Part shown: piece after piece, positions 1-64,000 of the stretch
Position numbering within the stretch: position 1 is the stretch's first letter
How the letters are laid out: each line of letters starts with the position of its first letter
Virus record (IMG/VR): IMGVR_UViG_3300009181_000033
Span: 124,001 to 188,000 of that record
Length of the DNA stretch: 64,000 nt
Direction: 5' to 3' (one strand)
Program-made: the position numbers and the translations under genes
The notes under the pieces: model-generated
Seen by the model: only the letters and a program-made list of their open reading frames with translations
Database searches by the model: none
Told to the model about the DNA's origin: nothing

Positions 1-22
1 TTTTAATGGATCTATTTCTACA

Positions 23-346
23 ATGAATGGTTCTTCGAGTCCTGAAGTTCTCGGATCAACATATGTTGATCCGACAAAAATTGGAGGCACCAAGATGGTC
101 CTTGAGGGATCGATAGCTTCTGTTGGTGGAGGTAATTCCACCGCTGCAAACCTGGTGCTCTTCAACAAGACATCGAACTCTGTCGCGACCACAGTTTCGA
201 CTACACTACAAAATTCGACCTTCGTGAGCTCTGAATTGAACATGCCCGCCTCGCCGGGGTTGTACGAGGTCAGGCTCTACGTATCCAACGCAACTGGTGC
301 AACCAGCGCCGCTGTGGCGTACATGGCTCGTCTCCGTTTCTATTGA
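23..346 (+). CDS. Hypothetical virion-associated beta-strand protein (may extend past the left edge)
   Basis: Ser/Thr-rich 107-aa ORF; the frame is open from position 2 to the ATG, so the true start may lie outside the window. Confidence 0.5.
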   Translation: MNGSSSPEVLGSTYVDPTKIGGTKMVLEGSIASVGGGNSTAANLVLFNKTSNSVATTVSTTLQNSTFVSSELNMPASPGLYEVRLYVSNATGATSAAVAYMARLRFY

Positions 347-371
347 ATCTAACGAATAAAGGAAAACAAAA

Positions 372-1418
372 ATGGCACTACCTACATTAGCAAAAACATG
401 GGAAATCAACGCAAATGACGCATATAACTATCAAGGATCAGTTCTCGCAGTTGCAAGGCTTGCAACTTGGAAACTTTTCACTGCACTCAAATCCTCGGGT
501 TGGATAGTTCAGTCGTCATCAAATGGAACAACAGCATCAGCATCAGATTTGTGGACAGATAGCTCTAAACTTAATTGGAATGGGAACGGCCTGGCTAGAT
601 CATGAGTCGTCTTAAGAAACTCCGTATTCGGTAGCACTTATGACATTTGTATAGATTGCTTGTCAGGCGCCGGCGCTTTGAACGTTAACCCTCAAAATTT
701 TGCCATTGTTGCTCGTAAACTTGGTTATGTAACAACTTCGTTGGTAACGACGTCTAGACCAGGTGGATCCAACGCTGGAGATGCAGAGCAAGTCATTGGA
801 AATCATTCACTTGCAACTGGTGGACCATCTTGGAGTCAGCAGTGGTTTGGTGGAGACCAAGCTGATCAAGCCCTAGTTTTTCACTGGCAACGTGCTACAG
901 ACAATTCGGCATTTAGATTTTTTATCTACAACCAAGATATTCTAACATATTTCTTTATGTTGGAAAAAGCCGGTAATCCATCTGCTGCTTGGACAAGTGC
1001 GTCATCAGACAGTCAGGTTGTGGGCTGGGGTATTTCTAGGTACGCTAGCGCCACAACAGTAGATATTGGCACAAATTTATGGACCAACGGTGTTCTAATG
1101 ACTAGATTGGGAACCTCACCCCAGACTGTCGGACTTCGTACTACGGTTGAAAGTTACAACGGTGGTTGGGTAACTCAGGGCATCATAAATGATCAGACTC
1201 TTGAGTATCCAATGATTCCAATGGGCCTTGTCTGCACGAATGCTCCATACCGCATGCGCCTAGGAAACATTGTTGACATGTGGCATACGCAGATCACCCT
1301 GCCCCATGGATCTACTTTCCCATCCGATGGAACTCGTCAATTCCTTCAGTTGGGCACCGTAATCATTCCTTGGGGAACTTCTGCATCTCCAGGTCCCCTG
1401 CTCCGCACACGTTTCTGA
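372..1418 (+). pseudogene. Virion-type protein gene (348 codons) interrupted by one in-frame TGA at 603-605
   Basis: ORFs 372..605 and 660..1418 are in the same frame. The join reads ARS*VVLRNSVFGSTYDICIDCLSGAG with no other stop, and the second ORF has only a TTG start without a clear RBS. Confidence 0.65.
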
Positions 1419-1446
1419 TTCTTTGTAGTCAAGAAAGGAGTCTAGA

Positions 1447-1809
1447 ATGGCAGACTATAGCGGAGGTTCTATTTTCACAGGAGATTGGTCTAATATACCA
1501 ATGTCAGAACTTCGTCCTCGTGACAACCCACTCGTCGGTCCGTTCTTGGGGGCGGTAACTGACAACGATCTGATTTGTAAGATTGGTGGAGACTTAAGTC
1601 CACGTGACAACCCACTACCCGGTTGGTTGGGACTTGAGCTACCAGTGCAAAACACGGTCACCTATTACTATGCAATGCGCGGTAAGGACAACACCGGTTA
1701 CAAGACCTGGGTCGCGTCAGGTTCGCCTGACACAACAGCATCACAGTACACAGGCTCGCTCAGTGGAACGATGACAGACATCGTCGTATTGCAGAGTTGG
1801 ACCAAGTAA
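1447..1809 (+). CDS. Hypothetical virion protein with a duplicated L-x-PRDNPL-x-G motif
   Basis: AAGGAG RBS; motif repeated at 28-aa spacing. Confidence 0.65.
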   Translation: MADYSGGSIFTGDWSNIPMSELRPRDNPLVGPFLGAVTDNDLICKIGGDLSPRDNPLPGWLGLELPVQNTVTYYYAMRGKDNTGYKTWVASGSPDTTASQYTGSLSGTMTDIVVLQSWTK

Positions 1810-1832
1810 CCAAAAACAAAATCACCATTTTT

Positions 1833-1870
1833 CCACCCGGGAGCTATCGAGTTTCCGGGTGGTTTTTTAT
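1833..1870 (+). terminator. Intrinsic terminator
   Basis: ccacccgggagct-atcg-agtttccgggtgg hairpin followed by a T-run. Confidence 0.8.
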
Positions 1871-1934
1871 TTTGTGAAGTTTTTAATTCATATACGAAAA
1901 TATTCAACTGCGAATATTTATTATTTCGGAGGGT

Positions 1935-2159
1935 ATGTCCATGAGCAAGGGTCCGTTATCTCCAAAGGATATGGAGAATTACATACTAGAAATTAAGTCT
2001 GACCTTGAGAAGATATGTGCCACTCTGGCACACTGGCGTCTCTATGGGTACAACGGCACAAAGGAAGTGCCGATCAAATTGTTGCCAATAGAAACACAGG
2101 CGCTTAAAGTGAAAGCCGAGACAAAAAAATTGGTTGAGTACATCCTCAATCTTCAATGA
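1935..2159 (+). CDS. Hypothetical protein
   Basis: GGAGGG RBS; ATATTTA motif at 1914-1920. Confidence 0.6.
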   Translation: MSMSKGPLSPKDMENYILEIKSDLEKICATLAHWRLYGYNGTKEVPIKLLPIETQALKVKAETKKLVEYILNLQ

Positions 2160-2193
2160 TGAATTTAAAACTCACAAATGAAAGGAAAGTATT

Positions 2194-2730
2194 ATGCCCA
2201 TAAATGGAAATGGTGAATTTTTTAGCAGAGTTTCTGGCGTAGGCCCGATCGGGCCCACAGGTCCCACCGGGCCCACAGGTCCCACAGGTGCCCGAGGAAT
2301 TGACGGTTATCAAGGCGTTGACGGTCCCCGAGGTGCAAACGGAGCAACTGGGCCGACCGGACCGGGGGTATACGACATATCAGCAGTCGTTGATGCCAAG
2401 CCAGACGCAAGTGATGTCATCATGAGGTTCGTGGCATGTAGGCCATTCACACTGTCGCTAACAGGATCGGGACATTCCGCGAGATGTCTGACTGCGGGAA
2501 CGAGCACTTCGTCAGCGTTCACGATATCAAGGACCCCGGCAGCTTCGACCACGGCTGCCACATTTTCAACGGTAACATTTGCTGTCAATTCATTGACAGG
2601 TTCCTTCTCAACGCCTGTTTCTGCCCAAGCAACCTTTGCCTCAGGTGACATGTTGACAATAACTGCTCCTGCGACGCAGAACGCCACCTTGGCAGACATC
2701 ATGTTTAATCTTAAAGGAACAGCTTCCTGA
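2194..2730 (+). CDS. Short collagen-like fibre/adaptor protein
   Basis: G-X-Y run (GPTGPTGPT...) then a C-terminal domain ending GDMLTITAP...[12 protein letters not shown]; paralog of 6550..7101. Confidence 0.75.
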
Positions 2731-2746
2731 TTTATCGAGGTGAACA

Positions 2747-5700
2747 ATGATCAACCATAGAAGAAAAAGAAACGGGGTCGTTTACTACTGGACTAACGGC
2801 AGTGGAACGCTAGACACAACCACAGCAAACGTGAAATTAAACAAACCAGGAGGCACATCGACAACATACCCAAATTCAACCGCTGCGTCAGCTTCAAAAA
2901 CACTACGCATCGCGACGTCGGCTGGGACAATGACCCTTAATCAGGCCACGAACATTGGAAAACTATACAACGACCTGACGACTGGTCAAAACACAATAAT
3001 TTCCGGCAATAAGTTAAACTTCACAGGTGGGGGAGGAACCATCTCGACAGCGGCAGGCGGTACCCTAACCATCAATTCTGATATAACCAGCGATGCTGCC
3101 CTCAACGTCATCGGTGAAGACGTAGTGGTAGTCAATGGAACAAGAACAGACTCTCAAGGAACAAATTTGATCGGTGGAACTTATGTACTGAATAGCGCAA
3201 ATGCAATAGGCACCGCTGGCCCAATATCATTTGGTGGTGGCACGCTCCAATATACCGAAAACAATTCAACAGATTACTCATCAAGATTCAGCACGAATCC
3301 TGGACAACAGTATAAATTTAGCCCCACTAGTTACAACATTTCTTTTGCCAATAGATTAACAAGCCCTAATAGCACATTAACAAAATTGGGCGGAGCACAA
3401 TTGTTTCTCATTAGCGGATCTGTTTGTTCAGGCACAGTCAATGTTAATGGAGGTGCTCTTCAAATTGGGAGGGGAGAAGTAACTGCTCACATGCCGAATG
3501 TTTCTTCCTATGCAGTTTCATCGGGTGCAAGACTGGCATTGAATTACTCAGGAAGCAAAAATTTATCACCCAGCGAATTTAATGTGACCGGGGCTGGGAT
3601 ATTGGATTTTGTGGGACCTGGTCAAATCAACATGAGCGGTTCATTTTCGCACACCGGAGGAACGTGGGTGTCAAGCGGAACATTAGTGTTATCCAGCTCA
3701 AATGCATTAGGGACAACTGGCAATATTTCATGTCCAAATTCTAAGGGCTTCATAAAACACACCCAATTTAATACGGTCGATTACTCTCCGAGAATAGCCA
3801 CCAACTCAACCATTTGCGTTGATGTAGTCGACCAAAACATTGACTGGAATTCAAACATCTCCGGTCTTTATCTGACAAAAAGAGGACAGGGTGATTTGAA
3901 AATAAACGGTACAACGACTAGTTTGGGGTCCATGTCTATCCAAAATGGAAGCGTCATGTTTAAGGGCAGCTCTCTAGGCGACGTTGATCTCGGAACAATT
4001 GCGCTTCTATATGGTGAATCTACATGTAATCAAATAGCCATATCACCAAATGGAGCGAAAGCGTACTGTCCCAAAGACGGTGGTTTGAACATAGTTGATA
4101 CGAACACAGGTGAATTAATAAAATCAATATCAATATCTAATTGCTCATTTTCTTTCATAAAAATAAATTCCACGGGAACGAAAGTTTACTTGGCACAAAG
4201 ACAAGATCTTTCTGGAAACGCCGGTACTAAGATCTATGTCGTTGACACATCGACATACCAAGTCACAAGCATGACTTGTAGTTCATATCCTGCGGCTCTT
4301 GAATTGTCATCAAATGATAATTTTTTGTATGTGATGATGGACAATCCAACAAACAAGATAGAGTCATTCAACGTCGGCACAGGAGTAAAAATTTCATCAG
4401 TTTCAATAAGAAATCCATGGGGAAAGTATATTTCAATATCACCCGATGGAACGAGGTTATTTGTTCCCCTGTATAGGGTAAGCGGTCCGGCTTGGACAGG
4501 TGTGAATATCGTCACAGTCGACCCAATGACTGGGGTGGTATCTTCAACGTATGATTATCGTGAAAGCTTTGCTTCTTCTTTGGCGCTCAGTGGACAATTA
4601 CTTGCATTAAATTCAACAAGTTTTTATTACGTCGCAAATGATTGCACCATAAGGCTATTTACCATTGATGCGGGTGGTGAATATACCGATAATATAGTTG
4701 TTCAATCTCCTTTTGATACTTCTTTTTCATTAAGAACATCGTGGAAAAACAACAATGGGACATTTACGATCGTGTGTAACAGAACAAGCAGAAACTTTGT
4801 TTGCACAATTTCTCCGACATTAAATAAACTGGTGGATTCATGCAGCGTAAAGGCAGACATTTCACATGGTTATTATGATGGCCAAAAATACTTCTTGGCT
4901 GCTTCATCTGGAGATTATTTCATTCTTAAGCCACAAACCTGCTCTTTGATTATTGACAATAATTCGGCCGCGACCAATAGCTCGAATACACAGATCGGTG
5001 GTCTCGGTGGAAAAATTACTAAATTGGGAACAGGAACATTTACACAACAAGCTTCAGACAACACTATTTCTAGTCTCAATGTTTTGTCTGGAACTTACGT
5101 TCTGAATGGTTCACCATCTTCCATTGGAATGTTCAAGGACGGAATAAATGTAGCTTCTGGATCGACACTTGGATTGGCAAATTATGGGTTGAGAAATCTT
5201 TCAGGAACCCTGATTCTTTCAGGATCAGGATTTAACAACAGTGGCTCTCTAAAAAATGTGAGTGGTGATAGCAGCATAACTGGTTCAATCATTCTGGCAC
5301 AAAACTCAAGAATAAATTGTGATTTGGGCAATCTTTTTATTACAAGTTCGATCACTGGATCTGGAAACAGCTTGACAGTAGGTGGAGCAGGAAACGTAAC
5401 AATCGGTGGAGCCAATCTAGCAAATGGCGTGTTGAACAAAGACGGAACTGGCAATTTGACATTAGTGGCGAACAATGTCATAAGTGGTACCATCAATGTG
5501 CTAACAGGGACTCTTACTGCAATTTCCAGTTCGGGATTTGGTTCAACGACGTCCGGTATTATCTTGAATCCAGGCACGGTGTTTGATTTGTCAAATTTGA
5601 AAACAATGACGCCGGTAACAAAGGGCTTCTTAACAGGGAGCAATGCGACGTTGATGTTTGACGCCAGTTCTCCAATTGGGACGAATTCAAGACTGGCAAT

Positions 5701-6532
5701 AAGTGGAAACATCAATTTAACTGGTGCCACAATAAACCTTGGAGCACTCTCCAAAGTTAACGTTGGAACCTACGATTTGATATCGTATACTGGAATCTTG
5801 ACAGGTACGCCCGGGTTCATTTCTGGCAGCGGGATATCACAGGCTTCTTTGAATTTGTCAACAAATCCTAAAAAAGTACAAGCAATCGTAACAAGAGGCT
5901 ATATTGATGCCAACTGGTTCTGGAACTGTACCAGCTCGGGGGCGGGAACGTTGGTCCAAAGAACTGACGGTTCTGTTCAAATGACAAACGCAGGCACTTC
6001 CTCAACGTGGATGTATACGGGAAGTGGTGCCGGCGTTGGTGCAAAAACCTTGACGATGAAGTTTTATTTACCACAAGGTGCACAACTTGCAGGAGGGTCT
6101 GGCTCGAGCCTCATCATCGGTCTTGCAATAGGAAATTCATCAACAGCTGTCTGCAGGGTTTTCGGAATTAACGTCAATAGTATCAACTGGACATATGGAT
6201 GGTATTTAAGGGGTTATGACCTTGGGATGTCAAGAATAATAGGTTCCGATCAGGGAAATTCAACAGACTCTTGGAATAGACCGTCAAGTTCACCTGTATG
6301 GTTGAAGTGCATTGATAATGGGACGACAACGACGTTCCACATGTCATTTGATGGAGTTAATTACACTCAAAAATTCTCTTTGGCAAATTCAACCTGGTCT
6401 GCCGATACAACGAACGGCATTCCAGGAAACAACAATGCGGATTTGTTCGGAATATCACTGAATGTTTCAAACATAAGTTATGATACCAGCAGAGGTCCAA
6501 TAGTCACTCAATTCGATATAACCAGACCATAA
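2747..6532 (+). CDS. Putative receptor-binding/adhesin protein: autotransporter-associated beta-strand repeats, YVTN-like beta-propeller and a C-terminal beta-sandwich
   Basis: Repeats LTKLGGAQL, LTKRGQGDL, ITKLGTGTF, LNKDGTGNL; blades such as IAISPNGAKAY and ISISPDGTRLFV; no signal peptide or beta-barrel recognised. Confidence 0.7.
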   Translation: MINHRRKRNGVVYYWTNGSGTLDTTTANVKLNKPGGTSTTYPNSTAASASKTLRIATSAGTMTLNQATNIGKLYNDLTTGQNTIISGNKLNFTGGGGTISTAAGGTLTINSDITSDAALNVIGEDVVVVNGTRTDSQGTNLIGGTYVLNSANAIGTAGPISFGGGTLQYTENNSTDYSSRFSTNPGQQYKFSPTSYNISFANRLTSPNSTLTKLGGAQLFLISGSVCSGTVNVNGGALQIGRGEVTAHMPNVSSYAVSSGARLALNYSGSKNLSPSEFNVTGAGILDFVGPGQINMSGSFSHTGGTWVSSGTLVLSSSNALGTTGNISCPNSKGFIKHTQFNTVDYSPRIATNSTICVDVVDQNIDWNSNISGLYLTKRGQGDLKINGTTTSLGSMSIQNGSVMFKGSSLGDVDLGTIALLYGESTCNQIAISPNGAKAYCPKDGGLNIVDTNTGELIKSISISNCSFSFIKINSTGTKVYLAQRQDLSGNAGTKIYVVDTSTYQVTSMTCSSYPAALELSSNDNFLYVMMDNPTNKIESFNVGTGVKISSVSIRNPWGKYISISPDGTRLFVPLYRVSGPAWTGVNIVTVDPMTGVVSSTYDYRESFASSLALSGQLLALNSTSFYYVANDCTIRLFTIDAGGEYTDNIVVQSPFDTSFSLRTSWKNNNGTFTIVCNRTSRNFVCTISPTLNKLVDSCSVKADISHGYYDGQKYFLAASSGDYFILKPQTCSLIIDNNSAATNSSNTQIGGLGGKITKLGTGTFTQQASDNTISSLNVLSGTYVLNGSPSSIGMFKDGINVASGSTLGLANYGLRNLSGTLILSGSGFNNSGSLKNVSGDSSITGSIILAQNSRINCDLGNLFITSSITGSGNSLTVGGAGNVTIGGANLANGVLNKDGTGNLTLVANNVISGTINVLTGTLTAISSSGFGSTTSGIILNPGTVFDLSNLKTMTPVTKGFLTGSNATLMFDASSPIGTNSRLAISGNINLTGATINLGALSKVNVGTYDLISYTGILTGTPGFISGSGISQASLNLSTNPKKVQAIVTRGYIDANWFWNCTSSGAGTLVQRTDGSVQMTNAGTSSTWMYTGSGAGVGAKTLTMKFYLPQGAQLAGGSGSSLIIGLAIGNSSTAVCRVFGINVNSINWTYGWYLRGYDLGMSRIIGSDQGNSTDSWNRPSSSPVWLKCIDNGTTTTFHMSFDGVNYTQKFSLANSTWSADTTNGIPGNNNADLFGISLNVSNISYDTSRGPIVTQFDITRP

Positions 6533-6549
6533 CACTAAAGGAGAATAAA

Positions 6550-7101
6550 ATGTCAGTAAATTGGTACAAAGGAAATGAAAGTGGATACCTAAGGGTGTAT
6601 GGTGTTGGTCCCATGGGGCCTTCTGGATCGCAAGGTCCTGCAGGTCCTCAAGGGCCGGCCGGACCGGATGGTTTTCAAGGTGGGGACGGCAATCCAGGAC
6701 CCACAGGGTTCTCTGGCTCTGCAGGATCTTCAATATACGATCTTTTTTCTCAGGTCGACGGAAACCTGGGACCGGGTGAAATTTTCTTCAAATTCCCCGT
6801 GGGAAGATCTTTCACTTTGTCGACAACCGGCTCACAACACGCCGCGCGTTGCGTGACTGCGGCGACGACGTCACCGGCAGTCATAACGATATCAAAAATA
6901 CCCTCAGGGTCAACAACGTCGCAAACATTTGCGACCTGCAACTTTGGGGTGAGCTCAACGACAGGAACGTTCACGATACAGGATGTGACCAAGGCTAGCT
7001 TCGTCTGGGGAGATACGCTGACAATAACAGCGCCTAATCCTGCGAATGCAGCCTTGGCCGATGTAATGATATCGCTCAGGGGATCTACAAATCAACTTTA
7101 G
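6550..7101 (+). CDS. Short collagen-like fibre/adaptor protein (paralog of 2194..2730)
   Basis: G-X-Y run then HAARC...GDTLTITAP...ALADVMISLRG; AAGGAG RBS. Confidence 0.75.
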   Translation: MSVNWYKGNESGYLRVYGVGPMGPSGSQGPAGPQGPAGPDGFQGGDGNPGPTGFSGSAGSSIYDLFSQVDGNLGPGEIFFKFPVGRSFTLSTTGSQHAARCVTAATTSPAVITISKIPSGSTTSQTFATCNFGVSSTTGTFTIQDVTKASFVWGDTLTITAPNPANAALADVMISLRGSTNQL

Positions 7102-7126
7102 TTGATTGAATTCTGGCTCACCGTGC

Positions 7127-7804
7127 TCATTCACTTGAGCGCGGTGAGCTTTTTTCCATAAATGATTTTATTTTATCTTTATGGATGAAAAATGAGAGAA
7201 GGGGAGAGCCGGGCATCACATAGGAGCATATGCCAACCAGCTTGCCTTCGTCATCGAATGCTCCCCCACCTGAATTGCCCATCCACGCCGGTGAAGATAT
7301 TTGAATGTGTTTGGTTTCTTTTTTGAAATTGTATCTACTGGCAGAAACTACGCCCTCGATGAACGTCCACCAGAGTCCATTCGTGTGACCGACTATGTTT
7401 ACATGTTGACCGTCCCATACTTCTTCCGTCAGTAATGCGACGGGGTGTTCTGGTGGATTAAGGGCAATGAGAAGAGCAAGGTCCTGAACAGGGTCTGATT
7501 GCAAGATATGGGCAATTTTTATCTTGCCTTTCCTGTCTCCAATGTCAATGTACATCACCACATTATCTATTTTCTTGTCGTCGACGCAATGTTCGGCGGT
7601 CAAGATCTTATCGCTCCCAACCCAGACTCCTGAACAATAAGGCATCATTTTATCCTGAAGGTCATCCAGATCAGGGATCACCAAAGCGACTGTTGTCCTC
7701 TTTAGTGTGTCAACAAAGTTCTTCTTCGGATTCACAGGCTTAAAAGGTGCACAGGTTGTCAAACCAAACAATATGAAAAACATCATGGCAAACGAAACCC
7801 TCAT
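7127..7804 (-). CDS. Exported trypsin-like (S1) serine protease
   Basis: LTAEHC, DLALL and GNSGG triad motifs; hydrophobic N-terminus ending LTTC; AGGAGG RBS before ATG at 7804. Confidence 0.85.
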   Translation of the reverse strand: MRVSFAMMFFILFGLTTCAPFKPVNPKKNFVDTLKRTTVALVIPDLDDLQDKMMPYCSGVWVGSDKILTAEHCVDDKKIDNVVMYIDIGDRKGKIKIAHILQSDPVQDLALLIALNPPEHPVALLTEEVWDGQHVNIVGHTNGLWWTFIEGVVSASRYNFKKETKHIQISSPAWMGNSGGGAFDDEGKLVGICSYVMPGSPLLSFFIHKDKIKSFMEKSSPRSSE

Positions 7805-8002
7805 AAAACCTCCTGAATTCACATGCGAATTAAAAATAACTATTGTGCTAAATCAACCACCCAAAATCACAAATGATTTTTTTGGAAAAACTCGACTACA
7901 ATCCGTTTTTCAGCGCATGAAATAATTGATGTCATCAATACTTAAAATCTCCTTGGTCAACCAACCTTGTGTGGAGCAAGGGTTTCTGCAAGAAAGACAA
8001 AG

Positions 8003-8848
8003 ATGAAAATAATCACAGTTGGCAATGGCTTTGTGGCAAGTCATCTGCCATATCAGGTTTCCAGAGTTCGCTTCGACAATGGAGTTAAATCAATTTCCAA
8101 ATTTTTGGAAAAAAACAAGCCAGATGTTGTGATCAACTGTGTGGGGAAAACAGGTCGACCCAATATGGATTGGTGTGAAATAAACAAAGGAGAGACCACG
8201 ATTGCCAACGTCGCCCTGCCTGTTTTGTTGGCGCAGGAATGTGCTAAGAAATCTATTCGCATGATTCACGTTGGTTCCGGTTGCATATTTTACGGAAGCT
8301 CCCCATACGTTGAAACAGCAGCAATGACCAGGGCAATTACAAAGGATCATGGATGGAGGGAGACTGACATCGCAAATCCACAATCACACTATTCCAAAAC
8401 AAAATATGCTTGTGATTTGGCAATTGGCGGGATGGAAAACGTGACCATTTTGAGGATTAGGATGCCAATATCGAAAAAGAATCATCCAAGAAATCTCATC
8501 ACTGAATTACGCGGATACAATAAAGTAATCAACGTTCCAAATTCCATGACTTTCATGGATGACTTTGTCAGGTGCGTTGATTGGATTGTCAGCGGCAACA
8601 AAACTGGAATCTATCACGTCACAAATCCAGGGGTCATAACAGCTGCTCAAATCATGGGAGAGTACAAAAAACATAACGCCGATCATGCTTTTTCTATGAT
8701 CAATGAAGAACAATTGACTGGGCTAACGATCGCAAAGAGGTCGAATTGTGTGCTGGACTCTTCTAAATTAAAAGGAGAAGGCTTTGAAATGACGCCTGCG
8801 TCAGACGCCCTTAAGGACTGCATGATCGACTACGTCAGGAATGTTTGA
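8003..8848 (+). CDS. NDP-4-keto-6-deoxysugar epimerase/reductase (RmlD/NRS-ER-like SDR)
   Basis: GNGFVA Rossmann motif, GKTGRPNMDWCE, YSKTK (YxxxK), LRIRMPI. Confidence 0.8.
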   Translation: MKIITVGNGFVASHLPYQVSRVRFDNGVKSISKFLEKNKPDVVINCVGKTGRPNMDWCEINKGETTIANVALPVLLAQECAKKSIRMIHVGSGCIFYGSSPYVETAAMTRAITKDHGWRETDIANPQSHYSKTKYACDLAIGGMENVTILRIRMPISKKNHPRNLITELRGYNKVINVPNSMTFMDDFVRCVDWIVSGNKTGIYHVTNPGVITAAQIMGEYKKHNADHAFSMINEEQLTGLTIAKRSNCVLDSSKLKGEGFEMTPASDALKDCMIDYVRNV

Positions 8849-9064
8849 ATTTTCTTCCCGCTTCATCTTTTCTTCCTTCCAAGGACAGTGTCGGCACCTG
8901 CCATTGCAGCAATATCCTCTACGAAAATGATATGCCTCGGTGAACACCATTCGACCACCCGGCTCCCTGTAGTAATCCACACCTTCAACTATCTTCGGTC
9001 TAGGCTCTATTTTCACGTCAAACATTTTAATTAACCCCCAGAGACTTTTAAGGTCAACAGTCAT
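8801..9064 (-). CDS. Small Cys-rich protein (DUF5522-like)
   Basis: VFTEAYHFRRGYCCNGRCRHCPW motif. Confidence 0.7.
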   Translation of the reverse strand: MTVDLKSLWGLIKMFDVKIEPRPKIVEGVDYYREPGGRMVFTEAYHFRRGYCCNGRCRHCPWKEEKMKREENSNIPDVVDHAVLKGV

Positions 9065-9090
9065 AAAGATTAAACCACGAGCCGTCTAGA

Positions 9091-9621
9091 CTAGTCTTCT
9101 TTGTTGCCGGCGTACTTCACACCCATAATAGTTCCGAGTATTGAAAAGGAATTGGTGAGCAGAATTCCTGTGAGAGAAGCCCACACAGTGCCTACTCTCT
9201 CAACCTCCCTATTTTTTATGAGAGCAAAAACATAGACGGCAGTTGCAACAAAGCCGACGGCTGCAACAACTCCGATTGCGAGGTTGACTATTCTGCGCAT
9301 CATGTGAAATTGATTTTTCTTTTGAAGCAATTCAAGGTCCTGCATAACAACTTTCTTTGCATTTTCAGCATCAAAAAGTGCGGACTTCAATTTTTCCTGA
9401 ATGTCCAAAAGCACCCTGTTTTTGGACTGAAGCTCCTTCATTATTTCGAGCCTCTTTTTTCTGGAATCCTGATCTCTTTCTATCGATTCCTTTATGTAAT
9501 CGATGAACTGAATGTCACCGCATTCAACATCGATCGCTTTGAGAATTGCACCTTCTAACCTGACGCCCTTCTGCTCCGCGAGCTCGATCAGCGATGTTTG
9601 GGCATCTTGTGAAAACTTCAT
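9091..9621 (-). CDS. Coiled-coil protein with two C-terminal transmembrane helices, coupled to the response regulator
   Basis: ATGA overlap with the upstream gene; two hydrophobic segments at the C-terminus. Confidence 0.7.
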   Translation of the reverse strand: MKFSQDAQTSLIELAEQKGVRLEGAILKAIDVECGDIQFIDYIKESIERDQDSRKKRLEIMKELQSKNRVLLDIQEKLKSALFDAENAKKVVMQDLELLQKKNQFHMMRRIVNLAIGVVAAVGFVATAVYVFALIKNREVERVGTVWASLTGILLTNSFSILGTIMGVKYAGNKED

Positions 9622-10052
9622 GCATACACCTTGAAGGGGACTATTTTGTTCTTATAGCCATCATAGTCAAGTTTAAATTTTTCAAGACGAGGTTCTATGT
9701 CGTCTGATTTCACTATCCAAAACTGTGCCCCCGCAAGCATTGCTTTGTTGATCTCCCTTTTGTCTGATGAAGAAGAAATGATGCCGATTACCACTCCATT
9801 CCCATAAACGTGATTTATTCTTCTCACCAATTCTATTCCATCAACTGAAGATCCGACAAGATTAAGATCAACAAAAACGCAATCAGGTTTCTTCATCTCC
9901 CCGGCTTGCCATTTTTGGCATAGACGCTCTGCTTCCTCGGCAGAATTGACTGTCATAAGATGAAGAGTGATATCGAGCAAATTACATACATCTTCAAATA
10001 CAAGATGAAATAAATTTTCATCATCTACTAAGAGGAGCGAATCGATTAACAT
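9618..10052 (-). CDS. Stand-alone response regulator receiver domain
   Basis: LLVDDE, phospho-acceptor FVDLNL, ISSS, conserved Lys in IVKS; no output domain. Confidence 0.9.
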   Translation of the reverse strand: MLIDSLLLVDDENLFHLVFEDVCNLLDITLHLMTVNSAEEAERLCQKWQAGEMKKPDCVFVDLNLVGSSVDGIELVRRINHVYGNGVVIGIISSSSDKREINKAMLAGAQFWIVKSDDIEPRLEKFKLDYDGYKNKIVPFKVYA

Positions 10053-11635
10053 TTGAGCCTTACCTTAAGCAAAGTGCCTTGTTGTAGTGTTTCACATGAA
10101 ATATTGAAACCATGTTCATTTAGGATGGCAACACAAATGGAAAGACCAAGACCAGTGCCAGTTTCCTTCTGGCCTGCCCGACGCATATAAGGCTGAGAAT
10201 ATCTCATGAAATCCTCCTGAGACATGCCCCTGCCGTTATCTTGGATGCCGAGTGTGTTTTCATCAACCATAAATATGCGCACACATTTCGTTGGTGAATC
10301 ATTATATTTTAATCCATTGCGAATTAAATTATCTATCGCTGTGCAGAACAAAGACTCATTCACTTTTGCGTAAGAAAGCTGATCCACAGTAACTTGGTCC
10401 CTGTAAGCGATTAGACTTAAATAATCCATTAGCATCTTCCTTAAGTCACATCGTTCAATCTCTAAGGCCTTATCTTCCCTGACTAGGCTGGTGAACTCTT
10501 TGACGCCTTTGTAGACGCGCTGTGTATGTGCCAGACCTTCTTTCAGTAATTTTATTGGTGATTCTAGCTTGTATTTTTCAATGACTTCCTTGGGCAAACG
10601 TCGCTCTAAAGACGTAACGCCACGTGGCATATAGGTGTTGATCCCGCTGTGCATGTCATGTCGCAGAATTTTTGCGGCGTGTTCGAGATATGAATTCTTT
10701 TTGTTAAGTTCCTTTATTGACTCAACAATTTGTGTCACATCCTGGCGAACTGAGGAGTAACCCGTCAAATTTCCATTGGTGGGATTAAAGTGTGCCTTGA
10801 TGTATGTGTCGACATAATGAAGCCTTCCATTTTTTGACTTATTGGTCACCACTGCATGCCACACCTCACCCTCGTGTACCGTGGTGTGATACATGTCTTC
10901 CCAAAAATCTTTAGTGTGAAGGCCCGAGCTGACCACACTGTGATCCTTGCCTATCAAGTCTGACAATTTCCAGCCTGAAACATCAACAAATTTCTTGTTG
11001 GCATAGGTGATCTTTCCTTCTGCGTCTGCCTTTGAAAATAAAGTTGCCTGATCGACAAGTTCATTTTGTTCAACAAGGCCCTCTATCTCGAGTAGTTTTT
11101 TCTCGAGGCTTATTCCTTCCTTTACGGAATGTGCCATGGAATAGAGCGGGGCGAGGAGCTTTGCAAAATTAACTTCCTCCCTTGTCCAAATCCTTGGTTT
11201 GTAACTTTCTATGCAAATAACGCCCAAAACATTTCTGTGATAAATTATTGGAACATCCAACATTGACTTGACGCCTGAAGGATGAAGGTAATCTTGCACG
11301 AGGCACGACGTAGCTGGATGATGCTCGGCATCGTCAGCAACAATGACGGGGTCCACCGAGAGAAAATGAAAATAAGGCAAATATTTCCTCACTTCAATTT
11401 CATCACCTTGCCGAAAGCAATTTTCATTTTTGACGTACATTTGTTCGCATTCTATCGAACTCTTGTTTTTAGTGTACAGCCAAACGGAGGCTCTGTCGAT
11501 TTGTAGGACATGAGCAACTTCCTTGGTTAGAATCTTTGACCCTTCCGATGTTTTTCCTTCGTAAAATAGCTTATTTTGTGATTGACATACCAACAAGTCA
11601 GTCAGTTTGTTTTTGTAGCTTTTTGTAGGAGACAT
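10046..11635 (-). CDS. Cytoplasmic GAF-PAS sensor histidine kinase
   Basis: GAF (SMLDVPI...GVICIE), PAS (ITYANKKF...GEVWH), H-box LRHD, N-box DNLIRNGLKY, G1 DNGRG, G2 GTGLGL. Confidence 0.92.
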   Translation of the reverse strand: MSPTKSYKNKLTDLLVCQSQNKLFYEGKTSEGSKILTKEVAHVLQIDRASVWLYTKNKSSIECEQMYVKNENCFRQGDEIEVRKYLPYFHFLSVDPVIVADDAEHHPATSCLVQDYLHPSGVKSMLDVPIIYHRNVLGVICIESYKPRIWTREEVNFAKLLAPLYSMAHSVKEGISLEKKLLEIEGLVEQNELVDQATLFSKADAEGKITYANKKFVDVSGWKLSDLIGKDHSVVSSGLHTKDFWEDMYHTTVHEGEVWHAVVTNKSKNGRLHYVDTYIKAHFNPTNGNLTGYSSVRQDVTQIVESIKELNKKNSYLEHAAKILRHDMHSGINTYMPRGVTSLERRLPKEVIEKYKLESPIKLLKEGLAHTQRVYKGVKEFTSLVREDKALEIERCDLRKMLMDYLSLIAYRDQVTVDQLSYAKVNESLFCTAIDNLIRNGLKYNDSPTKCVRIFMVDENTLGIQDNGRGMSQEDFMRYSQPYMRRAGQKETGTGLGLSICVAILNEHGFNISCETLQQGTLLKVRLKC

Positions 11636-11678
11636 TTTGCCAACCTTTCATCGACGATAAGTCCCGCTAGTCTGCGAA

Positions 11679-11936
11679 TCACTGATCCTCAAACCAAGCT
11701 ATTGAGGCCAATGCTGCATCCACATCTGAAGAACCACCCCTCTGCGCCGCTATGGTGAGGGTATCGCCTGACGGTGACCCGGTGTTATTTGGAATGGAAC
11801 CATAGACAAATGAACCTTGTGCCGCTGGTGTCATGTTTGAAACGAGAGCGGTGCCAAATGGACCAGTTGAATTGGAATTTGTTCCGCCTCCATTTCCTGA
11901 TGCGCCTTTTTTTCCCAATGAAGTAAATCCTGACAT
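11679..11936 (-). CDS. Small Gly/Ser-rich hypothetical protein, possibly an internally deleted virion gene
   Basis: 85-aa ORF preceded by ATAGTTA. Confidence 0.5.
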   Translation of the reverse strand: MSGFTSLGKKGASGNGGGTNSNSTGPFGTALVSNMTPAAQGSFVYGSIPNNTGSPSGDTLTIAAQRGGSSDVDAALASIAWFEDQ

Positions 11937-11940
11937 GTTC

Positions 11941-11971
11941 TTAACTATTGTCTCAGGTCAACAATAGTTAA
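11941..11971. promoter_or_regulatory. Back-to-back ACAATAGTTAA motifs (candidate divergent late promoters)
   Basis: Perfect 11-bp inverted repeat, 11941-11951 and 11961-11971, each a few nt upstream of a divergent ATG. Confidence 0.6.
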
Positions 11972-11978
11972 TATCATC

Positions 11979-12377
11979 ATGTCTTTAAATTGGCCGGTAA
12001 GTGGGGAATACTCAGTGCCCGCATACCAAATGTCTTCTTTGCCTTATTTGTCCTCATCGATCATATCACAGGGTCAAATTCACAGGTACGACTTTCCCTA
12101 TGCAACAAAATTCATCAACATTGTTAACAGAGGTTCCTTGGCAAGCGATAAAATCGCTTTGGCATTCACTGAAAGAGGAATGCAAAAAACGGTGGGCAAT
12201 TACATCACCTTGGGCCAAGGCGACACTGTGCATGAAGACATAAGAACAACTGCCATGTTTGTATCATGTTCCTCAGGAACAGATGTTGATTACCAAATCT
12301 TCTGTGGTTTGACAAATATTCCCGCAAAATTCTTCACACAGATCACTGGTTCCAATGGTCATAGTGGAGTAGGTTGA
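11979..12377 (+). CDS. Hypothetical virion-type protein
   Basis: 132-aa beta-rich ORF (VPAYQMSSLPY...GLTNIP). Confidence 0.6.
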   Translation: MSLNWPVSGEYSVPAYQMSSLPYLSSSIISQGQIHRYDFPYATKFINIVNRGSLASDKIALAFTERGMQKTVGNYITLGQGDTVHEDIRTTAMFVSCSSGTDVDYQIFCGLTNIPAKFFTQITGSNGHSGVG

Positions 12378-12412
12378 TTTACACTTTTTAACGAAGGGAT
12401 ATATTTCAATTT

Positions 12413-12733
12413 ATGTCACTAGAATTAATAGATGATAGTTCGTATGAAGCTGTCATTAGGACAAGCGGTTTTGTAATAATCCAATTTGGGGCAACGTGGT
12501 GCGGTCCTTGCAAGTTAATATCTCCAATATTGCATGAATTATCGGACAAAAGAAGAGATGTGAAATTTTGTAAAGTAGACATCGATGAATCACCAATTTC
12601 TTCGTCGAAGATGAACATAAGAGCAGTGCCAACCGTAATCATTTACAAAGACGGAGCTGAAGTGAAAAGGGAAGTGGGCTCAATGTCAAAAAACAGACTA
12701 GAACAACTAATTAGCTACTGTTCGAACAACTAA
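12413..12733 (+). CDS. trxA: Thioredoxin
   Basis: WCGPC active site, KVDID, AVPT. Confidence 0.95.
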   Translation: MSLELIDDSSYEAVIRTSGFVIIQFGATWCGPCKLISPILHELSDKRRDVKFCKVDIDESPISSSKMNIRAVPTVIIYKDGAEVKREVGSMSKNRLEQLISYCSNN

Positions 12734-12738
12734 AAGAA

Positions 12739-12768
12739 GTGCAAAACTAGCATCGTGTGTGGCATAAT
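12739..12768 (+). promoter_or_regulatory. Sigma70-like promoter, leaderless class
   Basis: GTGCAA-18nt-CATAAT-6nt-ATG(12775). Confidence 0.6.
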
Positions 12769-12774
12769 CGCTTC

Positions 12775-13056
12775 ATGCTAGACGAGCCGAACCTTCTTGA
12801 AAGACATGTTGTTGTTCTAAGCGGCAAAGACACAATGCTGAAGGGCAATTTTTATGAAATCCAGTGTTCTAATGGCAGCATCATTGCTGTGGACAAGAGC
12901 CTTTGGAATTCATGGACGGGTATTAGGTACATGAATGGTGAAGAATACCATGGAACAGTTTTTGTGATGGGCACACAAAAACCATATGGTGGAACGAGAA
13001 TATGCACGTGCAACACATGCCAAAAAGACTGTGATTTTAAACGTCAGTTGAATTAG
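12775..13056 (+). CDS. Hypothetical protein with C-terminal Cys cluster
   Basis: ATG at 12775; CTCNTC near the C-terminus. Confidence 0.55.
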   Translation: MLDEPNLLERHVVVLSGKDTMLKGNFYEIQCSNGSIIAVDKSLWNSWTGIRYMNGEEYHGTVFVMGTQKPYGGTRICTCNTCQKDCDFKRQLN

Positions 13057-13373
13057 CGTTTTATGGGAGGGGTTGGAATAACGTTAAAGTCATTGGTGTA
13101 AATATCGGGTCCCACGTGGGGATTTTCGGAAGTGGGAGGAACAGGACCCCAACAATCTTCTTCGTCATAAAGAGGATCCCTGAGATGACCAGCTATTTCG
13201 TCTGGTTCATCCTTGTCTTTCACGGATATTCTTCCGATTTGTTCTCTGTCAGACATGCTGGGTCCCATAGGATTACGCCCCATGGGACGACTTGGTATTG
13301 TAGTAGCACCACCGGCTTCAATTAAGATCATTTTTCTAATAATTGATCTAAATTCTGATAGCTTCATCGACAT
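13053..13373 (-). CDS. Hypothetical protein with N-terminal amphipathic tag
   Basis: MKLSEFRSIIRKMILIEA followed by an acidic, Pro-rich region. Confidence 0.65.
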   Translation of the reverse strand: MSMKLSEFRSIIRKMILIEAGGATTIPSRPMGRNPMGPSMSDREQIGRISVKDKDEPDEIAGHLRDPLYDEEDCWGPVPPTSENPHVGPDIYTNDFNVIPTPPIKR

Positions 13374-13376
13374 GTG

Positions 13377-14429
13377 TCAAAACCTCATTCCATAATAATA
13401 TCTAAAATAATTTTCTAATCTCAACTGTTCTGTTTCATTTGCCCAATAAGGCAACATTAAAAATGACGCAAGATACATTCCATTTGCGCCGGTTCCTGCC
13501 GTTGTATTATTTGAACCAATTGTTATTTGTTGGTTAATGGGAAAAACTATTGTTGGCGATACCGAAAATGTTCCCCATGTGTTAGTAACCAATGTGTGTT
13601 GAAACTTTCCATTAACGTAAAGCTCTTGTTCACTACCCAGGCCCTTTTGTGGCGCTTGATTTGGATCTAACAAACTCATTTTCATTGTAACTAAAATCCA
13701 ATCATTCAATTCCGGCAAATTTGTTGTGTCATATGAACTTGTTCGAATAGCACCACCAACATTTCCATAAACGATTAATCTCAATGTGTCTGTTGGTGTA
13801 ACTGCTTGCGTGTTAAAAATCATTCCGCCAGGCTGAGTTGAACTATCTAAGGTGAATAATGTTTTTGATGCTATTTCTTTTGATTTCAAAACCATCATCA
13901 CAGTAACTGATGGCGTTTTTGTTCCGCTTGGATTAATTGGAGCATATTCAAGCCTTGAATATCCAGAAGTGCCTGCAACCAACCATGTGGATAACCATGG
14001 TGCAACGCTAGAACCACTTGAGCCTCCAAAGTCTAAATACTTGTGAGAGCCCAATAGGCCTGTTTTTATATATGGTCTATTTGTTGCGCTACCATTTGAA
14101 CCAAGAATGACTTTTGTGCCAGAATGTGTTATTGTTGGAAAATTTGTTGCTGAAACCAAGCCTGTTGCAACCCATTTTGTTTCCAAGTCGGCTATGTCAG
14201 GAAGATAAGTGTAAGTGCCATCTTCTAGTGCTGAATCTGCATTCGCATAAATCCACGGTGTTTTAAAGCCTGAGAGTGAGGCAGGGTCCTGAATTTTGCC
14301 CTTATTTGTCGAATCTTCCTTTAACCCTCCCTTAAGCCCAGATTGCAATATTGCATAAATTGTCCCAGATTTGACACCTTGCATCAAACCTTGAGTCAGG
14401 CCTCTTTTTAATCCGCTGGGAGAGGTCAC
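13377..14429 (-). CDS. Virion protein with a probable ConA/LamG-like domain
   Basis: Beta-rich; ELYVNG and LENYFRYYYG end; GLxxG repeats at the N-terminus. Confidence 0.55.
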   Translation of the reverse strand: MTSPSGLKRGLTQGLMQGVKSGTIYAILQSGLKGGLKEDSTNKGKIQDPASLSGFKTPWIYANADSALEDGTYTYLPDIADLETKWVATGLVSATNFPTITHSGTKVILGSNGSATNRPYIKTGLLGSHKYLDFGGSSGSSVAPWLSTWLVAGTSGYSRLEYAPINPSGTKTPSVTVMMVLKSKEIASKTLFTLDSSTQPGGMIFNTQAVTPTDTLRLIVYGNVGGAIRTSSYDTTNLPELNDWILVTMKMSLLDPNQAPQKGLGSEQELYVNGKFQHTLVTNTWGTFSVSPTIVFPINQQITIGSNNTTAGTGANGMYLASFLMLPYWANETEQLRLENYFRYYYGMRF

Positions 14430-14818
14430 GCGTAAGTCTCACCAAATATCATAAAAGAACCAGTTGAATTTACCACGCTAGATAATTGAGCTGTAATGGT
14501 ATGACCTGCAGGTACGTTATAGTAAGGCACGCCATTTGCATCTTTTAATTTTTGAAACACAGCTGCTCCCGCTGAAGCTCCAAAAACATCGTTTGCTGAA
14601 GCAGCTGTTGAGGTAAATGAAAAAAATGCCTGGGCTGTTCCACCAAATGTGCCAGAGACAGTCAGTGTTGGTGTGCCTGTGTTTATAAAACAGGAAATCC
14701 CATATAATCTACGATGGTTGGTTGGGTCGGAAGTCAATATGGTTTGTGCAACGTTGTTTGCGTTGACTAACGTCCCTGAAGCAAACGGAGCTGATGTGAA
14801 TGTTAATGAAGTAGCCAT
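14426..14818 (-). CDS. Hypothetical virion protein
   Basis: 130-aa Ala/Thr/Ser-rich ORF in an operon with the fibre gene. Confidence 0.6.
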   Translation of the reverse strand: MATSLTFTSAPFASGTLVNANNVAQTILTSDPTNHRRLYGISCFINTGTPTLTVSGTFGGTAQAFFSFTSTAASANDVFGASAGAAVFQKLKDANGVPYYNVPAGHTITAQLSSVVNSTGSFMIFGETYA

Positions 14819-14832
14819 TTTTCCTCAATGTG

Positions 14833-17800
14833 TTATGTGTTGTTTGCCAAATACAACAACACTGATTGTAATATGACATCTGTATTAGTTAATGGTGTTG
14901 TAGAGCCCGCAATTGAACTACTTATAATGAGGGAACCAGTGATCTGAACACTAGAGTTCTCAATTCTCAAAATATCACTACGAAGTGAATTGTCATCGCC
15001 AGTTCCATTGCCAATTACAAAGAGCGAGAAGTCATTTCCTCTTTGATTGTACTTGCCCAGAACAGTCTGACCACTACCAGAGGCTATCGTATAGATGCCA
15101 CCAGCAAATGAGTAGGTGCCACTGGCAACAGTGTTCTGTCCTTGAGCATGTGAGTAATTGGCACTGCCCGTTGTAAACAATCCTTCAGCATGTGATCCAA
15201 CACCCAAGGCAAGAGTATTTTGACCTTCAGCATGTGATCTGGAACCTGAAGATGTTGTCCCACTTCCCTCAGCATGGGAGTATTGACCTGACGCAGTCGT
15301 GCTGAGCCCTTCTGCATGTGCTCCTTGGTTTGACGCAGTTGTTGTCTGACCTTCAGCATGGGAGCGGTTACCTGATGCTGTTGTTTGGTATCCTTCGGCA
15401 TGGGAGTATTGACCTGATGCTGTACTGCCATTGCCTTCTGCATGGGAATAGATTCCTGATGCTGTTGTTTGGTATCCTTCGGTGTGGGATGCAACACCTG
15501 ATGCTATGCTTCCATTGCCTTCTGCATGGGAGTATTGACCTGATGCTGTACTGCCATTTCCTTCTGCATGGGAATAATCGTTACTTCCTATTGTGTAATA
15601 TCCTTCTGCATGTGATGCATACCCTGATGCAAGTGATCCTTCACCTTCTGCGTGTGCATAATCAAAAGATCCCGTTGTACGTGTACCTTGAGCGTGAGAA
15701 TATGGACCTGAAGCTAGGCTGAAGGCACCTTCTGCGTGGGCTCCGCTGTTGGTCGCACTTGTTAGATAACCTTCAGCATGAGAACCTTGCCCTGATGCTG
15801 TTGTTAAGACACCTTCAGCATGAGCTCCGGTGTTGCTTGCCGAAGAAGATGAACCTTCCGCGTGGGAATATTGACCGGTAGCAATGTTGTTTGAATTGCC
15901 CTGAGCTAGTGAACCCGTTATCTCGAGACGGTCGAAGCCAACAGAAACTCCTCGCTCGATTCTTACAACATCTCTTCTGGATGCATCTGCATCACCAGTG
16001 CCTGTTCCAATCACAAAGAGAGATGTATTATTATTTCTTTTATTATATCCACCAAAAACTGTCTGTCCACTGCCAGAGGCTATCGTATAGATGCCACCAG
16101 CAAATGAGTAGGTGCCACTGGCGACAGTGTTCTGTCCTTGAGCATGTGAGTAATCGGCACTGCCTGTTGCAAACAATCCTTCAGCATGTGATCCAACACC
16201 CAAGGCAAGAGTATTTTCACCTTCTGCATGTGAACCATTTCCTAGCACAGTTGTTGAAATACCTTCAGCATGAGAATAATTGCTCTGAACAGTGGACTCA
16301 TATCCTTGGGAAAAAGAACCCAATCCCAATGTTTTGCTCGAAGGCCTTCCTACAGACAGAGAGCCACTGATTACAACGTCACCACCAAACAAAGATTTTC
16401 TATTGCCAGCATCAGATCCAGACAATGATCCACTAACATAGAAAAACACATCTGTTCCTTTTTGAATAGGAGAATCAATGCTTTCACTCCCTCTTATGGC
16501 AACTGAGCCAGTCGCATAAATAGAACCATTGGTTGTGCTAGAAAAATACTGGGAAGCAGCTGGTGCAGCGATTGTAACAGAACCGTTAGAACCCGAAGTA
16601 ATTGTTATATTCGTCCCAGCAACAAGATATGAAGTGCCGTCAGAGAGGTGAGTTAAAGAGCCCGATAATCCCTGCGGAAATTTTGTTTGCCCAGATAAAG
16701 TGTTCGTTCCTAAGACATTTCCAACATTTAATGCTGTAGATGCCCCACCTGCAAAATTAACTGTCGTTGCATTTGCGTTAATTACGTTAAACGTTGTAGA
16801 AGTTGTGGTAATCGCATTGTTATTTACCGCCAAATCACCTGCTAACGTCAAATCCTGTATCGACTTGGTGTTCTTCCAATTGTCTGTCGCAGAACTGTAT
16901 ACTAAAAGATCACCATTCGCAAGAGTTGAAAGAGCAACATCACCCAACTGACTTAGTTTGACAGGTATTGTTCCTTGTCCAGATGAACTCACACCACCAA
17001 CCAACCTAAATAAACCTGCTTGCTTTATTGATGATTTTGCCGCGTCTGTTAAAGACGTACAATCCTGGGCCACGACAATATGTGCACAAAGAATACCATT
17101 AATTGCCGTGTTAGGTGCCTCAGTAAATGCCTCAGTACCAACACCATTTTCAGCATCAATAAGTGTTTGATAAGACTTATTTCCGTAATATACTATAAAC
17201 GCATTTGTTGGTGAGTTGGGAATCCAAAACACCCTTTGAATTGAAAATTCATTGTTAGGAACATTTACAAGCGTCCCATTTCCATTAACATATTTCGTCG
17301 GATCTAGAACCGTATAACCGGCATTTGCAACACCGGTATTAACAACCGGCGTAGAACCCGACATGTAATATCGATAAATCTTTGAAACCGTTATTGGGTT
17401 TGATTCTATGACCGTAGAGGGGTGATTTGGATTAATGGTGTAATTGGCACCCGCCTTATAAGCACTACCAGCAGTTTTGGTAATTGATAATGTTGAACCA
17501 GACGCCTCGATGGTGTGTCCTGATATCTTTAAGGGTCCAAAGGCACGTATAAAATCATCATTTTGTTGATCTAAACCATAAGAAATTTGAGGTGAATTAA
17601 AAACACCATTAGAAACATTTCCTGAAAGGTGCAAAACAACCCCTAAATTAATGGCAGTATCCCACTGGGTTATATCTAAAGATCCCCAAGGCGTAGGTTG
17701 TTGTATGATTTGACCCGTATTATCTATGCCAACATACGTAATCTTTGCAGACGCGGAATACAACAGTGATATGTTAGATGTTGTCGGCCATTGTACGTAT

Positions 17801-19923
17801 TTGATTGTTGGGTACGGTGCAGAACTAGTTGATGCATTCATTGAAACAATAATGCCTTCACCACCCAACACACCAAAAGTAGTTCCTCCCAGAGACGTAG
17901 ACAAGATTCCTCCGTGGAGAAGGCCTGTGCTTAACGTACTTTCCAACCAACGAAGTCGAGTTGTGTTAGTAAAATCAGTTCCCGGCGCATACTGGGTAAA
18001 GTACATGTCATTGGTGGAACCCGAAGTATAAATGTAAGATGCACTTTGGTTCGTTGGAATTCTAAGAGATCCTACTGGTTTCATCTGAAAATAGTCAGAT
18101 ACACCAAATGCGCCTGATATGAAAGTATCACCACCAAATAATATTGACGGTTGATCTGCCCCTAATGTTGAAAGTGCACCGGAAACATAAAAAGATGTAT
18201 TAGGATTAATATCAAAAGGTGAATCAATTCCTGTTTTGTTTCCTATGAATGCAGCAGATCCTGTAGTGAATATCGAGCCGGCTGTTGTGCTCGTGAAAAA
18301 AGAATCGCCTGTAATCCCTTGATATCCTTGGACTCCTGTTATTCCTTGAGCTCCCTGAACTCCTTGGGTACCTTGAAAACCTTGATTTCCTTGGTTTCCT
18401 TGGGTGCCCTGGCTGCCTTGATTACCTTGAAAACCTTGAAAACCTTGAGAACCTTGTATGCCTTGGTCTCCTTGGGCTCCTTGGGTGCCCTGAGAACCGA
18501 TCATCCCCTGGAAGCCTTGGGTGCCTTGGAAGCCTTGAGAACCCTGTGAGCCTTGGAAGCCTTGAGAGCCCTGTGAGCCTTGGTCACCCTGTAAACCTTG
18601 GTCGCCTTGGAAGCCTTGGTCACCCTGTAAACCTTGGTCGCCTTGGAAGCCTTGGTCACCCTGTGAACCTTGGTCGCCTTGGTTACCTTGGAAGCCTTGG
18701 TCACCCTGTGAACCTTGATCGCCTTGGAAGCCTTGTCCTTGGAAGCCTTGAGAACCCTGTGAACCTTGGTCACCTTGGAAGCCTTGGTCACCTTGGAAGC
18801 CTTGTCCTTGGAAGCCTTGGTCACCCTGTGAACCTTGATCACCTTGGAAGCCTTGGTCGCCTTGGAAGCCTTGAGAACCTTGGAAGCCTTGAGAACCTTG
18901 GTCACCTTGTGAACCTTGGAAGCCTTGAGAGCCTTGGTCACCTTGTGAACCTTGGAAGCCTTGTCCTTGGAAGCCTTGGTCACCTTGTGAACCTTGGAAG
19001 CCTTGGTCGCCTTGTGAACCTTGGAAGCCTTGTCCTTGGAAGCCTTGGTCACCTTGTGAGCCTTGATCGCCTTGGAAGCCTTGGTCACCTTGTGAGCCTT
19101 GATCGCCTTGGAAGCCTTGAGAACCCTGTGAACCTTGGTCACCTTGGAAGCCTTGGTCACCTTGGAAACCTTGGAAGCCTTGGTCGCCCTGTGAACCTTG
19201 GAAGCCTTGAGAGCCCTGTGAGCCTTGGAAGCCTTGGAAGCCTTGAGAGCCTTGGTCACCTTGGAAGCCTTGAGAACCCTGGTCGCCCTGTGAACCTTGG
19301 TCGCCTTGGTCACCCTTCAGGCCCTGGGTCCCCTGGAATCCCTGGTTTCCTTGTGATCCTACTTCACCTTGAGGCCCTTGGGCTCCTTGATGTCCCTGGA
19401 ACCCTTGGTCTCCCTTCGAGCCTTGGAAGCCTTGGTCACCCTTGAAACCCTGAAATCCTTGGTCTCCCTTTAGGCCCTGATAGCCTTGGTCACCCTTCAA
19501 TCCCTGATAACCCTGGTGACCCTGGTTACCTTGATGGCCTTGGAGACCCTGGAGACCTTGGAGACCTTGGAGACCTTGGTAACCTTGTGTTCCTTGAACA
19601 CCTTGATAGCCTTGTGCACCTTGATAGCCTGCACCTTGGGCACCTTGATACCCTTGTTCTCCTTGAAAACCTTGTGTGCCTTGTTGACCCTGTGGCCCAA
19701 AATCACCAATATCACCTTGATATCCTTGGTAGCCTTGATATCCTTGGTAGCCTTGATATCCTTGGTAACCTTGATATCCTTGGTAACCTTGGGCTCCTTG
19801 GGCTCCTTGGGCTCCTTGGGCTCCTTGGGCTCCTTGGGCCCCTTGGGCTCCTGAACCGCCGCCATGTCCGCTAGCTCTAATTACGATTGAGCCATTTCCT
19901 TGTCCCGAAAATGAAACGGTCAT
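14833..19923 (-). CDS. Long collagen-like tail fibre/adhesin with YadA-like head repeats
   Basis: About 515 aa of G-X-Q triplets, a globular middle region, then many 14-aa ASGxxSHAEG repeats; AGGAGA RBS before ATG at 19923. Confidence 0.85.
15065..15237. repeat. Direct repeat copy 1 (173 bp) within the fibre gene
   Basis: Near-identical to 16061-16233 at a 996-nt offset. Confidence 0.85.
16061..16233. repeat. Direct repeat copy 2 (173 bp) within the fibre gene
   Basis: Near-identical to 15065-15237. Confidence 0.85.
18304..19851 (-). repeat. 9-bp-period coding tandem repeat (collagen G-X-Q)
   Basis: Units such as ccttggaag, ccttggtca and ccttgggct encode GFQ, GDQ and GAQ. Confidence 0.95.
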
Positions 19924-20019
19924 GGTGTCTCCTGTAAACAAGCATCAAAAAGAAACAAAGTATTAGGCATATCATCGTTAAATATTCGCCAACAGCAGAA
20001 AAAGACAAATTATAAATGT

Positions 20020-20050
20020 GAAAGCCAGGCTTTCGGCCTGGCTTTCTTTT
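20020..20050. terminator. Intrinsic terminator hairpin downstream of infA
   Basis: gaaagccaggc-tttcg-gcctggctttc with A/T-rich flanks. Confidence 0.75.
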
Positions 20051-20154
20051 AGTCATTGTTTTCTTTTTGTTTTTCTTTTTTAACGCCTGAAGCAAAAGTG
20101 CTGTTCAACATGGCAATAAACGATAAAATCAAAAAGAAAGTTAAATATGGGTGT

Positions 20155-20433
20155 TCAATCGACCACTCTTTCATTTTGCTGTTTTCTCCACATTATTCTT
20201 CCGCGGCTCGTATCGTAAGGTGAAACTTCTATTGCGACAAAATCACCTGGCAAAATATGGATATGATTCTGTCTTAGTTTTCCTGAAAGTGTTGTCAAAA
20301 CAACATTCCCGCCATCTATTCTTACTTTGAATAATGTTCCAGGTAGTGCCTCTTCAACAACACCATGCAGTTCCATTCTATCATCTCTTTCAAGAATTTG
20401 CTTTTGAACACTATTCTTCTTCTTCTTCGACAT
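20155..20433 (-). CDS. infA: Translation initiation factor IF-1
   Basis: GVVEEALPGTLFKV...SGKLRQNHIHILPGDFVAIEVSPYDTSRGRI; Lys-rich N-terminal extension. Confidence 0.95.
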   Translation of the reverse strand: MSKKKKNSVQKQILERDDRMELHGVVEEALPGTLFKVRIDGGNVVLTTLSGKLRQNHIHILPGDFVAIEVSPYDTSRGRIMWRKQQNERVVD

Positions 20434-20605
20434 TTTCCTTCTTTTTTCCTTCTTTCTTTTTTTCGTCACCTAAGCCTGGTGGTGTTATCTCTGTTCCACT
20501 CGAAGCGGTACCGCTTAACCCGCCAGGATAAAAGCCTGCAGATAACCTGAGATTCCTCTGAATCTCTTCACGTATCATTATTTTTAATAGAGACAAGGTT
20601 GACAT
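20411..20605 (-). CDS. Small hypothetical protein with N-terminal amphipathic tag
   Basis: MSTLSLLKIMIREEI and a charged tail. Confidence 0.5.
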   Translation of the reverse strand: MSTLSLLKIMIREEIQRNLRLSAGFYPGGLSGTASSGTEITPPGLGDEKKKEGKKKENVEEEEE

Positions 20606-20987
20606 CACCAACATATTTATTATTTATCTCAATAGATACATCATCCAATGATGAAAAGCTTTTTTCAATGAGCCACTTTGAATCAACAAAAAACCCCTTG
20701 TCGGTTCCTGGCCATCGAGTTGAATTATTCGGTAAATAAACCTTTTCACCACCGGATAGAGGCAAATAAACACCTTGAGGAATGTGATACTTTTCAGGAT
20801 CAAAATATTTGACTTCTGCTCTTGAAGTCACTATGGTTAGTTTTCCATCATTATGAATTCCACATGCCAATATGGTGACATCGCTTGATGTCATCATTAT
20901 GTCATCTATTTCTTTTTGATTAAGACTGATTAAATAATCAGGCAATTCTATTTCGACAGTGCCTACTTTGATAGCTCTATTGTGCAT
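20568..20987 (-). CDS. Hypothetical protein
   Basis: 139-aa ORF tiling the operon. Confidence 0.55.
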   Translation of the reverse strand: MHNRAIKVGTVEIELPDYLISLNQKEIDDIMMTSSDVTILACGIHNDGKLTIVTSRAEVKYFDPEKYHIPQGVYLPLSGGEKVYLPNNSTRWPGTDKGFFVDSKWLIEKSFSSLDDVSIEINNKYVGDVNLVSIKNNDT

Positions 20988-21077
20988 GTCATCACTATTA
21001 CAACTTATTGCAAGTTCTTAAAAATGTTCATGATACTTATTTTTAGTTGTATTTTGTGAAGTCAGGATTGGTCTATC

Positions 21078-21314
21078 ATGTGCGATACTTTGATTGGTGT
21101 GGCCCTGTGTTGTTCTGTTTTGTTTTTTTATATCACATTTGAAATAAATGAGAATAGAAAAAATTTCTATCTCAATAAATTAAAAAACGACTTGGAAGAA
21201 GGCATATGCCAACACTGCGGACATAAAAATATTTTCTTGGCAAATAAAATGAAATTTTGGACAATTCTTAGGTGTTTTAAGTGTAATAAAATTTCAAAAG
21301 CCCATTTCTATTAG
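21078..21314 (+). CDS. Small membrane-anchored Zn-ribbon protein
   Basis: N-terminal hydrophobic helix; CQHC...CFKC. Confidence 0.55.
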   Translation: MCDTLIGVALCCSVLFFYITFEINENRKNFYLNKLKNDLEEGICQHCGHKNIFLANKMKFWTILRCFKCNKISKAHFY

Positions 21315-21526
21315 CTCAAATGTTGTGTTAATTTCAACTCATTTGAATAAAAAGGTCCTGAAAATCCTTCATTTGAAAAATAAACGTAATAAACAAACAA
21401 ACCTGATAAAATGTTTTTTGTGTGCTGGGATATTGCAGCGCTATTAACAGAAGATTTTTTAACGACAATTCCTATTTTTTCAGAATTGTTCTTAGGACTG
21501 ACCAGATCGCCTATTTCGATGTGCAT
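21311..21526 (-). CDS. Small hypothetical protein (KOW/SH3-like)
   Basis: IEIGDLV...IGIVV pattern. Confidence 0.5.
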   Translation of the reverse strand: MHIEIGDLVSPKNNSEKIGIVVKKSSVNSAAISQHTKNILSGLFVYYVYFSNEGFSGPFYSNELKLTQHLS

Positions 21527-21729
21527 GTTCTCTCCAAGAATAAATCGTCATTTACTCCATTTAGTTCGATTAAGGCGGACTCCAAATGCACCTGTAATCT
21601 ATAAGATCCTTTTTTTGTCCACATGACGACCCAAGAATCTGGTTCATCAGATTCTTGGATAATGACACCAATGTTTCTGGAATCAGGTTCCCATCTAGAA
21701 GATTTTATGACCAATGAACCAGGGTTCAT
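21511..21729 (-). CDS. Small hypothetical protein (KOW/SH3-like)
   Basis: PGSLV...IGVII...VVMW pattern; overlaps the groEL stop. Confidence 0.5.
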   Translation of the reverse strand: MNPGSLVIKSSRWEPDSRNIGVIIQESDEPDSWVVMWTKKGSYRLQVHLESALIELNGVNDDLFLERTCTSK

Positions 21730-23357
21730 CGTGAAGAATTATTTTCCTCTACAATCACAGCATCAAGAGATAAGAATGTTGAAGCAACAGAGGCTGCGTT
21801 CTTCAGGGCTGTCCTAGTTACTTTGACAGGATCTATCACGCCAGTTTCAATTAAATTTTGATATTCAAATGTAGAAGCGTTCCAGCCAGTTAGCTCACCT
21901 GAGTCTCTACGCCTATTCAATTCGTTGATTATAACGTCCTTGCTTTGTCCTGCGTTTTCAGATATTCTGCTGATCGGAGCGACACAAGCATCCAATATAA
22001 CCTTAGCCCCCAAACCGAATTGGTCAACTGAATTTATCTTTCCAGATGACAATTTTCTCCAAACCTCAAATAAAGCCATGCCTCCACCTTGAACTATTCC
22101 TTCATCGACAGCAGCTCGTGTTGCATGAAGAGCATCTTCGATGCGATACTTCCTTTCAATCATTTCTACTTCAGTTGAGCCGCCGACCTTAATCAAAGCC
22201 ACACCAGAAGAAAGTTTGGCTATTCTGGTTTTTAATTTTGTTACTTCATCAAGTGTTAAGGAAATGTCACGCAATTGTGTTTTTAGCTCCAATGTGTGTC
22301 GATCGACATTTTCCTTAGTGGAACCAGAAGAAACCAAAGTACAGTTATCTCTTGTGACGACGACCTTCTTCAATGTGCCAAGGTCAGCTAGTGTTACTTG
22401 TTGCATCTTCACACCTGTGGAGGCTGAAACTATCTTTGCATCTGTCAAGATGCTAATGTCCCTCAAAAGATCATCCTTGTGTTGGCCGTAACCTGGTGAT
22501 TTGATTGCAACAACAGGAAGCGCACCATTGACTCTGTTAACAACAAGTCCTTGAAGGGCTTCACCCTCAACGTCGTCAGCGATAATGAGAAGCGGTGTCT
22601 TTGACTGTGATATCTTTTCGAGAAGAGGAATCATTTCCCTCATGCTGCTGATTTTATGATCAGTCAGCAAAACTCTTACATCGCTATAGGCTGCGTGCAT
22701 CTTCTCTGGATTTGTCACAAAGTAAGGAGAAAGATATCCTCTCTCAAATTGCATTCCCTCGACGAGATCCAAACTGGTCGACATTCCTTTTGCGTCTTCA
22801 ACTGTGATGATTCCATCATTGCCGACTTTTGTCATTGCATCAGCAATCAATTCACCAATTTTTCTATCTCCATTTGCTGAGATAGTTGCAATTTGGGCTA
22901 TTTCTTCTGTCGACGTTAATTGCTTTGCTTCTTCTTTCAAGAGCTGCAAGGCTACATTTAAAGTTTTTTCTATGCCGTCACAAAGTTCTTCTGCATCATA
23001 GCCTGCTTCTAATAACTTCATGCCAGATTTCACCATGGCATGTGTCAAAACGGTTGACGTCGTTGTTCCATCACCTGCAATGTCATTTGTTTGTTCAGCA
23101 GCTTGTCTAATTAGCTGAGCTCCCATTCTCTCGATTGGATCTTTTAATCTAATTGACTTGCTAACTGTCACTCCGTCCTTAGTGACAATGGGTGATGAAT
23201 TTTCATCTTGTTGTATGAGAACAGTCTTGCCTTTAGGACCAAGGGTACAACCAACAGCATTAGCTACTATTTCAACACCCTTAAACAAAGATTTTCTTGC
23301 ATCAGTTGAAAAAACAACACGTGTTGTAGAAGGCAATTTAGTTTCATGTTCAATCAT
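21726..23357 (-). CDS. groEL: Chaperonin GroEL
   Basis: TLGPKG, TKDGVTV, AGDGTTT, EGMQFERGYLSPYF, GVIDPVKVTR; lacks the GGM tail. Confidence 0.97.
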   Translation of the reverse strand: MIEHETKLPSTTRVVFSTDARKSLFKGVEIVANAVGCTLGPKGKTVLIQQDENSSPIVTKDGVTVSKSIRLKDPIERMGAQLIRQAAEQTNDIAGDGTTTSTVLTHAMVKSGMKLLEAGYDAEELCDGIEKTLNVALQLLKEEAKQLTSTEEIAQIATISANGDRKIGELIADAMTKVGNDGIITVEDAKGMSTSLDLVEGMQFERGYLSPYFVTNPEKMHAAYSDVRVLLTDHKISSMREMIPLLEKISQSKTPLLIIADDVEGEALQGLVVNRVNGALPVVAIKSPGYGQHKDDLLRDISILTDAKIVSASTGVKMQQVTLADLGTLKKVVVTRDNCTLVSSGSTKENVDRHTLELKTQLRDISLTLDEVTKLKTRIAKLSSGVALIKVGGSTEVEMIERKYRIEDALHATRAAVDEGIVQGGGMALFEVWRKLSSGKINSVDQFGLGAKVILDACVAPISRISENAGQSKDVIINELNRRRDSGELTGWNASTFEYQNLIETGVIDPVKVTRTALKNAASVASTFLSLDAVIVEENNSSR

Positions 23358-23363
23358 GCCAAA

Positions 23364-23393
23364 ATTTTAATGCAAAAAATCTACAAAGTACAA
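23364..23393 (-). promoter_or_regulatory. Sigma70-like promoter, leaderless class (groEL)
   Basis: TTGTAC-18nt-TAAAAT-6nt-ATG. Confidence 0.6.
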
Positions 23394-23394
23394 A

Positions 23395-23679
23395 TCAAAT
23401 TTTTTCTCTCGTAATTTTTAACCAAACTGGTCTTCCAGACTTCCAAGCTATGGCTACCCGGCCGGCCTTATAGTCTTTAAGAACATTTTTTAATGTAAAT
23501 TTTTGTTGTTCGTCAACAACCTGTTCAATATATTTTTCTAATCTGTGCTCCGAATAATCTCGGACATGCTTTAGAGACGACAGTTGAAATTGTGAGATGT
23601 GCATGTAAAATTCGGTGCAATACTCTCCAGGTAATAATTTCGGTCCTCTAGGTATTTTTGTCGCCATAACAGACTTCAT
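23395..23679 (-). CDS. Hypothetical protein
   Basis: 94-aa ORF; ATACTTA upstream. Confidence 0.55.
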   Translation of the reverse strand: MKSVMATKIPRGPKLLPGEYCTEFYMHISQFQLSSLKHVRDYSEHRLEKYIEQVVDEQQKFTLKNVLKDYKAGRVAIAWKSGRPVWLKITREKI

Positions 23680-23769
23680 GTTTTCATTTCTTTCATAAGT
23701 ATGAATACAACATGATTGTTCATCGGAACTTTAATGCCTTAAAGTAAATTAGTCAATTAAATTACTTAA

Positions 23770-24702
23770 TCACAATGGAACATTAAAGTCTCTAGACATG
23801 TTAAAGACCGCTAGATTTTTCATTTTTGCTTCGACCTCTACGTCGATTGTGTCTTCACGAAGAGACTTCAGTTGACACTCAGGAACATAGTGAATCATGT
23901 TACTGTGTTTACGTCGATCAATAAATGAGCCATTTTCTAGACCGGGTTCTGTGTTGCTGATGTGCTGCAACGGTCTAATGCCTGTTGGCCATGTTTCCTT
24001 GGTGACACTAAAAGCCTCGTCCATCGTAAGTTCACCATCATTGAAAGTGTGATGATGAGAATCAAAAACGACTGGAACACCTGTTTCCTGGTAAACAGGA
24101 AGCAGATCGACAACATTGTATCCCATCTCATCATTCTCGAGAGTGAGACGCTTTCTGACTCGATCTGGAAGTGACTTAATGTGGTTGATGAGCCTCGATG
24201 ATCGATCTCGCTTGCCACCATGAATATTGATTGCGTATTTAGGACTGTGATCGAGACCCATCATGTCGAACATCCAGCCGTGCTGGTCGAGTTCAATAAA
24301 TGCTTTTTCGACAACAGAATCTGTGTCAGAAGACAGAACACAAAATTGACCAGGATGTGTTGAAACACGAATGTCTTTCGACTTAATGAAGTCGCCAACC
24401 ATTTTTAAATAGGAAATAACTTCGGCATTGTCCCACAATGCCCGATCAACTTGATCTGCGAGAGGAAACATTGCAGATGAAATTCTAAAGAGCCTGACAC
24501 CTTGTTTGTGAATCTTAGGCAACATGGTTGAAAGATTCCTTACATTATTTACATATGTGCCCTTAATTTGGTCGGGCGTGTACTTGCCGGATTTATACCT
24601 ACCGAGCTGCAGTACACGCTCTTCCATTTCATTAATAAAATTTACTTTGCCGCTACGTGGTTTTACTTGTTCTTTGAGGTAGTGACAGCAAATGCCTAGC
24701 AT
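23770..24702 (-). CDS. uvsE: UV damage endonuclease
   Basis: FRISS, HPGQF, INIHGG, LTLEND, VFDSHHH, EVEAKMK. Confidence 0.93.
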   Translation of the reverse strand: MLGICCHYLKEQVKPRSGKVNFINEMEERVLQLGRYKSGKYTPDQIKGTYVNNVRNLSTMLPKIHKQGVRLFRISSAMFPLADQVDRALWDNAEVISYLKMVGDFIKSKDIRVSTHPGQFCVLSSDTDSVVEKAFIELDQHGWMFDMMGLDHSPKYAINIHGGKRDRSSRLINHIKSLPDRVRKRLTLENDEMGYNVVDLLPVYQETGVPVVFDSHHHTFNDGELTMDEAFSVTKETWPTGIRPLQHISNTEPGLENGSFIDRRKHSNMIHYVPECQLKSLREDTIDVEVEAKMKNLAVFNMSRDFNVPL

Positions 24703-24739
24703 AAAAATATCTTAATGCGCTGACATGCAATTTGTCACC

Positions 24740-26071
24740 CTATGCCAGCTTAGATTCTCTCAGCTCATTAATCAACTTTTTCTTTTTTTGAGCGTAATAT
24801 TTACTATTTTTCTTGCCTCTATTCATCAAAGCACTAAGAGCGCTGATTTCCTCAGAGTTGTTTTTTGATTCAAGCTTATCAATTACCTTTGAAATATCAT
24901 CATCTTCCGAGTCAAACATTCCTTTCACTCGTTGTGCCAATTCCTTCGTGGAATTTTCAGCTTCCTCACTGGTCATGAACCTGCAACGCTTCACATACTC
25001 CTGGATGAAAGCGATTGGCCAGTCTTTTACAGTGTCGAATGAGTCCGCGTGATCGGTCCCTAAAACATTCCTAACAACATCGCCATCCATTTGCTTGATG
25101 TGAATCAGTTCATCAAACCTACCCGGCCTGAGAATTGCATTGTCCAATCGATTCTTGTTATTGACGGTTGCAATAACGAGCTTAGTGTGCCTTTGAAAGT
25201 GTTCCAGTGCTTCTAGCATTGATGCTTGATCACCAAGTCTATCAAAATCGTCGATGATGACAGCATCAGGTTCAAAAATGCCGAGAGCCTCAAAAATTGT
25301 TGATGGTGAAATGTTGGCTATATCCTCCACCCTAATTCTAAATGACCTAAGTCCCAGGCTGGAAATGATCGTCCTGGCCAAGGTGCTCTTGCCCGTGCCT
25401 GGAGGCCCATATAAAAGAACTGATCTTGATACGTCAGCATCGATGCATTTCTTTAAATAAGCTGAATATTCCTCGGCTTTTTTTGACGGCATAGGATTAA
25501 AGGCATCATCGATCTCTAAATCAACATTGCAGTTGTCGTAATCGCTATTCTTGTTATTAATTCTTCGAAGAACGATGTTCTCATCCTTGAGCATCGACCA
25601 GAGCTCTTTCTTGATCAATTCTCTTGCGATGTCATATTTGTCGACTTCAACACAAAGCCTATCAACAAAATTAGATCTAGAATTGAAGACATAACCAATT
25701 TTTACGTCTCTCTCCTTGTCCAGCTGAAGAATGCGAATGGTCACGGCGTCATCAGAAGTCTTGATAGATTTATATGGTTTTTTTTGGAGGGCGGCAAGAA
25801 TCATTTTGTTAAAATCAAGAGGATAAGGATTTTCCCACTTGTCGTCAAAATAGTCATCAGGCCAAACCTCCATATCATCAACAATAACTCTGCCGATGAG
25901 GGCTGCAGATTGTATCGCAGTCATCATGTTCTGTTTTTGAATGAAAGGCTGGGCCGCATTTATGATCTCGGTGCCCATTCGAAACAATCTTTTTACACTG
26001 GCAACATTGAAAAAATCCCTAAATTTGTCGGATGTCCCTGGTTCAACAATAAGATCATTGATTTTTTTCAT
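24740..26071 (-). CDS. AAA+ ATPase
   Basis: GPPGTGKS, IIDDFD, SRH LDNAILRPGRFD; start placed at MKKIN (alternative 26152). Confidence 0.85.
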   Translation of the reverse strand: MKKINDLIVEPGTSDKFRDFFNVASVKRLFRMGTEIINAAQPFIQKQNMMTAIQSAALIGRVIVDDMEVWPDDYFDDKWENPYPLDFNKMILAALQKKPYKSIKTSDDAVTIRILQLDKERDVKIGYVFNSRSNFVDRLCVEVDKYDIARELIKKELWSMLKDENIVLRRINNKNSDYDNCNVDLEIDDAFNPMPSKKAEEYSAYLKKCIDADVSRSVLLYGPPGTGKSTLARTIISSLGLRSFRIRVEDIANISPSTIFEALGIFEPDAVIIDDFDRLGDQASMLEALEHFQRHTKLVIATVNNKNRLDNAILRPGRFDELIHIKQMDGDVVRNVLGTDHADSFDTVKDWPIAFIQEYVKRCRFMTSEEAENSTKELAQRVKGMFDSEDDDISKVIDKLESKNNSEEISALSALMNRGKKNSKYYAQKKKKLINELRESKLA

Positions 26072-26111
26072 ACGATTGTCTTTTACCCTACTATCAAATT
26101 TTGGTTTGTTT

Positions 26112-26957
26112 TTATTTTTGGTGTGTTGGACACCAATGAATGATTCTCCCATTCGAATCCTCTTCTCTCACAACCTCGTTGCCAAGAGGATCAATCTTTT
26201 TTCCATAAACCTTGAAGCTGAACTGTGCAGAGCCAACTGAGTCATTGGCCGTCCTATATGTCTTTATGGTTGCACCTTGTGAAAGGTATGCCTGTTTAGA
26301 AATGACCACAGTCTTTTCGTGCAAATCAACATATTCCTGGGGAGTGATGTCAGTTACACACCTCCAAGGATCAACTTTACAATCATACAGAATTTCCGAA
26401 CGGAGATAATTTCCTATGCCACTGATCATCTTTTGATCCATGAGTGCCTCGCAAATTGCTTTATTGGGTTTCTTAAGGATCATTTTTGCAAATGTTTCTG
26501 CGGTCAAATTCTCATCAAAGATGCATGGTCCAATTGATAACAACTTCTTCCTGTGTTCCTCTTCAGAGGACACAAATTTAATGGTGCCAAAGTGTCTCAT
26601 GTCATTGAAGAACAGCGTTCTTGAATCTCTTGTGATAGGTACACCTGAACCATTGAAATTAATGGAGAAGCATGTGTGATTGTTCCTTGAGGTAAACCAC
26701 CCACCCGCCATGCCATATGTGCAATGCATATACCACCTGTTGCCAGATGATGATCTGAATGACCACCACATGAACTTGCCTTTGACGTCGATAGATTCGA
26801 CCAACAAAGGAAGTTCCTTGGAAATTTGATCATACCCTATGGGTGAAGAGGTTTTGTATCTCCCCGCACTTCCAATTTCAAGTTTATGAATTTTATTGCC
26901 GACCAAAATTTGAGAAATGACGTCTCTTGAGTGTCTAAGCTCCGGGCCTTCAGGGAT
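26112..26957 (-). CDS. Fpg/Nei-family DNA glycosylase (Nei/NEIL-like, zincless finger) with an ATC start codon
   Basis: The frame extends upstream of the track ORF to ATC-CCT-GAA-GGC-CCG-GAG (xPEGPE); KGK, YGMAG, H2TH motif LMDQKMISGIGNYLRSE. Confidence 0.9.
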   Translation of the reverse strand: MPEGPELRHSRDVISQILVGNKIHKLEIGSAGRYKTSSPIGYDQISKELPLLVESIDVKGKFMWWSFRSSSGNRWYMHCTYGMAGGWFTSRNNHTCFSINFNGSGVPITRDSRTLFFNDMRHFGTIKFVSSEEEHRKKLLSIGPCIFDENLTAETFAKMILKKPNKAICEALMDQKMISGIGNYLRSEILYDCKVDPWRCVTDITPQEYVDLHEKTVVISKQAYLSQGATIKTYRTANDSVGSAQFSFKVYGKKIDPLGNEVVREEDSNGRIIHWCPTHQK

Positions 26958-26994
26958 TGGAATAACCCTCCTTTCAGCGTTTCTGCGTTATTTG

Positions 26995-27690
26995 TTATTT
27001 GGTAACAAGAATATTTGAAGTCAACATCCAGCCCCAAATCGAATCTGCCCAAAATTTATAACCGGCGGGCGTGGAATGAATCCCATCCTCAGATAAAGGC
27101 ACATCGATCGCTCTAGTGTCGTAGAATAAAGGTGCTACTTCAGAAATGTATTGACGAACAATCGATGATCTAAACAAAAGTTTTTTCTTGAATTCTGGCG
27201 GTCCGACCCAAACCAACTTGGCTCCAGAGGCTTCCACCGACTCAACAAACTTTAAATAGACTTCCTTATTTCTCTCCAACCATTCCTGATTAGCGACCGA
27301 ATCGTTGGTTCCCAATGAAACAACAACGAGAGATGGTTTGTATTTTGTCAAATCGTGGGCAATCAATGAAATCCAACGCTTGGTGGTCGAACCCAAAATA
27401 GCGTGCAAATAAGCTTCGTAATTGTTACCCCTCAGAATTTTCTCCAAATGGGGACCAAAACCCATCCCCAAAGAGTCGCCTACGATTAAGACTCTTTTGC
27501 CGCTAGGAATTAGTGGAAAAACTTTTTTTGGCAACACATCTTCGCTTACAACATCAGGCGATATCGGTGATGAAGGATCGATTGATGAATCGATTACTAC
27601 AGTAGAGTCCTCCCACTCGGCTGGAAATTGTGACTGGTGATAACCAGCAGTCATTCCAAGAATCATCATAGAAAATTTCTTCACTTCCAT
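26995..27690 (-). CDS. SGNH/GDSL hydrolase, probably exported
   Basis: IVGDSL, SLGTND, DGIH. Confidence 0.85.
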   Translation of the reverse strand: MEVKKFSMMILGMTAGYHQSQFPAEWEDSTVVIDSSIDPSSPISPDVVSEDVLPKKVFPLIPSGKRVLIVGDSLGMGFGPHLEKILRGNNYEAYLHAILGSTTKRWISLIAHDLTKYKPSLVVVSLGTNDSVANQEWLERNKEVYLKFVESVEASGAKLVWVGPPEFKKKLLFRSSIVRQYISEVAPLFYDTRAIDVPLSEDGIHSTPAGYKFWADSIWGWMLTSNILVTK

Positions 27691-28232
27691 TGCCCTCTGT
27701 AAAATGCCATTGCAACAGTAGCTGCAGAACCAACGTTTAAAGATCTTACTGCTCCCCATTGCGGAATGTATACAACTTTGCTGGCTTTCTTGAGTGACTG
27801 CGGAGACACACCAATCGACTCCTGTCCGAGAATTAGAATCGTTTTCTTTGACCATGAATGTTCGTAAATGCTGGTTGCACCTGGTACATTGTCAAAGACG
27901 ACAACCTCGTGCTCAGGATGTTGTTCGATAACCTCATCAATTGATGGCGAAAAACCAAGATGTTCGTAGTTTTGCATCCCACATGCACCACGCCTATCCC
28001 ACTTCCTTCGACCAACGATGAACACCTTTTCGCAAAGGAAGGCATTTGATGATCTGATCACAGTTGAAATGTTAAAGTCGTTACCAAAATTCTCTGCAGC
28101 TACAACGAGCTCTGAACGATTCTTGTCCTGGTCAGCAATGATAGCCTCATGGTTCCAGTATTTGTAATGATCAACAACATTCCTGTGATCAAACGGCTCA
28201 GCTGGCCAATTGTGGTTGACGAGATTGCTCAT
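27681..28232 (-). CDS. TrmH/SpoU-family (SPOUT) RNA methyltransferase
   Basis: NISTVIRSS, LILGQESIG, IPQWGAVRSLNVGSAA. Confidence 0.9.
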   Translation of the reverse strand: MSNLVNHNWPAEPFDHRNVVDHYKYWNHEAIIADQDKNRSELVVAAENFGNDFNISTVIRSSNAFLCEKVFIVGRRKWDRRGACGMQNYEHLGFSPSIDEVIEQHPEHEVVVFDNVPGATSIYEHSWSKKTILILGQESIGVSPQSLKKASKVVYIPQWGAVRSLNVGSAATVAMAFYRGQWK

Positions 28233-28314
28233 GTAATAATAGTAAACAACTTAACAAGATATTTGCACTCACAAAAACAAATAACTCTTCTTGGATTATA
28301 GTTAATAATTGAGT

Positions 28315-29490
28315 ATGTCAATCTTCAAAGAGCACAAAAGCAACGCCGATCGTGTAGCGGGGGATCGTCGAAGACACAAGGAAAAAATTGAGAAAGCAAT
28401 TCGTGAAGGAATTCACAATATAGTTGCCGACGAATCAATTATCGGTCAAGACGGAAAAAAGAAATTTAGAGTGCCCGTAAAAGGAATAAAAGAACACAGA
28501 TTTGTTTATGGGAATAATGGATCAAAACAGGTTGGATCAGCTCCTGGAAAGAACATACAGAAAGGCCAAAAAATAGGTGATGGCGACCAACAAGGACAAA
28601 GTGGTCAGCCAAACAAACCAGGCAGTGACAAGGGCGAAGAGTATTATGATGTTGAAATGTCGCTCGATGAACTAGCTGAATACCTATTTGCAGATTTGGG
28701 GCTTCCTGATCTCGAAAAGAAACAGTTGGCAAATATTGCATCAAAGAGATTCAAGAGATCTGGGTATAGGCCAGATGGAATTATTCCAAGGCTGGACAAA
28801 AAGAAGTCGGCCATAGCGAGAATAAAAAGAATGAAAGCCTCTGGGTTCAAAGAAGAAGAGGCTGAAGAAAGTGAATCATTTCCGTTCCATGAAGACGACT
28901 TGGTTTACCGACACTTTAAAATGAAAACGGAGCCCAATACAAACGCCGTTATTTTCTTTGTCATGGACGTTTCAGGTTCCATGACCGATGACAAAAAGTT
29001 TTTGGCCAGATCATTTTGCTTTTTATTGTATCAATTCATCAGAACAAAATACGAGAAGGTTGACGTCGTATTCGTCACACATGACATGGAAGCAAGAGAG
29101 GTCGACGAAAATGCGTTCTTTACAATATCGACATCTGGCGGAACCGTGGCATCAACAGGTCTCGAAAAAGTCAATGAAATAATAGAAGAAAGATACCCTC
29201 CTTCAAGCTGGAATTGTTATGCATTCCACAATTCAGATGGCGACAATTTCGGAACCGACAACGAGAAATATCTTCAAGAGCATGCGAAACTTGAGGAATC
29301 TGTTCAAATGTTTGGATATGTCGAGCTCGAACCACCTAGAAATTATGGCTACTATGACGAACTAAAACTGTCAGTACTGTTGGCGCCAAAGCTTGGAAAA
29401 AAATCCAGAAGCGTAAGGATAACTCGAAAAGAAGACGTGTGGCCTGCTTTTAAAGAAATTCTCGGCGCGGTCAAGAAAGACTCTGAGTGA
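28315..29490 (+). CDS. yeaH: YeaH/YhbH (DUF444) vWA-domain protein
   Basis: DRRRHKEKI, FFVMDVSGSM (MIDAS), SGGTVAS, SDGDN. Confidence 0.92.
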   Translation: MSIFKEHKSNADRVAGDRRRHKEKIEKAIREGIHNIVADESIIGQDGKKKFRVPVKGIKEHRFVYGNNGSKQVGSAPGKNIQKGQKIGDGDQQGQSGQPNKPGSDKGEEYYDVEMSLDELAEYLFADLGLPDLEKKQLANIASKRFKRSGYRPDGIIPRLDKKKSAIARIKRMKASGFKEEEAEESESFPFHEDDLVYRHFKMKTEPNTNAVIFFVMDVSGSMTDDKKFLARSFCFLLYQFIRTKYEKVDVVFVTHDMEAREVDENAFFTISTSGGTVASTGLEKVNEIIEERYPPSSWNCYAFHNSDGDNFGTDNEKYLQEHAKLEESVQMFGYVELEPPRNYGYYDELKLSVLLAPKLGKKSRSVRITRKEDVWPAFKEILGAVKKDSE

Positions 29491-29503
29491 ACAGGAGTGC
29501 AAA

Positions 29504-30823
29504 GTGGAATATAAACCAGAAGACTTAGAAATTTGGGACGAGAAAATCTGCAAAATAGCCAAGGAAAAATATTCCCTTGACTGGTTCCCAATAGAATACG
29601 AATTAATAGACTATTTTTCAATGTTGGGCGCAATGGCGTTCCATGGCCTTCCGAGTCACTTTAATCACTGGTCATTTGGAAAATCATTTGAAAGAACCCA
29701 ACACATGTATGACTTGGGCATGGAAGGACTGCCATACGAATTAATCCTCAATTCAAATCCATCACTAGCATACTTGATGAGAGAAAATCCATTATATCTT
29801 CAGATTCTCATCATGGCGCACTGTGTTGGCCACAGTGATTTCTTCAAAAACAATCGTACATTTAGATTCACGAGACCAGAAACAATCCATGGTCGCTGCA
29901 GGGCAGCCAAGAGAAGGTTTCAAGGGTATGTTGAGAACCCGAACATCGGTATTGAAAAAGTAGAAGAAGTTATTGACGCGTGTTATTCTGTGCAATTCCA
30001 GGCGCCAAAGCCTGGGTGGAGAAGAAGAACGAAACAGCAAATTGTAGAAGATTATCTCGATCGAAAAAAAGAAATGGCGTCGAGGGGACAAAAAATTAAA
30101 GAACTAGACATTGACAAAAAAGTTCTTGAACCTGACTATGACATTCTTGGATTTATCGCAGAAAATGGCGACATGCCTGAATGGAAGCGAGATATCATCG
30201 AGGTGTGCAGAGATGAAGCACAATACTTCTGGCCACAAATGATGACAAAAATCATGAATGAAGGCTGGGCGTCTGTTCATCATTACGACATTTTGCACGA
30301 ACTTGATCTTCCTCCAGAATTTCATTTGCCGTTCATTAAGTCGCACAATCAAGTAATTCGTCCTCATGTCGGAGGAATCAACCCATATCATCTTGGTTTT
30401 CATATGTTCAAAAGAATCAAAGAAAAATATGGTGAACAGGAATGTTTGCTGGCGAGAGAAGTCCACAATGACGCATCGTTCATAAGGCAATATTTGGACG
30501 AAGAAACATGTGTTGAATTAAACTTGTTCTCTTACGCCAAGAGGGGAAATAGCGGAATTTATATAGAAGAAGTTTCCGACAAGGATGGTTGGAAAAAAGT
30601 AAGAGATGATTTAGCGAAACAAGTCGGGGGTGGAGGAGTTCCGATCATCAAGGTGGTCGACGTGAGATGGGACGGCACTCTCATGCTAGATCATGACCAC
30701 GATGGTAGAGATTTGCTTTCAGATGAAGCCGGACACACGGTTTCACATCTCAAGACACTGTGGGGTAAACCTGTCTTTTTAATGACAGTCACCGACAATA
30801 AAGAATGTGTGATATCAAAATAA
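29504..30823 (+). CDS. spoVR: SpoVR/YcgB family protein
   Basis: HWSFGK, LPYELILNSNP, AHCVGHSDFFKNN, TKIMNEGWAS, NPYHLG. Confidence 0.93.
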   Translation: MEYKPEDLEIWDEKICKIAKEKYSLDWFPIEYELIDYFSMLGAMAFHGLPSHFNHWSFGKSFERTQHMYDLGMEGLPYELILNSNPSLAYLMRENPLYLQILIMAHCVGHSDFFKNNRTFRFTRPETIHGRCRAAKRRFQGYVENPNIGIEKVEEVIDACYSVQFQAPKPGWRRRTKQQIVEDYLDRKKEMASRGQKIKELDIDKKVLEPDYDILGFIAENGDMPEWKRDIIEVCRDEAQYFWPQMMTKIMNEGWASVHHYDILHELDLPPEFHLPFIKSHNQVIRPHVGGINPYHLGFHMFKRIKEKYGEQECLLAREVHNDASFIRQYLDEETCVELNLFSYAKRGNSGIYIEEVSDKDGWKKVRDDLAKQVGGGGVPIIKVVDVRWDGTLMLDHDHDGRDLLSDEAGHTVSHLKTLWGKPVFLMTVTDNKECVISK

Positions 30824-30859
30824 AAACCAAATATATATTTTATAATATCAAGAGGAACA

Positions 30860-32794
30860 ATGAGCCTAAAAGAATCACTTCTCCAACAAATACAACAAAA
30901 CAGAACAAAGTCAGAGTCTGAAAAGAAATTTTCTGGAACGCTTATGGATTACGTCGACCAGGTCGAAAAGGATCCCAGCATAGTCAAAACAGCTCACCAA
31001 AGACTAAATGAATCCATTAATGAGCATGGCTCATACGTCATGCCAGACTCAGATTCAAGAAAATACAAGGTATTTGATGGAGAATCCGTCAAAATCTATA
31101 AATACTTTGAAAATGAATTCTTCGGAATGGAGAATGTTGTTTCAAAGGTCATGAGCTTCCTCAATTCAGCAGCTCATCGTGGTGAAGAATCACGTCAAGT
31201 TCTCCTCTTCATGGGCCCTGTTGGCGCCGGCAAGTCCGCCCTAACAGAGCACATCAAGAAAGCACTGGAAGGTAAAAAATTCTATCACCTCAAGGGAGAC
31301 CCTCACCGTGGCGAACCCCTTCAGTTGATTCCACGTTCTCTTAGGGACTCATTTGAAAAACAATTGGGTGTTAAAATCGAAGGAGATATTTCGCCGATTG
31401 CTCGTCACAAGCTCCTCAATGACTACTCCGGACACTACGAAAATTTCGAGGTTGAGGAATCATCTGTGTCACAAAGGGCTCGCAGAGGCATCGGTGTCGT
31501 TCCTCCTATGGACGCCAACAGCCAAGATGTTTCTGTTCTAATCGGTTCTGTTGACATCAGCAAGCTGGACAAATACCCTGAGGATGACCCCCGTGCACTC
31601 TCGCTAACAGGCGCCTTTAACGTTGGCAACCGTGGTATCGTTGAGCTCGTCGAGGTCTTCAAGAATGAAATTGAGTTCCTCCACACCATCATCACAGCCA
31701 CACAAGAGAAGAGAGTTCCATCACCTGGAAAGAGCGACATGCTTCACTTCGATGGGGTCATTATCGCTCACTGTAATGAGGCTGAGTGGGTGAAATTCCA
31801 AGGCGAACACACCAACGAAGCTATCCTCGATCGTATCGTTAAAATCTCAGTGCCTTACTGTCTCGAGCTCAATCAGGAGCAGAAGATCTATGAGAAGATG
31901 TTGGGCAAGTCTGATTTTAAGGCTCACATTGCACCCCACACACTCAAGATAGCTTCCATGTTCTCGGTTATGAGTCGTCTTAAGCCTTCTTCTAAATGCG
32001 ACGCCCTCACCAAAATGAAGATCTATAATGGCGAAGACATTATTGAGAAGGGTCGAGTCAAGAAGGTCGATATTAAGGATCTTCGTGAAGAGGCAAAGCA
32101 TGAAGGCATGGACGGAATTTCAACCCGTTTCATCACCAAGGCAATCGATCACGCCCTGTCGAACTCCGACAAGAACATGGTTACTCCGATATCAATGCTT
32201 GACTCTTTGACTAGAATGGTAAAGGAGCAGATTACAGACGAAGCCTTCAAGAAATCTTGTCTCGAGCTTCTTCAGAAAACTGTTCGCGATGAATATCTCA
32301 AAATTTTGGAGACAGAGGTTTCCAAGGCATTCGTCAATGCATATGAAGAGCAGGCACAGAGCCTTTTCGACAACTATCTTGATCACGCCGAGGCTTATAC
32401 CACACGATGCAAACTAAAGGATCGTGTCACCAAGGAAGAACGTCATCCTGACGAGGAATTCATGAAGTCCATCGAGGAACAGATCGGCATCACAGGCTCT
32501 TCACGTGATGGCTTCCGTTCAGATGTCACAGCATACATGTTTGCCAAGATGCGCAAGGGCGAGAAGGTTGATTACACGACCTATGAGCCATTGAAGGAAG
32601 CAATCGAAGCTTATCTCATTAGCTCTGTGAAGTCGCTTGCTCGTATCGTCACCAAGTCCAAGAGCCGTGACAAAGAGCAGCAAGAGAAGTACTCTGAGAT
32701 GGTCAATACCTTGTGCAAGAAATACAATTACAATCCTGATTCAGCCGAAGAAATATTGGTGTTCTGCGCCAACAATCTCTTTAGAGATAGCTGA
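30860..32794 (+). CDS. prkA: PrkA/YeaG AAA+ serine kinase family protein
   Basis: EFFGME, GPVGAGKS, GNRGIVELVEVFK, NEAILDRI, EGMDGISTRF. Confidence 0.93.
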   Translation: MSLKESLLQQIQQNRTKSESEKKFSGTLMDYVDQVEKDPSIVKTAHQRLNESINEHGSYVMPDSDSRKYKVFDGESVKIYKYFENEFFGMENVVSKVMSFLNSAAHRGEESRQVLLFMGPVGAGKSALTEHIKKALEGKKFYHLKGDPHRGEPLQLIPRSLRDSFEKQLGVKIEGDISPIARHKLLNDYSGHYENFEVEESSVSQRARRGIGVVPPMDANSQDVSVLIGSVDISKLDKYPEDDPRALSLTGAFNVGNRGIVELVEVFKNEIEFLHTIITATQEKRVPSPGKSDMLHFDGVIIAHCNEAEWVKFQGEHTNEAILDRIVKISVPYCLELNQEQKIYEKMLGKSDFKAHIAPHTLKIASMFSVMSRLKPSSKCDALTKMKIYNGEDIIEKGRVKKVDIKDLREEAKHEGMDGISTRFITKAIDHALSNSDKNMVTPISMLDSLTRMVKEQITDEAFKKSCLELLQKTVRDEYLKILETEVSKAFVNAYEEQAQSLFDNYLDHAEAYTTRCKLKDRVTKEERHPDEEFMKSIEEQIGITGSSRDGFRSDVTAYMFAKMRKGEKVDYTTYEPLKEAIEAYLISSVKSLARIVTKSKSRDKEQQEKYSEMVNTLCKKYNYNPDSAEEILVFCANNLFRDS

Positions 32795-32810
32795 AATAAA
32801 TAGGCAAAGT

Positions 32811-32842
32811 AAAAAGCCGGGGATTTTATCCCCGGCTTTTTT
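32811..32842. terminator. Bidirectional intrinsic terminator
   Basis: aaaaagccggggat-ttt-atccccggcttttt between convergent genes. Confidence 0.88.
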
Positions 32843-32850
32843 ATTTCCCA

Positions 32851-34155
32851 TCAGACGTATTTAGCACCTGGTTGTCGCTGACCCTTGAGGGCACAAAGAT
32901 CGGCAATGACATATGGAACTTCATATCTGTATGGGTGAGGACCCATTATTTGATTTTCCCTATAGAGTCTAACTGCCTGAAATTTTGCCTTGGCAGATGG
33001 ATATGCCGATTCTAAAAATGGCCTCAATCCGGAATGACACCAATACAAGAATCTTCTTTCATCCCACCTCGCTTTGTGTGAAGGATCACATGAGGCACCT
33101 ATTCCTAGGGCATGTGGTGTATAAGAAAGAAACCAACCACCAGGAACAAGACACCTATAGATTTCTTCCATTAACCAAAAAGCGTCTTGGTCTTCACCGT
33201 GTTCGAGAAAATCAAAAGCCCTAAAGGCACCGATCGAATTGTCACTAAATGGAAGTTTTTTTGTACCGAAGACATCATGGGTTATGTCTGGATTGCCTGA
33301 TACATCCAGTGTTGTCCAGCCTTTTGCCCCAAATATTCCGCCTCCTAGATCAATTTTTGGATGTCCTTTTACTTCACATTCCTTCTCAACTAATTGATGT
33401 AGATACTTATCTCTCAAGGGCATGGGTTGCGCTTCAGCCGGGAGCTGAGGGGTTTTTCCTTGGCCACATAAATGCTGAATCTCATTAACATTCTTCAGCC
33501 AAGTATTTCCCCCATCAGATCTATGCCTGTACCCATACAGTGGCTTCTCTATCCACTTAAATTTGGTGACTAAATATGTCCTAGCGATTAAATCAAAATC
33601 GTCTGCAACATGAAGATTAACGTCATGACCGCCGACCTTTTCATACACGTCTTTCCTCCATGCCCTCAAGTGATTAGGCGAATATAAAATCTGACACAAT
33701 GATCTTGCGGAAACCGGAAAAGATCTTGTAGCCAACAGTTTTTTATTTCTCACTTGACAAGGATAAGACTCCCAGCCATAGGCGCTACCATATTCTAAAG
33801 TTTTGTCATCGGGGTCGATCCAATGTGCACAATCAGAAAAAACAAAACCAACTTCTTCGTCTTTAAAGGCTTCTACTAATTCTTCTAGTGCACCTTCGGC
33901 CAAAATATCATCATGGTCCATTTCAAGAAGAATGTTTCCATTGGCGATCGCACAGAGTTTTTTCTTTGCGTCTCCGACTCCTGCCCATGGGCCAGTTTGC
34001 ACAATTCTAATTCTATGATCTTCTGGAAGAACAGATGCATCTGCACTTCCATTCAATCCAATTATCCACTCAAATTCTGGTTTTTGATCCTTGAGCGAAT
34101 CCCAAACTTCCTTGAGCCAAGTTGTGTCGTTTGTGGGAGTATAAATTGATATCAT
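32851..34155 (-). CDS. GT2 glycosyltransferase fused to a SAM methyltransferase-like domain
   Basis: ISIYTPT, MDHDD (DxD), ADDFDL; then IDLGGG, DFLEH, EIYRCLVPGG, DPSH. Confidence 0.85.
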   Translation of the reverse strand: MISIYTPTNDTTWLKEVWDSLKDQKPEFEWIIGLNGSADASVLPEDHRIRIVQTGPWAGVGDAKKKLCAIANGNILLEMDHDDILAEGALEELVEAFKDEEVGFVFSDCAHWIDPDDKTLEYGSAYGWESYPCQVRNKKLLATRSFPVSARSLCQILYSPNHLRAWRKDVYEKVGGHDVNLHVADDFDLIARTYLVTKFKWIEKPLYGYRHRSDGGNTWLKNVNEIQHLCGQGKTPQLPAEAQPMPLRDKYLHQLVEKECEVKGHPKIDLGGGIFGAKGWTTLDVSGNPDITHDVFGTKKLPFSDNSIGAFRAFDFLEHGEDQDAFWLMEEIYRCLVPGGWFLSYTPHALGIGASCDPSHKARWDERRFLYWCHSGLRPFLESAYPSAKAKFQAVRLYRENQIMGPHPYRYEVPYVIADLCALKGQRQPGAKYV

Positions 34156-34161
34156 TCAACC

Positions 34162-34764
34162 TCACTCAAAATCATATCCTACATCTATCTTTACTTTGAG
34201 ACTCGGAACCCTAATGTGGTTGGCTAAACCAATGTCCCTTGCTTCATCAGCATCAAGGTACCAATCGGCGTGTGATCTCTCATGAATTTGCTTAAGAAAA
34301 TATTCTGGATCCTTGCCGCAGTTCGCAGACATTTCCCTGTAGAGTGATTGATTAAGTCGATCTCCTTCCTTGGCATCAGCTTTAATTTCCTCAACCTTGC
34401 CTTTGGCACCGCTGGAAACATCGTGAATCATAATCGTTGCGTGTTTGTCAATAAAGCGATAGCCAGAGGAACCAAAACTAAAGAGCAGTGCCCCACAAGA
34501 CATTGCCTTGCCTTCAACTATTGTAGCGACAGGAAGCTTGGAAGCCTTTATGTTTGCAATCATGGACATGAGAGAATATACCTGCCCACCATAAGAATCT
34601 ATGACGACAGGAATGATGGACTGGCCAGTTGAGTGTGCCAAAGACATAGCATTTGAAAACTTGGCGGCCTCATCCTCATCAAATTTATTTACCCTAATCA
34701 CCACGGGCTCATAACGCAGCTTAACTTCGCTCAATCTCTTTGATATATCTTTAATTACGTTCAT
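34162..34764 (-). CDS. clpP: ClpP-like protease
   Basis: IDSYGG, AMSCG (Ser), IMIHD (His), DWYLDADEA. Confidence 0.85.
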   Translation of the reverse strand: MNVIKDISKRLSEVKLRYEPVVIRVNKFDEDEAAKFSNAMSLAHSTGQSIIPVVIDSYGGQVYSLMSMIANIKASKLPVATIVEGKAMSCGALLFSFGSSGYRFIDKHATIMIHDVSSGAKGKVEEIKADAKEGDRLNQSLYREMSANCGKDPEYFLKQIHERSHADWYLDADEARDIGLANHIRVPSLKVKIDVGYDFE

Positions 34765-34779
34765 TTTTTCCTTTATTTT

Positions 34780-35058
34780 CTAAGATAGAATCTTCGCTAT
34801 TAAATTTTTCTTAACCAAATCTGAAACTTCAAATGAGAACCATTGCTCTATGGTTTCGTCCCACGTGTGAATTGCACCTTTATCCGTTATTTCTTTTATC
34901 GTGCACTTGTGTTGTTGTTTCGTTCCATCAAGGTGTCGAACGATAATTAATTTCATTCCAACCTTGCCCAAAAAAGTTTGGGTCTCTTCTTCGAACAAAT
35001 CCTTCAAGGCTGAGAAAACTATTCTCTTGCCGACATGCTTCTTCTCTTCTTCACTCAT
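34780..35058 (-). CDS. Hypothetical protein
   Basis: 92-aa ORF overlapping the upstream stop. Confidence 0.55.
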   Translation of the reverse strand: MSEEEKKHVGKRIVFSALKDLFEEETQTFLGKVGMKLIIVRHLDGTKQQHKCTIKEITDKGAIHTWDETIEQWFSFEVSDLVKKNLIAKILS

Positions 35059-35464
35059 GCTTTTTTCTCCATTTGTAATAAAGCGTCAAGGCATGATCAT
35101 TTGGACACTTTTGTGGCATTGTTTGCCGACAAAATAATTCCCATGCATCAGCTGTATAATCACCAATCCCAGGTAAATCCCTTGCGCTTTTCCAATTGTT
35201 TTTAAGATAAGCCTTGGCCATCTTTATCAAATTTTCAGAACGCCTATTCTTAAACCCCAAAGAAGAAATGACTTCTCTCAATTCGCACTGATTCGCAGCC
35301 GCAAGTGATTCGGCATCAGGCCATTTTGAAAAAAGCATTGGAACAACTTTTTCAACCTGTTTTCTTGTGGTGCAATTTAAAAGCATGCAAGAAACAAGAA
35401 TCTTAAATTCATCAGGCCATAAATCTTCCTGAATTAAGCTGTAAGGTGATCGAGGAGGAATCAT
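35051..35464 (-). CDS. MBD4-like HhH-GPD DNA glycosylase (catalytic domain only)
   Basis: PPRSPYSLIQE, CMLLNCT, HhH LPGIGDYTAD (catalytic Asp), DHALTLY. Confidence 0.85.
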   Translation of the reverse strand: MIPPRSPYSLIQEDLWPDEFKILVSCMLLNCTTRKQVEKVVPMLFSKWPDAESLAAANQCELREVISSLGFKNRRSENLIKMAKAYLKNNWKSARDLPGIGDYTADAWELFCRQTMPQKCPNDHALTLYYKWRKKHE

Positions 35465-36514
35465 TCAATTTCCATTTAATAGCTTTGCAGCTTTCTTCAA
35501 ATCTTCGCTGTTTTTTATTGGTAAGAACCTAGTGTGCCTGGGGATTTCAACAAATGAAGTTTGAAATGTGTATGTTAGATCCTGCAAAAGCCTCTCATAG
35601 TGAACCACAAGGTTTCCATGCACGTTCTTTTTTACCCTGTGCCATGACCATTTTATTGTGTTAAAATCCAAATTTGCATCCACTATCATGCTATTTGTAT
35701 TCAGCCAATTAAATTGAATGGGATCATACTTCCCAAAAATCCTAAATTCTTCCACTATCTGATTAACCCCATCAACACTGCAAAGTATTCCACCGGAATC
35801 TGTTGGTATTTTTTCAACCACTTCACACGTGATGGGCTTTGCATTCTTTATGTGCCATCCAATCAAAAGAGGATCCAGCGAGGCCAGTACATTGCTTGCA
35901 TTAACAACACAGATATATTTGCCACCCTGTTTGATAAAATCATGAAGCAATCCAGATTCTTTTAAGGCAGGAACAACATCACCATGTCCACAAGAACTTA
36001 AATAAGGCTGTTGATTTCTTAGGCAAAGAAGATTATCAGGTGTTAATCCAATTGTCTGATATTGTTTAAAGGTTTTTATCTCTCCCTTAAAAGCCAAGGA
36101 AGAAAGATGGGATTTTATTTCCTCATCATTCGCAGGGTCTGTCATAATCCAAACATGGCGACTTGGCACCGATTGCATTATTTTCATTGCCAAAAGCGAA
36201 ATATTCAAATCAGGCAGCTTTTTTAGAGAATCAAAATTCCCTCCTGACAAAATACAATATGCAACCTGTCCATCCTCTATGGCCTTCAAGCCTAAATCAA
36301 AAATATCTTTTTCAATATCTTCGTATTTTGCAACATCATCTTGATGAACAACCACAGGATCATCGACCGAATAATCCTGTGGATTTGTCAACATCCTCAA
36401 TAATGATTGCAATCTCAAGCCATTGTCTCTGTCTATGGACTGAATTGTTTCAAATGAAACTTTTTCAAGTTGTAGCTGTAGGCTTTTCAAGAAACCTGGT
36501 GTGCGAGCGAACAT
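35465..36514 (-). CDS. UDPGP-family UTP--sugar-1-phosphate uridylyltransferase
   Basis: ILSGG, WIMT, CGHGDV, NVLASLDP, GGILC, NTNS, RFLPIK; the GTR loop looks shortened. Confidence 0.78.
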   Translation of the reverse strand: MFARTPGFLKSLQLQLEKVSFETIQSIDRDNGLRLQSLLRMLTNPQDYSVDDPVVVHQDDVAKYEDIEKDIFDLGLKAIEDGQVAYCILSGGNFDSLKKLPDLNISLLAMKIMQSVPSRHVWIMTDPANDEEIKSHLSSLAFKGEIKTFKQYQTIGLTPDNLLCLRNQQPYLSSCGHGDVVPALKESGLLHDFIKQGGKYICVVNASNVLASLDPLLIGWHIKNAKPITCEVVEKIPTDSGGILCSVDGVNQIVEEFRIFGKYDPIQFNWLNTNSMIVDANLDFNTIKWSWHRVKKNVHGNLVVHYERLLQDLTYTFQTSFVEIPRHTRFLPIKNSEDLKKAAKLLNGN

Positions 36515-36545
36515 GCAATAAACATAACACTATTTTAAAGAAAGT

Positions 36546-36920
36546 TCACATGTCTAAGGCATTTTCCTCATCCTTTAGAATTCTTGCCTCAAGTTCCTTT
36601 AGCGACTTAGAAAACCTCTTTGTCAAAGCCTTCTTCGCTATTCTTTTTGCACTTTCAGCATCTCCTCGGGTCATTTGCAATATTTTTTCAAATTTCAAAT
36701 TTACTATTCTTTTTGCAGAATTCAATATATCCGATGGAATTTCAAAACCATAAGAAAATTCTATTTCTTCAGCCCACTCATCAACTATTGCATCAGAAGG
36801 AGCCTCAGATCCAAAAAAGGATTTGATTTTTTCCCACCAGCTCTTTTGGCTCTTCTCCTGGGGTTATAGTTCGCTAGCCAAATATTTTGATATAAATTCT
36901 CTTAAAATTTTTTCATTCAT
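36546..36920 (-). pseudogene. 124-codon gene, absent from the ORF track, interrupted by an in-frame TAA at 36864-36866
   Basis: MNEKILREFISKYLASEL*PQEKSQKSWWEKIKSFFGSEAPSDAIVDEW...KDEENALDM*; start overlaps the upstream stop (TAATG) and the gene fills the gap exactly. Confidence 0.7.
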
Positions 36921-37378
36921 TATCTTGCCCTCAATTTCTTCACGGCTCCCTCAAGATCTATTGGCTGCCCAGCAAATCTCCTAGAATCAATTTCAAATGT
37001 GTTTGACCAAAATGCATTTGAAGCCTCACAGCCTAAATAAACTATCAAAGAAGAAAAAACATATAAAATAGGATAAAAAATGCCCAGTCTCATGCTATGC
37101 CTCACATGACACAATTCGTATTCAAGCATTCTACTTTCTTTTTGTGGTTCAAAATTTAAAACCACAACATTTCCCAATGTGTGTCCAAACCATCTGCTCC
37201 AAACATTCCTAAACCAAATTGGAGAGCTTGGGGAGACAGTCCATATTAATCCATCCCCACGCGAAGAGTTCCATTCATACAAGCCCAAGAATTGAAACAA
37301 TAGTGCATAAATTAATCCAAAGAAAGTGAGGGGCGAGGCCCAAACATACCCACAAAATTTTTTAATTGAAATAGACAT
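36920..37378 (-). CDS. Membrane protein with a degenerate zincin-like motif
   Basis: Two hydrophobic segments; GHTLGNVV...YELCH...NTFEID resembles HExxH families. Confidence 0.55.
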   Translation of the reverse strand: MSISIKKFCGYVWASPLTFFGLIYALLFQFLGLYEWNSSRGDGLIWTVSPSSPIWFRNVWSRWFGHTLGNVVVLNFEPQKESRMLEYELCHVRHSMRLGIFYPILYVFSSLIVYLGCEASNAFWSNTFEIDSRRFAGQPIDLEGAVKKLRAR

Positions 37379-37445
37379 GGCGGATACCTCATTCTTAATA
37401 AAAATAAATATTAAGATGAAATATCCGCCATTTTTTGTGATGTTT

Positions 37446-37850
37446 TTACTGTGAGTCGACGTCTATGCTACAATAACACCATTCGTTGCACTCCTGCAAA
37501 CAAATCTCACAACTACAACCACCATCTTCTGATGAAATGATGCCAAGATACAGTGTGTCACAATCTGAAAAACAATTGTCTAGTGCACCCTCAGAGATAC
37601 ACGAGTCAATGCACATACCGTGTGACTCACAACTAGTTTCCTCAGGAATATCAACGTAAGTGCACACGTCTGTCATGTCGTCCAAACAATCAAGATATGT
37701 CTGGTTATCGATAATAATTTCAGAAACTTGGGTGTCTTCTGTCGAAACAGTCTCAGATTGAGATGAGATCGTATCAGAAGTACAAGTTAAAAAAGAAGCT
37801 GCAAAAAAAAGAGAACACATTCCAACAATTGCATTTTTAGTTCTTGACAT
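37446..37850 (-). CDS. Cys-rich acidic exported/lipoprotein-like protein
   Basis: Signal peptide ending FLTC; many CxxxC pairs. Confidence 0.6.
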   Translation of the reverse strand: MSRTKNAIVGMCSLFFAASFLTCTSDTISSQSETVSTEDTQVSEIIIDNQTYLDCLDDMTDVCTYVDIPEETSCESHGMCIDSCISEGALDNCFSDCDTLYLGIISSEDGGCSCEICLQECNEWCYCSIDVDSQ

Positions 37851-37923
37851 ATTTCCTCAGATGGTTGATCAATATAAAATGAGAAGTGACATGTTTACAT
37901 TGTCTTCCCATATATAAAACAAG

Positions 37924-38340
37924 ATGAAAATTGTTAAAGAGATATTTAAGGCCATAGTTCAAGAAGGTATCGAACTCGAACTGAATGGGGAGCTTGACAA
38001 TTACGAACTGAATACTGAAGCCATAGAAAATGAATACTATAGCGAAATCCTAAGAGAAGCCGAATACAAAGGAAGAGATGTTCCGTTGGGAAAGCCTATG
38101 AGGGGAGACGTAAAAAAATACAAAGTTTATGTAAAAGACCCTAAAACTGGCAACGTCAAGAAAGTAAATTTCGGAGATCCAAACGCCGAAATAAAGAGAG
38201 ACGACCCAGAACGTCGCAAGAATTTCAGGGCCAGGCATGGATGCGGGACGAAAAGAGCTTCCAATAGAACGAAAGCTGCCTATTGGTCGTGTCGACTATG
38301 GTCGAGGAAACCTGTTTCTAAAATCATGAAGGGGGAATAA
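37924..38340 (+). CDS. Conserved phage protein (DUF6321-like basic domain) with an acidic N-terminal leader
   Basis: LREAEYKG, KKYKVYVKDPKTGNVKKVNFGD, RRKNFRARHGC, AYWSC. Confidence 0.7.
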   Translation: MKIVKEIFKAIVQEGIELELNGELDNYELNTEAIENEYYSEILREAEYKGRDVPLGKPMRGDVKKYKVYVKDPKTGNVKKVNFGDPNAEIKRDDPERRKNFRARHGCGTKRASNRTKAAYWSCRLWSRKPVSKIMKGE

Positions 38341-39169
38341 CGTCACCAAACAAATGATCAAACGTGGCAATAAACTTTTGCCATGTGCCATCCTTTGTCA
38401 TGGACTGAAAACCATAAGAGTCAAAAAGATCTTTTACTTTGGACCAGTTGCGCTCTGGAGAAGAAGATGTCATTTCGATCCTATCTTCGTCCGACCAAGT
38501 CATAAACTTAATCAAGTCATAGTTACGTTCGAACTGTACAGCATGCTCTGGATTGGCTAGGAAAGAAGCCAACTTGCCAGGATCCATGCATAGCTCCTCG
38601 GCTGTCTTGTCGCCGATGCCGGGGATGCCAGGAATATTGTCCGAAGTATCACCGCGCAAGGCCTTCCAGGTCACATAATCGTACTCCTCAGGAGCCTCTA
38701 GATATTTCTTTTTAATTGGATTCCATACTTTTACGTGTGGATATTCCTGAACTACCTGAGTGAAATCCGTGTCATTAGAAACGACAATCCAAGGAGCGGC
38801 CGTTGAACTGCAATTGATGAGATTGTAGATGGTGTCGTCGCACTCAGAAGTGGGGTGACGAACAACCGAAACAGGAAACACGGTGGAGAGAAGATCAACA
38901 ATCTGATCTTTTTGCTTGAAGAACCTTTGCAGCTCCTCGTACTTCGGATCATCCTTTTCAACCTTGCGTGTTGCCTTGTACTCTGCCAGCTTTTCGTATC
39001 GATTGACCGGTCGACCCTCGAGGACAACATAGATTCGACTAGGCTTAAATTCATCGATCGTCGACTTGAACTGACGGAAGAAGTTGAAAACAACAGGAGC
39101 AGGACCCATCTGAAAACCACTGCGAGCCCTATGACACTGATTCATGAAGTCCAAACAGAGGATTGTCAT
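38324..39169 (-). CDS. 5'-3' exonuclease/flap endonuclease (T4 RNase H-like)
   Basis: CLDFMN, YKATR, ECDD, SNDTDF, LRGDTSDNIPGIPGIGDKTA. Confidence 0.93.
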   Translation of the reverse strand: MTILCLDFMNQCHRARSGFQMGPAPVVFNFFRQFKSTIDEFKPSRIYVVLEGRPVNRYEKLAEYKATRKVEKDDPKYEELQRFFKQKDQIVDLLSTVFPVSVVRHPTSECDDTIYNLINCSSTAAPWIVVSNDTDFTQVVQEYPHVKVWNPIKKKYLEAPEEYDYVTWKALRGDTSDNIPGIPGIGDKTAEELCMDPGKLASFLANPEHAVQFERNYDLIKFMTWSDEDRIEMTSSSPERNWSKVKDLFDSYGFQSMTKDGTWQKFIATFDHLFGDVIPPS

Positions 39170-39227
39170 ATTCTTAACTTACCTCACCAATAATCAAGGT
39201 TGCACTTTTTATTGTATATTTTTTGCC

Positions 39228-40148
39228 ATGTTTTACCACGATACCGACTCCCAGGAAGTTCTCATGCATGTCGACAAAGTCGAAAAAGAAAATAATCAAT
39301 ATCGATTTTTGGGATGGATGGCTCACAAGACATCCGAGATAATCGGTCTCAATATTGAAGGCAAAAACATTGGACACACTTCATTATCTCGACCGGACGT
39401 CGTTGACGCTTATCCCATGCTTAAGAACGATAAAGTCGGAATGGAATTCGTTTTGTCGAAAGAACAATTAAGAATCCCTCTCAATATAGTAACGAAAGAA
39501 GGCCAATTTTGTACTGTTGGTAAAATGGAAAAATGGGCAGTCGTGATGTCGGGCTTCAATCCTGTGAAAAAAAATATTGTCGTCGTTGACGACTTCTACA
39601 GCGATCCTGATTTCGTGAGGAACTTTGCAATCAACAACTTGGACTACAATCCTTCAGGCTATCACAAGGGGAGAAGAAGTCAGAGGTTTTTGCTGAATGG
39701 CACGAAAGAAAAACTGGAAGAAATCATGGGCAGAAAGGTGATCAACTGGAATCACCCCGAGTACGCGAATGGTGTGTTTCAGTATTGCAGCAGTGAAGAT
39801 CCTATCGTTTATCACAGCGACAAACAAACTTACGCAGCTGCCATATATTTGACTCCAAATGCACCGCTAAGGTCAGGAACTTCGACTTACCGAAGCACAA
39901 TAACCGGTGCAACCATGTTTGATCCCGGAGAAGCAAGGGGTGAAGTGTTCTTCAAGACATTCTCCCAAGGAGGATCTGAATTGAATTTCTATGACAATTC
40001 AACTCTCGAAGTGGTTGATTCAATCGCCAATGTCTACAATAGACTGGTGATTTGGGATGGCAGGGCCATTCACGCCGGAAATGGCTACTTCGGGACAGAC
40101 ATAAACGATTCCAGGTTCTTCCAATTATTTTTCTTTGATCTTGCCTAG
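39228..40148 (+). CDS. 2OG-Fe(II) oxygenase-like protein (DUF6445-like) with an extra N-terminal domain
   Basis: VVDDFYSDPDFVR, HSD, YLTPNAP, NVYNRLV, IHA, RFFQLFFF; start uncertain (39228 or 39264). Confidence 0.7.
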   Translation: MFYHDTDSQEVLMHVDKVEKENNQYRFLGWMAHKTSEIIGLNIEGKNIGHTSLSRPDVVDAYPMLKNDKVGMEFVLSKEQLRIPLNIVTKEGQFCTVGKMEKWAVVMSGFNPVKKNIVVVDDFYSDPDFVRNFAINNLDYNPSGYHKGRRSQRFLLNGTKEKLEEIMGRKVINWNHPEYANGVFQYCSSEDPIVYHSDKQTYAAAIYLTPNAPLRSGTSTYRSTITGATMFDPGEARGEVFFKTFSQGGSELNFYDNSTLEVVDSIANVYNRLVIWDGRAIHAGNGYFGTDINDSRFFQLFFFDLA

Positions 40149-40775
40149 AGATTCGAGCTTCTCGACCCCCGCGATAACCTTCTGCTGAACATCGCTTTCA
40201 ATCGCCTTAATATCTTCAACGGTGAGGATGCTGCCTGTCTTCCTATCGTGCAAGATGATTGCGGATTTCTCAACCGCTGAAGAATAACGACCAAGGAGAC
40301 CATCGGCTGCCCTTTCCGACAAGACTCCATAATTGCTAATCTTCATGTTTGACAATAGCACGGTGTCCTGTCTGGCATCCAGGATCTCGGATGCCGGAAC
40401 AATCAAATCCTCTTTCTTTACTCCACGGAGAAGTGCTCCGGAGCAATGATCCCACAGAAGAGACTTGGTGATTTTCTTGGACCACGGATGCTCGCAGTGC
40501 GGATTTTTGGCCGGTGTCATTGTCACCTCAGAAGATCTCCAGCGACATCGATCAAATCTCTTGGAAGGACCACGATGGCCATACTCAGCCGGCCCTTGAA
40601 CGAGGGCAATGACAGCACGCTTATAAGCCTCCGTCGCCGCTGTCTCTGTAACGTTGGATGGTCTGTTGAGGTGTGACTCAATTAAGCACAACCAAATCCA
40701 GGTTGTTGACCTGAGAACATCGTAATATTCTTCAGTTCGGTAATCGACCCAGTCGCTATCGGAAAGCAATTTCAT
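40125..40775 (-). CDS. Hypothetical protein
   Basis: 216-aa ORF coupled to the PolX gene; the CEHP motif is only weakly HNH-like. Confidence 0.55.
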   Translation of the reverse strand: MKLLSDSDWVDYRTEEYYDVLRSTTWIWLCLIESHLNRPSNVTETAATEAYKRAVIALVQGPAEYGHRGPSKRFDRCRWRSSEVTMTPAKNPHCEHPWSKKITKSLLWDHCSGALLRGVKKEDLIVPASEILDARQDTVLLSNMKISNYGVLSERAADGLLGRYSSAVEKSAIILHDRKTGSILTVEDIKAIESDVQQKVIAGVEKLESLGKIKEK

Positions 40776-41356
40776 TAATTCCTCACGTACTTCTTAATAA
40801 CATTCTTGGACGTACGAATCTCGGGTGGGACGAAATCCATCTCGAGGATGTCGAAAAAATCCTGCTCCTCGGGCACCCACAGCTGTTCTCCTGTTGGCAT
40901 CGTCGGCATGCAATCAGTCATGCGGCCGCCACCTGACAATTTCTTGAATCGACCAAAAATTCCTGGCACAAAACCATTGAACGAGTTGCCTTCGGCATCA
41001 GACCCGGAGCCTGTGCGCATCATGTATAGCCCGCCCCAGTTCTCAGGGGAAGCCATGAATAGATCAAGGTTCATGCCTTCACTGAGACGAACACGAATGT
41101 ACTTGGCCGCAAGCTTGGGGATCCAAGGCACAGTACCTGGAACACCTGGCTTAATATGCTGACCGACCTCTGTTAGGAGACGGATTAGCTTTTCACGATC
41201 ATCGGAGATGCCTACCAGCTCGATGTCGCCTACGATTGGCTTTTGTCTGCGAATAGAACCTGCAATCTCCACTCTAGTCATTGCAGACGAAATATGGTTC
41301 TTCACCTTAATGGCGATGGCTTGGGCTTCGACCAGATCGATTTTTCCGATTCCCAT
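40775..41356 (-). CDS. Minimal DNA polymerase X/beta-family nucleotidyltransferase
   Basis: IAGSIRR, GDIE, LDLF, RTGS, EEQDFF...VPPEIR; no lyase or PHP domain. Confidence 0.85.
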   Translation of the reverse strand: MGIGKIDLVEAQAIAIKVKNHISSAMTRVEIAGSIRRQKPIVGDIELVGISDDREKLIRLLTEVGQHIKPGVPGTVPWIPKLAAKYIRVRLSEGMNLDLFMASPENWGGLYMMRTGSGSDAEGNSFNGFVPGIFGRFKKLSGGGRMTDCMPTMPTGEQLWVPEEQDFFDILEMDFVPPEIRTSKNVIKKYVRN

Positions 41357-41412
41357 GTATTAAACATACACAGCTCAGTGACGGGTTTGCACCGGTGGCA
41401 TATAATTAATTC

Positions 41413-42324
41413 ATGCACAAAAAAATTTCGAGTCAAAATCTAAGAAAATTGATCAGAGAAATCATTGAGGAAGAAACGGCAATTCCCGGTGATGCCCCTT
41501 CTGAAAACCAAGTTCATCTTTTTGACTTTGATGATACACTTGCTGTAACACAGGATCCCACAGCTGTAATGCTCTACAATGATGAAATCCCTGCACATAA
41601 ATCGGCAGACGAAGTCATAAATTGGCTGACACAATTTAAAATATCTGATGATGATCTAATAAACCCAGGCATTGCGCAAATACCGCAGAGGGGTGGACAC
41701 GCTGCATATATTAATTCGGCAGCTTTGGCTAAAATACAGACAGCCTATAATAGAAGCCAACAAAAGGTCAGCGGAATAAGTGAACCCAAACAAGGTGAAT
41801 CTATATTAATGGACTTTACACCATGTGCATCAACAAACCTCGATGCAGCCAAACCAATAGATTCAACTATTGAAAAAATGAAGAGAATGCAAGATGTAGG
41901 AGCAACAACAGGTGTAGTGACAGCAAGAAAAGAAAAAGGAAGTGGAATCGATCTTCATGGACACAAGGTTGATGCCACCAACAAAGAAGACATAATTAAA
42001 TTTCTTGCACAAAATGGCGTAAGCCCCAGTGCTGGCGTCATGGGTGTCTCTGGACAAAATAAAGGAAATTTCATTGCGAAATATTTTGCCGGCGACAAGA
42101 ACACAAAGGAAATACACTTTTACGATGATATGCCTAAAAACACTTCAGAAGTTGAACAAGCGCTAGCAGAGAAAACTCCTTCGGAATTATTCATATATGG
42201 ACCAGGTGAATTCGACAAAGGAGAAGCAAATCCAAATGTTCCTTCAAAGAGTCATCCTGCTAAAAAGCAAAAGTTCGAAAATTTTGATTTATCGAGATGG
42301 AATAAATTGGCCGGACTAAAATGA
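41413..42324 (+). CDS. HAD-superfamily phosphatase-like protein with N-terminal tag
   Basis: FDFDDTL, VTAR, K, FYDD; N-terminal NLRKLIREIIEE; C-terminal RWNKLAGL. Confidence 0.75.
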   Translation: MHKKISSQNLRKLIREIIEEETAIPGDAPSENQVHLFDFDDTLAVTQDPTAVMLYNDEIPAHKSADEVINWLTQFKISDDDLINPGIAQIPQRGGHAAYINSAALAKIQTAYNRSQQKVSGISEPKQGESILMDFTPCASTNLDAAKPIDSTIEKMKRMQDVGATTGVVTARKEKGSGIDLHGHKVDATNKEDIIKFLAQNGVSPSAGVMGVSGQNKGNFIAKYFAGDKNTKEIHFYDDMPKNTSEVEQALAEKTPSELFIYGPGEFDKGEANPNVPSKSHPAKKQKFENFDLSRWNKLAGLK

Positions 42325-42346
42325 GAAACCCCCTTTCGGGGGTTTC
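42325..42346. terminator. Terminator hairpin between convergent genes
   Basis: gaaaccccc-tttc-gggggtttc. Confidence 0.8.
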
Positions 42347-42348
42347 AT

Positions 42349-42783
42349 TTATATTGAAGGCAATTTTATCTTTGCAACTGTTCCATCTGACATCATCACT
42401 GTAGTGACATCTTCAGGCAATTCCTTTGTAATTGTGGTGTTAGGTTCAAAATCAGGAAGATCCTCTATTGACTGTGGTTCTGAAATTTCGGTCAAAGAAT
42501 ACCATTCTTTGGATTTTGTAACTGCAATATCCATTAGTCTATTAACATGCTTGATCGCTCTATCAATTAATGTTTTTCTAGCCTTGTCAGAAGAATCAAA
42601 TATTTCTCCGTCGACTTGATCCAGCATTACAGTCGATGTTCTATCTGATCCGCCTTGCAACAGGTATTGCACTTCTTCGCCTTTAAGCGTTTTCTTGGTA
42701 ATTATTTCTATTACCTGCATCGGATAAATTTGATTCTTTTTGTTTAGAACAATGAAAAGAACTTGTCCAATTGAGTATCTCAC
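42349..42783 (-). CDS. Hypothetical protein
   Basis: 144-aa ORF (YSIGQVLF). Confidence 0.6.
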   Translation of the reverse strand: MRYSIGQVLFIVLNKKNQIYPMQVIEIITKKTLKGEEVQYLLQGGSDRTSTVMLDQVDGEIFDSSDKARKTLIDRAIKHVNRLMDIAVTKSKEWYSLTEISEPQSIEDLPDFEPNTTITKELPEDVTTVMMSDGTVAKIKLPSI

Positions 42784-43142
42784 TTTTGTTCTCCAGCGTC
42801 ATTGCCCAAAAAACTTGAACTTTGTTCATCTTCGTCGTCTGATGGCTCAGAAGCCAATTGAAAAACACTGATAGGAGGAGGTCCAGAGGGTGCCACAATG
42901 AAATCTGGTGCATCCTCATTCATGGGAATGCTGGCCAATTCACAGGCGTCAGAAATCTTGTTCCACAAGAGCGTTTCTGTCATTGATCTATTTTCAACTT
43001 CAGCAAGAGATTGACTTAGTGTTTTCTTGCCTTCCGGAGGCAGAACCACACCGAATAAATCCCTAAGGTGAACTAGTTCAAACTTTGTTAGCCTTAGTTC
43101 GAAAGTTTTTCTTTTCTTAAGGAAAGGTTGTTTATCACTCAT
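42780..43142 (-). CDS. Hypothetical protein
   Basis: 120-aa ORF in operon. Confidence 0.6.
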   Translation of the reverse strand: MSDKQPFLKKRKTFELRLTKFELVHLRDLFGVVLPPEGKKTLSQSLAEVENRSMTETLLWNKISDACELASIPMNEDAPDFIVAPSGPPPISVFQLASEPSDDEDEQSSSFLGNDAGEQK

Positions 43143-43156
43143 GTTCTATTCTCACT

Positions 43157-43444
43157 TCAAGAAGTTGGATCAATTGCTTCCAGGAATAAATCAAATGTAT
43201 CTCGGTGTGCAACACCTTGCTGAATCTTAACAACCTTAAGAGCGGCTTGCAACGTTTTCATGTCAAGTCGATCCTGATATTCTTCAATGATTTCTTTTCT
43301 ATCTGTTTTTAGGAGCTCGATCTCATTATCAACTGTTTCAATCTTTCCAATGAACTCCTTCACAAGACCTCTAAGGGTATTGATCTCATCAGGCTGCATA
43401 TCAGCGGTATTGTATTGCTTCTTGGGTGGTGCTTTCTTTGGCAT
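43157..43444 (-). CDS. DsbA/GapR-like double-stranded DNA-binding protein
   Basis: FIGKIETVDNEIELLKTDRKEIIEE...LDMKTLQAALK helical pattern. Confidence 0.6.
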   Translation of the reverse strand: MPKKAPPKKQYNTADMQPDEINTLRGLVKEFIGKIETVDNEIELLKTDRKEIIEEYQDRLDMKTLQAALKVVKIQQGVAHRDTFDLFLEAIDPTS

Positions 43445-43476
43445 GTTGATATTCTAAACCGCCAAGTTTGAAAAGT

Positions 43477-44556
43477 TCAAAGCGCCTTTATTTTTTGTAT
43501 TGTCGACCTGTAGTCTTTAACATATTGAGCATCTTCAGGGACGCCTTGCTTCAAGACTTCCTGCACTTTGTCTTCGAGTGATTTTATGTAAAATTGCTTC
43601 ATAGAAGCACGAATAGTTTTCATAATGCTCTTTTCTGCTTCTTGTTTTTCTTTGCCTTCAAGCTCAGAAAGCTTCTTAATTTCAGGTATTTCCTTCTTGT
43701 TTTTCTTCATCAAATTCTGAAGATCCTGGGGAGATTTTGCATTCTTTAAAACGCCTTCTGCTTGATTGTAAATTTGATCCAAGCTTTTTCTATAAATTTC
43801 CGTGGCGGTCTTCTTCATTTTTTCAGCCTCGGGGCTTGAATAGACTTTCGTCAAAAATTTTGGATTCTTCATCAATTTTTGTGGCGTAAATCCACCTTTT
43901 TGATTTTTTTCATTGGAGTCATCCTCTGTGATTTGTTGAGATTCTCCCCACAAATCACTTGGGTTACGACTCTTGCCACCTGATTCCCGAGAAGTCTTTT
44001 TAGGAGCCTTGGCACCTTTGTTGCCTAACATCCACCTTCCTGTTTTTTGCAACTTTTCTTTTGTGGCGTCATATAATTGGTCAGAAAATCCACCGGTTGT
44101 TGCACTCAAAAGACTCTTTGCGACTTTGGGTGCAGCCTTTGCCGTAAAGGCACCCATGACAAGTGCTGGTGAAGCCATAAAGGCTAGCGCCACAGCGTCT
44201 CCCTTAAACGCCTCATCATTTCTTTTATAAACTTCTGAATAATCATTTCTTATCTTGTTGATCTCTTCTTTTTCTTCATCAAAAACGCCGGCATAATCGG
44301 CCCTCAACATGGGATTGAGGGTCGTCACAATTGTTCCCCAAACAACTTTTACTAGAGTTTTGGCACGCGTTGTAAGCTCCTTCGTTTTACCTATAGCAGT
44401 TTGCACTGCATCAACAAATGGAGATCCAAATACCTTAAAAAGATCCCCTTGATAAGAAGAACCCATCATTCCTGCTGTATCCATTGGGCCATAGTCATCT
44501 TCTTTTAAGATGTGTTGAACATATTCCTTCAACAATATTTCGCCAGATTTTTTCAT
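43477..44556 (-). CDS. Hypothetical helical protein with N-terminal tag
   Basis: LLKEYVQHILKED; ATATTTA 5 nt upstream. Confidence 0.7.
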   Translation of the reverse strand: MKKSGEILLKEYVQHILKEDDYGPMDTAGMMGSSYQGDLFKVFGSPFVDAVQTAIGKTKELTTRAKTLVKVVWGTIVTTLNPMLRADYAGVFDEEKEEINKIRNDYSEVYKRNDEAFKGDAVALAFMASPALVMGAFTAKAAPKVAKSLLSATTGGFSDQLYDATKEKLQKTGRWMLGNKGAKAPKKTSRESGGKSRNPSDLWGESQQITEDDSNEKNQKGGFTPQKLMKNPKFLTKVYSSPEAEKMKKTATEIYRKSLDQIYNQAEGVLKNAKSPQDLQNLMKKNKKEIPEIKKLSELEGKEKQEAEKSIMKTIRASMKQFYIKSLEDKVQEVLKQGVPEDAQYVKDYRSTIQKIKAL

Positions 44557-44593
44557 AGCTCTAAATATCTCTCTAACTACATAATTATACTTT

Positions 44594-45190
44594 ATGTCAA
44601 CAACAATAGCTCTGCTTCCAGGAAGTTTTAAACCTTATCACGCCGGACACGATGGACTAGTAAGACTCGCAGCATCAGAATGTGACGAAGTACATCTCTT
44701 TATATCAACATCCGATAGAAGTCGCAAAGGGGAAATGACCATATATGGAACAGACATGCAAAGAATATGGCTTGATTTTATAGAGCCAACGTTACCCGAA
44801 AATGTTGTTGTCGAATACGGTGGAGCTCCTGTTCAAAAAGTGTATGCAGAGCTAGAAGAGGCCGAAGCTGCCGCAAGCGAAGACACTTATGTAATCTACT
44901 CAGACGAAGAAGACATACTGAAATACACAGATGCAGCTCTCACCAAAGTCGCACCAACACTGTTCGAAAATGGACAAATAGAAAGAAGGCCTGTCTCAAG
45001 AACAGAAACAGTCCCAGTCAGCGGTACCAAAATGAGAGAATACCTGGCGACAGGCGACTCAAAAAACTTCGCCAAATTCTTGTCGCCAAGTATTCGTCAA
45101 TACTCTCAGCAAATAATAGACATTCTAACTCGGAAGCAAATAGGAGAAAGTCTATTAAAAAGATACATCAAGGAATTCATCCAACTCTAA
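44594..45190 (+). CDS. HxGH (cytidylyltransferase-like) nucleotidyltransferase with C-terminal tag
   Basis: PGSFKPYHAGH, VSGTKMRE; ends ESLLKRYIKEFI. Confidence 0.82.
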   Translation: MSTTIALLPGSFKPYHAGHDGLVRLAASECDEVHLFISTSDRSRKGEMTIYGTDMQRIWLDFIEPTLPENVVVEYGGAPVQKVYAELEEAEAAASEDTYVIYSDEEDILKYTDAALTKVAPTLFENGQIERRPVSRTETVPVSGTKMREYLATGDSKNFAKFLSPSIRQYSQQIIDILTRKQIGESLLKRYIKEFIQL

Positions 45191-46340
45191 TATTGACTTG
45201 GTTTGGAACAATTTTTCCTTGAGTGTTTCTGACTTCGACAACATATCTGCCCTTTGTGGTCAAAATTCTACAAGAAATTTGTTTCGTGGTTCCTGGATAA
45301 GATATGTCTATTCTCTTCACCACACCAACTAATTCCAGGGCATGTTCTTGATTTTCAATTTTTTCTACATGCCATTTACCGCCACCCATGTCTCTAGCGT
45401 ACCAATATCCGTAACCATAACCAGAAGCTAAATATCTCTGGACTTTTTCGTAATCCTGTGTGCCAGATGGGGCAACGTCCTTGCTCATCTCAGGGTCTTT
45501 GCTTGAGAAACGAGAAGCAGGAGTCTTAGTCACTGAGGATGGTGTACCACGCAAGTAATTAGTTAGACCTCTGGCTGCCAAAGTTTTGTTGATGCCTAGA
45601 GCTCTTAAAAAATCGTCAGTTGGATGTGAACCTGACTTAACGATAGGTTCTCCGGTTTTTTTATCTTCATCCTGAACAAATCCACCTACATAACCTGTAT
45701 TGGCAAAAGTATTACCTGAGGGATCCTTCAGGGAGATAAAAACCTTTTTACCAGATTCAGCATTTCCAGCCGAGTCTGGTCTTTTTAAAATAAGTGTTAG
45801 GTCGGAAATTATTGGACCAACATTCGGCACTTCAGGGAGCAAAGGCCTTGCATTGTTCTTGCCCCCTGTTTGTTCTGAATCCTTAATGTTATTCGGATTG
45901 ATTCCGATCGCCTTTAAAAGGCTAGCTATTCTGGGAGAGATCTTTCCTGATTTCAGATCCTGTGCTTCACTTGCAACCTCATCTTCGAAAACCTGTCCTT
46001 TGTTTCTGCCGCTGGTGAATAGAACATTGTATTGTTTTCCTCCATGGTTCACGATATATGTCGTAAATCTTCCACTCAAGGAACCTGGATCACCTTTGGG
46101 AATGGAATCCAATAGCTTAATTCTTGCCTTCTTCAAAATCTTGGCAATCTCTTCACCAGAAAAAAGGTGTGACGTAGAAGGAGCTAGTCTTATCTCTTTG
46201 TCAGAAGCGACCTTTACCTGAAGGCCTTCAACACCTGAGTCTGCTGCGGCTGAAACTATCAAATTAGCAACCAACACAGTATCAGGTGATTTCGCCTCCT
46301 TTATGAAGTTCCTGATATATTGCTTCAATAGATCATTCAT
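45177..46340 (-). CDS. Putative PD-(D/E)xK-like nuclease-fold protein with N-terminal tag
   Basis: KGQVFE...ISDLTL...FISLK; starts MNDLLKQYIRNFIKEA. Confidence 0.5.
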   Translation of the reverse strand: MNDLLKQYIRNFIKEAKSPDTVLVANLIVSAAADSGVEGLQVKVASDKEIRLAPSTSHLFSGEEIAKILKKARIKLLDSIPKGDPGSLSGRFTTYIVNHGGKQYNVLFTSGRNKGQVFEDEVASEAQDLKSGKISPRIASLLKAIGINPNNIKDSEQTGGKNNARPLLPEVPNVGPIISDLTLILKRPDSAGNAESGKKVFISLKDPSGNTFANTGYVGGFVQDEDKKTGEPIVKSGSHPTDDFLRALGINKTLAARGLTNYLRGTPSSVTKTPASRFSSKDPEMSKDVAPSGTQDYEKVQRYLASGYGYGYWYARDMGGGKWHVEKIENQEHALELVGVVKRIDISYPGTTKQISCRILTTKGRYVVEVRNTQGKIVPNQVNIRVG

Positions 46341-47599
46341 ATCTTTATCCCTTTTCTTCCATACTTGAACAACCCCAAAATTTGATTGGCGGCCGCAAAT
46401 GAACCCGTAAATTTATACGCATTTCCTTTATAGATGAACACAACTCCTTCCATGGGCGAAGTTATGTTGCTCACGTCCTTGAGCTTTTCCATTTGTTGTT
46501 TGAGGATGGACATGGCACCTTCATTACCGCTAGCTTCGATAGCGTTGATTGCTGTCTGAACCTCACTTCGCAACCTGGAGACCTCGCGATCAGAATCATC
46601 AATCAGGGTTGAGTTAAGGCCTTTCAAGAGCTCAACAGCAAAATCGTTGATAGCTATCTCTATTGGCATCACGTACTGCTTGAACAAGGCTCCAGCGCCC
46701 TTGACAAAATCCGATATGGTTTTATGCAATGATTTATCTGCAGCTTTTTTAATGTCAACCACGGTCGGTGCATCAGACTCTTCAAACACTCTTGCCATCA
46801 ACATATTGGCTACCTTAGGCGGAAGACCGAGAGCATCAACGTCAGCTCTTATCAAGAGCCTCAAATAGTCACCTATCGTATCCGAATCACCCACTCCGGC
46901 AGAAGCGGCTGCCTCGTCAATCTTGGCAGCCGTTGTTGTGAAAATGGTGCCATTAGAAAGATTATTCATTCGGATGAGCGAAGGACCTTTGACTCTCCAG
47001 CCTGTCTGAGAAATCGAGGCTTGCATTCTATCGATGTATTGTGCTAGTGTATCAACACCATCAACCTCATCTTCTGACATCTCAACACTGCCTGTATTCG
47101 TTCTTTTGAAAACGGGCCAACCATGAAAAACGATATTATTAGAATCGTAATTTATGACGTTTGGATTTTTTGTGTATATAACCTCGATTGAATACCATCG
47201 ATCAACTGATGGACCAAAGATCTTTTCTTTGACTTTTTTTGGCAATGAACCTACAGCGCCTTGTAATACCTTGAAGGCATTAGTAAAAGCTTCTTCTACT
47301 GATCCTCTTCCAGCAAATTTTGCTGCCAATGCCGTAGCATCCATGCCGCCCTTGCTGACATCTGAACCCCTTGTGACTCTAATTTCTTCAGAAGATATAT
47401 CATAAGAAAAAACAAGATTCATGCCATCCATTTTTTCTGACACTTTTTCAAGACGACCAGTCGCAGCTCTTCTTAAGATCTTTTTAATTTCACCAAATGT
47501 TAAATCCCTATTGTCATAGAGATGCATGAGGTGACCTACTAGGCCCCCGCATACCAAAAGCTGTTTATTCAACAAGGTGGTGGGAGATGATAAAATCAT
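46337..47599 (-). CDS. DUF6267-like protein with ATP-dependent ligase-type motifs
   Basis: GHLMHLYD, EKMDG (KxDG), EGVVF, YKFTGSF. Confidence 0.6.
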   Translation of the reverse strand: MILSSPTTLLNKQLLVCGGLVGHLMHLYDNRDLTFGEIKKILRRAATGRLEKVSEKMDGMNLVFSYDISSEEIRVTRGSDVSKGGMDATALAAKFAGRGSVEEAFTNAFKVLQGAVGSLPKKVKEKIFGPSVDRWYSIEVIYTKNPNVINYDSNNIVFHGWPVFKRTNTGSVEMSEDEVDGVDTLAQYIDRMQASISQTGWRVKGPSLIRMNNLSNGTIFTTTAAKIDEAAASAGVGDSDTIGDYLRLLIRADVDALGLPPKVANMLMARVFEESDAPTVVDIKKAADKSLHKTISDFVKGAGALFKQYVMPIEIAINDFAVELLKGLNSTLIDDSDREVSRLRSEVQTAINAIEASGNEGAMSILKQQMEKLKDVSNITSPMEGVVFIYKGNAYKFTGSFAAANQILGLFKYGRKGIKI

Positions 47600-47868
47600 T
47601 TTTGTTTCTCGTTAATCTGTTGTCTATTTTTTGCTGACTGCAGCTCTCTCTTTAAGTGATTTACCAAATGCTTATAATGAGATCTTTTTTCGGTCCCACG
47701 CGCACATTTATCACGCCAATACTCTGCATCACCGATTCTTGATTGTAAATCATCTATATGGTCTGTAGAACCCCAATCAGTCGTTCTGTCTTTAGACAAA
47801 GAAACCTGACGAACCTGTCTTTCAACCAACAGCTTGATGTAATTTTTAATTAGATTTATGCCTTCCAT
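47596..47868 (-). CDS. Hypothetical protein with N-terminal tag
   Basis: MEGINLIKNYIKLLVER. Confidence 0.6.
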   Translation of the reverse strand: MEGINLIKNYIKLLVERQVRQVSLSKDRTTDWGSTDHIDDLQSRIGDAEYWRDKCARGTEKRSHYKHLVNHLKRELQSAKNRQQINEKQK

Positions 47869-48064
47869 CTTCTTGCTCCAAAGCATTTTTCATAGAACCA
47901 ACAAGAAATTTCTTTATGTGACTCTCGGTGATCTCGCCAGAAGAAGACAGGGAGAAAGCATTTTTTACTTGTTCAAGAAATTCTTGTGACATGGAAAGTT
48001 CAACTTCTTCACCAGAAGGAAGATTGAATTTCATGCTATTTGCTATTTTCATATTGACACTCAT
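47846..48064 (-). CDS. Hypothetical protein
   Basis: 72-aa ORF overlapping its neighbours. Confidence 0.5.
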   Translation of the reverse strand: MSVNMKIANSMKFNLPSGEEVELSMSQEFLEQVKNAFSLSSSGEITESHIKKFLVGSMKNALEQEDGRHKSN

Positions 48065-48660
48065 TTTTTAGCCTTAATGGGAACAGGTCCTGAACTATCT
48101 TCTAGAGATGTCTTTTTTGTATCGCCTTGTTTTGGCGACGGTGTCTTTACAACAACAGGTTTAATGGTGACTTTTGTTTTCTCTTCGCCTCTTTTCATTT
48201 CAATATTGGCAGGATTTGAATCAGGTGAAACAGCTGATTTGGCAGGTATTTCGCCTGTTACAACCTGCGATATTCCTTTCAAGAAGGCTAACAAGGCAAC
48301 CCTCTCTGCTTTTGTCAAACTATTGACATATTCTTCAAGCTTTGAAGATATGTCTTCATCCTTGAAAGAACGACCAGCTCTTATGGCATTGAGTCTATCA
48401 ATGACATCAGAAGCGGTAATTTCCCCCTTCTTCATTTTCTCACTGGCGTCATCTAGGGTTTTTGAAGACGCATTTGTTTTTTCTGCAGAATTTTCAGCGT
48501 CATCATCTTCCTCAGTCAAAGACTCCTGGCGTTCTTTTTCGGCAACTGCATTTTGATACAACGCTTGCTTTACGCTTTCTTTTACAACTTTATCAATAAT
48601 AGTCGATAACTGCAAGCCTGTTTGAATATTCATTTGTCTTTCCATTAAAACACCATTCAA
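48061..48660 (-). CDS. Hypothetical protein
   Basis: 199-aa ORF (LNAIRAGRSFKD); LSTIIDKVVKES near the N-terminus. Confidence 0.6.
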   Translation of the reverse strand: MNGVLMERQMNIQTGLQLSTIIDKVVKESVKQALYQNAVAEKERQESLTEEDDDAENSAEKTNASSKTLDDASEKMKKGEITASDVIDRLNAIRAGRSFKDEDISSKLEEYVNSLTKAERVALLAFLKGISQVVTGEIPAKSAVSPDSNPANIEMKRGEEKTKVTIKPVVVKTPSPKQGDTKKTSLEDSSGPVPIKAKK

Positions 48661-48667
48661 TATATAT

Positions 48668-49069
48668 TCACTTTTTAATTAAATCCATGCCTAACATGCA
48701 CAACTTGTTGTGCATATCAATGCCAAATAATTTGGGCGATGTTAAAAAGTAAGGACCAATTATTCGATTTATTTTTTCTGATAGGTGCAACTGGATGCCG
48801 TTGCACAATAAATCTGCTCCGGATGTTATCAAAATGAATATTTCATAAGCTTCTTCAAGTTTAAGCTTAACGTCCAATTTAATTGATTGTTTTTCTACCT
48901 GTATTCCATCGAGAGTACCAATTAATGGCTCTAGGCCATTAATTTCAATTACAGTAATCACTACAGAATCCATTGAAGTCAAAGTTTGTGTAACTTCATC
49001 TTCAAGCTCTGGTATCATCCCCTTTAATGAATCGCTCATTAACAGCCTATTTGTCGTTGAATCAATCAT
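48668..49069 (-). CDS. Hypothetical protein
   Basis: 133-aa ORF with ATGA overlap. Confidence 0.55.
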   Translation of the reverse strand: MIDSTTNRLLMSDSLKGMIPELEDEVTQTLTSMDSVVITVIEINGLEPLIGTLDGIQVEKQSIKLDVKLKLEEAYEIFILITSGADLLCNGIQLHLSEKINRIIGPYFLTSPKLFGIDMHNKLCMLGMDLIKK

Positions 49070-49443
49070 GCTGATACACTGTACACTACATCCTTATACA
49101 GTGTATCAGCATGCTTCGCATATTCCTTATCTAATTCGGTTATCTGGTCTACATCCTTCGTGTAAACATCCAACACCACTTCATTCTCATTAATCGTTAT
49201 GGTGGCATTGTGCATCGTCTCATCTTCGTATTTTAAGAGAGATCTCACAAAATCATTTCTTAAATCTTGATTAAGAAATTGAAATTTCTTTCTGAGGCGG
49301 CGGGGCGACTCTATTTTTTCCCATTTGTTGACGGCCATAATGGGAACATCTTTTTCACGCGGCAAGACTGGCAGTGCCCCAAAATTCATTGGCCTCCTTG
49401 CTTTGTCGATAAACTCTTCGTGTAGACGAGAAAGCTGCTTCAT
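49066..49443 (-). CDS. Pterin-4a-carbinolamine dehydratase (PCD/DCoH)-like protein
   Basis: W...LRKKFQF...HNATITI...YTKDVDQITELDKEYA; catalytic histidines partly lost. Confidence 0.65.
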   Translation of the reverse strand: MKQLSRLHEEFIDKARRPMNFGALPVLPREKDVPIMAVNKWEKIESPRRLRKKFQFLNQDLRNDFVRSLLKYEDETMHNATITINENEVVLDVYTKDVDQITELDKEYAKHADTLYKDVVYSVSA

Positions 49444-50204
49444 AAAAGAACGTAACCTCCCACTACAGCTGCCTCAGTAAATGATGAGCCATTCGTCCAA
49501 ACGTTCCTGTTTCTATCTACGATGCAAGAGCCGCCTTTGAACTCCAGATCTCTCTCCTTGCCAACCCTATTCGAGACAACGACGTTCGCGTCTGTTTCTT
49601 CTGCTAGTTCAACCCATGATGAATCAGGATAGCCATAATCACTGCCCCAATTCGTCAATAGGGCTATTGTGTCGACAGAGCCATTTTTATAAAACCTCTG
49701 TTCATTCTTATAGAATTTATAACTATCTCTATAGTTGTTCATGACATCCCTACAAATCAACACACCTGTTCTTCCTGCTTTGGTGATTATAACAGGGTGC
49801 ATTGCCTCTGATGAAGTCGCCCATAAATTATCGGATCCCCACAGGTTGTGCTTCTGGCAATTCTCAACAAGGCCACTTGGTCCAACAATGGCAGCTGAAT
49901 TAAACAATTGATCTCCACGTTGTTCAACATAGCCAAAGACTATGTGGGTGTTAAATTTCTTTGCTATAGGGGCAAAAACTTCGGTTTGATAACCGTTTTT
50001 CTCCTGTGCACAAGAAGCTGCTTCTCTTTTGTTTTCCAAGACATAACCACTGATGCATAGTTCTGGAAGAACAACCAAACATGCGCCTTTAGCTGCAGCT
50101 TCGAAAGCCATTTGTTGTGCTGTTTTTAAATTTGCATATACGTCCAGGATCTTTGGCTGAAACTGGACTGCTGCAACGATAGGCGCATTTTGCATTTCAA
50201 TCAC
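49440..50204 (-). CDS. Carbon-nitrogen hydrolase (nitrilase superfamily)
   Basis: Triad LPEL, QKHNL, LICRD; SNRVG, FKGGS. Confidence 0.9.
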   Translation of the reverse strand: MIEMQNAPIVAAVQFQPKILDVYANLKTAQQMAFEAAAKGACLVVLPELCISGYVLENKREAASCAQEKNGYQTEVFAPIAKKFNTHIVFGYVEQRGDQLFNSAAIVGPSGLVENCQKHNLWGSDNLWATSSEAMHPVIITKAGRTGVLICRDVMNNYRDSYKFYKNEQRFYKNGSVDTIALLTNWGSDYGYPDSSWVELAEETDANVVVSNRVGKERDLEFKGGSCIVDRNRNVWTNGSSFTEAAVVGGYVLL

Positions 50205-51222
50205 CTTCTATGGGGTTAATAACCTTCTGACCTGATCTTTGAGTTTTCTTCAAGTACTTGTCAAAGAAGACACGGAAGGTGTCCAATTCCGTTACCATCT
50301 CGGGATGGTCCTTCATGAGTTGCACATCAGCAGCTGTAAGCTCACCAGAGCTGCTAAATTCCTTGATATATTCGTTCATGGCAGTCAGAAACAATATTTC
50401 TTTCTCGTCAGGGTCCATTTCTATAAGATATCGTGCCTTCGCCAGAGCATTATCGATGAACTGCTGAAGCTTACCGTGCGACTTGAGACCGAGCTCGGTT
50501 GCAATTGCAGGAATCGAGGCACCACCAACGTCAGACATCGTCACGTTCCTCTTGGGTACAAGGCTTGGATTTGCAGCAAGAGCTTCATCCAAAGCCATGG
50601 CTGCCTCGGGATCTATCTCTTCAACAACTTCGATTGCTGATCTAATTGTCGCCAATCTATCACCAGCAAATCTTGTCAATTTAGAAACGAGCAATTTGAG
50701 GAATTCTTCAGGTTGGTCTTTTATGTCGAGGACATCAAATGTCTTCATGGCTAAGGCAACTATCTTTTCAGCCATATCAACATCACCGTCACTGCCATAA
50801 GAAGCACCTGAATAGCTGAGACCAGTGTCAGTATGGGCACCTGCAGCTTCACTTAATAATTTCCTGATGGTTTTTCTTATGACTTCTTCAATCTTTTGAT
50901 CTTCCTTGTTTTTCATTTTCTTTTCCTCACTGTCGTCATTTAAATCGGCAATAGAATTTTTTATTGAATCGTAAACCTTTGAAGCATCATCATCAGAAAT
51001 ATCTTGAACAATAGAAGACAACGCAGTGTTCAATTCAATCCTATTTCTTGGCTTGAAATTTGGATTGCCTGGATTTGTGATGGCTTCAGAAGGATCAACA
51101 ACATCTGAAATAGATGTAGGCAATTGATCATGCTCGGCTTTTTTCCAGCCCATCGGGGCTGGATTGTCAAGCATTTCCTTGATAAATTGCCTCAGCGCCT
51201 TTTTAGCAACTACTATCTTCAT
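50197..51222 (-). CDS. Hypothetical protein with two copies of the amphipathic tag
   Basis: ALRQFIKEML and VIRKTIRKLLSEA. Confidence 0.7.
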   Translation of the reverse strand: MKIVVAKKALRQFIKEMLDNPAPMGWKKAEHDQLPTSISDVVDPSEAITNPGNPNFKPRNRIELNTALSSIVQDISDDDASKVYDSIKNSIADLNDDSEEKKMKNKEDQKIEEVIRKTIRKLLSEAAGAHTDTGLSYSGASYGSDGDVDMAEKIVALAMKTFDVLDIKDQPEEFLKLLVSKLTRFAGDRLATIRSAIEVVEEIDPEAAMALDEALAANPSLVPKRNVTMSDVGGASIPAIATELGLKSHGKLQQFIDNALAKARYLIEMDPDEKEILFLTAMNEYIKEFSSSGELTAADVQLMKDHPEMVTELDTFRVFFDKYLKKTQRSGQKVINPIEGD

Positions 51223-51557
51223 TGTCCAACCTTATTAGATTCATTCTTTGAGTCTGTCCAGCGCCGTCCAAAATAGAGGGTAAGAACTGGGATTAAATAA
51301 CTAGAACACGCTCCAACATCAAAAGACCTTATAGATAACGGGCCAATCGTTTCAAACATAGAAACCATGTAAGCGGTTGTTGTTGTAAAAAAAGCAATGG
51401 TTGCAAATGTCGCAGACATGGAAGGATTGCCCTTTGTGTCATTTAACAAAAACCATGGTGCTTTTTTGGAAGGAACAACTACCGCTGTCTTCGCTGCGGC
51501 TTTGGCCATTGTCGGTGTGGTTGATGTATTCTTTTCTTCTTTTTTTATGGGAGGCAT
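51219..51557 (-). CDS. Small two-TM membrane protein (holin-like candidate)
   Basis: GNPSMSATF hydrophobic helix; LYFGRR. Confidence 0.5.
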   Translation of the reverse strand: MPPIKKEEKNTSTTPTMAKAAAKTAVVVPSKKAPWFLLNDTKGNPSMSATFATIAFFTTTTAYMVSMFETIGPLSIRSFDVGACSSYLIPVLTLYFGRRWTDSKNESNKVGQ

Positions 51558-51594
51558 ATCAAACCCTTTACAACTCTAAATATTATGCACGTCA

Positions 51595-52095
51595 TCATTT
51601 GGCGATTTGACCAAGTGCAAATATTGTCAATAGAGTAACTGTAGTTCCTCCAACAAATCCCAATCCAGTCCAAAGATAAGGATTGATTTGTTGAGACTCC
51701 AGTTTTTTTATCTCAGAGCTTAAAATCGCAATTCTTGTATCCTTCTCTTGAGCATTTGCCAATAATATTTTTTTATCGGCTTCGAACTGTATTTTTAATT
51801 CCGATTTTTCATATTCACACTTCGAAACACAAGTCCTCGAGACTTTATCAACCTCTATTTTTATCTTTTCATCGACTGTTGAAAGCTCTGTTATAACTGT
51901 AGCAGCTGCACCAGGAGAAAAAAGAACGCCAGTAAATACGGCTCTTTGTCCTTTTTTCATAGGAGAAATAGCGTTGCCAACGTCAGCTTCTCCTTCGGGT
52001 GTCGCAATCGAAGGAATGACGACTGTAGATTCAGCAAAAGCAATAGAGGGTGCCAACATGCTAAAAATCAAAAACAAAGAAACCAACTTCTTCAT
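51595..52095 (-). CDS. Exported coiled-coil protein with C-terminal TM helix
   Basis: Signal peptide (AFA-E), coiled coil, LWTGLGFVGG TM segment. Confidence 0.6.
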   Translation of the reverse strand: MKKLVSLFLIFSMLAPSIAFAESTVVIPSIATPEGEADVGNAISPMKKGQRAVFTGVLFSPGAAATVITELSTVDEKIKIEVDKVSRTCVSKCEYEKSELKIQFEADKKILLANAQEKDTRIAILSSEIKKLESQQINPYLWTGLGFVGGTTVTLLTIFALGQIAK

Positions 52096-52096
52096 A

Positions 52097-52534
52097 TCAT
52101 TCCTCTGGAAAAATAATTTTAAACCCCGTAACCTCGCTAACTCTTTTTGCTAGTTCTTCGGGTGACTTTCCATATTTTTTTACAATCTGTGTTACCTGTT
52201 CTTTTTTCTTCTCTTCAAAAGCTCTTTTGTCTTCATCATATTGTTTCTGGATCAAATCCAAAGTGTCTTGTAGTCTTTTGAGATTTTCTTCGTGCTGCTT
52301 TCTTTCTTCTTCTCTTGCAGATTGAATCTTTCTCATTTCATCATCATGAGCAATCTGTAGTTGATTATATCGATCTGAAAATCGATCTTGTTCTCTTCTA
52401 AAGAAGAAATATCCTGCGGTCGCCGAAACGACAAGAAGCACAACATTCCAGTATTTTTTTATAATCGTCCAAAACATTTCAATTCGGTTTTTCTGTTTTA
52501 TTTTTATTTGTGCTGACCAATGCCGAATCAGCAC
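52097..52534 (-). CDS. N-terminally anchored coiled-coil membrane protein (i-spanin-like topology)
   Basis: TM WNVVLLVVSATAGYFFF then a long charged coiled coil; true start is probably MFWTII. Confidence 0.55.
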   Translation of the reverse strand: MLIRHWSAQIKIKQKNRIEMFWTIIKKYWNVVLLVVSATAGYFFFRREQDRFSDRYNQLQIAHDDEMRKIQSAREEERKQHEENLKRLQDTLDLIQKQYDEDKRAFEEKKKEQVTQIVKKYGKSPEELAKRVSEVTGFKIIFPEE

Positions 52535-52829
52535 TATTTTTCATCATGTTGGACAATATGATTGTTTGAGCTGCCAATATTTCTTCTATGACTTCGTGGT
52601 GCTGCATCACAAGTTTGGTAATTTTTAACACTGCTTGGGACAGCTTTGAGAGTTCTTCAGCCATTATTTCAAAACTTTTTGGCAAAGAACGTATGTCTTC
52701 TGGTATTTCAGAAGACTTCTTTAGGACAGAAGAAAGCATTGATAGCAATCCTGATTCTTCACCATTTTTCATTATTAGTCTTCTCTGCTTCCTCGAGAAG
52801 ACTATACAACGTATTGCTATCGAGTTCAC
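52479..52829 (-). CDS. Hypothetical coiled-coil protein
   Basis: ORF tiling the operon; start uncertain. Confidence 0.5.
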   Translation of the reverse strand: MNSIAIRCIVFSRKQRRLIMKNGEESGLLSMLSSVLKKSSEIPEDIRSLPKSFEIMAEELSKLSQAVLKITKLVMQHHEVIEEILAAQTIILSNMMKNSADSALVSTNKNKTEKPN

Positions 52830-53085
52830 CCATCATTAGGCCTTTTATCTGCTTCTTTCTATTGGCCTTCGCGTCTTCTAGCATGGCTTTAATTCTCTTA
52901 GAAACTAATCGTTCGAAAGTTCTTTCTGCCTTCATGCTATCCTCGGCCATTGTTTCAGCATAGTCAGAAAAAAGTTCTTGCATTGTAAGATTGTGTTTAA
53001 ACATTTTTTCCCTAAGAGTTGCGTGAACCTCTTTGGGTATTTTTATATGCACACATTTTCTACTTTGAAACAAATCACTTCTCAA
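52759..53085 (-). CDS. Putative ribbon-helix-helix DNA-binding protein
   Basis: KCVHIKIPKEVHATLREK...TMQELF pattern. Confidence 0.5.
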   Translation of the reverse strand: MRSDLFQSRKCVHIKIPKEVHATLREKMFKHNLTMQELFSDYAETMAEDSMKAERTFERLVSKRIKAMLEDAKANRKKQIKGLMMGELDSNTLYSLLEEAEKTNNEKW

Positions 53086-53627
53086 GCGCTTCCCCCCATA
53101 GGACCTGCTGCCCCTGCTTTGGGAGCAATATTCTCATCTTCCATCTCAAAATTTGACTTACCGATCTCAATGTCATAAGAATCAAGCAAGTCAGCATTAA
53201 AAGATTCAACAACATCTTCTTCGTAATTTTTGGCTATATAATTACTGGCTCTTCTCAAGATTGTATTTCTCACCTCAAGAAGGGAATCGTAATTTTCTAC
53301 AAGCCTCATGACGTCAGAAACAAAAGAACGAATATCAATATCTTCAGCAGTTAATTTCTCAGGCTCTTCGTCCAGGACTTCGTCTTCATCATCAGCAGAT
53401 TCTTCGTCATCTTCAGCTTCGAACAACCTCCTGACTAGAGAACGAAAGTCACTCCCTTCTGTCTTGACATTCTTGGCCTCAGATTCATATGTGCTAAAAT
53501 ACTTGTCTATCTGGGCATCCAGAGAGTCTTCACCAGGCTCCATTTCTTCTTCCTTCGCTTCCCTTAAAAAGGAAGCAACTACACTACGAAGATAAAATTT
53601 TTTGCTTTTTTTTGAGTGAGTCATCAC
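53082..53627 (-). CDS. Acidic hypothetical protein with two tag copies
   Basis: YLRSVVASFLREA and FRSLVRRLFEA. Confidence 0.65.
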   Translation of the reverse strand: MMTHSKKSKKFYLRSVVASFLREAKEEEMEPGEDSLDAQIDKYFSTYESEAKNVKTEGSDFRSLVRRLFEAEDDEESADDEDEVLDEEPEKLTAEDIDIRSFVSDVMRLVENYDSLLEVRNTILRRASNYIAKNYEEDVVESFNADLLDSYDIEIGKSNFEMEDENIAPKAGAAGPMGGSA

Positions 53628-54385
53628 TTCACCACCTGAGCTATTTGTTCTGCCTTCTTAAATCTTTCTTCAATGGTTTCCCAATTAAATTCTCTCATTT
53701 GGGCAATAAGATAACTCTTTTTATCGTTGAGATAATCTCTATAGTAAGAATGCTCCCACATGTCGACAACAACTAATGGATAAAAGCCAACAGGGACATC
53801 ACCGCTATGATGACTAATCATAAAGTTGACATATTTTCTAAGGAACATGTGGTATCCTAAAACTGCCCAACCACTTCCAGCAGAAAGCGCACAGGCCATA
53901 AAATCACGCTGCCAATCATCAAAAGTACCAAAATCACGTTGTAGCCTAAGGTATGCGGTTGAATCCATTACAATTTCGCTATTTGGATCAAAACAATTAG
54001 CGAAATAAAGTTCATGTAACCAAGCAGCATTTAAGTTATAAACTTCATCAAGCTTAAGAGATCTATATGACGAATGTCTGGAATTGGTGTCAGATCTCTC
54101 TGCAGTATCAAGCTCAGAAGAAACCTTATTGAGACTCTCAACATATCCTTTGTAAAGATCAACGTGCGCACTCTTAGTCTTTTGTGAAACAAACTCAGAG
54201 ACTTGCTTGAATTGCTTTGGCTCATGAACGTATGATTCATTCAAATCAATTTTAGGCAAATTGGCAGTTACCTTTGTCATGTGAACATTCAATGTTTTTT
54301 TGATTATACCTTCAACGTCAACGTTGGCAAAGAGATTTTTATTATCAGTCAAGCTCATATTCGTCCTCCAGGGTGTCTTTATCAA
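53624..54385 (-). CDS. Fe/Mn superoxide dismutase-family protein with an N-terminal extension
   Basis: AH...YKGYV, LHELYF, FGTFDDW, GSGWAVL, DMWEHSYY. Confidence 0.85.
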   Translation of the reverse strand: MIKTPWRTNMSLTDNKNLFANVDVEGIIKKTLNVHMTKVTANLPKIDLNESYVHEPKQFKQVSEFVSQKTKSAHVDLYKGYVESLNKVSSELDTAERSDTNSRHSSYRSLKLDEVYNLNAAWLHELYFANCFDPNSEIVMDSTAYLRLQRDFGTFDDWQRDFMACALSAGSGWAVLGYHMFLRKYVNFMISHHSGDVPVGFYPLVVVDMWEHSYYRDYLNDKKSYLIAQMREFNWETIEERFKKAEQIAQVVK

Positions 54386-54626
54386 CCAAAAAATCGGTGC
54401 CCTCAGGCGTCTTCAATATAGCATCGCGAGGACCAACTGAAACAATCGTATAGAGAAATTGAGTCTTCTTGTGTCTCAACTTCAAATCCTTATCCAAGAC
54501 CTGTTCTTCTTTTCCATCGACCTTGGTTTTAAAAATGGCATCAACGCTCTCAGACAATGTTTTGAGTTTTGCATCCCACTCTTCTCTCATTATCCGGATG
54601 ATTTCAGATTCAGTAAGTTTTTTCAT
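54345..54626 (-). CDS. Hypothetical protein with N-terminal tag
   Basis: MKKLTESEIIRIMREE; ATATTTA and GGGAG upstream. Confidence 0.65.
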   Translation of the reverse strand: MKKLTESEIIRIMREEWDAKLKTLSESVDAIFKTKVDGKEEQVLDKDLKLRHKKTQFLYTIVSVGPRDAILKTPEGTDFLVDKDTLEDEYELD

Positions 54627-55057
54627 GTTTCTCCCTTAAATATTATGTCGGAGAATCTAATTACTTCAATACCGCAAGATTTAATCAATTCAATGCCTTC
54701 GGTGTTTCTATATTCATTTTCGTAAACAACCCTATGAATATTTGCATTGATAATTAATTTAGAACACTGTGGACATGGAGAGTGAGTCAAATACATCGTC
54801 TTCTCTTGGTTGAAGTTATAATCACATTTTATAAGCGAATTAACTTCAGCGTGAATAAATCCGCTCTGGCCAGGATCTAAAGAGTCTGGTTCATTGGGGC
54901 CTCCCCGATAATTTCCGTTATATCCTAAAGACAAAAGTCTAGTGTTGTCTTTGGAGACTATAATCGATCCTACTTTGAGTCTTGGATCATAAGATCGATC
55001 AGCGACAGTACGAGCAATGCTCATCCATGTTTCATCCCAAGAAGGTCTTCTACTCAT
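54623..55057 (-). CDS. dCMP deaminase
   Basis: RPSWDE, LGYNG, HAEVN, SPCPQC. Confidence 0.93.
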   Translation of the reverse strand: MSRRPSWDETWMSIARTVADRSYDPRLKVGSIIVSKDNTRLLSLGYNGNYRGGPNEPDSLDPGQSGFIHAEVNSLIKCDYNFNQEKTMYLTHSPCPQCSKLIINANIHRVVYENEYRNTEGIELIKSCGIEVIRFSDIIFKGET

Positions 55058-55058
55058 A

Positions 55059-55637
55059 TTAATTTCCATATGTTTTTTGTCTATTGTCAACATAAAGATA
55101 GTGACTATAGCACCTGGGTTCATACAATTCTGAGCCACCCACCTCTATTTCATCACCACCCGTCTGTTTTTTATGAGTATAGTGTGCATCTCTTCCACAC
55201 ACAGTGCAAACAGCCGTGCACTTCTCAAGACTTGTTGCCCAAACAGACATTTTTTCTATCTCTTCAAATGGCTTACCAGTCGCAGACATCTCAAGAGATG
55301 AGACTACAATAGTAAACCCATTCTTATATAACCACACCAAAGACTCGGCTATTCCTGGAATCATGAATGCTTCATCTACTGCAATCACCTGAGGGTTGTC
55401 CGGAGAATTGGCAAGATGCTCAAGAAGATCAACTCCCGTCTTTACACGAACGGCAGGCAACTTCCATCCAGCATGTGTGACAATTTCTCCTTCGCCATAC
55501 CGGTCATCCATAGAAGGCTTAAAAGCTACAACTTTCTTGTGTTGGTACTTGTATCTCTCAAGGGCTGAGAGTAGCCTCGAGGTCTTCGAGGAAAACATGG
55601 GACCGGTATAGACTATGAATTCGGGATTGTTTGACAT
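55059..55637 (-). CDS. tdk: Thymidine kinase
   Basis: GPMFSSKTS, VDEAF, CTVC, VGGSELYEPRC. Confidence 0.9.
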   Translation of the reverse strand: MSNNPEFIVYTGPMFSSKTSRLLSALERYKYQHKKVVAFKPSMDDRYGEGEIVTHAGWKLPAVRVKTGVDLLEHLANSPDNPQVIAVDEAFMIPGIAESLVWLYKNGFTIVVSSLEMSATGKPFEEIEKMSVWATSLEKCTAVCTVCGRDAHYTHKKQTGGDEIEVGGSELYEPRCYSHYLYVDNRQKTYGN

Positions 55638-55638
55638 A

Positions 55639-56595
55639 TCACATTTCCTTTAGACGGTGCCAGTTGGATAAGTACCAATCTATCGTCTGATCAAGTCCAT
55701 TCCAAAAGTCCATCACAGGCTCATATCCTATAACGTTTTTCGACTTTCTTATACACGCATGAGTATGCATAATATCACCCGGGCGCCATGGAGCAACATG
55801 ATGTTTGGCGTCAGGAAACCTACTCAAGAGATAGTCTAGAATTTCTTTATTGGAATAACTTAAGCCACATGCAACGTTAAATGCTTCACCTTTCAGTTGA
55901 TTTTCTGCAAGGGCAGCCTTGATGCAAGCTTCAACGACATTGTCGACGTGACACATGTCTCTTGTTTGGGAGCCATCACCATCAGATCTCATCGAATTTC
56001 CTGACATAATGGCAGTTAACCACGCAGACACAGCTGTTGAATAAGGGGAGCCACCGAGCTGATTATTCCCGAAGACATTAAAGAATCTCATGCAAGCAGA
56101 GTCCAAGCCGTAGAGTTTCGAATAAAGCCCAAGGTATTGTTCTATCAATAATTTCTGTAGTCCATATGGTGACTCCGGAACTGTATTTGCTCTTTCATCT
56201 GTTGGCAATAAATCTACTTGTCCATATACGGCTGATGAAGAAGCAAAGATAAACCTCTTGATGTTTCCCTTGCAAGCGTCAATTAGCTCAAGACTCTTGG
56301 TGACATTCGTATCATTGGTTTTAATGGGTTGCTCTACGGAATAGGAAACTCGAGGATTGGCCGCGAGGTGGAACACATAATCGTATTTTCCATCTCTTAT
56401 TCTTTTTAATATACGTGGAGAAGAAAAATCAGAAACTATCAAATTTTCTGATTCGATTGCAAATGGAATGAAAGTCAAATTTCCATTTGACATATCATCC
56501 ACCATGTCAACTTCCCAATTGTCATTAATCAACTTTAAAGAGAGGTTGCTTCCAATGAAACCACAGCCACCAGTCACCAATGCTCTTTTATTCAT
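55639..56595 (-). CDS. NAD-dependent NDP-sugar epimerase/dehydratase (WbpP/GalE-like)
   Basis: TGGCGFIGS, FHLAA, SSSAVYG, YGLQK, RFFNVFG, GDGSQTRD. Confidence 0.92.
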   Translation of the reverse strand: MNKRALVTGGCGFIGSNLSLKLINDNWEVDMVDDMSNGNLTFIPFAIESENLIVSDFSSPRILKRIRDGKYDYVFHLAANPRVSYSVEQPIKTNDTNVTKSLELIDACKGNIKRFIFASSSAVYGQVDLLPTDERANTVPESPYGLQKLLIEQYLGLYSKLYGLDSACMRFFNVFGNNQLGGSPYSTAVSAWLTAIMSGNSMRSDGDGSQTRDMCHVDNVVEACIKAALAENQLKGEAFNVACGLSYSNKEILDYLLSRFPDAKHHVAPWRPGDIMHTHACIRKSKNVIGYEPVMDFWNGLDQTIDWYLSNWHRLKEM

Positions 56596-56601
56596 AAACT
56601 C

Positions 56602-57612
56602 TCATTTCTTAAAATAATGATAACCCTTAAAAAGGGTGCCTTCCAAAATAAGATTTGAAAGATTCTTGTCATTCAACTTGATGGCCCTGTGCGAAGCCAA
56701 AATTTTGCACCAATCATTCCAGTATGGGTCGTTGGCTTCAAAATGCTTTGCCGTGTTGCCCAAAGCAATCAACAGTTGTTTGTTTGTCTTTGCCTTTCGG
56801 AAATTTGTCTCCACAATTGAAAGGCCGACAGTTGGAACTTCACTTGGGAGCTCTGGCATTTCCTCGGGCAGTTCGTGCCTAAACTTCCAAGAATCATCAA
56901 TGATCTTTTCAACCATCCCGAAGTGTCTCTCGTAAATGTGAAGAGAACCACTTGTGTGAATATAGTCGCCAAGACCAATCGGTCTTCCTAGTTCCTTCGT
57001 TAATTGAATCGCCAATAGTTCCTGGAACAAGGTAAAGGCAGGGACATCATAGGCCAACCCAAGGATTAAATCAGAAGAACGCATGGTTGTGACCATGTGC
57101 ACCTTATCTTTCCTGAGGAAAAACTGGAGGGACAAGGTGCAAGGCACATCAAGGTTGGCATAAATCGAATCCTTAGGTGACCTGATATGAATTATTGCAC
57201 GCCTTGAATCAGGATCTTTCTTGAGCTCATCTACGACATACTTCCACTGAGACCAATCCTCAGAAACATCGCCTGCAATCCTGTCGTGTGGTCTGAATAT
57301 TCTTGCGCCGTATGCACTGTTCGCAGTCTTGCCGTCATCTGAAATCTTTGACCAGAATGTCGAATAGTTTGAAATCCAACTCGTTGAATCATTTGCGCTA
57401 AAATACCACAGCAGCTCAGCAATCATATAGTGAATGGAAAAATCCCTCTCCTTCACATAAGGAATTCTATTCCTCGGGTTCGTGATCTTAAACTGATAGG
57501 CGATGCTCTCCTTGATTCCTAGTCCGCGAGGAGAAGAAGAATACTCAGGATTTTCATAAACATCCTTGAGGATGTCAAGGTAAGCATCGGTGAAATTGTC
57601 GTAAGTTCTCAT
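56602..57612 (-). CDS. Thymidylate-synthase-family enzyme, probably a dCMP hydroxymethylase/methylase
   Basis: DSRRA, VPCT, MRSSD, GLAYDV (Asp at the base-specificity position), SLHIY. Confidence 0.85.
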   Translation of the reverse strand: MRTYDNFTDAYLDILKDVYENPEYSSSPRGLGIKESIAYQFKITNPRNRIPYVKERDFSIHYMIAELLWYFSANDSTSWISNYSTFWSKISDDGKTANSAYGARIFRPHDRIAGDVSEDWSQWKYVVDELKKDPDSRRAIIHIRSPKDSIYANLDVPCTLSLQFFLRKDKVHMVTTMRSSDLILGLAYDVPAFTLFQELLAIQLTKELGRPIGLGDYIHTSGSLHIYERHFGMVEKIIDDSWKFRHELPEEMPELPSEVPTVGLSIVETNFRKAKTNKQLLIALGNTAKHFEANDPYWNDWCKILASHRAIKLNDKNLSNLILEGTLFKGYHYFKK

Positions 57613-57613
57613 A

Positions 57614-58279
57614 TTATTTTCCCGTCAAGAGATGGTAGGAGTCAATGAAATTCTGCCACTTGTCGTGGTTCTGACAGGTCGAAGAATAAACAGATAAATT
57701 AACCTGTTGCTTTGAATAGATCGGTTTAATGAAAAACTCTGTGATGGTCAGGATGTCAATAAGCAGCTCATTCTCAACATCAGAAGCCCTGAACACCAAT
57801 CGAGGAGAGTCCTTGAAATAATGTATCAGATTGAGGCACGTCACATCTTGAGGTGACAACATCTCACTGTCAGAATATTCTGTGAATGGATTTGCAAACC
57901 GAACAACACATCGACGTGTGTCTGGTTTCTTCGTAAGATGTTTCTTTATCTCTTCCAACAAGAATGTGTAATTGACATTGTTGTGTTTTTCACAAGCCAC
58001 CGTATAAATGGTTGACCTGAGAGAAGGTAGTTTCGTCAAGGATCGAAGACTAGGTCTTGATTCGGAAAATTCAGCAAAAACACTCGGCTTAATGTTGTGA
58101 CTTGCGAAGGCATTTCTTTTTGTGTCATAATAGGCTGCCACATCAGGAGATAAATTCTTAAGTCTCCTGATCGCCTCATCTCCCAAGGGAAGATTAGTCA
58201 CATCAAGACGAATGAGATAATCATCATTTTCGAATTCTGGCTTCTTTACTGTAATCATTTTTTCATCCATCAAAATCAC
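57614..58279 (-). CDS. Second, divergent thymidylate-synthase-fold protein
   Basis: PDTRRC, DVTCL, FRASD, LLIDI; lacks the HxY motif. Confidence 0.6.
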   Translation of the reverse strand: MILMDEKMITVKKPEFENDDYLIRLDVTNLPLGDEAIRRLKNLSPDVAAYYDTKRNAFASHNIKPSVFAEFSESRPSLRSLTKLPSLRSTIYTVACEKHNNVNYTFLLEEIKKHLTKKPDTRRCVVRFANPFTEYSDSEMLSPQDVTCLNLIHYFKDSPRLVFRASDVENELLIDILTITEFFIKPIYSKQQVNLSVYSSTCQNHDKWQNFIDSYHLLTGK

Positions 58280-60029
58280 AGAGAAAGAGGTAAGGTAGTT
58301 CGAGGTTCATTTCCTGAGCCTTGTCAAATTCAAACTTAAAGCTATCAAGAACACTGTCAATTGCGTAAACAATCGGACGACCGTGGGCATTGAAGCTAGT
58401 GTTAATTAGCGCCTTAGATTTCGGATAGATCTTGGAGAGCACCTCGAACATAAATGTATCGTTCGATGTTACTCTCTGGGGGCGACCTGACCAAACCTCT
58501 CTGTTAGGATATTTATGTGCAATGCCTCCATAGTTCTCAAGATCAGGATTTAAATAGTTATAGGTCAGGATCATATACTTGTCTGAGCCTACCACTCTCT
58601 TTGAAATGTCTTTGTCAAAGAATTCATCAATCGCTGAATCCAACATAACAGGGGCCATAGGCATAACGGTGTCTCTCTCATTTAGATCATTGATGATCAT
58701 AACGTTAGTTGTCGTTGGAATGGAAAGAGTGGTCGTGCTGCAAAGAGCCCGAGGGCCAAATTCCATCCTGGACTTGACAACGTTGACAAGTTTGTTCCTG
58801 GAGACCAAATCGACCGTATCATCAATCGCTGTTGATCTTTGGTTGGAAGAATAATGCCTAATATGACTACCGTATTTCTTTAAATCACTTGGAGAAATAC
58901 AACTATCCCAATCAGCGAACTCTGGTCGAGGGCCCCACTTAAGGTCTCCCCATTTAAATCCGCCAACAAAAGCCTCGTACATTCCCATTCCGCAACCCTG
59001 GTCACCTGCCAGGGGGACAACTGAAAACACTCCGGAAGTAGAATTTAGAACCTTGTTGTTGAGCTTCACATTGTAGAAAATTCCACCAGAAAGAGCCACG
59101 TGTTTCATGTTGTTGGCACTGACGATCTTCGCCAGGACACCTTCAATCACCTCTTGAATGTAATGACCAATTGCGATCCTAACATCACGACCAGTGATGC
59201 TCGGGGCCACCTTGGATAGAACGTCGGCGTAATGCTCATTCCATGACTGCTTTACAGTCTTGAGATAATCGATGTTGGCGAGGCCGTCAGTCTTCCAATT
59301 CTCCGGACGACCATCTGGTTTCGCCTGCATTGTATCGAACATCTCTTGAGACTTCTTTACAGCAAGGCTCCGGAGCAAATCAATTTGTGTTGAATCCAAT
59401 AGCTGTGAAACATGTGTCTCATAGCCAAGGAACTTATACTCATCCTGGTTCTCCTTCATCCCACAGAAGGAGGTCGCAAACTGATACATCAGGCCAAGTG
59501 AATACTGATATCCGTAATATCTGTTGACCAGCTGGGGAACTGTGCCGAGAGAATCGGTGCTATAGACACTAATGACTTCCTGTGAATTGCCAAATCCATC
59601 TGCAGCGATGATGTGAAACTTATCATAACTTACAACCTGAGATGAATGTTTAGAAACATCCCACTGATCTCTCATGAAGGAAAGAGCTGACATGGCATGT
59701 GCGTCGTGATGAGTGAAGTCCTCGCCCAAGTGAACTGTCTTTAGAGAATATTTGACCACGAGAGAATCAAAGTGTTGCTTGTCAAAGTACTTGCTGGTCT
59801 CTGTGTGGAAATCAAACTTATCGAACCAATGAGAAACAAAAATATAGCTGCCTGGCTCGATCTTAACGTGCTTCTCGATCTCATCCAAAGAAAGACGAGG
59901 ATATGCGCTGGAAGATTTAATGCGATTGATTCGCTCCTCTTCATAACCGATGACAGTCTTGTCACCATCGAAATAAACAGCAGAAGAGTTGTGCCCGAGA
60001 GTAATCATTAATGCAGACTTTTTGTTCAT
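58263..60029 (-). CDS. NodU/CmcH-family O-carbamoyltransferase
   Basis: GHNSSA, EEERINRIK, HHDAHA, DGFG, SLGLMY, EYKFLG, GDQG, EFGPRAL, MPMAP, NTSFNAHG. Confidence 0.93.
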   Translation of the reverse strand: MNKKSALMITLGHNSSAVYFDGDKTVIGYEEERINRIKSSSAYPRLSLDEIEKHVKIEPGSYIFVSHWFDKFDFHTETSKYFDKQHFDSLVVKYSLKTVHLGEDFTHHDAHAMSALSFMRDQWDVSKHSSQVVSYDKFHIIAADGFGNSQEVISVYSTDSLGTVPQLVNRYYGYQYSLGLMYQFATSFCGMKENQDEYKFLGYETHVSQLLDSTQIDLLRSLAVKKSQEMFDTMQAKPDGRPENWKTDGLANIDYLKTVKQSWNEHYADVLSKVAPSITGRDVRIAIGHYIQEVIEGVLAKIVSANNMKHVALSGGIFYNVKLNNKVLNSTSGVFSVVPLAGDQGCGMGMYEAFVGGFKWGDLKWGPRPEFADWDSCISPSDLKKYGSHIRHYSSNQRSTAIDDTVDLVSRNKLVNVVKSRMEFGPRALCSTTTLSIPTTTNVMIINDLNERDTVMPMAPVMLDSAIDEFFDKDISKRVVGSDKYMILTYNYLNPDLENYGGIAHKYPNREVWSGRPQRVTSNDTFMFEVLSKIYPKSKALINTSFNAHGRPIVYAIDSVLDSFKFEFDKAQEMNLELPYLFLCDFDG

Positions 60030-60094
60030 AGATTCTCCAGAAGATTTTTATCTTACACCTGTATCAGTAACTTGTCTCTCAAAAAATGGACAAA

Positions 60095-60574
60095 TTATTT
60101 TCGCCTTTTGTATTCAGAAATAACGAATTCCAAATTCTGTTCGTTGGGCTCAATGATGAATTTGTCAATATTCAAAGTGGGATAGATCTCACGATATGCC
60201 ACCTTCACCTTTTCATTCTGTTCCTTCGTAACTGTCTCTTCCCTGCCAATCCAAGGTCGATTGAGCTCGAGCAAGATCATGAAGTACCCTAGATCAGAGA
60301 ATTTGCTCTCAATTTTGTCCTTGATTTCTGTGGTGATGTTGTTTCTCGAAAAGACCTTGCCATAGGACAGCTCGGAAATGTAAGAGCGATCGAAAACAAA
60401 CGGTCCACCTCGCTGGTCGATATCAACGAAATATCCGTTGAAATAATCATAATCCTTGGCAGCCGGTCCGTAATGAATCACCTCAATCCCTAGGCGCTCC
60501 TGCAGCTTCTTGCAGAAAGTCGTCTTGCCCTGCTGTTCAGCTCCCTCAACAATAATTCCACCTGTCTTCATCAT
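60095..60574 (-). CDS. Thymidylate-kinase-like dNMP kinase
   Basis: IVEGAEQQGKTT P-loop, FDRSYISELSYG. Confidence 0.8.
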   Translation of the reverse strand: MMKTGGIIVEGAEQQGKTTFCKKLQERLGIEVIHYGPAAKDYDYFNGYFVDIDQRGGPFVFDRSYISELSYGKVFSRNNITTEIKDKIESKFSDLGYFMILLELNRPWIGREETVTKEQNEKVKVAYREIYPTLNIDKFIIEPNEQNLEFVISEYKRRK

Positions 60575-63500
60575 TCCTCCTCTAGGATCTTAATCTTGCT
60601 CATGAAGGTTTTGCACCCGTAAGAATCAATGGTGATCTCAGAGATACAAACCGAATATTCCGGGAACTCCTTCTTCCCATCCCATCCCCAACAAAACACT
60701 CTCTTTAGCTGTCCAGATGGGCCAGAAGCATCCAGAATCAAATAAGGCTTGCCATTCTTCGTTTCTTTTTTCTTGGCATTAAGAACGACAAACCAGCAAA
60801 TGTCGCTGGCCTCGATCTCGTCAATCGGCCTGATGTTTTTCTCGTTGAATTTCCTCAAGATGTAATCGGGAACAAGGGAGATTGGGTTGAATGTGCTGAG
60901 GAACTTCGTGCAGTTACTGACGAACTCTTTTCTCGTCCAATCTTCCATGTCCTCAGTCGAGAGAAGGAGGTCCCTGAAGGCCTCCATTCCAGCAAATGGA
61001 TTCTTCTTGGTCGACTTCTTAATATCGTTGCTCTTGTTAATCAGGATCTCGTGCATCTGTTTGTAGCTACTAAAGGTCTTGCCAGGACCAACGGAGTCGA
61101 GAGAATCGAAAGCCTTGATTGAAATCAGGGCCTCGAGGCCTCGCTTATTAAACTTGGAGTGCCTCCACGTGCCATCCTCTGTCCAGAGGAGTTGTTCAAT
61201 TGACTCGTAAGGTCGATTCTCGATAATCTCCTCGATAGCCGATGAACCGACGCCTTTGCAGGAAAGGAAACTCGGCATGAATCTCTTTCCGTCGAGGATT
61301 GTCCATGAGGCTGTGGCGTGATTGATGTCAATGGGAACAATCTTATATCCAAGGGCCTTAACCTCAGAGAAAGCCTTTGTTCGTTTGTCATCGCTGTCCG
61401 ACATGGACTCGAGATAAGCACAGAGCCACTCCTCCTCGAAGTAAGTCAGGAGCCATGCACAATAGTAGGAATCGATAGCGTAAGAGAAGGCATGTGCAGA
61501 ATTAAAGCCGTAACCGGCGAAGAACAAAATCTTTTCATAAAGATCGTCTGCAACTTTTTCAGGCACTCCGTTCTTAATGGCCCCAGCGACAAAGTCCACC
61601 TTCGTTTTCTTGGCTTCCTCAACACCCTTCGCACCATCCTTGGCAGTCGTCTTCTTCATGATGTTTCGTCGGATGGTGTCCGTCTCTGTCTCAGGGAAAC
61701 CAGCCACAACAGAGCACAATTTCATTACCGATTCCTGGAAAATGATGCAACCAAAGCTTGGCTCGAGAACCTGCTTGATCAGTGGATGCTGATAATCGAT
61801 CTTGTCAGGATTTGCCTTGGCGTCCAAATACAACTTGTCGACGTTTGCGGCCAAGGGACCGGGACGATAGATTGAAGTCAATGTTGCAATGTCGAGGATG
61901 CTCCTCGGCTTTGCCTTCATGAATAGTCTCTGTGCACCGGCGTTGGCGAGCTGGAAGATGCCGGCGAATCGACCTTCGTGGTACACGTACTCATAGACCT
62001 TCTGGTCGTTTAGGTCGATGTTCTTCGGATCCATGTGCTTATCAAACCAAGCACGAACCTGTGCGAAAGTCGGATTCTCGATACCTTCACGGCGCTGGAG
62101 GATGAGCGAAATGCATCGCTCAATAATCCTCAAGGTTTCAAGGCCAAGGAGGTCGAACTTAATCCAACCGAGCTCCTCAAGGTGCTTGGCAGCCATGCCT
62201 TCGGCCCATGGAGTCTGAGGCTCGCCCCTCGCAAGAATCAGAGGCATCCTTTCTGCGATGTTTTCAGAAACAATGACTCCTCCAGCATGGCGACCCAAGG
62301 ACCTGTTCTGTCGAAAGAGAATCTTGATGGGATCGGCAACCTCGGGATGAGCCGCAATGAAGTTCTGGAGGGACTTCGAATATTGAATGGCGTCCTCGTA
62401 AGAGAGGACGAAGCTGTTCTTGTCATGTCCTGGCTTGAAGATGACCTTTTTGACATCATCCTCGATCGGTGCCATGGCAGCGTTGACCTCCTCGAATGGA
62501 ATTCCATAGAACTTAGAAATGTCCTTGATGAGGCTCTTCAGCTTGAAGGTGTTGTAATTGGAGATCGGAATGACATTCTCGTTGCCAAAGTTCTTTCGGA
62601 GCAACTCAATCAACCTGTCTCGGTCGGAGATATCACTATCGATATCAGGGAATCCTGAATTGTGTGTCAGCGTCCAATTTGTTCCTGATGTAGAAACCCA
62701 AAAAGTGTGATCTTCATCAACTTCAATGTCAATCAAATTGACATCATTCTCATGATCAATGATCTCGATCTTGTTGATCTTTGTAGGCTCTTGTTGAACA
62801 AAGAAATTATCCATTGGCAGTATGTGCTGTGCTTGAACTTCAATTTGTTTGCCTTCCCTTAGGACTAACCAAATATGATTTGGTGAACATTCGAAAATAT
62901 TAGAGCTCACATGAAGTCTGTATGTTTTCTTAGAGTTAGAATTAAATTTCTTTTTGATTTTTCGAGGAACTAAAGAACCCCCAACAACAACATCACCTTC
63001 AACTAGCTCTTCGATTTTTTTATGCCCGCTCGGTGTTTTCACCAAAGTCCCAGGCAAAAGACATCGATGGGGATTCATGAATCTCTCGAAAGGAAGATCA
63101 TATTCGATAGGATCGAGGTTGGTAATGCCAAGGACGTATGCAACGAGAGCACCAGCAGCAGAGCCACGACCAGGACCAATCAACATGTTTTCCCTGGCGA
63201 TGTCGAGAATCTTTTTCATGGTCAAGAAGTAATTGGAGAACTTCTTGTCCTTGATGATCTTCAGCTCGTACTTGAGTCGATCGATGTATTCCTGCTTGTC
63301 CTCCAAACCTCGCCAAACAAGACCCTTCTTGCAAGCCTCGACTAGAGCCTTGTCTTCAGTTAGTCCCTCAGGAATGGCATAGGAAGGCAGCTTCATGGAT
63401 CGATCAGGGTGTGCCTCCTGCAGCTCATTATGAACGATGTCGTGTGTCCTCTCGATTGCATCACAAACAATCGTATCATCATAGAAGGACATTCCTTCTG

Positions 63501-63999
63501 TTGTCTTACGATAGGTGTCCCAAAGCTGTGTGGCATTCTTGGGATAAAGCTCACACTTTAGATCTTCTACGGTTTGAGGAAGATCCTTGGGATTGAAACT
63601 CTGATAGTTCAACCACCCAAGCTTCTTATAGATCTCCCTCTCCCGCCAGTGCTCAGGTCGAGAATAGTGAGAGTCACAAGTGACAACAAGGCGGTCAGTC
63701 AAGGAATTTCGCTTGGCAAATTCGATGATCGCGCGGTTGGCAAGGTGCTGCGCTGACAGCTTGTTAAACTGAATCTCGAGACAGACGTTTTCCTTACCAA
63801 CCGCATCAGAGAGTCGATCGTAGGTGTTGCCCATGGAATTGAGCACCTTTTCCATGAGAGACTGATCGTTGAGCAAGTCATGCTTCAGATCATCGAATGG
63901 AATCTTCTGGAGCTGCTCAAAGATATCGTAACAAAGTGGGCCACCAAGGCATGCTGTGCTCACCATAAGGTGGCCACCCTTGGCAGCTTCCTTCAACAT
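60571..63999 (-). CDS. dnaE: DNA polymerase III alpha subunit (5' end outside the window) containing an intein
   Basis: TACLGG, DSHY, GPGRGSAAG, FERF, PDIDSD, GRHAGG, KFDLLGL, GYGFNSAHA. Confidence 0.96.
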   Translation of the reverse strand: MLKEAAKGGHLMVSTACLGGPLCYDIFEQLQKIPFDDLKHDLLNDQSLMEKVLNSMGNTYDRLSDAVGKENVCLEIQFNKLSAQHLANRAIIEFAKRNSLTDRLVVTCDSHYSRPEHWREREIYKKLGWLNYQSFNPKDLPQTVEDLKCELYPKNATQLWDTYRKTTEGMSFYDDTIVCDAIERTHDIVHNELQEAHPDRSMKLPSYAIPEGLTEDKALVEACKKGLVWRGLEDKQEYIDRLKYELKIIKDKKFSNYFLTMKKILDIARENMLIGPGRGSAAGALVAYVLGITNLDPIEYDLPFERFMNPHRCLLPGTLVKTPSGHKKIEELVEGDVVVGGSLVPRKIKKKFNSNSKKTYRLHVSSNIFECSPNHIWLVLREGKQIEVQAQHILPMDNFFVQQEPTKINKIEIIDHENDVNLIDIEVDEDHTFWVSTSGTNWTLTHNSGFPDIDSDISDRDRLIELLRKNFGNENVIPISNYNTFKLKSLIKDISKFYGIPFEEVNAAMAPIEDDVKKVIFKPGHDKNSFVLSYEDAIQYSKSLQNFIAAHPEVADPIKILFRQNRSLGRHAGGVIVSENIAERMPLILARGEPQTPWAEGMAAKHLEELGWIKFDLLGLETLRIIERCISLILQRREGIENPTFAQVRAWFDKHMDPKNIDLNDQKVYEYVYHEGRFAGIFQLANAGAQRLFMKAKPRSILDIATLTSIYRPGPLAANVDKLYLDAKANPDKIDYQHPLIKQVLEPSFGCIIFQESVMKLCSVVAGFPETETDTIRRNIMKKTTAKDGAKGVEEAKKTKVDFVAGAIKNGVPEKVADDLYEKILFFAGYGFNSAHAFSYAIDSYYCAWLLTYFEEEWLCAYLESMSDSDDKRTKAFSEVKALGYKIVPIDINHATASWTILDGKRFMPSFLSCKGVGSSAIEEIIENRPYESIEQLLWTEDGTWRHSKFNKRGLEALISIKAFDSLDSVGPGKTFSSYKQMHEILINKSNDIKKSTKKNPFAGMEAFRDLLLSTEDMEDWTRKEFVSNCTKFLSTFNPISLVPDYILRKFNEKNIRPIDEIEASDICWFVVLNAKKKETKNGKPYLILDASGPSGQLKRVFCWGWDGKKEFPEYSVCISEITIDSYGCKTFMSKIKILEEE
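62659..63063 (-). mobile_element. Mini-intein (135 aa, no homing endonuclease)
   Basis: Starts CLLPGTLV, block B CSPNH, ends DIEVDEDHTF...LTHN/S; removal restores FMNPHR-SGFPDID. Confidence 0.92.
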
Positions 64000-64000
64000 G

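What the first reader, a model, noticed from the sequence alone, without database searches (positions are those of the whole stretch)
9091..11635. Complete phage-encoded two-component cassette: GAF-PAS kinase, receiver-only regulator and membrane protein
Seen: three overlapping genes with intact phosphorelay motifs. The regulator has no output domain, and the third gene encodes a coiled coil with two TM helices. Established: such systems are bacterial sensory modules and are uncommon in phages. Inference: the phage senses a cytoplasmic cue (redox, light or metabolite) and signals through the membrane protein, for example to time lysis or exclude superinfection, or it cross-talks with host signalling.
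Basis: partly seen in the sequence, partly recalled or inferred. Interest (0 to 1): 0.65.

Follow-up and report, generated by a model that had tools for sequence, protein, structure and literature searches.

The report
Conserved phage two-component lysis-linked signalling cassette
A 298-kb T4-like jumbo phage carries an intact sensor kinase, a stand-alone receiver and a virus-only membrane protein, a trio conserved in hundreds of uncultured phages and often placed beside their lysis genes, so these phages probably sense host redox or energy state to control events at the cell membrane such as lysis timing.

Summary
Three overlapping minus-strand genes encode a GAF-PAS histidine kinase (10046-11635), a receiver-only regulator (9618-10052) and a coiled-coil protein with two TM helices (MP, 9091-9621). 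All phosphorelay motifs are intact.

It is not a stray host fragment. The genome is a complete T4-like jumbo phage. The membrane protein family is virus-only and is encoded on at least 399 IMG/VR contigs. The same gene order held in 81 of 85 loci examined.

The trio stays 41-65% identical between phages whose capsid proteins are only 25-28% identical.

The PAS domain belongs to the FAD-binding Aer/MmoS redox class and keeps the flavin-pocket residues.

Natural domain swaps suggest how it works. PAS or GAF sensors fused directly to the MP coiled coil and TM hairpin sit at the head of holin/endolysin cassettes. The MP N-domain fused to a second kinase sits after the receiver in rare bacterial copies.

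An endolysin lies within about 4 kb in 25 of 52 non-redundant loci, but not in this genome.

Best reading: redox-sensing kinase, then receiver, then MP N-domain, then TM hairpin that modulates lysis. Expression, phosphotransfer and binding are untested. Receiver-MP docking got weak support only.

The parts
10046..11635 (-). Soluble sensor histidine kinase, 529 aa: GAF, FAD-type PAS, divergent HisKA-like DHp, HATPase_c
   Evidence: ORF. Pfam GAF, PAS and HATPase_c. It holds the only HATPase_c match in the whole phage genome. No TM-like segment, unlike 40 of 52 family members.
11138..11533 (-). GAF domain (aa 35-166), ligand unknown; three cysteines conserved among the GAF-bearing orthologues
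   Evidence: Pfam GAF E 4.3e-16. Conserved in 14 GAF-type phage kinases, with no Cys-His chromophore motif. Weak matches to phytochrome/cyanobacteriochrome GAFs, E about 1e-4.
10700..11038 (-). PAS domain (aa 200-312) of the FAD-binding Aer/MmoS/NifL redox-sensor class
   Evidence: phmmer: MmoS 3ewk E 2.4e-19, Aer 8dik E 3.1e-15, NifL 2gj3 E 3e-5. The profile of three orthologues gives E 1.1e-27. H232, M248/Y249, N265 and R297 align with Aer H53, M69/W70, N85 and R115.
10436..10699 (-). DHp region with an invariant H-box (YLEHAAKILRHDMHSGINTY); predicted phospho-acceptor H326 (codon 10658-10660)
   Evidence: Invariant in 47 kinases. RHDMHSGI aligns with SHDIKEPL of solved kinase 8f71. None of the 47 kinases hits a Pfam HisKA model.
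10052..10351 (-). HATPase_c catalytic domain (aa 429-528) with N, G1 and G2 boxes
   Evidence: Pfam E 9.4e-14. Invariant N436, N440, D466, G468, G470, G495, G497.
9618..10052 (-). Stand-alone receiver (144 aa) with a conserved 25-aa C-terminal tail; phospho-acceptor D62 (codon 9867-9869)
   Evidence: Pfam Response_reg only. It is the only receiver in the genome. D10, D11, D62, S94, W112 and K115 are invariant, and mean column identity is 80% over 52 orthologues.
9472..9621 (-). MP N-terminal cytoplasmic domain (aa 1-50, LEG motif), proposed docking/input module for the receiver
   Evidence: Conserved. The same domain is fused to HisKA-HATPase_c in the MP slot after HK and RR in bacterial copies. 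39% identity to that fusion. RR + MP(1-110) complex: weak support, 0.33 against a best control of 0.00.
9307..9471 (-). MP basic RKKRLE stretch and coiled coil (aa 51-105); its length varies by 35-40 aa among orthologues
   Evidence: Alignment A5. Continuous helix 37-136 in the model.
9106..9306 (-). MP TM hairpin (aa 106-172) with invariant TM2 motif ILLTNxFSIxGTIMGVK (contains GxxxG); proposed membrane effector
   Evidence: Invariant columns. Hydropathy. The same coiled coil plus hairpin is fused to PAS-PAS or GAF sensors at the head of lysis cassettes.
11679..11936 (-). 85-aa Gly/Ser-rich ORF 43 nt upstream of the kinase, possibly the first gene of the transcription unit
   Evidence: ORF. 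No Pfam, PHROG or PADLOC hit. Not conserved next to the trio elsewhere.
8801..9064 (-). DUF5522 Cys-rich 87-aa ORF 26 nt downstream of the MP, possibly co-transcribed
   Evidence: Pfam DUF5522 E 9.5e-18. Not conserved next to the trio elsewhere.
11941..11971 (.). Perfect 11-bp inverted repeat with a 9-nt loop, 4 nt upstream of the 85-aa ORF in the divergent intergenic region; candidate operator or hairpin
   Evidence: Read directly from the sequence. Function untested.

Best explanation
This is a functional, self-contained, phage-lineage signalling module, not host debris.

Proposed mechanism:
1. The soluble kinase reads the infected cell's redox/respiratory state through a flavin-type PAS domain, plus an unknown GAF ligand.
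2. It autophosphorylates on H326 and passes the phosphate to D62 of the stand-alone receiver.
3. The phosphorylated receiver has no DNA-binding output. It acts by protein contact on the N-terminal domain of the co-translated membrane protein.
4. That signal travels down the coiled coil to an invariant two-helix membrane hairpin, which is the effector.
5. The hairpin most likely modulates holin-dependent lysis (antiholin-like or accessory-holin role), so that lysis timing follows host energy state.

Shown: intact motifs, conservation, gene coupling, domain swaps, neighbourhood statistics.
Inferred: flavin binding, phosphotransfer, receiver-MP contact, and the lysis role.

My sub-confidences: real conserved phage TCS 0.9; MP is the receiver's output partner 0.55; output concerns lysis timing 0.35-0.4.
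For: Conservation:
- HK-RR-MP order in 81 of 85 loci. RR/MP junction of 1 or 4 nt overlap in 38 of 52 non-redundant loci, and 0-11 nt gap in 10 more.
- At least 399 viral contigs carry the MP. Only 3 MAG contigs among 185,579 species genomes do, and one of these shares 13 of its 18 genes with this phage.
- The MP profile finds only 258 clusters among 1.84 billion representatives. Atlas look-alikes are 100% viral.
- Trio identity is 41-65% where capsid identity is 25-28%.

Parts:
- One HATPase_c and one receiver in the genome, so a cognate pair.
- Motifs invariant. H326 aligns to a solved H-box.
- PAS matches MmoS at 2.4e-19 and Aer at 3e-15, with H/N/R pocket residues kept.

Domain swaps:
- PAS-PAS-coiled coil-hairpin and GAF-coiled coil-hairpin proteins lack HK and RR and precede holin-like or spanin-like genes and endolysins.
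- N-domain-coiled coil-HisKA-HATPase_c occupies the MP slot with its start overlapping the RR stop.

Lysis link:
- An endolysin lies within about 4 kb in 25 of 52 loci, adjacent in 12, in several orientations.
- A holin-like family 6 gene sits directly between the trio and the endolysin, or directly after the MP.
- A patatin phospholipase is inserted in the operon in one clade.

Docking: RR + MP(1-110) complex, median ipSAE 0.33 (runs 0.33, 0.30, 0.42) against a best control of 0.00. Runs agree in at least 90% of contacts and partner pLDDT is at least 83. The mark was reached by 58 of 80 solved complexes and 2 of 110 mismatches, but at 0.60 or under by only 7 of those 80 and by both mismatches. 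This is weak support only.
Against: - In the window's own genome the trio is not near lysis genes: the only lysozyme-like hit is about 90 kb away, and no holin-like family 6 homologue was found.
- The MP hits no holin, Pfam or PHROG model and has no significant structural match.
- Endolysin proximity could partly reflect shared ancestry of loci or a common variable region rather than function.
- 40 of 52 orthologous kinases have N-terminal TM-like segments. In one lineage a rhodopsin sits next to the MP. Both facts also fit the MP as an input or accessory sensor.
- The complex score is a weak pass.
- No expression data, and no promoter-based inference on timing.
- Flavin binding, phosphotransfer and binding are all unmeasured.
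Confidence: 0.45

Rival explanations
1. The membrane protein is an input, not an output. It would be a membrane-embedded accessory sensor or transducer that reports membrane state (potential, lipid damage, or a partner such as a rhodopsin) to the kinase. The receiver's true target would lie elsewhere, in a host or another phage protein.
For: 40 of 52 orthologous kinases have 1-2 N-terminal TM-like segments, and about 10 have no soluble sensor, like intramembrane-sensing kinases that rely on accessory membrane proteins (my own knowledge of LiaFS and BceS). A 7-TM rhodopsin with the retinal Lys lies directly upstream of the MP in L066, recalling the sensory rhodopsin-transducer-CheA-CheY arrangement. 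TM2 is invariant. The N-domain is fused upstream of a kinase core, the position sensor domains normally occupy.
Against: The window's kinase, and those in L002, L003 and L005, have no TM-like segment yet keep the MP. Sensor-hairpin fusions without any kinase or receiver make the hairpin a terminal output. The MP is coupled to the receiver gene, not to the kinase gene. There is weak positive RR-MP docking.
Confidence: 0.2
2. The receiver mainly acts on host machinery. It could be a CheY-like effector or a phosphate sink that rewires host two-component or motility signalling during takeover. The membrane protein would have an independent role.
For: The receiver is the most conserved part (80% mean column identity), as expected if it must fit a conserved external partner. 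It is a single-domain CheY-like protein.
Against: The phages carrying it have very divergent capsid proteins (25-62% identity), although their hosts are unknown. An unchanging host target across such divergent phages seems unlikely. The MP is retained and translationally coupled almost universally. Bacterial copies replace the MP hairpin with a kinase but keep the N-domain right after the receiver.
Confidence: 0.12
3. The module controls a membrane function other than lysis, for example superinfection exclusion, control of membrane potential or transport during infection, or defence against competing phages.
For: The effector is membrane-embedded. In this genome the trio is not linked to lysis genes. 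Other inserted or neighbouring genes are membrane or signalling proteins: a rhodopsin, a 4-TM protein, and an ankyrin-cyclase-like protein.
Against: No PADLOC defence model matches convincingly. The only recurrent neighbours are lysis genes. Both one-component fusions sit in lysis cassettes.
Confidence: 0.15
4. The trio is a recent, non-functional fragment captured from a host genome.
For: Two-component systems are typically bacterial. Rare bacterial contigs carry a related cassette.
Against: It is conserved with intact motifs on hundreds of viral contigs. The MP family is virus-only. Only 1 of 301 genomes sampled from the order of the bacterial carrier has the receiver. In that bacterial contig the cassette GC is below the flanks, which suggests transfer into the bacterium.
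Confidence: 0.02

Closest known systems
LytSR two-component system controlling the holin-like and antiholin-like CidA/LrgA proteins in Staphylococcus (my own knowledge, not tested here)
   Same: A two-component system that reads membrane or energy state and governs small membrane proteins which control murein-hydrolase access and cell lysis.
   Different: LytS is a multi-TM kinase and LytR a LytTR DNA-binding regulator that acts on transcription. Here the receiver has no DNA-binding domain, the proposed control is post-translational through a coiled-coil membrane protein, and the system is phage-encoded. No homology was detected between the MP and Cid/Lrg (no Pfam hit).
T4 lysis inhibition: antiholins RI/RIII acting on holin T (PMC11413866 and PMC8385771, listed)
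   Same: A T4-type phage adjusts lysis timing in response to a sensed signal through a protein that modulates the holin.
   Different: RI is periplasmic and binds holin T directly on superinfection, with no phosphorelay. Here the proposed sensor is a cytoplasmic flavin-PAS kinase with a receiver. No sequence relationship was found.
Aer, MmoS and NifL FAD-binding PAS redox sensors (PDB 8DIK, 3EWK, 2GJ3; PMC9668731)
   Same: The PAS domain is a clear sequence relative (E 2.4e-19 and 3e-15). It keeps the His, Asn and Arg flavin-pocket residues that Aer and MmoS share.
   Different: Aer W70 is Tyr here and Aer R57 is Ser. The downstream partners differ entirely. Flavin binding has not been measured.
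Single-domain response regulators that control other signalling proteins by contact, such as CheY-FliM and DivK-DivL/PleC (my own knowledge)
   Same: A receiver-only protein whose output must be a protein-protein interaction. The bacterial variant places a kinase with the MP N-domain directly after the receiver, as in DivK-type control of kinases.
   Different: The docking domain (MP N-domain) is a new, unannotated family. The target is a membrane hairpin rather than a motor or a cell-cycle kinase.
Sensory rhodopsin II-HtrII-CheA-CheY (my own knowledge)
   Same: A 2-TM coiled-coil membrane protein working with a kinase and a stand-alone receiver. In one phage lineage a rhodopsin gene sits next to the MP.
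   Different: The MP has no HAMP or MCP signalling domain. Its coiled coil is N-terminal to the TM hairpin. The kinase is HisKA-like, not CheA. The rhodopsin occurs on only two contigs.
Other reported phage-encoded kinases: the pelagiphage curli (T8SS) cluster HK and adenylate cyclase (PMC9599517), and Alteromonas phage V22 CDS-30 HK/CheY-like (PMC7289586)
   Same: Sensor-kinase genes carried by marine phages and treated as auxiliary signalling genes.
   Different: Those reports describe no receiver plus membrane-protein trio. tblastn with this RR and MP found no match in 50,697 GenBank phage records.

Membership tests
Classical two-component system (HisKA-type kinase + receiver) | Kinase ATP-binding domain with N, G1 and G2 boxes | tested here: met
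   Pfam HATPase_c E 9.4e-14. N436, N440, D466, G468, G470, G495 and G497 are invariant in 47 orthologues.
Classical two-component system (HisKA-type kinase + receiver) | DHp helix with an H-box phospho-acceptor histidine | tested here: met
   H326 in RHDMHSGI aligns with SHDIKEPL of solved kinase 8f71 and is invariant.
Classical two-component system (HisKA-type kinase + receiver) | Match to the Pfam HisKA (PF00512) model | tested here: not met
   None of the 47 kinases hits any HisKA model at E <= 0.001. The DHp is a divergent subtype, so I file it as HisKA-like by alignment only.
Classical two-component system (HisKA-type kinase + receiver) | Receiver with acidic pair, phospho-Asp, Ser/Thr and Lys | tested here: met
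   D10, D11, D62, S94 and K115 are invariant. Pfam Response_reg E 1.3e-11.
Classical two-component system (HisKA-type kinase + receiver) | Phosphotransfer from the kinase to the receiver | not testable with these tools
   Needs a biochemical assay. Cognacy is inferred from adjacency and from each being the only copy in the genome.
FAD-binding PAS redox sensors (Aer/MmoS/NifL) | Significant sequence similarity to solved members | tested here: met
   3ewk E 2.4e-19; 8dik E 3.1e-15; 2gj3 E 3e-5.
FAD-binding PAS redox sensors (Aer/MmoS/NifL) | Flavin-pocket residues (Aer H53, N85, R115; M69/W70) | tested here: met
   H232, N265, R297 and M248 are conserved. W70 is replaced by Y249, and R57 by Ser (MmoS also lacks Arg at that position).
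FAD-binding PAS redox sensors (Aer/MmoS/NifL) | Bound FAD cofactor | not testable with these tools
   Needs purification and spectroscopy.
Phytochrome / cyanobacteriochrome GAF photoreceptors | Chromophore-binding Cys-His motif in the GAF | tested here: not met
   The conserved motif is AT.CF (Cys followed by Phe or Leu), and PDB matches are only about 1e-4.
LOV blue-light PAS domains | Conserved adduct-forming cysteine (NCRFL-type motif) | tested here: not met
   By my reading of the alignments the corresponding segment is GKDHSVVSSG, with no Cys. The best matches are FAD redox sensors rather than LOV domains.
Phage holins | Match to a known holin family model | tested here: not met
   The MP has no Pfam or PHROG hit and no structural match. 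I do not file it as a holin.
Phage holins | Small membrane protein encoded next to the endolysin | tested here: inconclusive
   An endolysin lies within about 4 kb in 25 of 52 related loci, but not in this genome. The MP is larger than typical holins, and a separate holin-like family 6 gene exists in several loci.
Chemoreceptor / Htr transducers | HAMP and MCP signalling domains | tested here: not met
   No Pfam hit in the MP. Foldseek matches to chemoreceptors have E above 6.
Known anti-phage defence systems (PADLOC) | Match to a defence-system protein model | tested here: not met
   Only one marginal hit, E 0.0095, for the MP.

The most novel reading that the evidence does not exclude
A widespread, horizontally mobile, phage-specific phosphorelay acts as an energy-gated lysis clock. 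A flavin-PAS kinase reads the host's respiratory state and, through a stand-alone receiver, post-translationally switches a new class of membrane hairpin effector that sets when the holin fires. The same effector can be driven directly by fused PAS or GAF sensors, or in one lineage possibly by a phage rhodopsin. That would make it a modular family of signal-controlled lysis regulators in uncultured T4-like phages.
Probability: 0.3. Interest if true: 0.85.

Novelty: new variant of a known kind. Interest (0 to 1): 0.72.

Why it matters
Phages are usually thought to time lysis with a simple holin clock, or in T-even phages by sensing superinfection. This would be a full sensory phosphorelay with its own virus-only membrane effector, conserved better than the capsid protein across very divergent T4-like phages.

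If it works as proposed, many abundant aquatic phages actively read the physiological state of the infected cell and adjust a membrane event, probably lysis. That bears on burst size, virus-host dynamics and carbon release in natural waters.

It also defines a new protein family (the MP N-domain and hairpin), a non-transcriptional output for a two-component system, and a compact sensor-to-membrane switch that could be engineered.

It is directly testable with synthetic genes, although no cultured phage carrying it was found in GenBank.

Tried and rejected
- **Promoters and timing:** the sigma-70 and terminator scan was no better than shuffles. The T4 late-promoter motif TATAAATA is under-represented in this genome (6 sites on both strands, about 25 expected) and none was reported within about 6 kb of the operon. 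No timing inference is possible.
- **DNA and protein similarity to GenBank phages** for the trio: no match.
- **First single-sequence viral scan with the kinase:** no relative found. The MP query succeeded instead.
- **Foldseek against PDB with the MP model:** nothing at E <= 0.001.
- **PADLOC:** nothing convincing.
- **NCBIfam:** only generic kinase and receiver similarities far below cut-offs.
- **MAG genomes:** a gp23 search in the three MAG genomes carrying the MP found nothing. One contig was shown to be phage-like through shared genes instead.
- **Rhodopsin search in viral contigs:** only the two contigs already known, so it is a rarity.
- **N-domain search for further architectures:** only its own cluster plus ordinary MPs.
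- **Literature:** seven full-text searches found no description of this trio or of a phage two-component system controlling lysis. The library lacks many subscription papers, so absence is not proof.
- **Complex prediction:** the RR-MP result is a weak pass only, and I do not count it as evidence of binding.
- **Rejected ideas:** holin membership for the MP, phytochrome-type or LOV light sensing at this locus, and a recent host fragment.
- No contig that I took for human was met.
Full report
**Observation.**
- a 529-aa kinase (10046-11635);
- a 144-aa receiver (9618-10052);
- a 176-aa membrane protein, here MP (9091-9621).

The kinase stop overlaps the receiver start by 7 nt, and the receiver stop overlaps the MP start by 4 nt (ATGA). 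Pfam finds GAF (35-166), PAS (about 203-302) and HATPase_c (429-528) in the kinase. It finds only Response_reg in the receiver and nothing in the MP. PHROGs gives only unnamed or generic kinase families. All catalytic residues were checked codon by codon. An AlphaFold model of the MP, built on 52 orthologues (pLDDT 86), shows a small N-domain, one continuous helix 37-136 and a second helix 140-172. Hydropathy places two TM segments at 107-125 and 150-168.

**What the genome is.** The window is bases 124001-188000 of a 297,894-bp IMG/VR virus record with direct terminal repeats, rated 100% complete.
- It encodes a T4 gp23-type major capsid protein (Pfam Gp23, E 1e-64).
- Its nearest relatives by capsid are an uncultured huge phage (50%), Flavobacterium phage immuto (43%), Microcystis phage Mel-JY01 and Rhodothermus phage RM378.
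- The window also holds GroEL, collagen-like tail fibres and a PrkA-type kinase cassette.

So it is a far-T4-type jumbo myovirus. The kinase and the receiver are the only HATPase_c and Response_reg matches in the whole genome, which makes them a cognate pair.

**Conservation.**
- The MP is a large family: more than 5,000 proteins at 90% clustering and at least 399 IMG/VR contigs.
- Of 85 fetched loci holding an MP, 81 have kinase, receiver and MP in the same order and strand. Two of the four exceptions are cut by a contig end.
- Among 52 non-redundant loci, the receiver/MP junction is a 1- or 4-nt overlap in 38 and a 0-11 nt gap in 10 more.
- Mean column identity is 80% for the receiver and 52% for the MP. 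The MP's second TM helix (ILLTNxFSIxGTIMGVK) is invariant.
- The H-box region YLEHAAKILRHDMHSGINTY is invariant in 47 kinases.
- No GenBank phage has the receiver or the MP.
- Only three contigs in 185,579 species genomes have the MP, all MAGs from three different phyla. The best of them shares 13 of its 18 genes with this phage, including the PrkA cassette at 67-85% identity, so it is a mis-binned phage contig.
- An exhaustive profile search found only 258 clusters in 1.84 billion representatives, and Atlas look-alikes are 100% viral.
- Six of ten long contigs carrying the trio have a gp23 gene.

**The trio outlasts the capsid.** Against two phages whose capsid proteins are only 25-28% identical to this one's, the kinase core is 59-63% identical, the receiver 63-65% and the MP 41-43%. 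Flanking genes are almost never shared between loci. Either selection on the cassette is very strong, or it moves between T4-like lineages, or both.

**Inputs.**
- The sensor part of the kinase is modular. All 47 non-redundant kinases have HATPase_c, about 36 have PAS, 14 have GAF and about 10 have no recognisable soluble sensor.
- Forty of 52 have one or two N-terminal TM-like segments. The window's kinase has none, so it is a soluble variant.
- Its PAS domain matches the FAD-binding PAS-A of MmoS (3ewk, E 2.4e-19), the Aer PAS (8dik, E 3e-15) and NifL. A profile of three orthologues reaches E 1e-27.
- The Aer structure paper names H53, N85 and R115 as pocket residues shared with MmoS, and M69/W70 as contacts to FAD (PMC9668731). 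Through the HMMER alignment these correspond to H232, N265, R297 and M248/Y249 here.
- A flavin-based redox or energy signal is therefore the best-supported input. It is inferred, not measured.
- The GAF domain is conserved among the 14 GAF-type kinases and has three conserved cysteines. It lacks the phytochrome Cys-His motif, and by my reading of the alignments the PAS lacks a LOV cysteine, so light sensing is not supported at this locus.
- H326 aligns with the phospho-accepting histidine of a canonical H-box in solved kinase 8f71, although no Pfam HisKA model is matched.

**Domain swaps that suggest the wiring.** Among MP relatives, some proteins are about twice the normal length. They are real genes, with clusters of up to 8 members on contigs of up to 100 kb.

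| Architecture | Example | Context |
|---|---|---|
| PAS-PAS + MP coiled coil + hairpin | P0171 | Phage-like contig, no kinase or receiver; followed by a lipoprotein-like gene, a TM protein and a PG_binding_1 + GH19 endolysin |
| GAF + MP coiled coil + hairpin | P0150/P0275, 7 members | No kinase or receiver; followed by a 77-aa two-TM holin-like protein, a 64-aa ORF, a GH19 endolysin and a glucosaminidase |
| MP N-domain + coiled coil + HisKA + HATPase_c | P0242, P0257, P0260/P0282 | Exactly in the MP slot after a PAS kinase and a 143-aa receiver, start overlapping the receiver stop; bacterial-looking contexts |

For the third type, the bacterial-looking contexts hold T9SS-sorted proteins, a SusC-like receptor, CreD, HD and HAD, or AraC-type and YceI neighbours. 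The receiver there is 65% identical to the window's, the kinase has the identical H-box, and the N-domain is 39% identical. Only the cassette genes have viral homologues, and the cassette GC (36.6%) is below that of the flanks. Only 1 of 301 genomes sampled from that order has the receiver, which suggests sporadic transfer into bacteria.

Taken together, the hairpin behaves as a terminal output that can be driven by any upstream sensor through the coiled coil. The N-domain behaves as an input module that always follows the stand-alone receiver.

**Link to lysis.**
- The only recurrent neighbour of the trio is an endolysin: PG_binding_1 + GH19 (phrog_181, E 9e-68) or a T4-lysozyme type.
- It lies within about 4 kb in 25 of 52 non-redundant loci. 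It is directly adjacent in 12 and one gene away in 8, on either side and in either orientation.
- A small two-TM holin-like family (family 6) lies directly between the trio and the endolysin, or directly after the MP, in several loci. It includes the 77-aa protein of the GAF-hairpin cassette.
- One clade carries a patatin-like phospholipase between kinase and receiver. Another carries a 7-TM rhodopsin with the retinal lysine between receiver and MP. Another carries a 4-TM coiled-coil protein there.
- **Caveat for the window itself:** its only lysozyme-like hit is about 90 kb from the trio and no family 6 homologue was found. Its local neighbours are a DUF5522 protein, an RmlD-like enzyme, a trypsin-like protease and an unknown 85-aa ORF.

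**Docking test.** Receiver plus MP residues 1-110 gave a median ipSAE of 0.33 (runs 0.33, 0.30, 0.42) against a best control of 0.00. The runs agree in at least 90% of contacts and partner pLDDT is at least 83. The mark was reached by 58 of 80 solved complexes and 2 of 110 mismatched pairs, but at 0.60 or under by only 7 of those 80 and by both mismatches. The tool's verdict is weak support, and my own alignments were used. I treat it as compatible with binding, not as evidence.

**Mechanism and rivals.** My best reading has four steps: a redox/energy-sensing kinase phosphorylates the stand-alone receiver, which acts on the MP N-domain, and the signal passes down the coiled coil to the hairpin effector. 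That effector probably modulates holin-dependent lysis.

The main rival makes the MP an input or accessory sensor for the mostly membrane-anchored kinases. The rhodopsin neighbour and the N-domain-kinase fusions also fit that view. The hairpin-only one-component fusions and the soluble kinases that still keep an MP argue against it. Action on host targets, and a membrane role other than lysis, remain possible. A recent host fragment is excluded.

**Comparison and novelty.** Functionally the closest analogues are:
- LytSR with CidA/LrgA, and T4 lysis inhibition (lysis control);
- Aer and MmoS (input);
- CheY- or DivK-type single-domain receivers (output logic).

None is a homologue of the MP. 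Seven full-text searches and the papers I read describe phage kinases (PMC9599517, PMC7289586) and divergent receiver domains in jumbo phages (PMC7824862). None describes this trio or a phage phosphorelay tied to lysis. I rate it a new variant of a known kind: an ordinary phosphorelay core with a new, virus-only, non-transcriptional membrane output.

**Limits.** Nothing here shows expression, flavin binding, phosphotransfer, binding or a phenotype. Neighbourhood counts are not phylogenetically independent. Gene starts in related loci were set by my own ORF rules.

Noticed in passing
window 28309-32794 (+): A second signalling cassette: a SpoVR-like protein (phrog_19072), a phrog_35217 protein (unknown function; I took it for YeaH-like) and a PrkA/YeaG-type serine kinase (phrog_22605, E 2e-130). 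The kinase is 30-34% identical to Thermus phage and Ralstonia jumbo phage genes annotated as serine kinase, YeaG or AAA ATPase. The cassette is syntenic at 67-85% identity in the mis-binned MAG contig L086.
   Followed up: partly
L066 5412-5990 (also L070, L093, L094): A compact 192-aa 7-TM microbial rhodopsin (Pfam Bac_rhodopsin E 3.8e-12) with RYFDW..T in helix C and D-I-A-A-K in helix G. It is encoded between the receiver and the MP of the trio in a T4-like phage contig, and was found on only two contigs. No phage-borne rhodopsin turned up in my searches.
   Followed up: partly
L015 4597-5589 (same arrangement in L026 and L031): A patatin-like phospholipase (Pfam E 5e-20) inserted between the kinase and the receiver of the trio.
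   Followed up: no
L003 6577-8184; L004 6617-8218: An ankyrin-repeat protein with a weak adenylate/guanylate cyclase-like C-terminus lies directly downstream of the MP in two phage lineages.
   Followed up: no
L096, L105, L106 (about 6001-7050 or 10001-11050); L103 1567-2523: Bacterial-looking contigs (T9SS, SusC-like and AraC-type neighbours) carry kinase and receiver 45-65% identical to the phage ones. Their third gene fuses the MP N-domain to a second histidine kinase. Only 1 of 301 genomes sampled from that order has it.
   Followed up: yes
window 11941-11971: A perfect 11-bp inverted repeat (TTAACTATTGT, 9-nt loop, ACAATAGTTAA) lies 4 nt upstream of the 85-aa ORF in the divergent intergenic region that heads the minus-strand unit. 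It could be an operator or an RNA hairpin.
   Followed up: no
window 21726-23357 (-): A phage-encoded GroEL chaperonin (phrog_5725, E 2e-151), 43-46% identical to copies in GenBank phage records (Flavobacterium, Bacteroides and others).
   Followed up: partly
window 14833-19941 (-) and 6550-7101 (+): A 1702-aa collagen-repeat tail-fibre-like protein (phrog_6320, E 2e-123) and a smaller 183-aa Gly-X-Y repeat protein.
   Followed up: no
window 7127-7822 (-), 7967-8848 (+), 12413-12733 (+), 58263-60029 (-): Auxiliary genes around the trio: a trypsin-like protease with a hydrophobic N-terminus, an RmlD-like NAD-dependent sugar reductase or epimerase, a thioredoxin-like ORF with a WCGPC motif (by eye only), and a Nol/NodU-like carbamoyltransferase.
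   Followed up: no
whole genome G000: The T4 late-promoter consensus TATAAATA is under-represented (6 sites on both strands, about 25 expected), so this far-T4 phage probably uses a different late promoter.
   Followed up: partly
L027 2314-3576 and 4240-5577; L080 2560-4164 and 4161-5552: Some phages carry two tandem paralogous kinases upstream of a single receiver and MP, which suggests several inputs feeding one output.
   Followed up: no

What the first reader, a model, noticed from the sequence alone, without database searches (positions are those of the whole stretch)
12739..43480. Eight sigma70-like promoters with the -10 box exactly 6 nt before ATG: a leaderless-mRNA regulon
Seen (-35/spacer/-10, each followed by 6 nt then ATG): 12775 GTGCAA-18-CATAAT; groEL TTGTAC-18-TAAAAT; uvsE GTGACA-18-TAAGAT; SPOUT methyltransferase GTGCAA-18-TACTAT; UDPGP GTGAAC-17-TATGTT; flap nuclease GTGCAA-18-TAAGTT; PolX GTGCAA-18-TATGTT; DsbA-like TTGAAC-18-TAGAAT. 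There is no room for a Shine-Dalgarno site in the 6-nt gap. Established: this geometry puts the transcription start at or next to the ATG. Inference: early/middle repair and chaperone genes are translated as leaderless mRNAs. That could be a host-lineage signature, or a way to keep translating when canonical initiation is shut down. The phage also encodes IF-1.
Basis: partly seen in the sequence, partly recalled or inferred. Interest (0 to 1): 0.7.

Follow-up and report, generated by a model that had tools for sequence, protein, structure and literature searches.

The report
Phage promoters that start transcription at ATG
An uncultured 298-kb freshwater phage and its relatives place a conserved, phage-specific promoter exactly 6 bases before the ATG of dozens of genes, so these messages probably have no leader and no ribosome-binding site; the principle is known, but not in this form or on this scale in a giant phage.

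Summary
All eight sites are in the window.

Genome-wide (297,894 bp, complete, freshwater metagenome), a matrix built only from the -35 to -10 stretch finds 42 sites against 0-2 in shuffles. Thirty of them have ATG or GTG exactly 6 nt after the -10 hexamer. The base before the ATG is a pyrimidine in 28 of 29.

The core element is cGGTGCAAAGT-N15-TAnnnT-N6-ATG, with G at -14. It is not a canonical TTGACA promoter. Most copies lie outside the window, at 56-110 kb, before small genes.

Related phages keep the geometry while the spacers diverge. Seven of seven PolX-like genes keep it, and 38 of 56 matrix hits in relatives do. IMG/VR holds 224 distinct core sites.

Tail sheath, major head, RNR and DnaB genes use AGGAG-type Shine-Dalgarno sites, so canonical initiation is not abandoned.

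No RNA data could be listed, and the host is unknown. The promoter is absent from the 128 bacterial genomes tested. The factor that reads the GTGCAAAGT box is unresolved. The phage encodes a sigma factor split into two genes, which is one candidate. IF-1 is present, but its link to the promoters is speculative.

The parts
12739..12777 (+). Strong class promoter: GTGCAA-18-CATAAT-6-ATG, driving a 93-aa ORF (12775-13056) of unknown function
   Evidence: Regex hit. Matrix score 22.3 bits, top 1.6e-5 of window positions. Sequence read.
23355..23393 (-). TTGTAC-18-TAAAAT-6-ATG before groEL (21726-23357). Good -10, non-class -35.
   Evidence: Cpn60, E 6e-73. Low class score. GroEL genes in relatives carry TAGAAT-6-ATG, TATAAT-6-ATG, TAAAAT-6-ATG and TAATAT-7-ATG.
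24700..24738 (-). GTGACA-18-TAAGAT-6-ATG before the UV-damage endonuclease gene uvdE (23770-24702)
   Evidence: UvdE, E 1e-53. Score 5.7 bits, top 1.5e-4. One orthologue has GTGCAA-18-TATCAT-6-ATG; another has the same promoter with a ~10-nt GAGGTGA leader.
28230..28268 (-). GTGCAA-18-TACTAT-6-ATG before a SpoU/SPOUT methyltransferase gene (27681-28232)
   Evidence: (SpoU_methylase, E 6e-24). A 36%-identical homologue in G001 has GTGCAA-18-TATGAT-6-ATG.
36512..36549 (-). GTGAAC-17-TATGTT-6-ATG before a UDPGP-family nucleotidyltransferase gene (35465-36514). Weak class match.
   Evidence: Homologues have TATAAT at 7 and 9 nt from the ATG.
39167..39205 (-). Strong class promoter: GTGCAA-18-TAAGTT-6-ATG before the 5'-3' exonuclease (flap nuclease) gene (38324-39169)
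   Evidence: (18.6 bits). Six orthologues keep -35/-10 with ATG 5-7 nt downstream and diverged spacers. Two have AAGGAG Shine-Dalgarno sites instead.
41354..41392 (-). Strong class promoter: GTGCAA-18-TATGTT-6-ATG before a 193-aa PolX-like nucleotidyltransferase gene (40775-41356)
   Evidence: 23.9 bits. Weak PolX match. All seven orthologues found keep (G/A)TG(C/A)A(A/T)-18-TAnnnT-6-ATG with unrelated spacers.
43442..43480 (-). TTGAAC-18-TAGAAT-6-ATG before a 95-aa ORF (43157-43444). 'DsbA-like' is not confirmed.
   Evidence: Orthologues: TTGAAC-17-TAGTGT-6-ATG, GTGAAC-18-TATTTT-6-ATG, one at 7 nt, one SD-led.
41379..41415 (+). It is divergent from, and overlaps, the PolX-like promoter within a 56-bp intergenic gap.
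20155..20433 (-). Phage IF-1 (infA) gene. Likely start is the ATG at 20433, preceded by a purine-rich AAGGAAA stretch, so the gene is not leaderless. The protein has a Lys-rich N-terminal extension.
   Evidence: (TIGR00008, E 2e-24).

Best explanation
These are real promoters of one clade-specific class, read by a sigma-70-family holoenzyme built on the host core RNA polymerase.

Anatomy: an upstream box cGGTGCAAAGT in the -35 position; 18 bp between GTGCAA and the hexamer; G at -14 (a partial extended -10); a TAnnnT hexamer at -12 to -7; and a 6-nt A-rich discriminator ending in a pyrimidine. This geometry places the transcription start on the A of the ATG, so the mRNA begins with AUG and has no leader and no Shine-Dalgarno site.

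Translation (inferred from established work on leaderless mRNAs): the ribosome recognises the 5'-terminal AUG, with initiator tRNA and IF2.

Numbers: about 32 of the ~40 genuine promoters of the class in this genome are leaderless, counting sites with the ATG at 5 or 7 nt. About six have leaders carrying GGAG-type sites.

Distribution: the class is concentrated before small genes at 56-110 kb, probably the early or host-takeover set. It extends to repair, chaperone and nucleotide-sugar genes in the window. Structural and replication genes use ordinary Shine-Dalgarno sites.

Shown: the sequence architecture, its enrichment and its conservation. Inferred: the start site, the leaderless translation and the timing.

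Unresolved: which factor reads the GTGCAAAGT box. It could be the host primary sigma, or the phage's own sigma, which is split into a 270-aa r1.2-r3 protein and a 92-aa r4.2-only protein.
For: - Enrichment: 9 window hits against 1.2 expected. The distance spike at 6 nt is 38 against ~6, and 31 against ~2 with an ORF.
- A matrix blind to the ATG finds 42 sites against 0-2 in shuffles. 29 have ATG and 1 has GTG exactly at +1.
- Position -1 is C or T in 28 of 29, and +1 is A in 28 of 29. G at -14 occurs in 23 of 29.
- The first 25-40 nt of these ORFs are less structured than inner windows of the same genes (p 0.007 and 0.0008).
- In-frame stops sit just upstream of the ATGs.
- Conservation, exact pattern against reversed control: G001 33 vs 0, G002 10 vs 0, G003 5 vs 0.
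- Blind matrix on 140 kb of relatives: 56 hits, 38 with ATG plus ORF at 6 nt.
- Orthologue promoters keep the boxes and spacing while the spacers diverge: PolX-like 7 of 7, flap 6.
- IMG/VR with the 18-nt spacer: 91 stretches and 224 distinct cores, 194 with ATG at 6 nt. The same pattern with a 17-nt spacer gives only 10 single hits.
- No RNAP beta-subunit or T7-type RNAP gene was detected. The T7-type search had no positive control, so it is weak evidence. A sigma gene is present.
- SD-led tail sheath, major head, RNR and DnaB genes show the dual mode.
- The same -10-adjacent-ORF geometry (TANNNT 6-7 bp upstream) is experimentally validated as a leaderless promoter in Deinococcus (PMC12340547).
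Against: - No transcript 5' ends are available; no RNA run was listed.
- No terminator enrichment between the closely spaced early genes. Read-through transcripts must therefore also exist, in which these ATGs are internal.
- About half of the promoters contain GAGG at -16 to -13, 12 nt from the ATG. This could act as a weak Shine-Dalgarno site in such transcripts.
- Five of the eight window sites are weak matches to the class.
- The upstream box matches TTGACA at only 3 of 6 positions. It is absent from every bacterial genome tested, so the recognising factor is unknown.
Confidence: 0.75

Rival explanations
1. The promoters are read by the phage's own split sigma, not by the host sigma. The 270-aa r1.2-r3 protein would read the G-14/TAnnnT element. 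The free-standing 92-aa r4.2 helix-turn-helix protein would read the GTGCAAAGT box. The class would then be a phage-private, probably middle, transcription channel coupled to SD-independent translation.
For: - The box is longer and better conserved than a normal -35 hexamer. It is conserved across relatives with 55-73% protein identity.
- It is absent from 128 bacterial genomes apart from mis-binned phage contigs.
- Canonical TTGACA/TATAAT promoters are not enriched in the phage.
- The sigma ends after r4.1 in this phage and in G002 and G003.
- The 92-aa protein matches the next segment of the same PHROG sigma profile: positions 695-723, after 477-690 for the sigma.
- Its recognition helix TRMRICQIEK is identical in G002, although the two proteins are only 52% identical overall.
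- Minimal single-HTH sigmas alongside RpoD-like sigmas are known in group 2 jumbo phages (PMC7824862).
Against: - The sigma gene lies downstream of a class promoter (genome 43616). This creates a bootstrap problem unless the protein is injected or another promoter serves it.
- Arrays of small genes are typical of early genes, which are normally read by the host holoenzyme.
- No binding or transcription data exist.
Confidence: 0.35
2. Host-lineage signature. The host belongs to a lineage where -10-adjacent ORFs are the norm, such as Deinococcota or Actinomycetota, and the phage simply follows host usage with the host primary sigma.
For: - TANNNT 6-7 bp before about one third of ORFs is documented in Deinococcus-Thermus (PMC12340547). 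Thermus phage phiYS40 makes leaderless middle/late mRNAs (PMC3594737).
Against: - The host is unknown. The only leads are mis-binned phage contigs in two Bdellovibrionota MAGs and one Caulobacteraceae-labelled protein.
- 200 kb from each of the two Bdellovibrionota MAGs shows no clear TANNNT-N6-ATG excess: 4.4% vs 2.1% and 2.8% vs 1.1%.
- Deinococcus-type sites usually lack a strong -35, whereas this class has a long conserved box.
- Only about 10-15% of this phage's genes are of this type, and they cluster by region.
Confidence: 0.25
3. The motif is not the operative start signal. The genes are expressed mainly from polycistronic read-through transcripts, and the G-rich GAGGTA stretch acts as a long-spaced Shine-Dalgarno site. 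The TAnnnT/box conservation would then serve something else, such as a regulator site.
For: 21 of 29 sites have an SD-like 4-mer in the 24 nt upstream, against 23% of random 24-mers. 14 of these start at -16. There is no terminator enrichment.
Against: - The invariant features are those of promoters, not SD sites: T-12, A-11, T-7, G-14, an 18-bp spacer to an upstream box, and Y-1/R+1.
- Shifting the spacer by 1 nt abolishes the signal in IMG/VR.
- The spacing to the ATG is fixed to +/-1 nt, tighter than SD spacing.
- The same promoter class drives six leadered genes that carry proper GGAG sites 6-10 nt from their starts.
- Orthologues that lose the -10 gain a real AAGGAG site at normal spacing.
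Confidence: 0.07

Closest known systems
Thermus thermophilus phage phiYS40 middle/late genes (Sevostyanova et al. 2007, as summarised in PMC3594737 and cited in PMC12340547)
   Same: A lytic phase with no RNAP of its own, where many transcripts start at the start codon from a -10-like element. Translation of leaderless phage mRNAs is tied to initiation-factor balance.
   Different: phiYS40's leaderless promoters have only a -10-like element and are middle/late (from my own knowledge of the paper, which was not held in the library). Here the class has a long conserved upstream box and marks small, probably early, genes, while structural genes are SD-led. phiYS40 is reported to alter host IF2/IF3 levels. 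This phage encodes IF-1, with no shown link.
-10 motif adjacent to ORFs in Deinococcus-Thermus (PMC12340547; D. deserti, PMC4007540) and leaderless genes of Actinobacteria (PMC4633059, PMC3160421)
   Same: TANNNT 6-7 bp upstream of ATG/GTG, acting as the promoter -10, and giving leaderless mRNAs alongside GGAG-led genes.
   Different: Those are cellular, genome-wide usages, mostly with a weak or absent -35. This is a phage clade with its own 9-11-bp upstream box, and its host lineage is unknown.
Phage lambda cI mRNA from P_RM (Shean & Gottesman 1992, cited in PMC12340547; own knowledge)
   Same: A phage mRNA that begins with the AUG of the ORF and is translated without a Shine-Dalgarno site.
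   Different: Lambda has a single regulatory transcript. Here there are ~30 genes per genome and a dedicated promoter class.
T4 middle promoters (MotA box plus sigma-70 -10; own knowledge) and T4 gp55/gp33 late transcription; minimal single-HTH sigmas of group 2 jumbo phages (PMC7824862)
   Same: A phage-specific upstream element replaces the canonical -35 while a normal -10 is kept. Promoter recognition is divided between separate small phage proteins.
   Different: No AsiA or MotA homologue was found here. T4 transcripts are leadered. Whether the split sigma reads this class is untested.
Jumbo phages with mapped transcription starts: AR9 (PMC5312081) and phiKZ (PMC8244752)
   Same: Giant phages with phage-specific promoter motifs.
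   Different: [quoted passage not shown] This phage has no detectable RNAP core gene and is predicted to make many leaderless transcripts.

Membership tests
Sigma-70-family bipartite promoter | -10 hexamer TAnnnT (T-12, A-11, T-7) | tested here: met
   Required in the seed pattern. It stays near-invariant in the blind matrix hits and in relatives.
Sigma-70-family bipartite promoter | -35 hexamer resembling TTGACA, 17+/-1 bp upstream | tested here: not met
   The box is GTGCAA(AGT), 3 of 6 matches, with an 18-bp spacer. Canonical consensus scans are not enriched: 12 vs 9.9 and 82 vs 61-81. The spacing is met. The sequence is not.
Sigma-70-family bipartite promoter | Extended -10 (T-15, G-14) | tested here: inconclusive
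   G-14 in 23 of 29, but T-15 in only 13 of 29. G-16 and G-13 are also enriched.
Sigma-70-family bipartite promoter | Start about 7 nt after the hexamer, purine at +1 and pyrimidine at -1 | tested here: inconclusive
   The sequence fits: A at +1 in 28 of 29, C/T at -1 in 28 of 29. No 5'-end data exist.
Leaderless mRNA genes | Primary 5' end at, or within a few nt of, the start codon | not testable with these tools
   No RNA run was listed. All contigs carrying the gene are DNA assemblies.
Leaderless mRNA genes | The promoter -10 occupies the place of the SD, 6-7 nt before the start codon, which is predominantly AUG | tested here: met
   Distance spike at 6 nt. 29 ATG and 1 GTG among 42 blind hits.
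Leaderless mRNA genes | The ATG at +1 is the real translation start | tested here: met
   In-frame stops lie 1-6 codons upstream. Pfam domains begin near the N-termini. Orthologue protein similarity begins at this ATG. The 5' ends have low structure. No proteomic data exist.
phiYS40-type phage leaderless programme | Leaderless class has only a -10-like element and belongs to middle/late genes | tested here: not met
   A conserved upstream box is present. Tail sheath and major head genes are SD-led. Timing itself is untested.
Deinococcota/Actinomycetota host usage | The host genome shows the same -10-adjacent-ORF signal | tested here: inconclusive
   The host is unknown. Two candidate MAGs show no clear signal. 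The promoter is absent from 128 bacterial genomes of the groups that could be reached.
T4-type sigma appropriation (AsiA/MotA) | AsiA and MotA homologues | tested here: not met
   No match to PF09010 or PF09158 at E<=1.

The most novel reading that the evidence does not exclude
This widespread clade of freshwater giant myophages runs an orthogonal expression channel. A phage sigma factor split into two separately encoded parts (r1.2-r3, and a zinc-ribbon-like r4.2 domain) would read a private GTGCAAAGT/-10 promoter. That promoter is positioned to the base so that every transcript begins with AUG. A whole set of takeover, repair and chaperone genes would then be independent of both the host sigma's -35 specificity and the SD/anti-SD interaction, possibly aided by the phage IF-1.
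Probability: 0.2. Interest if true: 0.75.

Novelty: new variant of a known kind. Interest (0 to 1): 0.5.

Why it matters
If the 5' ends are confirmed, this would be, among the papers searched here, the first giant-phage clade with a systematic leaderless gene set. The two jumbo phages with mapped starts, AR9 and phiKZ, have none.

It has three practical consequences:
- Standard gene callers that look for Shine-Dalgarno sites will misplace starts or miss small genes in such phages.
- The promoter-to-ATG geometry gives base-exact start-codon annotation for hundreds of unknown small proteins in IMG/VR contigs.
- The very specific 9-11-bp box flags mis-binned phage contigs in MAGs. It did so here for a Bdellovibrionota MAG.

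The class also offers a compact test system for two open questions. How are non-canonical -35 boxes read: by the host sigma, a split phage sigma, or an activator? And why would a phage segregate leaderless and SD-led translation between gene classes?

Tried and rejected
- RNA evidence: a search of any kind of run found only DNA metagenomes, and an RNA-only search listed none. Read laying was therefore not used. The contigs that carry the groEL gene are all DNA assemblies.
- Close cultured relatives: megablast found nothing. tblastn with GroEL, sigma and flap nuclease gave at most 46%, 38% and 33% identity, so no host can be taken from isolates.
- Host via PrkA: the best 'bacterial' hits are contigs in Bdellovibrionota and Halobacteriovorax MAGs. 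They proved to be phage contigs, with the same promoters or the phage gene order. The rest of those MAGs, and 123 further genomes of that phylum, lack the promoter. The first two MAGs also lack a clear TANNNT-N6-ATG signal. The host lead is weak and is not used as evidence.
- Atlas look-alikes of UvdE and sigma gave inconsistent taxa: Bacillota, Gemmatimonadota, Pseudomonadota, Actinomycetota.
- Canonical sigma-70 and intrinsic-terminator scans showed no enrichment.
- Phage RNAP (beta-subunit or T7-type), AsiA and MotA: none found. The T7 search had no positive control.
- The 95-aa ORF beside the sigma gene looked like region 4 by eye but has no supporting match. The real r4.2 protein lies at genome 286.8 kb.
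- My first IMG/VR pattern had a 17-nt spacer by mistake. I kept it as a spacing control.
- Two of the 42 matrix hits are probably false: a terminator-like hairpin at genome 39936, and an intragenic site at 101254 with a poor -10.
- My home-made gene caller misses many ORFs of 70 aa or less, so the LL/SD/other table is only indicative.

Full report
**What the window is.** The window is bases 124,001-188,000 of a single 297,894-bp virus record with direct terminal repeats, rated complete. It comes from a freshwater metagenome. It encodes a tail sheath and a major head protein, so it is a giant myovirus. It has no close cultured relative.

**Check of the observation.** It also finds one chance hit that opens an 8-aa ORF. 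Sixty Markov shuffles of the window give 1.2 +/- 1.3 hits, maximum 5, against 9 observed.
- Pfam confirms GroEL, UvdE, a SpoU methylase, a UDPGP-family enzyme and a 5'-3' exonuclease.
- The 'PolX' gene is a 193-aa protein with only a weak PolX match.
- 'DsbA-like' is unconfirmed.
- IF-1 is real. It sits behind a purine-rich AAGGAAA stretch and is not itself leaderless.

Among 338 -35/-10 cores in the genome, the distance from the hexamer to the next ATG has one sharp spike at 6 nt. The count is 38 against about 6 at other distances. It is 31 against about 2 when an ORF of at least 40 aa must follow.

I then built a weight matrix from the -35 to -10 stretch only, with no information from the ATG, and refined it by iteration. 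It finds 42 sites of at least 14 bits, against 0-2 in shuffled genomes.
- At the position 6 nt after the hexamer, 29 sites have ATG and one has GTG.
- Two more have the ATG at 5 or 7 nt. Two have 4-5-nt leaders.
- About six have leaders of 20-45 nt that carry GGAG-type sites at normal spacing.
- Two look like false positives.

The consensus is cGGTGCAAAGT-N15-TAnnnT-(A/T)(G/A)AA(C/T)C-ATG. The base before the ATG is a pyrimidine in 28 of 29, and the first base is A in 28 of 29. That is the usual preference at a bacterial start site. G at -14 is present in 23 of 29.

Because the hexamer often reads TAA or TAG in frame, an in-frame stop lies just upstream of most of these ATGs. The ORFs therefore cannot begin earlier. 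The first 25-40 nt of the ORFs are less structured than inner windows of the same genes.

**Where the class lies.** Most copies are outside the window. They lie at 56-75 kb and 92-110.5 kb, before arrays of small genes. Nearly every gene there has its own promoter.
- Recognisable products include an ATP-dependent DNA ligase, a DUF2201 metallopeptidase/VWA protein, a pentapeptide-repeat protein and an AT-hook protein. The rest are unknown.
- Inside the window only three of the eight sites are strong members: 12739, 39205 and 41392. uvdE and the SPOUT gene are intermediate. groEL, UDPGP and the 95-aa gene have good -10 hexamers at 6 nt but other -35 hexamers.
- I found one further site, GTGACG-17-TATAAT-6-ATG at 41379-41415(+). 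It overlaps the PolX-like promoter back to back within a 56-bp intergenic gap. Such an arrangement is possible only if both genes lack leaders.

**Comparative evidence.** Relatives were found in IMG/VR through the GroEL and flap-nuclease proteins, at 42-73% identity.
- The exact pattern GTGCAA-N18-TANNNT-N6-ATG occurs 33, 10 and 5 times in three related records. The reversed control pattern occurs 0 times.
- On 140 kb of unselected sequence from these relatives, the blind matrix gives 56 hits. Of these, 38 have an ATG with an ORF exactly 6 nt downstream.
- Orthologue by orthologue, the boxes and distances are kept while the spacers are unrelated. All seven PolX-like genes keep the arrangement. 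Six flap-nuclease genes keep it, with ATG at 5-7 nt.
- Instructive exceptions exist. Two flap orthologues have lost the -10 and carry AAGGAG at normal Shine-Dalgarno spacing. One uvdE orthologue keeps the promoter but has a ~10-nt leader with GAGGTGA. The two designs are thus interchangeable in evolution, as expected if both are start signals.
- An IMG/VR-wide scan for GTGCAAAGT-N13-GNTANNNT-N5-YATG returns 91 stretches on about 45 contigs, many with 10-17 copies. The same pattern with the spacer shortened by one base returns only 10 single hits. In the fetched stretches, 194 of 224 distinct cores have their first ATG at 6 nt, and 172 of those open at least 40 aa. This count is biased upward by the selection, but the spacer control is not.

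**What it is not.**
- Canonical TTGACA/TATAAT promoters are not enriched in the phage. GTGCAA shares only 3 of 6 positions with TTGACA.
- Terminators are not enriched in the early region.
- No RNAP beta-subunit or T7-type RNAP gene and no AsiA/MotA homologue was detected.
- Tail sheath, major head, RNR and DnaB genes are preceded by AGGAG or GGAG at normal spacing. The phage therefore uses both initiation modes. The idea that leaderless genes serve a state in which canonical initiation is shut down has no support.

**Who reads the box?** The phage encodes a group-1/2-like sigma of 270 aa with regions 1.2-3 that stops after region 4.1. The relatives G002 and G003 have the same truncated form.

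A separate 92-aa gene 245 kb away encodes a Cys-rich segment followed by a region-4.2 helix-turn-helix. On the same PHROG sigma profile the two proteins match consecutive segments, positions 477-690 and 695-723. The recognition helix of the small protein, TRMRICQIEK, is identical in G002, although the proteins are only 52% identical overall.

RpoD-like sigmas alongside minimal single-HTH sigmas are already described for group 2 jumbo phages (PMC7824862). This split sigma is a plausible reader of the conserved GTGCAAAGT box. The box is absent from 128 bacterial genomes, apart from mis-binned phage contigs.

Against this, the sigma gene itself lies downstream of a class promoter, and arrays of small genes are usually early genes read by the host holoenzyme. 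I leave this unresolved: about 0.35 for the phage sigma and somewhat more for the host sigma or another activator.

**Host.** The host is unknown. PrkA is 85% and 71% identical to genes on contigs of two Bdellovibrionota MAGs. Those contigs are phage contigs, carrying the same promoters or the phage gene order. One GroEL relative is labelled Caulobacteraceae. Neither MAG shows a -10-adjacent-ATG signal in 200 kb. The 'host-lineage signature' reading therefore cannot be confirmed. I give it 0.25.

**Comparison with what is known.**
- TANNNT 6-7 bp before ORFs is a validated leaderless promoter arrangement in Deinococcus-Thermus (PMC12340547, PMC4007540). It is common in Actinobacteria (PMC4633059, PMC3160421).
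- Thermus phage phiYS40 makes leaderless middle/late mRNAs (PMC3594737). Lambda cI is the classical single case.
- The two jumbo phages with mapped starts have no leaderless transcripts (PMC5312081, PMC8244752).
- The survey of huge phages reports IF1 and sigma genes but does not mention leaderless genes (PMC7162821).

The present case works like the known leaderless promoters but differs in three ways. It has a long phage-specific upstream box. It is restricted to one gene class, with SD-led structural genes. And it is conserved across a widespread uncultured giant-phage clade. I rate it a new variant of a known kind.

**Caveats.** Everything about 5' ends, timing and translation mode is inference from sequence. 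About half of the promoters contain GAGG 12 nt before the ATG. This could give weak Shine-Dalgarno function on read-through transcripts. I consider that a minor, possibly additional, mode (0.07 as the main explanation).

Noticed in passing
outside the window: genome 41656-42468 (-) = L001:1060-1872, and genome 286831-287109 (+) = L003:1327-1605: The sigma factor is split into two genes 245 kb apart: a 270-aa r1.2-r3 protein ending after r4.1, and a 92-aa Cys-rich protein carrying the r4.2 helix-turn-helix. They match consecutive parts of one PHROG sigma profile. Both are conserved in relative G002, with an identical recognition helix.
   Followed up: partly
window 28309-32794 (+): The phage carries a complete PrkA / DUF444 (YeaH) / SpoVR (YcgB) stress-kinase module, in the order DUF444-SpoVR-PrkA. 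The bacterial loci seen here had prkA followed by DUF444. The Pfam matches are very strong (E 1e-105 to 1e-137).
   Followed up: partly
L112, L118-L127 (G006 contigs C9, C72); L113, L133 (G007): Two public Bdellovibrionota MAGs contain contigs that are relatives of this phage. In G006 they carry the same GTGCAA-ATG promoters. In G007 they share the phage gene order and collinear glycosyltransferase genes. This is either MAG contamination or a weak host hint.
   Followed up: partly
genome-wide, e.g. window 23702 (-); genome 241123 (-) before the tail sheath gene: The heptamer ATACTTA is about tenfold enriched in intergenic DNA (15 vs 1.5 expected). It lies 2-58 nt upstream of about 15 genes, at no fixed distance from the ATG. 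It may be a second (late?) promoter element.
   Followed up: no
window 41357-41412: A 56-bp gap between divergent ATGs holds two overlapping, oppositely oriented promoters, each ending 6 nt before its ATG.
   Followed up: yes
window 20155-20469 (-): The phage IF-1 has a Lys-rich N-terminal extension (MSKKKKNSVQKQ...) ahead of the conserved S1-like domain. The longer GTG-initiated frame is probably not used.
   Followed up: partly
genome 68245-74431 (-) = L150:12246-18432: Four small paralogous genes begin MKPG(D/N)(M/L)V, each with its own class promoter. Part of the promoter similarity in the early region may reflect gene duplication.
   Followed up: no
I did not find the 6-nt promoter geometry before these.
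   Followed up: no
genome 39916-39960 (-): A GC-rich hairpin (GGGACGTTGGTGCAACGTCCC followed by a T run) contains GTGCAA and scored as a weak matrix hit. It looks like an intrinsic terminator, not a promoter.
   Followed up: no

What the first reader, a model, noticed from the sequence alone, without database searches (positions are those of the whole stretch)
13053..54626. Shared amphipathic tag, mostly ending (L/I/M)-x-E, on about 14 unrelated proteins: candidate capsid-targeting and maturation-cleavage system
Seen: a helix of pattern L(K/R)x(Y/F/L/I)(I/V)(R/K)xx(L/I)xE recurs in otherwise unrelated genes (coordinate is the gene start): FRSIIRKMILIEA (13373), LLKIMIREE (20605), ILREFISKYLASE (36920), IFKAIVQE and ILREA (37924), LRKLIREIIEE (41413), LLKEYVQHILKE (44556), LLKRYIKEFI (C-terminus of 44594), LLKQYIRNFIKEA (46340), LIKNYIKLLVE (47868), LSTIIDKVVKE (48660), LRQFIKEML and IRKTIRKLLSEA (51222), LRSVVASFLREA and FRSLVRRLFEA (53627), IIRIMREE (54626). 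The SOD extension also ends LNE. Established: T4 internal proteins carry a short N-terminal capsid-targeting sequence that prohead protease gp21 removes after (L/I)-x-E. Inference: this is a portable address label that loads many cargo proteins, including enzymes, into the head for injection. Several tagged genes follow the ATANTTA motif, and none of the eight leaderless-promoter genes carries the tag.
Basis: partly seen in the sequence, partly recalled or inferred. Interest (0 to 1): 0.8.

Follow-up and report, generated by a model that had tools for sequence, protein, structure and literature searches.

The report
Shared head-targeting tag on phage proteins
A 298-kb uncultured freshwater phage puts the same short helical tag (consensus L-L-R/K-E-Y-I-R/K-E-x-L-x-E) on the ends of a dozen unrelated proteins, and the best reading is a T4-style address label that loads them into the assembling head and is then cut off, though packaging and cleavage are not shown.

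Summary
A 12-14 residue amphipathic motif sits at the N-terminus of about 10 unrelated window proteins. It also occurs once as a C-terminal add-on, twice as internal copies, and once as an 18-codon tag-only ORF. Three cited cases and the SOD extension are weak. The strict pattern starts 9 times in the first 25 residues, against 0.14 in shuffles. Orthologues keep the tag. The exact start M-K-L-L-R-E-Y-I-R heads at least 17 unrelated protein families on 19 IMG/VR contigs, with synonymous codon differences, so selection acts on the peptide.

I walked the source contig to 163 kb and found a T4-type head module: portal, S77 (gp21-like) prohead protease, acidic scaffold-like protein and gp23-like capsid protein. 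The ORF directly after the protease starts with one of the best tags in the genome. The capsid propeptide has VLKE where relatives have a conserved [LIV][LI]xE, which is also how the tag ends.

Best explanation (confidence 0.6): a T4-like capsid-targeting propeptide that binds the prohead core and is removed after Glu. Cleavage and packaging are inferred. The motif is longer than the T4 sequence and does not match it, so this is a new variant of a known kind. The ATANTTA link is not enriched for tagged genes.

The parts
13053..13373 (-). 106-aa protein. N-terminal tag MSMKLSEFRSIIRKMILIE|A is followed by a Gly/Pro-rich linker. The start resembles that of the ORF after the prohead protease.
   Evidence: Independent matrix 14.1 bits. 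No Pfam or PHROG family.
20411..20605 (-). 64-aa protein made of the tag (MSTLSLLKIMIREE) plus a disordered, highly charged tail.
   Evidence: 16.4 bits.
36864..36920 (-). 18-codon tag-only ORF, MNEKILREFISKYLASEL, ended by an in-frame TAA. The same frame stays open down to 36546. The orthologue in a related phage (L003 17907-18338) is uninterrupted.
   Evidence: The TAA is identical in two assemblies. No variant at the stop was listed in four other runs, where contig coverage is thin.
37924..38340 (+). 138-aa protein (weak DUF5754 hit, phrog_7595). The N-terminal MKIVKEIFKAIVQE is a weak, below-threshold tag candidate.
   Evidence: Below 6 bits.
41413..42324 (+). 303-aa HAD/phosphatase-like enzyme (FDFDDT motif). 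Tag NLRKLIREIIEEE at residues 9-21, followed by a linker.
   Evidence: 24.5 bits. ATAATTA lies 11 nt upstream.
43157..43444 (-). 95-aa conserved protein with the tag-like TLRGLVKEFIGKIE at residue 23. It may be part of the fold rather than a tag.
   Evidence: 10.5 bits. Conserved in L003, L007, L009, L018 and L022.
43477..44556 (-). 359-aa protein. Tag ILLKEYVQHILKE|DD is followed by a Gly/Met-rich linker. It belongs to a gene block that lies beside the head module in relatives.
   Evidence: 16.0 bits.
44594..45190 (+). 198-aa cytidylyltransferase-like enzyme. The tag is a C-terminal add-on (ESLLKRYIKEFIQL*), present only in this phage and its close relative L003. More distant homologues end before it.
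45177..46340 (-). 387-aa protein. Tag MNDLLKQYIRNFIKE|A. AlphaFold puts the tag in a low-confidence helix (residues 2-14) outside the fold, which begins at residue 19.
   Evidence: 25.1 bits.
47596..47868 (-). 90-aa ORF with tag INLIKNYIKLLVE|R. In relative L003 it is fused to the next gene (window 46337-47599) as a single 499-aa protein.
   Evidence: 15.8 bits.
48061..48660 (-). 199-aa charged protein. LSTIIDKVVKE is a weak, below-threshold tag candidate.
   Evidence: Below 6 bits. The orthologue has YLESIIQES.
50197..51222 (-). 341-aa protein with an N-terminal tag (ALRQFIKEML) and a second, internal copy (VIRKTIRKLLSE|A at residue 114) after an acidic stretch.
   Evidence: 17.0 and 17.8 bits.
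53082..53627 (-). 181-aa very acidic protein with an N-terminal tag (YLRSVVASFLRE|A) and an internal copy (DFRSLVRRLFE|A at residue 60).
   Evidence: 11.0 and 11.0 bits.
54345..54626 (-). 93-aa protein. SEIIRIMREE is a shortened, weak tag candidate that is conserved in the orthologue.
   Evidence: ATATTTA lies 17 nt upstream.
53624..54385 (-). Fe/Mn superoxide dismutase with an N-terminal extension of about 40 aa ending DLNE. It is only faintly tag-like.
   Evidence: Pfam Sod_Fe_C.
11979..12377 (+). Context: a 132-aa protein whose homologues lie directly after the S77 protease in many T4-type head modules.
34162..34764 (-). Context for a rival reading: ClpP-family protease gene.
   Evidence: PF00574, E=2.5e-26.

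Best explanation
The motif is a portable propeptide that targets proteins to the prohead core. It is the functional counterpart of the T4 capsid-targeting sequence, in a lineage of uncultured aquatic phages that share the T4-type head machinery.

Proposed steps:
1. The amphipathic helix (hydrophobic at positions 1, 2, 5, 6, 9, 10; basic at 3 and 7; acidic at 4, 8, 12) is tethered to its cargo by a flexible linker. It binds the scaffolding core of the assembling prohead, probably by packing against the same kind of helix on the core proteins.
2. The capsid shell closes around the core.
3. The S77 (gp21-like) prohead protease cuts after the Glu that ends the tag ([LIV][LI]-x-E). This frees the cargo inside the head, from where it can leave with the DNA at infection.

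Shown: the tag exists, is portable, is conserved as a peptide, sits outside the cargo fold, and co-occurs in one genome with an S77 protease, a T4-type portal, a scaffold-like protein and a gp23-like capsid protein. The head module's own small proteins carry the tag.

Inferred: binding to the core, cleavage after Glu, presence in virions, and ejection.
For: 1. Real and N-terminal.
- 9 pattern hits against 0.14 expected.
- 26-fold enrichment per position with a matrix trained on other genomes.
- No hits in T4.

2. Portable.
- No similarity between tagged proteins outside the tag.
- The exact M-K-L-L-R-E-Y-I-R occurs at 37 ORF starts in 23 loci from 19 IMG/VR contigs, on at least 17 unrelated clusters.
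- The C-terminal copy on the cytidylyltransferase is an add-on that distant homologues lack.

3. Peptide-level selection.
- Adjacent tags differ at synonymous sites.
- Orthologues at 33-66% identity keep M-x-x-LLKEYxxxILxE.

4. Separate from the cargo fold.
- In the 387-aa protein the tag helix (2-14) has pLDDT about 55, is followed by a linker, and the fold starts at residue 19.
- Atlas structural matches to that protein start at residues 15-16.
- The 25 residues after the tags are enriched in Gly, Pro and Asp.

5. The right machinery is in the same genome: Portal_T4, Peptidase_S77, a 689-aa acidic protein in the scaffold position, Gp23 capsid protein, gp13, gp15, sheath and T4_baseplate. The relatives' protease that anchored the search is 31% identical to T4 gp21.

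6. The head module itself uses the tag.
- The ORF right after the protease begins MKLSKFELKNIVKECLVEILSE|G (22.9 bits). The next begins MKLTNTMLRKIILQEV. Two ORFs after the capsid gene begin MKLTARLLRKLVESE and MRLTELQLRNLIASE.
- In 80 other S77 loci, 101 of 138 hits are N-terminal, and the post-protease ORF typically starts MKLTKSELKxIVKECLVEIL.
- That family has at least 800 members. Its first 23 residues are its most conserved part, followed by a variable linker. AlphaFold gives helix 5-23 at pLDDT about 80, a disordered linker and pTM 0.29, which is scaffold-like.

7. Same end as the capsid propeptide. The capsid proteins of these phages have ...LLENQAxELL(R/K)E|S just before the conserved mature region. 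This phage has QVLKE|S.

8. Scaffold-position proteins contain tag-like helices internally.

9. T4 precedent.
- Targeting propeptides are 10-19 residues long.
- Hydrophobic residues 4 and 7 do the targeting, and residues 8 and 10 (Glu) the processing.
- Alt is also processed at its C-terminus.
- The authors suggest such sequences let T4-like phages incorporate varied proteins (PMC9026906 section 2.6; PMC5694885).
- gp21 homologues cut after Glu.
Against: - There is no experimental evidence of cleavage, packaging or ejection for any tagged protein.
- T4 targeting sequences do not score on the tag matrix, so the link is by analogy, not homology.
- Many tagged genes lie among nucleotide-metabolism and replication genes, and several are enzymes (HAD-like, cytidylyltransferase) with no obvious role inside a capsid.
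- C-terminal and internal copies do not fit a simple N-terminal propeptide. One C-terminal copy (L003) has no Glu at all.
- Glu at position 12 is present in only about half of N-terminal hits.
- The capsid cleavage site is predicted from an alignment in which the known T4 site lies inside a T4-specific insertion.
- No cultured phage with a virion proteome was found to carry this tag.
Confidence: 0.6

Rival explanations
1. The helix is a docking or oligomerisation peptide for some other hub, not the prohead. It could recruit many enzymes to a common phage protein or complex. Examples are a replication or nucleotide-synthesis factory, or a phage-encoded chaperone (GroEL, DnaJ).
For: - Tagged genes lie among TK, thymidylate synthase, dCMP deaminase, SOD, CN-hydrolase, 5'-3' exonuclease and HhH-GPD genes.
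- Some cargos are enzymes.
- The phage encodes GroEL and two DnaJ-like proteins.
- The hydrophobic a/d-like spacing suits helix-helix packing.
- Copies at the C-terminus and inside proteins suit a docking module.
Against: - This reading does not explain why the most conserved and best-scoring copy heads the ORF directly after the prohead protease in hundreds of T4-type head modules.
- It does not explain why the tag ends in the same [LIV][LI]xE as the capsid propeptide.
- No candidate hub was identified.
Confidence: 0.17
2. The tag is a degradation or regulation signal, an N-degron read by the phage's ClpP-family protease with a host unfoldase. It would time the removal of a set of proteins.
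For: - A ClpP-family protease gene lies in the window at 34162-34764.
- The tags are terminal and exposed on linkers.
- From my own knowledge, ClpX recognises short terminal motifs that mix hydrophobic and basic residues.
Against: - The tag occurs on head-module core proteins that must persist through assembly.
- Relatives with tags were not checked for ClpP.
- A strongly conserved 12-residue amphipathic helix with three acidic positions is unlike known Clp degrons (my own knowledge).
- The link to S77 protease loci is much stronger.
Confidence: 0.05
3. The tag is a membrane-binding amphipathic helix, like the terminal helices of MinD, FtsA or MreB. It would bring proteins to the cell membrane, where T4-type proheads are also initiated.
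For: It has a terminal position at either end, a flexible linker and amphipathic periodicity.
Against: - Conserved Glu at positions 4, 8 and 12 gives a near-neutral or acidic helix. Membrane-targeting helices are cationic (my own knowledge).
- The fixed terminal Glu and the head-module context remain unexplained.
Confidence: 0.04
4. The tag is an encapsulation peptide for a separate protein compartment (microcompartment-like or encapsulin-like) rather than the virion head.
For: By eye, from my own knowledge, it closely resembles microcompartment encapsulation peptides such as the PduD, PduP and EutC N-termini. These are amphipathic helix plus linker, at either terminus.
Against: - None of the Pfam lists for the seven stretches that make up the rest of the 163 kb names a shell-protein family (BMC, EutN/CcmL). 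Most of the window's own ORFs had no Pfam scan.
- The only HK97-fold shell found is the phage capsid itself.
- 134 kb of the genome was not seen.
Confidence: 0.03
5. It is a chance or compositional artefact, or a nucleotide-level element such as a translation-initiation or recombination signal, that only looks like a peptide motif.
For: - Lys-rich starts (MK...) are common in AT-rich phage genes.
Against: - Shuffles, leave-one-out scoring, a matrix trained on other genomes and the T4 negative control all reject chance.
- Identical peptides are encoded with different synonymous codons.
- Copies at the C-terminus and inside proteins cannot be initiation signals.
Confidence: 0.01

Closest known systems
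Capsid-targeting sequences (CTS) of phage T4 internal proteins IPI-III, Alt, gp24, gp22 and gp67, removed by prohead protease gp21
   Same: - Short terminal propeptide: 10-19 residues in T4 and about 14-22 here, counting the residues before the motif.
- Found on otherwise unrelated proteins.
- Hydrophobic residues spaced i, i+3/4.
- Ends in hydrophobic-x-Glu.
- The genome encodes a gp21-family (S77) protease, a T4-type portal, a scaffold and a gp23-type capsid protein.
- Head-core proteins carry it too.
- C-terminal processing also has a T4 precedent in Alt.
   Different: - There is no sequence match. T4 sequences score below 3 bits on the tag matrix.
- The motif is longer and has fixed basic (positions 3, 7) and acidic (4, 8, 12) residues.
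- It is used on many more proteins: 16 N-terminal hits on 15 of the 219 ORFs seen, including enzymes.
- It occurs as internal and C-terminal copies.
- Nearly identical versions are shared across many genomes, whereas T4-type sequences are lineage-specific.
- Nothing is shown experimentally.
Long N-terminal propeptides of head and ejection proteins in phiKZ, 201phi2-1 and SPN3US giant phages, cut by gp175/gp245
   Same: - Giant-phage heads take up many proteins.
- A gp21-related protease cuts after Glu in a short X-X-E motif.
- Paralogues can share identical N-termini.
   Different: - Those propeptides are mostly over 100 residues and not a common short helix.
- Their motif is (S/A/G)-X-E or A-X-E, not [LIV][LI]-x-E.
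- Those phages are a different lineage (Chimalliviridae and relatives). This phage has T4-like baseplate, sheath, gp13, gp15 and gp23 genes.
Encapsulation peptides of bacterial microcompartments and cargo-loading peptides of encapsulins
   Same: A short amphipathic helix on a flexible linker, at either terminus, that loads unrelated enzymes into a protein shell. This is resemblance from my own knowledge, not tested.
   Different: - None of the Pfam lists for the seven flanking stretches of the 163 kb names a microcompartment or encapsulin shell family. Most window ORFs were not scanned.
- Those peptides are not removed by a protease and have no conserved terminal Glu.

Membership tests
T4-type capsid-targeting propeptide system (CTS plus gp21-family protease) | A short (10-19 residue) terminal peptide shared by otherwise unrelated proteins | tested here: met
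   - The motif starts at residues 3-12 and ends by residues 15-24 in 9 strong window cases.
- There is no similarity outside the tag.
- At least 17 unrelated families carry MKLLREYIR.
T4-type capsid-targeting propeptide system (CTS plus gp21-family protease) | The genome encodes a gp21-family (Peptidase_S77) prohead protease with a T4-type portal, scaffold and gp23 capsid protein | tested here: met
   L160 has PF03420 at 3423-4034, Portal_T4 at 1-2565 and Gp23 at 8029-9900. The related L016 protease aligns with T4 gp21 at 31% identity.
T4-type capsid-targeting propeptide system (CTS plus gp21-family protease) | The peptide ends in the protease's cleavage motif (hydrophobic-x-Glu), which is also used in the capsid protein propeptide | tested here: inconclusive
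   - [LIV][LI]xE ends most tags. Glu is at position 12 in 24/47 hits and in 66% of training sequences.
- The capsid propeptide has ELL(R/K)E or VLKE before the mature region.
- The protease's specificity in this lineage is unknown.
T4-type capsid-targeting propeptide system (CTS plus gp21-family protease) | Prohead core or scaffold proteins carry the same or a complementary sequence | tested here: met
   - The ORFs after the protease carry the tag (L160 4059-4472 and 4528-4773).
- Relatives' proteins in the scaffold position have internal tag-like helices.
T4-type capsid-targeting propeptide system (CTS plus gp21-family protease) | Sequence similarity to the T4 CTS (MKTYQEFIAE and relatives) | tested here: not met
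   T4 ipI-III, alt, gp24, gp22, gp67 and gp68 score between -9.6 and +0.2 bits on the tag matrix.
T4-type capsid-targeting propeptide system (CTS plus gp21-family protease) | The peptide is sufficient for incorporation into proheads and is cleaved off, and the cargo is found in virions | not testable with these tools
   This needs virion proteomics, protease assays or reporter fusions.
Bacterial microcompartment encapsulation peptides | Shell protein genes (BMC domain, EutN/CcmL) in the same genome | tested here: not met
   Neither family appears in the Pfam lists for the seven stretches that flank the window within contig 96,979-260,338. Within the window itself only 30 of about 81 ORFs were scanned against Pfam. 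134 kb of the genome was not seen.
Membrane-targeting amphipathic helices (MinD/FtsA type) | Net positive charge on the polar face | tested here: not met
   The consensus has Glu at positions 4, 8 and 12 alongside Arg/Lys at 3 and 7.

The most novel reading that the evidence does not exclude
A whole clade of uncultured aquatic phages with T4-type heads, including 160-460 kb genomes, uses one nearly universal, sequence-readable address label (L-L-R-E-Y-I-R-x-L-L-x-E). With it they load a large, fast-evolving and mostly unannotated arsenal of proteins, enzymes included, into the capsid for co-injection. If so, the ejected proteome of uncultured phages could be predicted from sequence alone. The same helix on the core proteins would be the receptor, giving a self-recognising coiled-coil loading system that also works from the C-terminus.
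Probability: 0.4. Interest if true: 0.8.

Novelty: new variant of a known kind. Interest (0 to 1): 0.62.

Why it matters
If the tag is a head-loading label, simple sequence scanning would list the proteins that these abundant freshwater and marine phages carry into the cell with their DNA. That class includes anti-defence and host-takeover factors and is normally visible only by virion proteomics of cultured phages.

- It would extend the T4 targeting principle, known from a few proteins in one model phage, to 15 of the 219 ORFs seen in this genome and to many uncultured lineages.
- It would explain a large block of unannotated genes. None of the 18 tagged proteins from other genomes that I tested had a Pfam or PHROG family.
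- It would give a compact, conserved peptide for loading foreign proteins into large capsids.
- It also points to a conserved, unannotated 137-aa head-module protein family (at least 800 members) as a likely core component.

Tried and rejected
- **DNA and protein searches of GenBank phages** with window DNA, the 359-aa protein, two MKLLREYIR proteins and a 25-aa tag found nothing. No cultured carrier of the tag was found.
- **Pfam and PHROG scans.** Ten MKLLREYIR proteins (one swapped between the two scans), nine proteins from relatives' head-module loci and nine window structural candidates plus the 420-aa ORF gave no family at all.
- **Fold search** of the 387-aa model against the PDB gave no significant match, only weak nucleotidyltransferase-like hits.
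- **Direct searches for this phage's protease failed.** An alignment scan of IMG/VR and the 5.8-billion-protein search, where I looked for a hit from a 297,898-bp contig, both returned too many closer relatives of the query. The head module was reached only by walking the contig with twelve look-ups.
- **A repeated DNA element** that could fetch the whole genome in one scan does not exist. The repeats are collagen-like coding repeats.
- **ATANTTA as a marker of tagged genes** is rejected (p=0.69). The motif does precede structural genes.
- **Xanthomonas phage XacN1, cyanophage S-RSM4 and Flavobacterium phage immuto head modules** show no N-terminal tag of this type. Their head-module proteins start with T4-like N-termini, and immuto alone has two internal tag-like helices.
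- **A nucleotide-level element** is rejected by synonymous variation.

Full report
**Source and setting.** The window is bases 124,001-188,000 of a 297,894-bp contig, IMGVR_UViG_3300009181_000033, also held as JGI Ga0114969_10000001. The phage has no close relative among GenBank phages. Near-identical DNA occurs in freshwater metagenomes from several studies. These include GroEL, a PrkA/SpoVR-like operon, a ClpP-like protease, UDP-glucose pyrophosphorylase, HhH-GPD, 5'-3' exonuclease, CN-hydrolase, pterin dehydratase, SOD, TK, thymidylate synthase and DnaE.

- The '36920' case is an 18-codon ORF, MNEKILREFISKYLASEL, followed by an in-frame TAA. The frame then continues open to 36546.
- The 44594 gene carries the motif at its C-terminus.
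- I found one additional case, in 43157-43444.

**Is it more than chance?**
- The pattern [LIFM][KR]x[YFILMV][IV][RKQ]xx[hydrophobic] starts 9 times in the first 25 residues of 81 ORFs. It starts 3 times in the remaining 18,487 positions.
- Shuffled proteins give a mean of 0.14 and a maximum of 3.
- All leave-one-out scores fall in the top 0.4% of window 13-mers.
- A matrix trained only on sequences from other genomes gives 16 N-terminal and 5 internal hits of at least 10 bits. This is over 219 ORFs in 163 kb of this genome and is 26-fold per position. It gives none in 150 ORFs of T4.
- By that matrix nine window genes are strong: 13373, 20605, 41413, 43444, 44556, 46340, 47868, 51222 and 53627. 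The last two each have a second, internal copy.
- 37924, 48660 and 54626 are below threshold. The SOD extension ends DLNE but is barely tag-like.
- The tagged proteins share nothing detectable outside the tag.

**The tag is a portable, selected peptide.**
- Orthologues of the 387-aa protein at 33-66% identity keep M-x-x-LLKEYxxxILxE.
- A syntenic locus from a related phage (L003) keeps the tag on each orthologue, including the C-terminal one. It also has further tagged genes.
- In 37 loci that hold relatives of the 387-aa gene, 47 of 73 hits lie within the first 30 residues. Glu is found at position 12 in 24 of those 47, although that position was not scored.
- The consensus is L-L-(R/K)-E-(Y/L/I)-I-(R/K)-E-x-(L/I)-x-E.
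- One 168-kb contig has several neighbouring genes that all begin MKLLREYIR, and they differ at synonymous codon positions.
- A degenerate DNA scan of IMG/VR for M-K-L-L-R-E-Y-I-R found 37 matches in 23 loci from 19 contigs. By my own rough estimate about one match was expected by chance. Every match is at an ORF start, and they fall on at least 17 unrelated protein clusters.
- The C-terminal copy on the cytidylyltransferase is appended beyond the point where more distant homologues end.
- AlphaFold places the tag of the 387-aa protein in a low-confidence helix (2-14) ahead of a linker, and the fold begins at residue 19. Atlas structural matches start at residues 15-16.
- The 25 residues after the tags are enriched in Gly, Pro and Asp.

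**What machinery goes with it?** Relatives that share the window's conserved gene block have a T4-type head module right beside it. The block is the 387-aa protein, cytidylyltransferase, the 359-aa, 95-aa and 144-aa proteins, GroEL and the 132-aa protein. The head module comprises portal, gp21-like protease and gp23-like capsid protein. The protease is 31% identical to T4 gp21 and carries PF03420.

To test the window's own phage I walked its contig to 260,338. Beyond the replication genes lie T4_baseplate, two sheath genes, gp15-like and gp13-like genes. Then comes a head module in this order:
- Portal_T4 portal, containing an intein
- a 285-aa ORF
- the Peptidase_S77 protease
- ORFs of 137, 81, 178 and 171 aa
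- a 689-aa acidic protein in the scaffold position
- the Gp23 capsid protein

**The head module itself uses the tag.**
- The 137-aa ORF directly after the protease begins MKLSKFELKNIVKECLVEILSEGIG. It scores 22.9 bits, among the best in the genome.
- The 81-aa ORF begins MKLTNTMLRKIILQEV. Two ORFs after the capsid gene begin MKLTARLLRKLVESE and MRLTELQLRNLIASE.
- In 80 other IMG/VR loci centred on S77 proteases, 101 of 138 hits are N-terminal. The post-protease ORF typically begins MKLTKSELKxIVKECLVEIL or MKKSDLKKLIKPLVKECIHEVL.
- The 137-aa family has at least 800 members, all unannotated. Its first 23 residues are its most conserved part, followed by a hypervariable linker and a conserved helical C-terminus.
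- AlphaFold gives a confident helix at 5-23, a disordered linker at 25-50 and a non-globular model with pTM 0.29, as expected of a core or scaffold component.
- Proteins in the scaffold position contain tag-like helices internally.
- The capsid proteins of this clade have a conserved ...LLENQAxELL(R/K)E|S just before the region that aligns with mature T4 gp23. In this phage the sequence is QVLKE|S. This is the same [LIV][LI]xE that ends the tag.

**Comparison with what is known.**
- In T4, IPI-III, Alt, gp24 and the core proteins carry N-terminal propeptides of 10-19 residues.
- Those propeptides give affinity for the scaffolding core, and gp21 removes them after Glu.
- In the IPIII sequence, residues 4 and 7 matter for targeting and residues 8 and 10 for processing.
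- Alt is also processed at its C-terminus.
- The authors suggest that such sequences let T4-like phages incorporate varied proteins (PMC9026906; PMC5694885; PMC3012670).
- Giant-phage gp21 homologues also cut after Glu.
- I read the T4 sequences from NC_000866: MKTYQEFIAE, MKTFKEF..., MELITELFDE, MAKINELLRE, MLKEQLIAE and MEGLIE. They share the logic (short, hydrophobic at i and i+3/4, ending in hydrophobic-x-Glu), but they score below 3 bits on the tag matrix.

The system therefore works like a T4 targeting sequence and comes with the defining machinery. The label itself is a distinct, longer and far more widely reused motif. No paper in the searchable library contains the motif.

**Mechanism and how sure.** The most likely mechanism has three steps:
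1. The tag helix packs against like helices on the core proteins as the prohead forms.
2. The capsid shell closes.
3. The S77 protease cuts after the terminal Glu and releases the cargo inside the head.

I put this at 0.6. The existence, portability and selection of the tag, and its co-occurrence with the head machinery, are shown. Binding, cleavage, packaging and ejection are inferred.

Points against:
- Many tagged genes sit among metabolic genes.
- Some cargos are enzymes with no obvious use in a capsid.
- Internal and C-terminal copies exist, and one C-terminal copy has no Glu.
- No cultured, proteomically characterised phage with this tag was found.

Rivals:
- A docking helix for another hub (0.17).
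- A ClpP degron (0.05). A ClpP gene is in the window.
- A membrane-binding helix (0.04). The conserved acidic positions argue against it.
- A separate compartment (0.03). None of the Pfam lists for the flanking stretches of the 163 kb names a shell family, though most window ORFs were not scanned.
- An artefact or nucleotide-level signal (0.01). This is rejected.

**Side claims.**
- ATANTTA lies within 80 nt upstream of 15 of 81 window genes, out of only 35 occurrences on both strands. It is no commoner before tagged genes: 3/12 against 12/69, p=0.69.
- ATANTTA also precedes the scaffold-position gene, gp13, sheath and two tagged head-module genes. It is therefore a plausible late-promoter core, and the few tagged genes that have it may be late.
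- The leaderless-promoter claim was not tested.

**Verdict.** I rate it a new variant of a known kind, with interest 0.62.

Noticed in passing
window 36546-36920 (-): An 18-codon tag-only ORF (MNEKILREFISKYLASEL) is ended by an in-frame TAA, and the same frame runs on for another 105 codons. The orthologue in a related phage (L003 17907-18338) is uninterrupted. The TAA is identical in two assemblies. One other metagenome has an extra T at 36907, which would move the start to the second ATG (MKKILREF...). This could be a pseudogene, a split gene or read-through.
   Followed up: partly
window 46337-47886 (-): The 90-aa tagged ORF and the 420-aa ORF that follows it overlap by ATGA. In relative L003 (8389-9888) they form one 499-aa ORF. 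This is a gene fission or fusion that separates a tag from its cargo.
   Followed up: partly
window, both strands (e.g. 41396-41402, 11945-11965); L160: ATANTTA occurs only 35 times in 64 kb, yet lies 11-45 nt upstream of 15 gene starts. It also precedes the scaffold-position gene, gp13 and sheath genes in the head/tail module. It is a candidate late-promoter core, comparable to the T4 late promoter TATAAATA.
   Followed up: partly
window 11979-12377 (+): This 132-aa protein has homologues directly downstream of the S77 protease in many T4-type head modules. It is sometimes duplicated, as at L096 12197-13128. It is an unannotated, conserved, head-associated family.
   Followed up: partly
window 13314-13250, 44490-44470, 51160-51150, 53090-53082 (-): A second short motif, (G/A)PMG or GPMD, recurs just after several tags and at one C-terminus: PMGRNPMGPSM, DYGPMDTAGMMG, PAPMGW and AAGPMGGSA*. 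It may be linker composition or a second signal.
   Followed up: no
L160 1-2565; L149 1-2952 / L155 7374-9945: The T4-type portal gene carries an intein with an HNH domain. The ribonucleotide reductase large subunit is also interrupted by inteins. A NUMOD3-type homing endonuclease gene lies just after the capsid gene.
   Followed up: no
window 14833-19941 (-), 2194-2730 (+), 6550-7101 (+): There are very long collagen-like (G-x-y, 9-nt period) and 42-nt-period coding repeats in a 1702-aa protein. Two smaller paralogous collagen-like proteins are also present. These are presumably fibres.
   Followed up: no
L155 3871-4872; window 9618-11635 (-), 28309-32794 (+): The phage encodes an actin-like protein (Pfam Volactin/Salactin), a GAF-histidine kinase with a response regulator, and a three-gene PrkA/YeaH/SpoVR-like operon. 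This is an unusual regulatory and cytoskeletal gene set for a phage.
   Followed up: no
L019 2853-3509; L056 5319-5849; L062 4477-5007: By eye, some MKLLREYIR-tagged proteins have ADP-ribosyltransferase-like motifs (VYRG..., S-x-S/T). This would parallel T4 Alt, a packaged ADP-ribosyltransferase. Pfam gave no hit for the one tested (L056 5319-5849), so this is unverified.
   Followed up: partly
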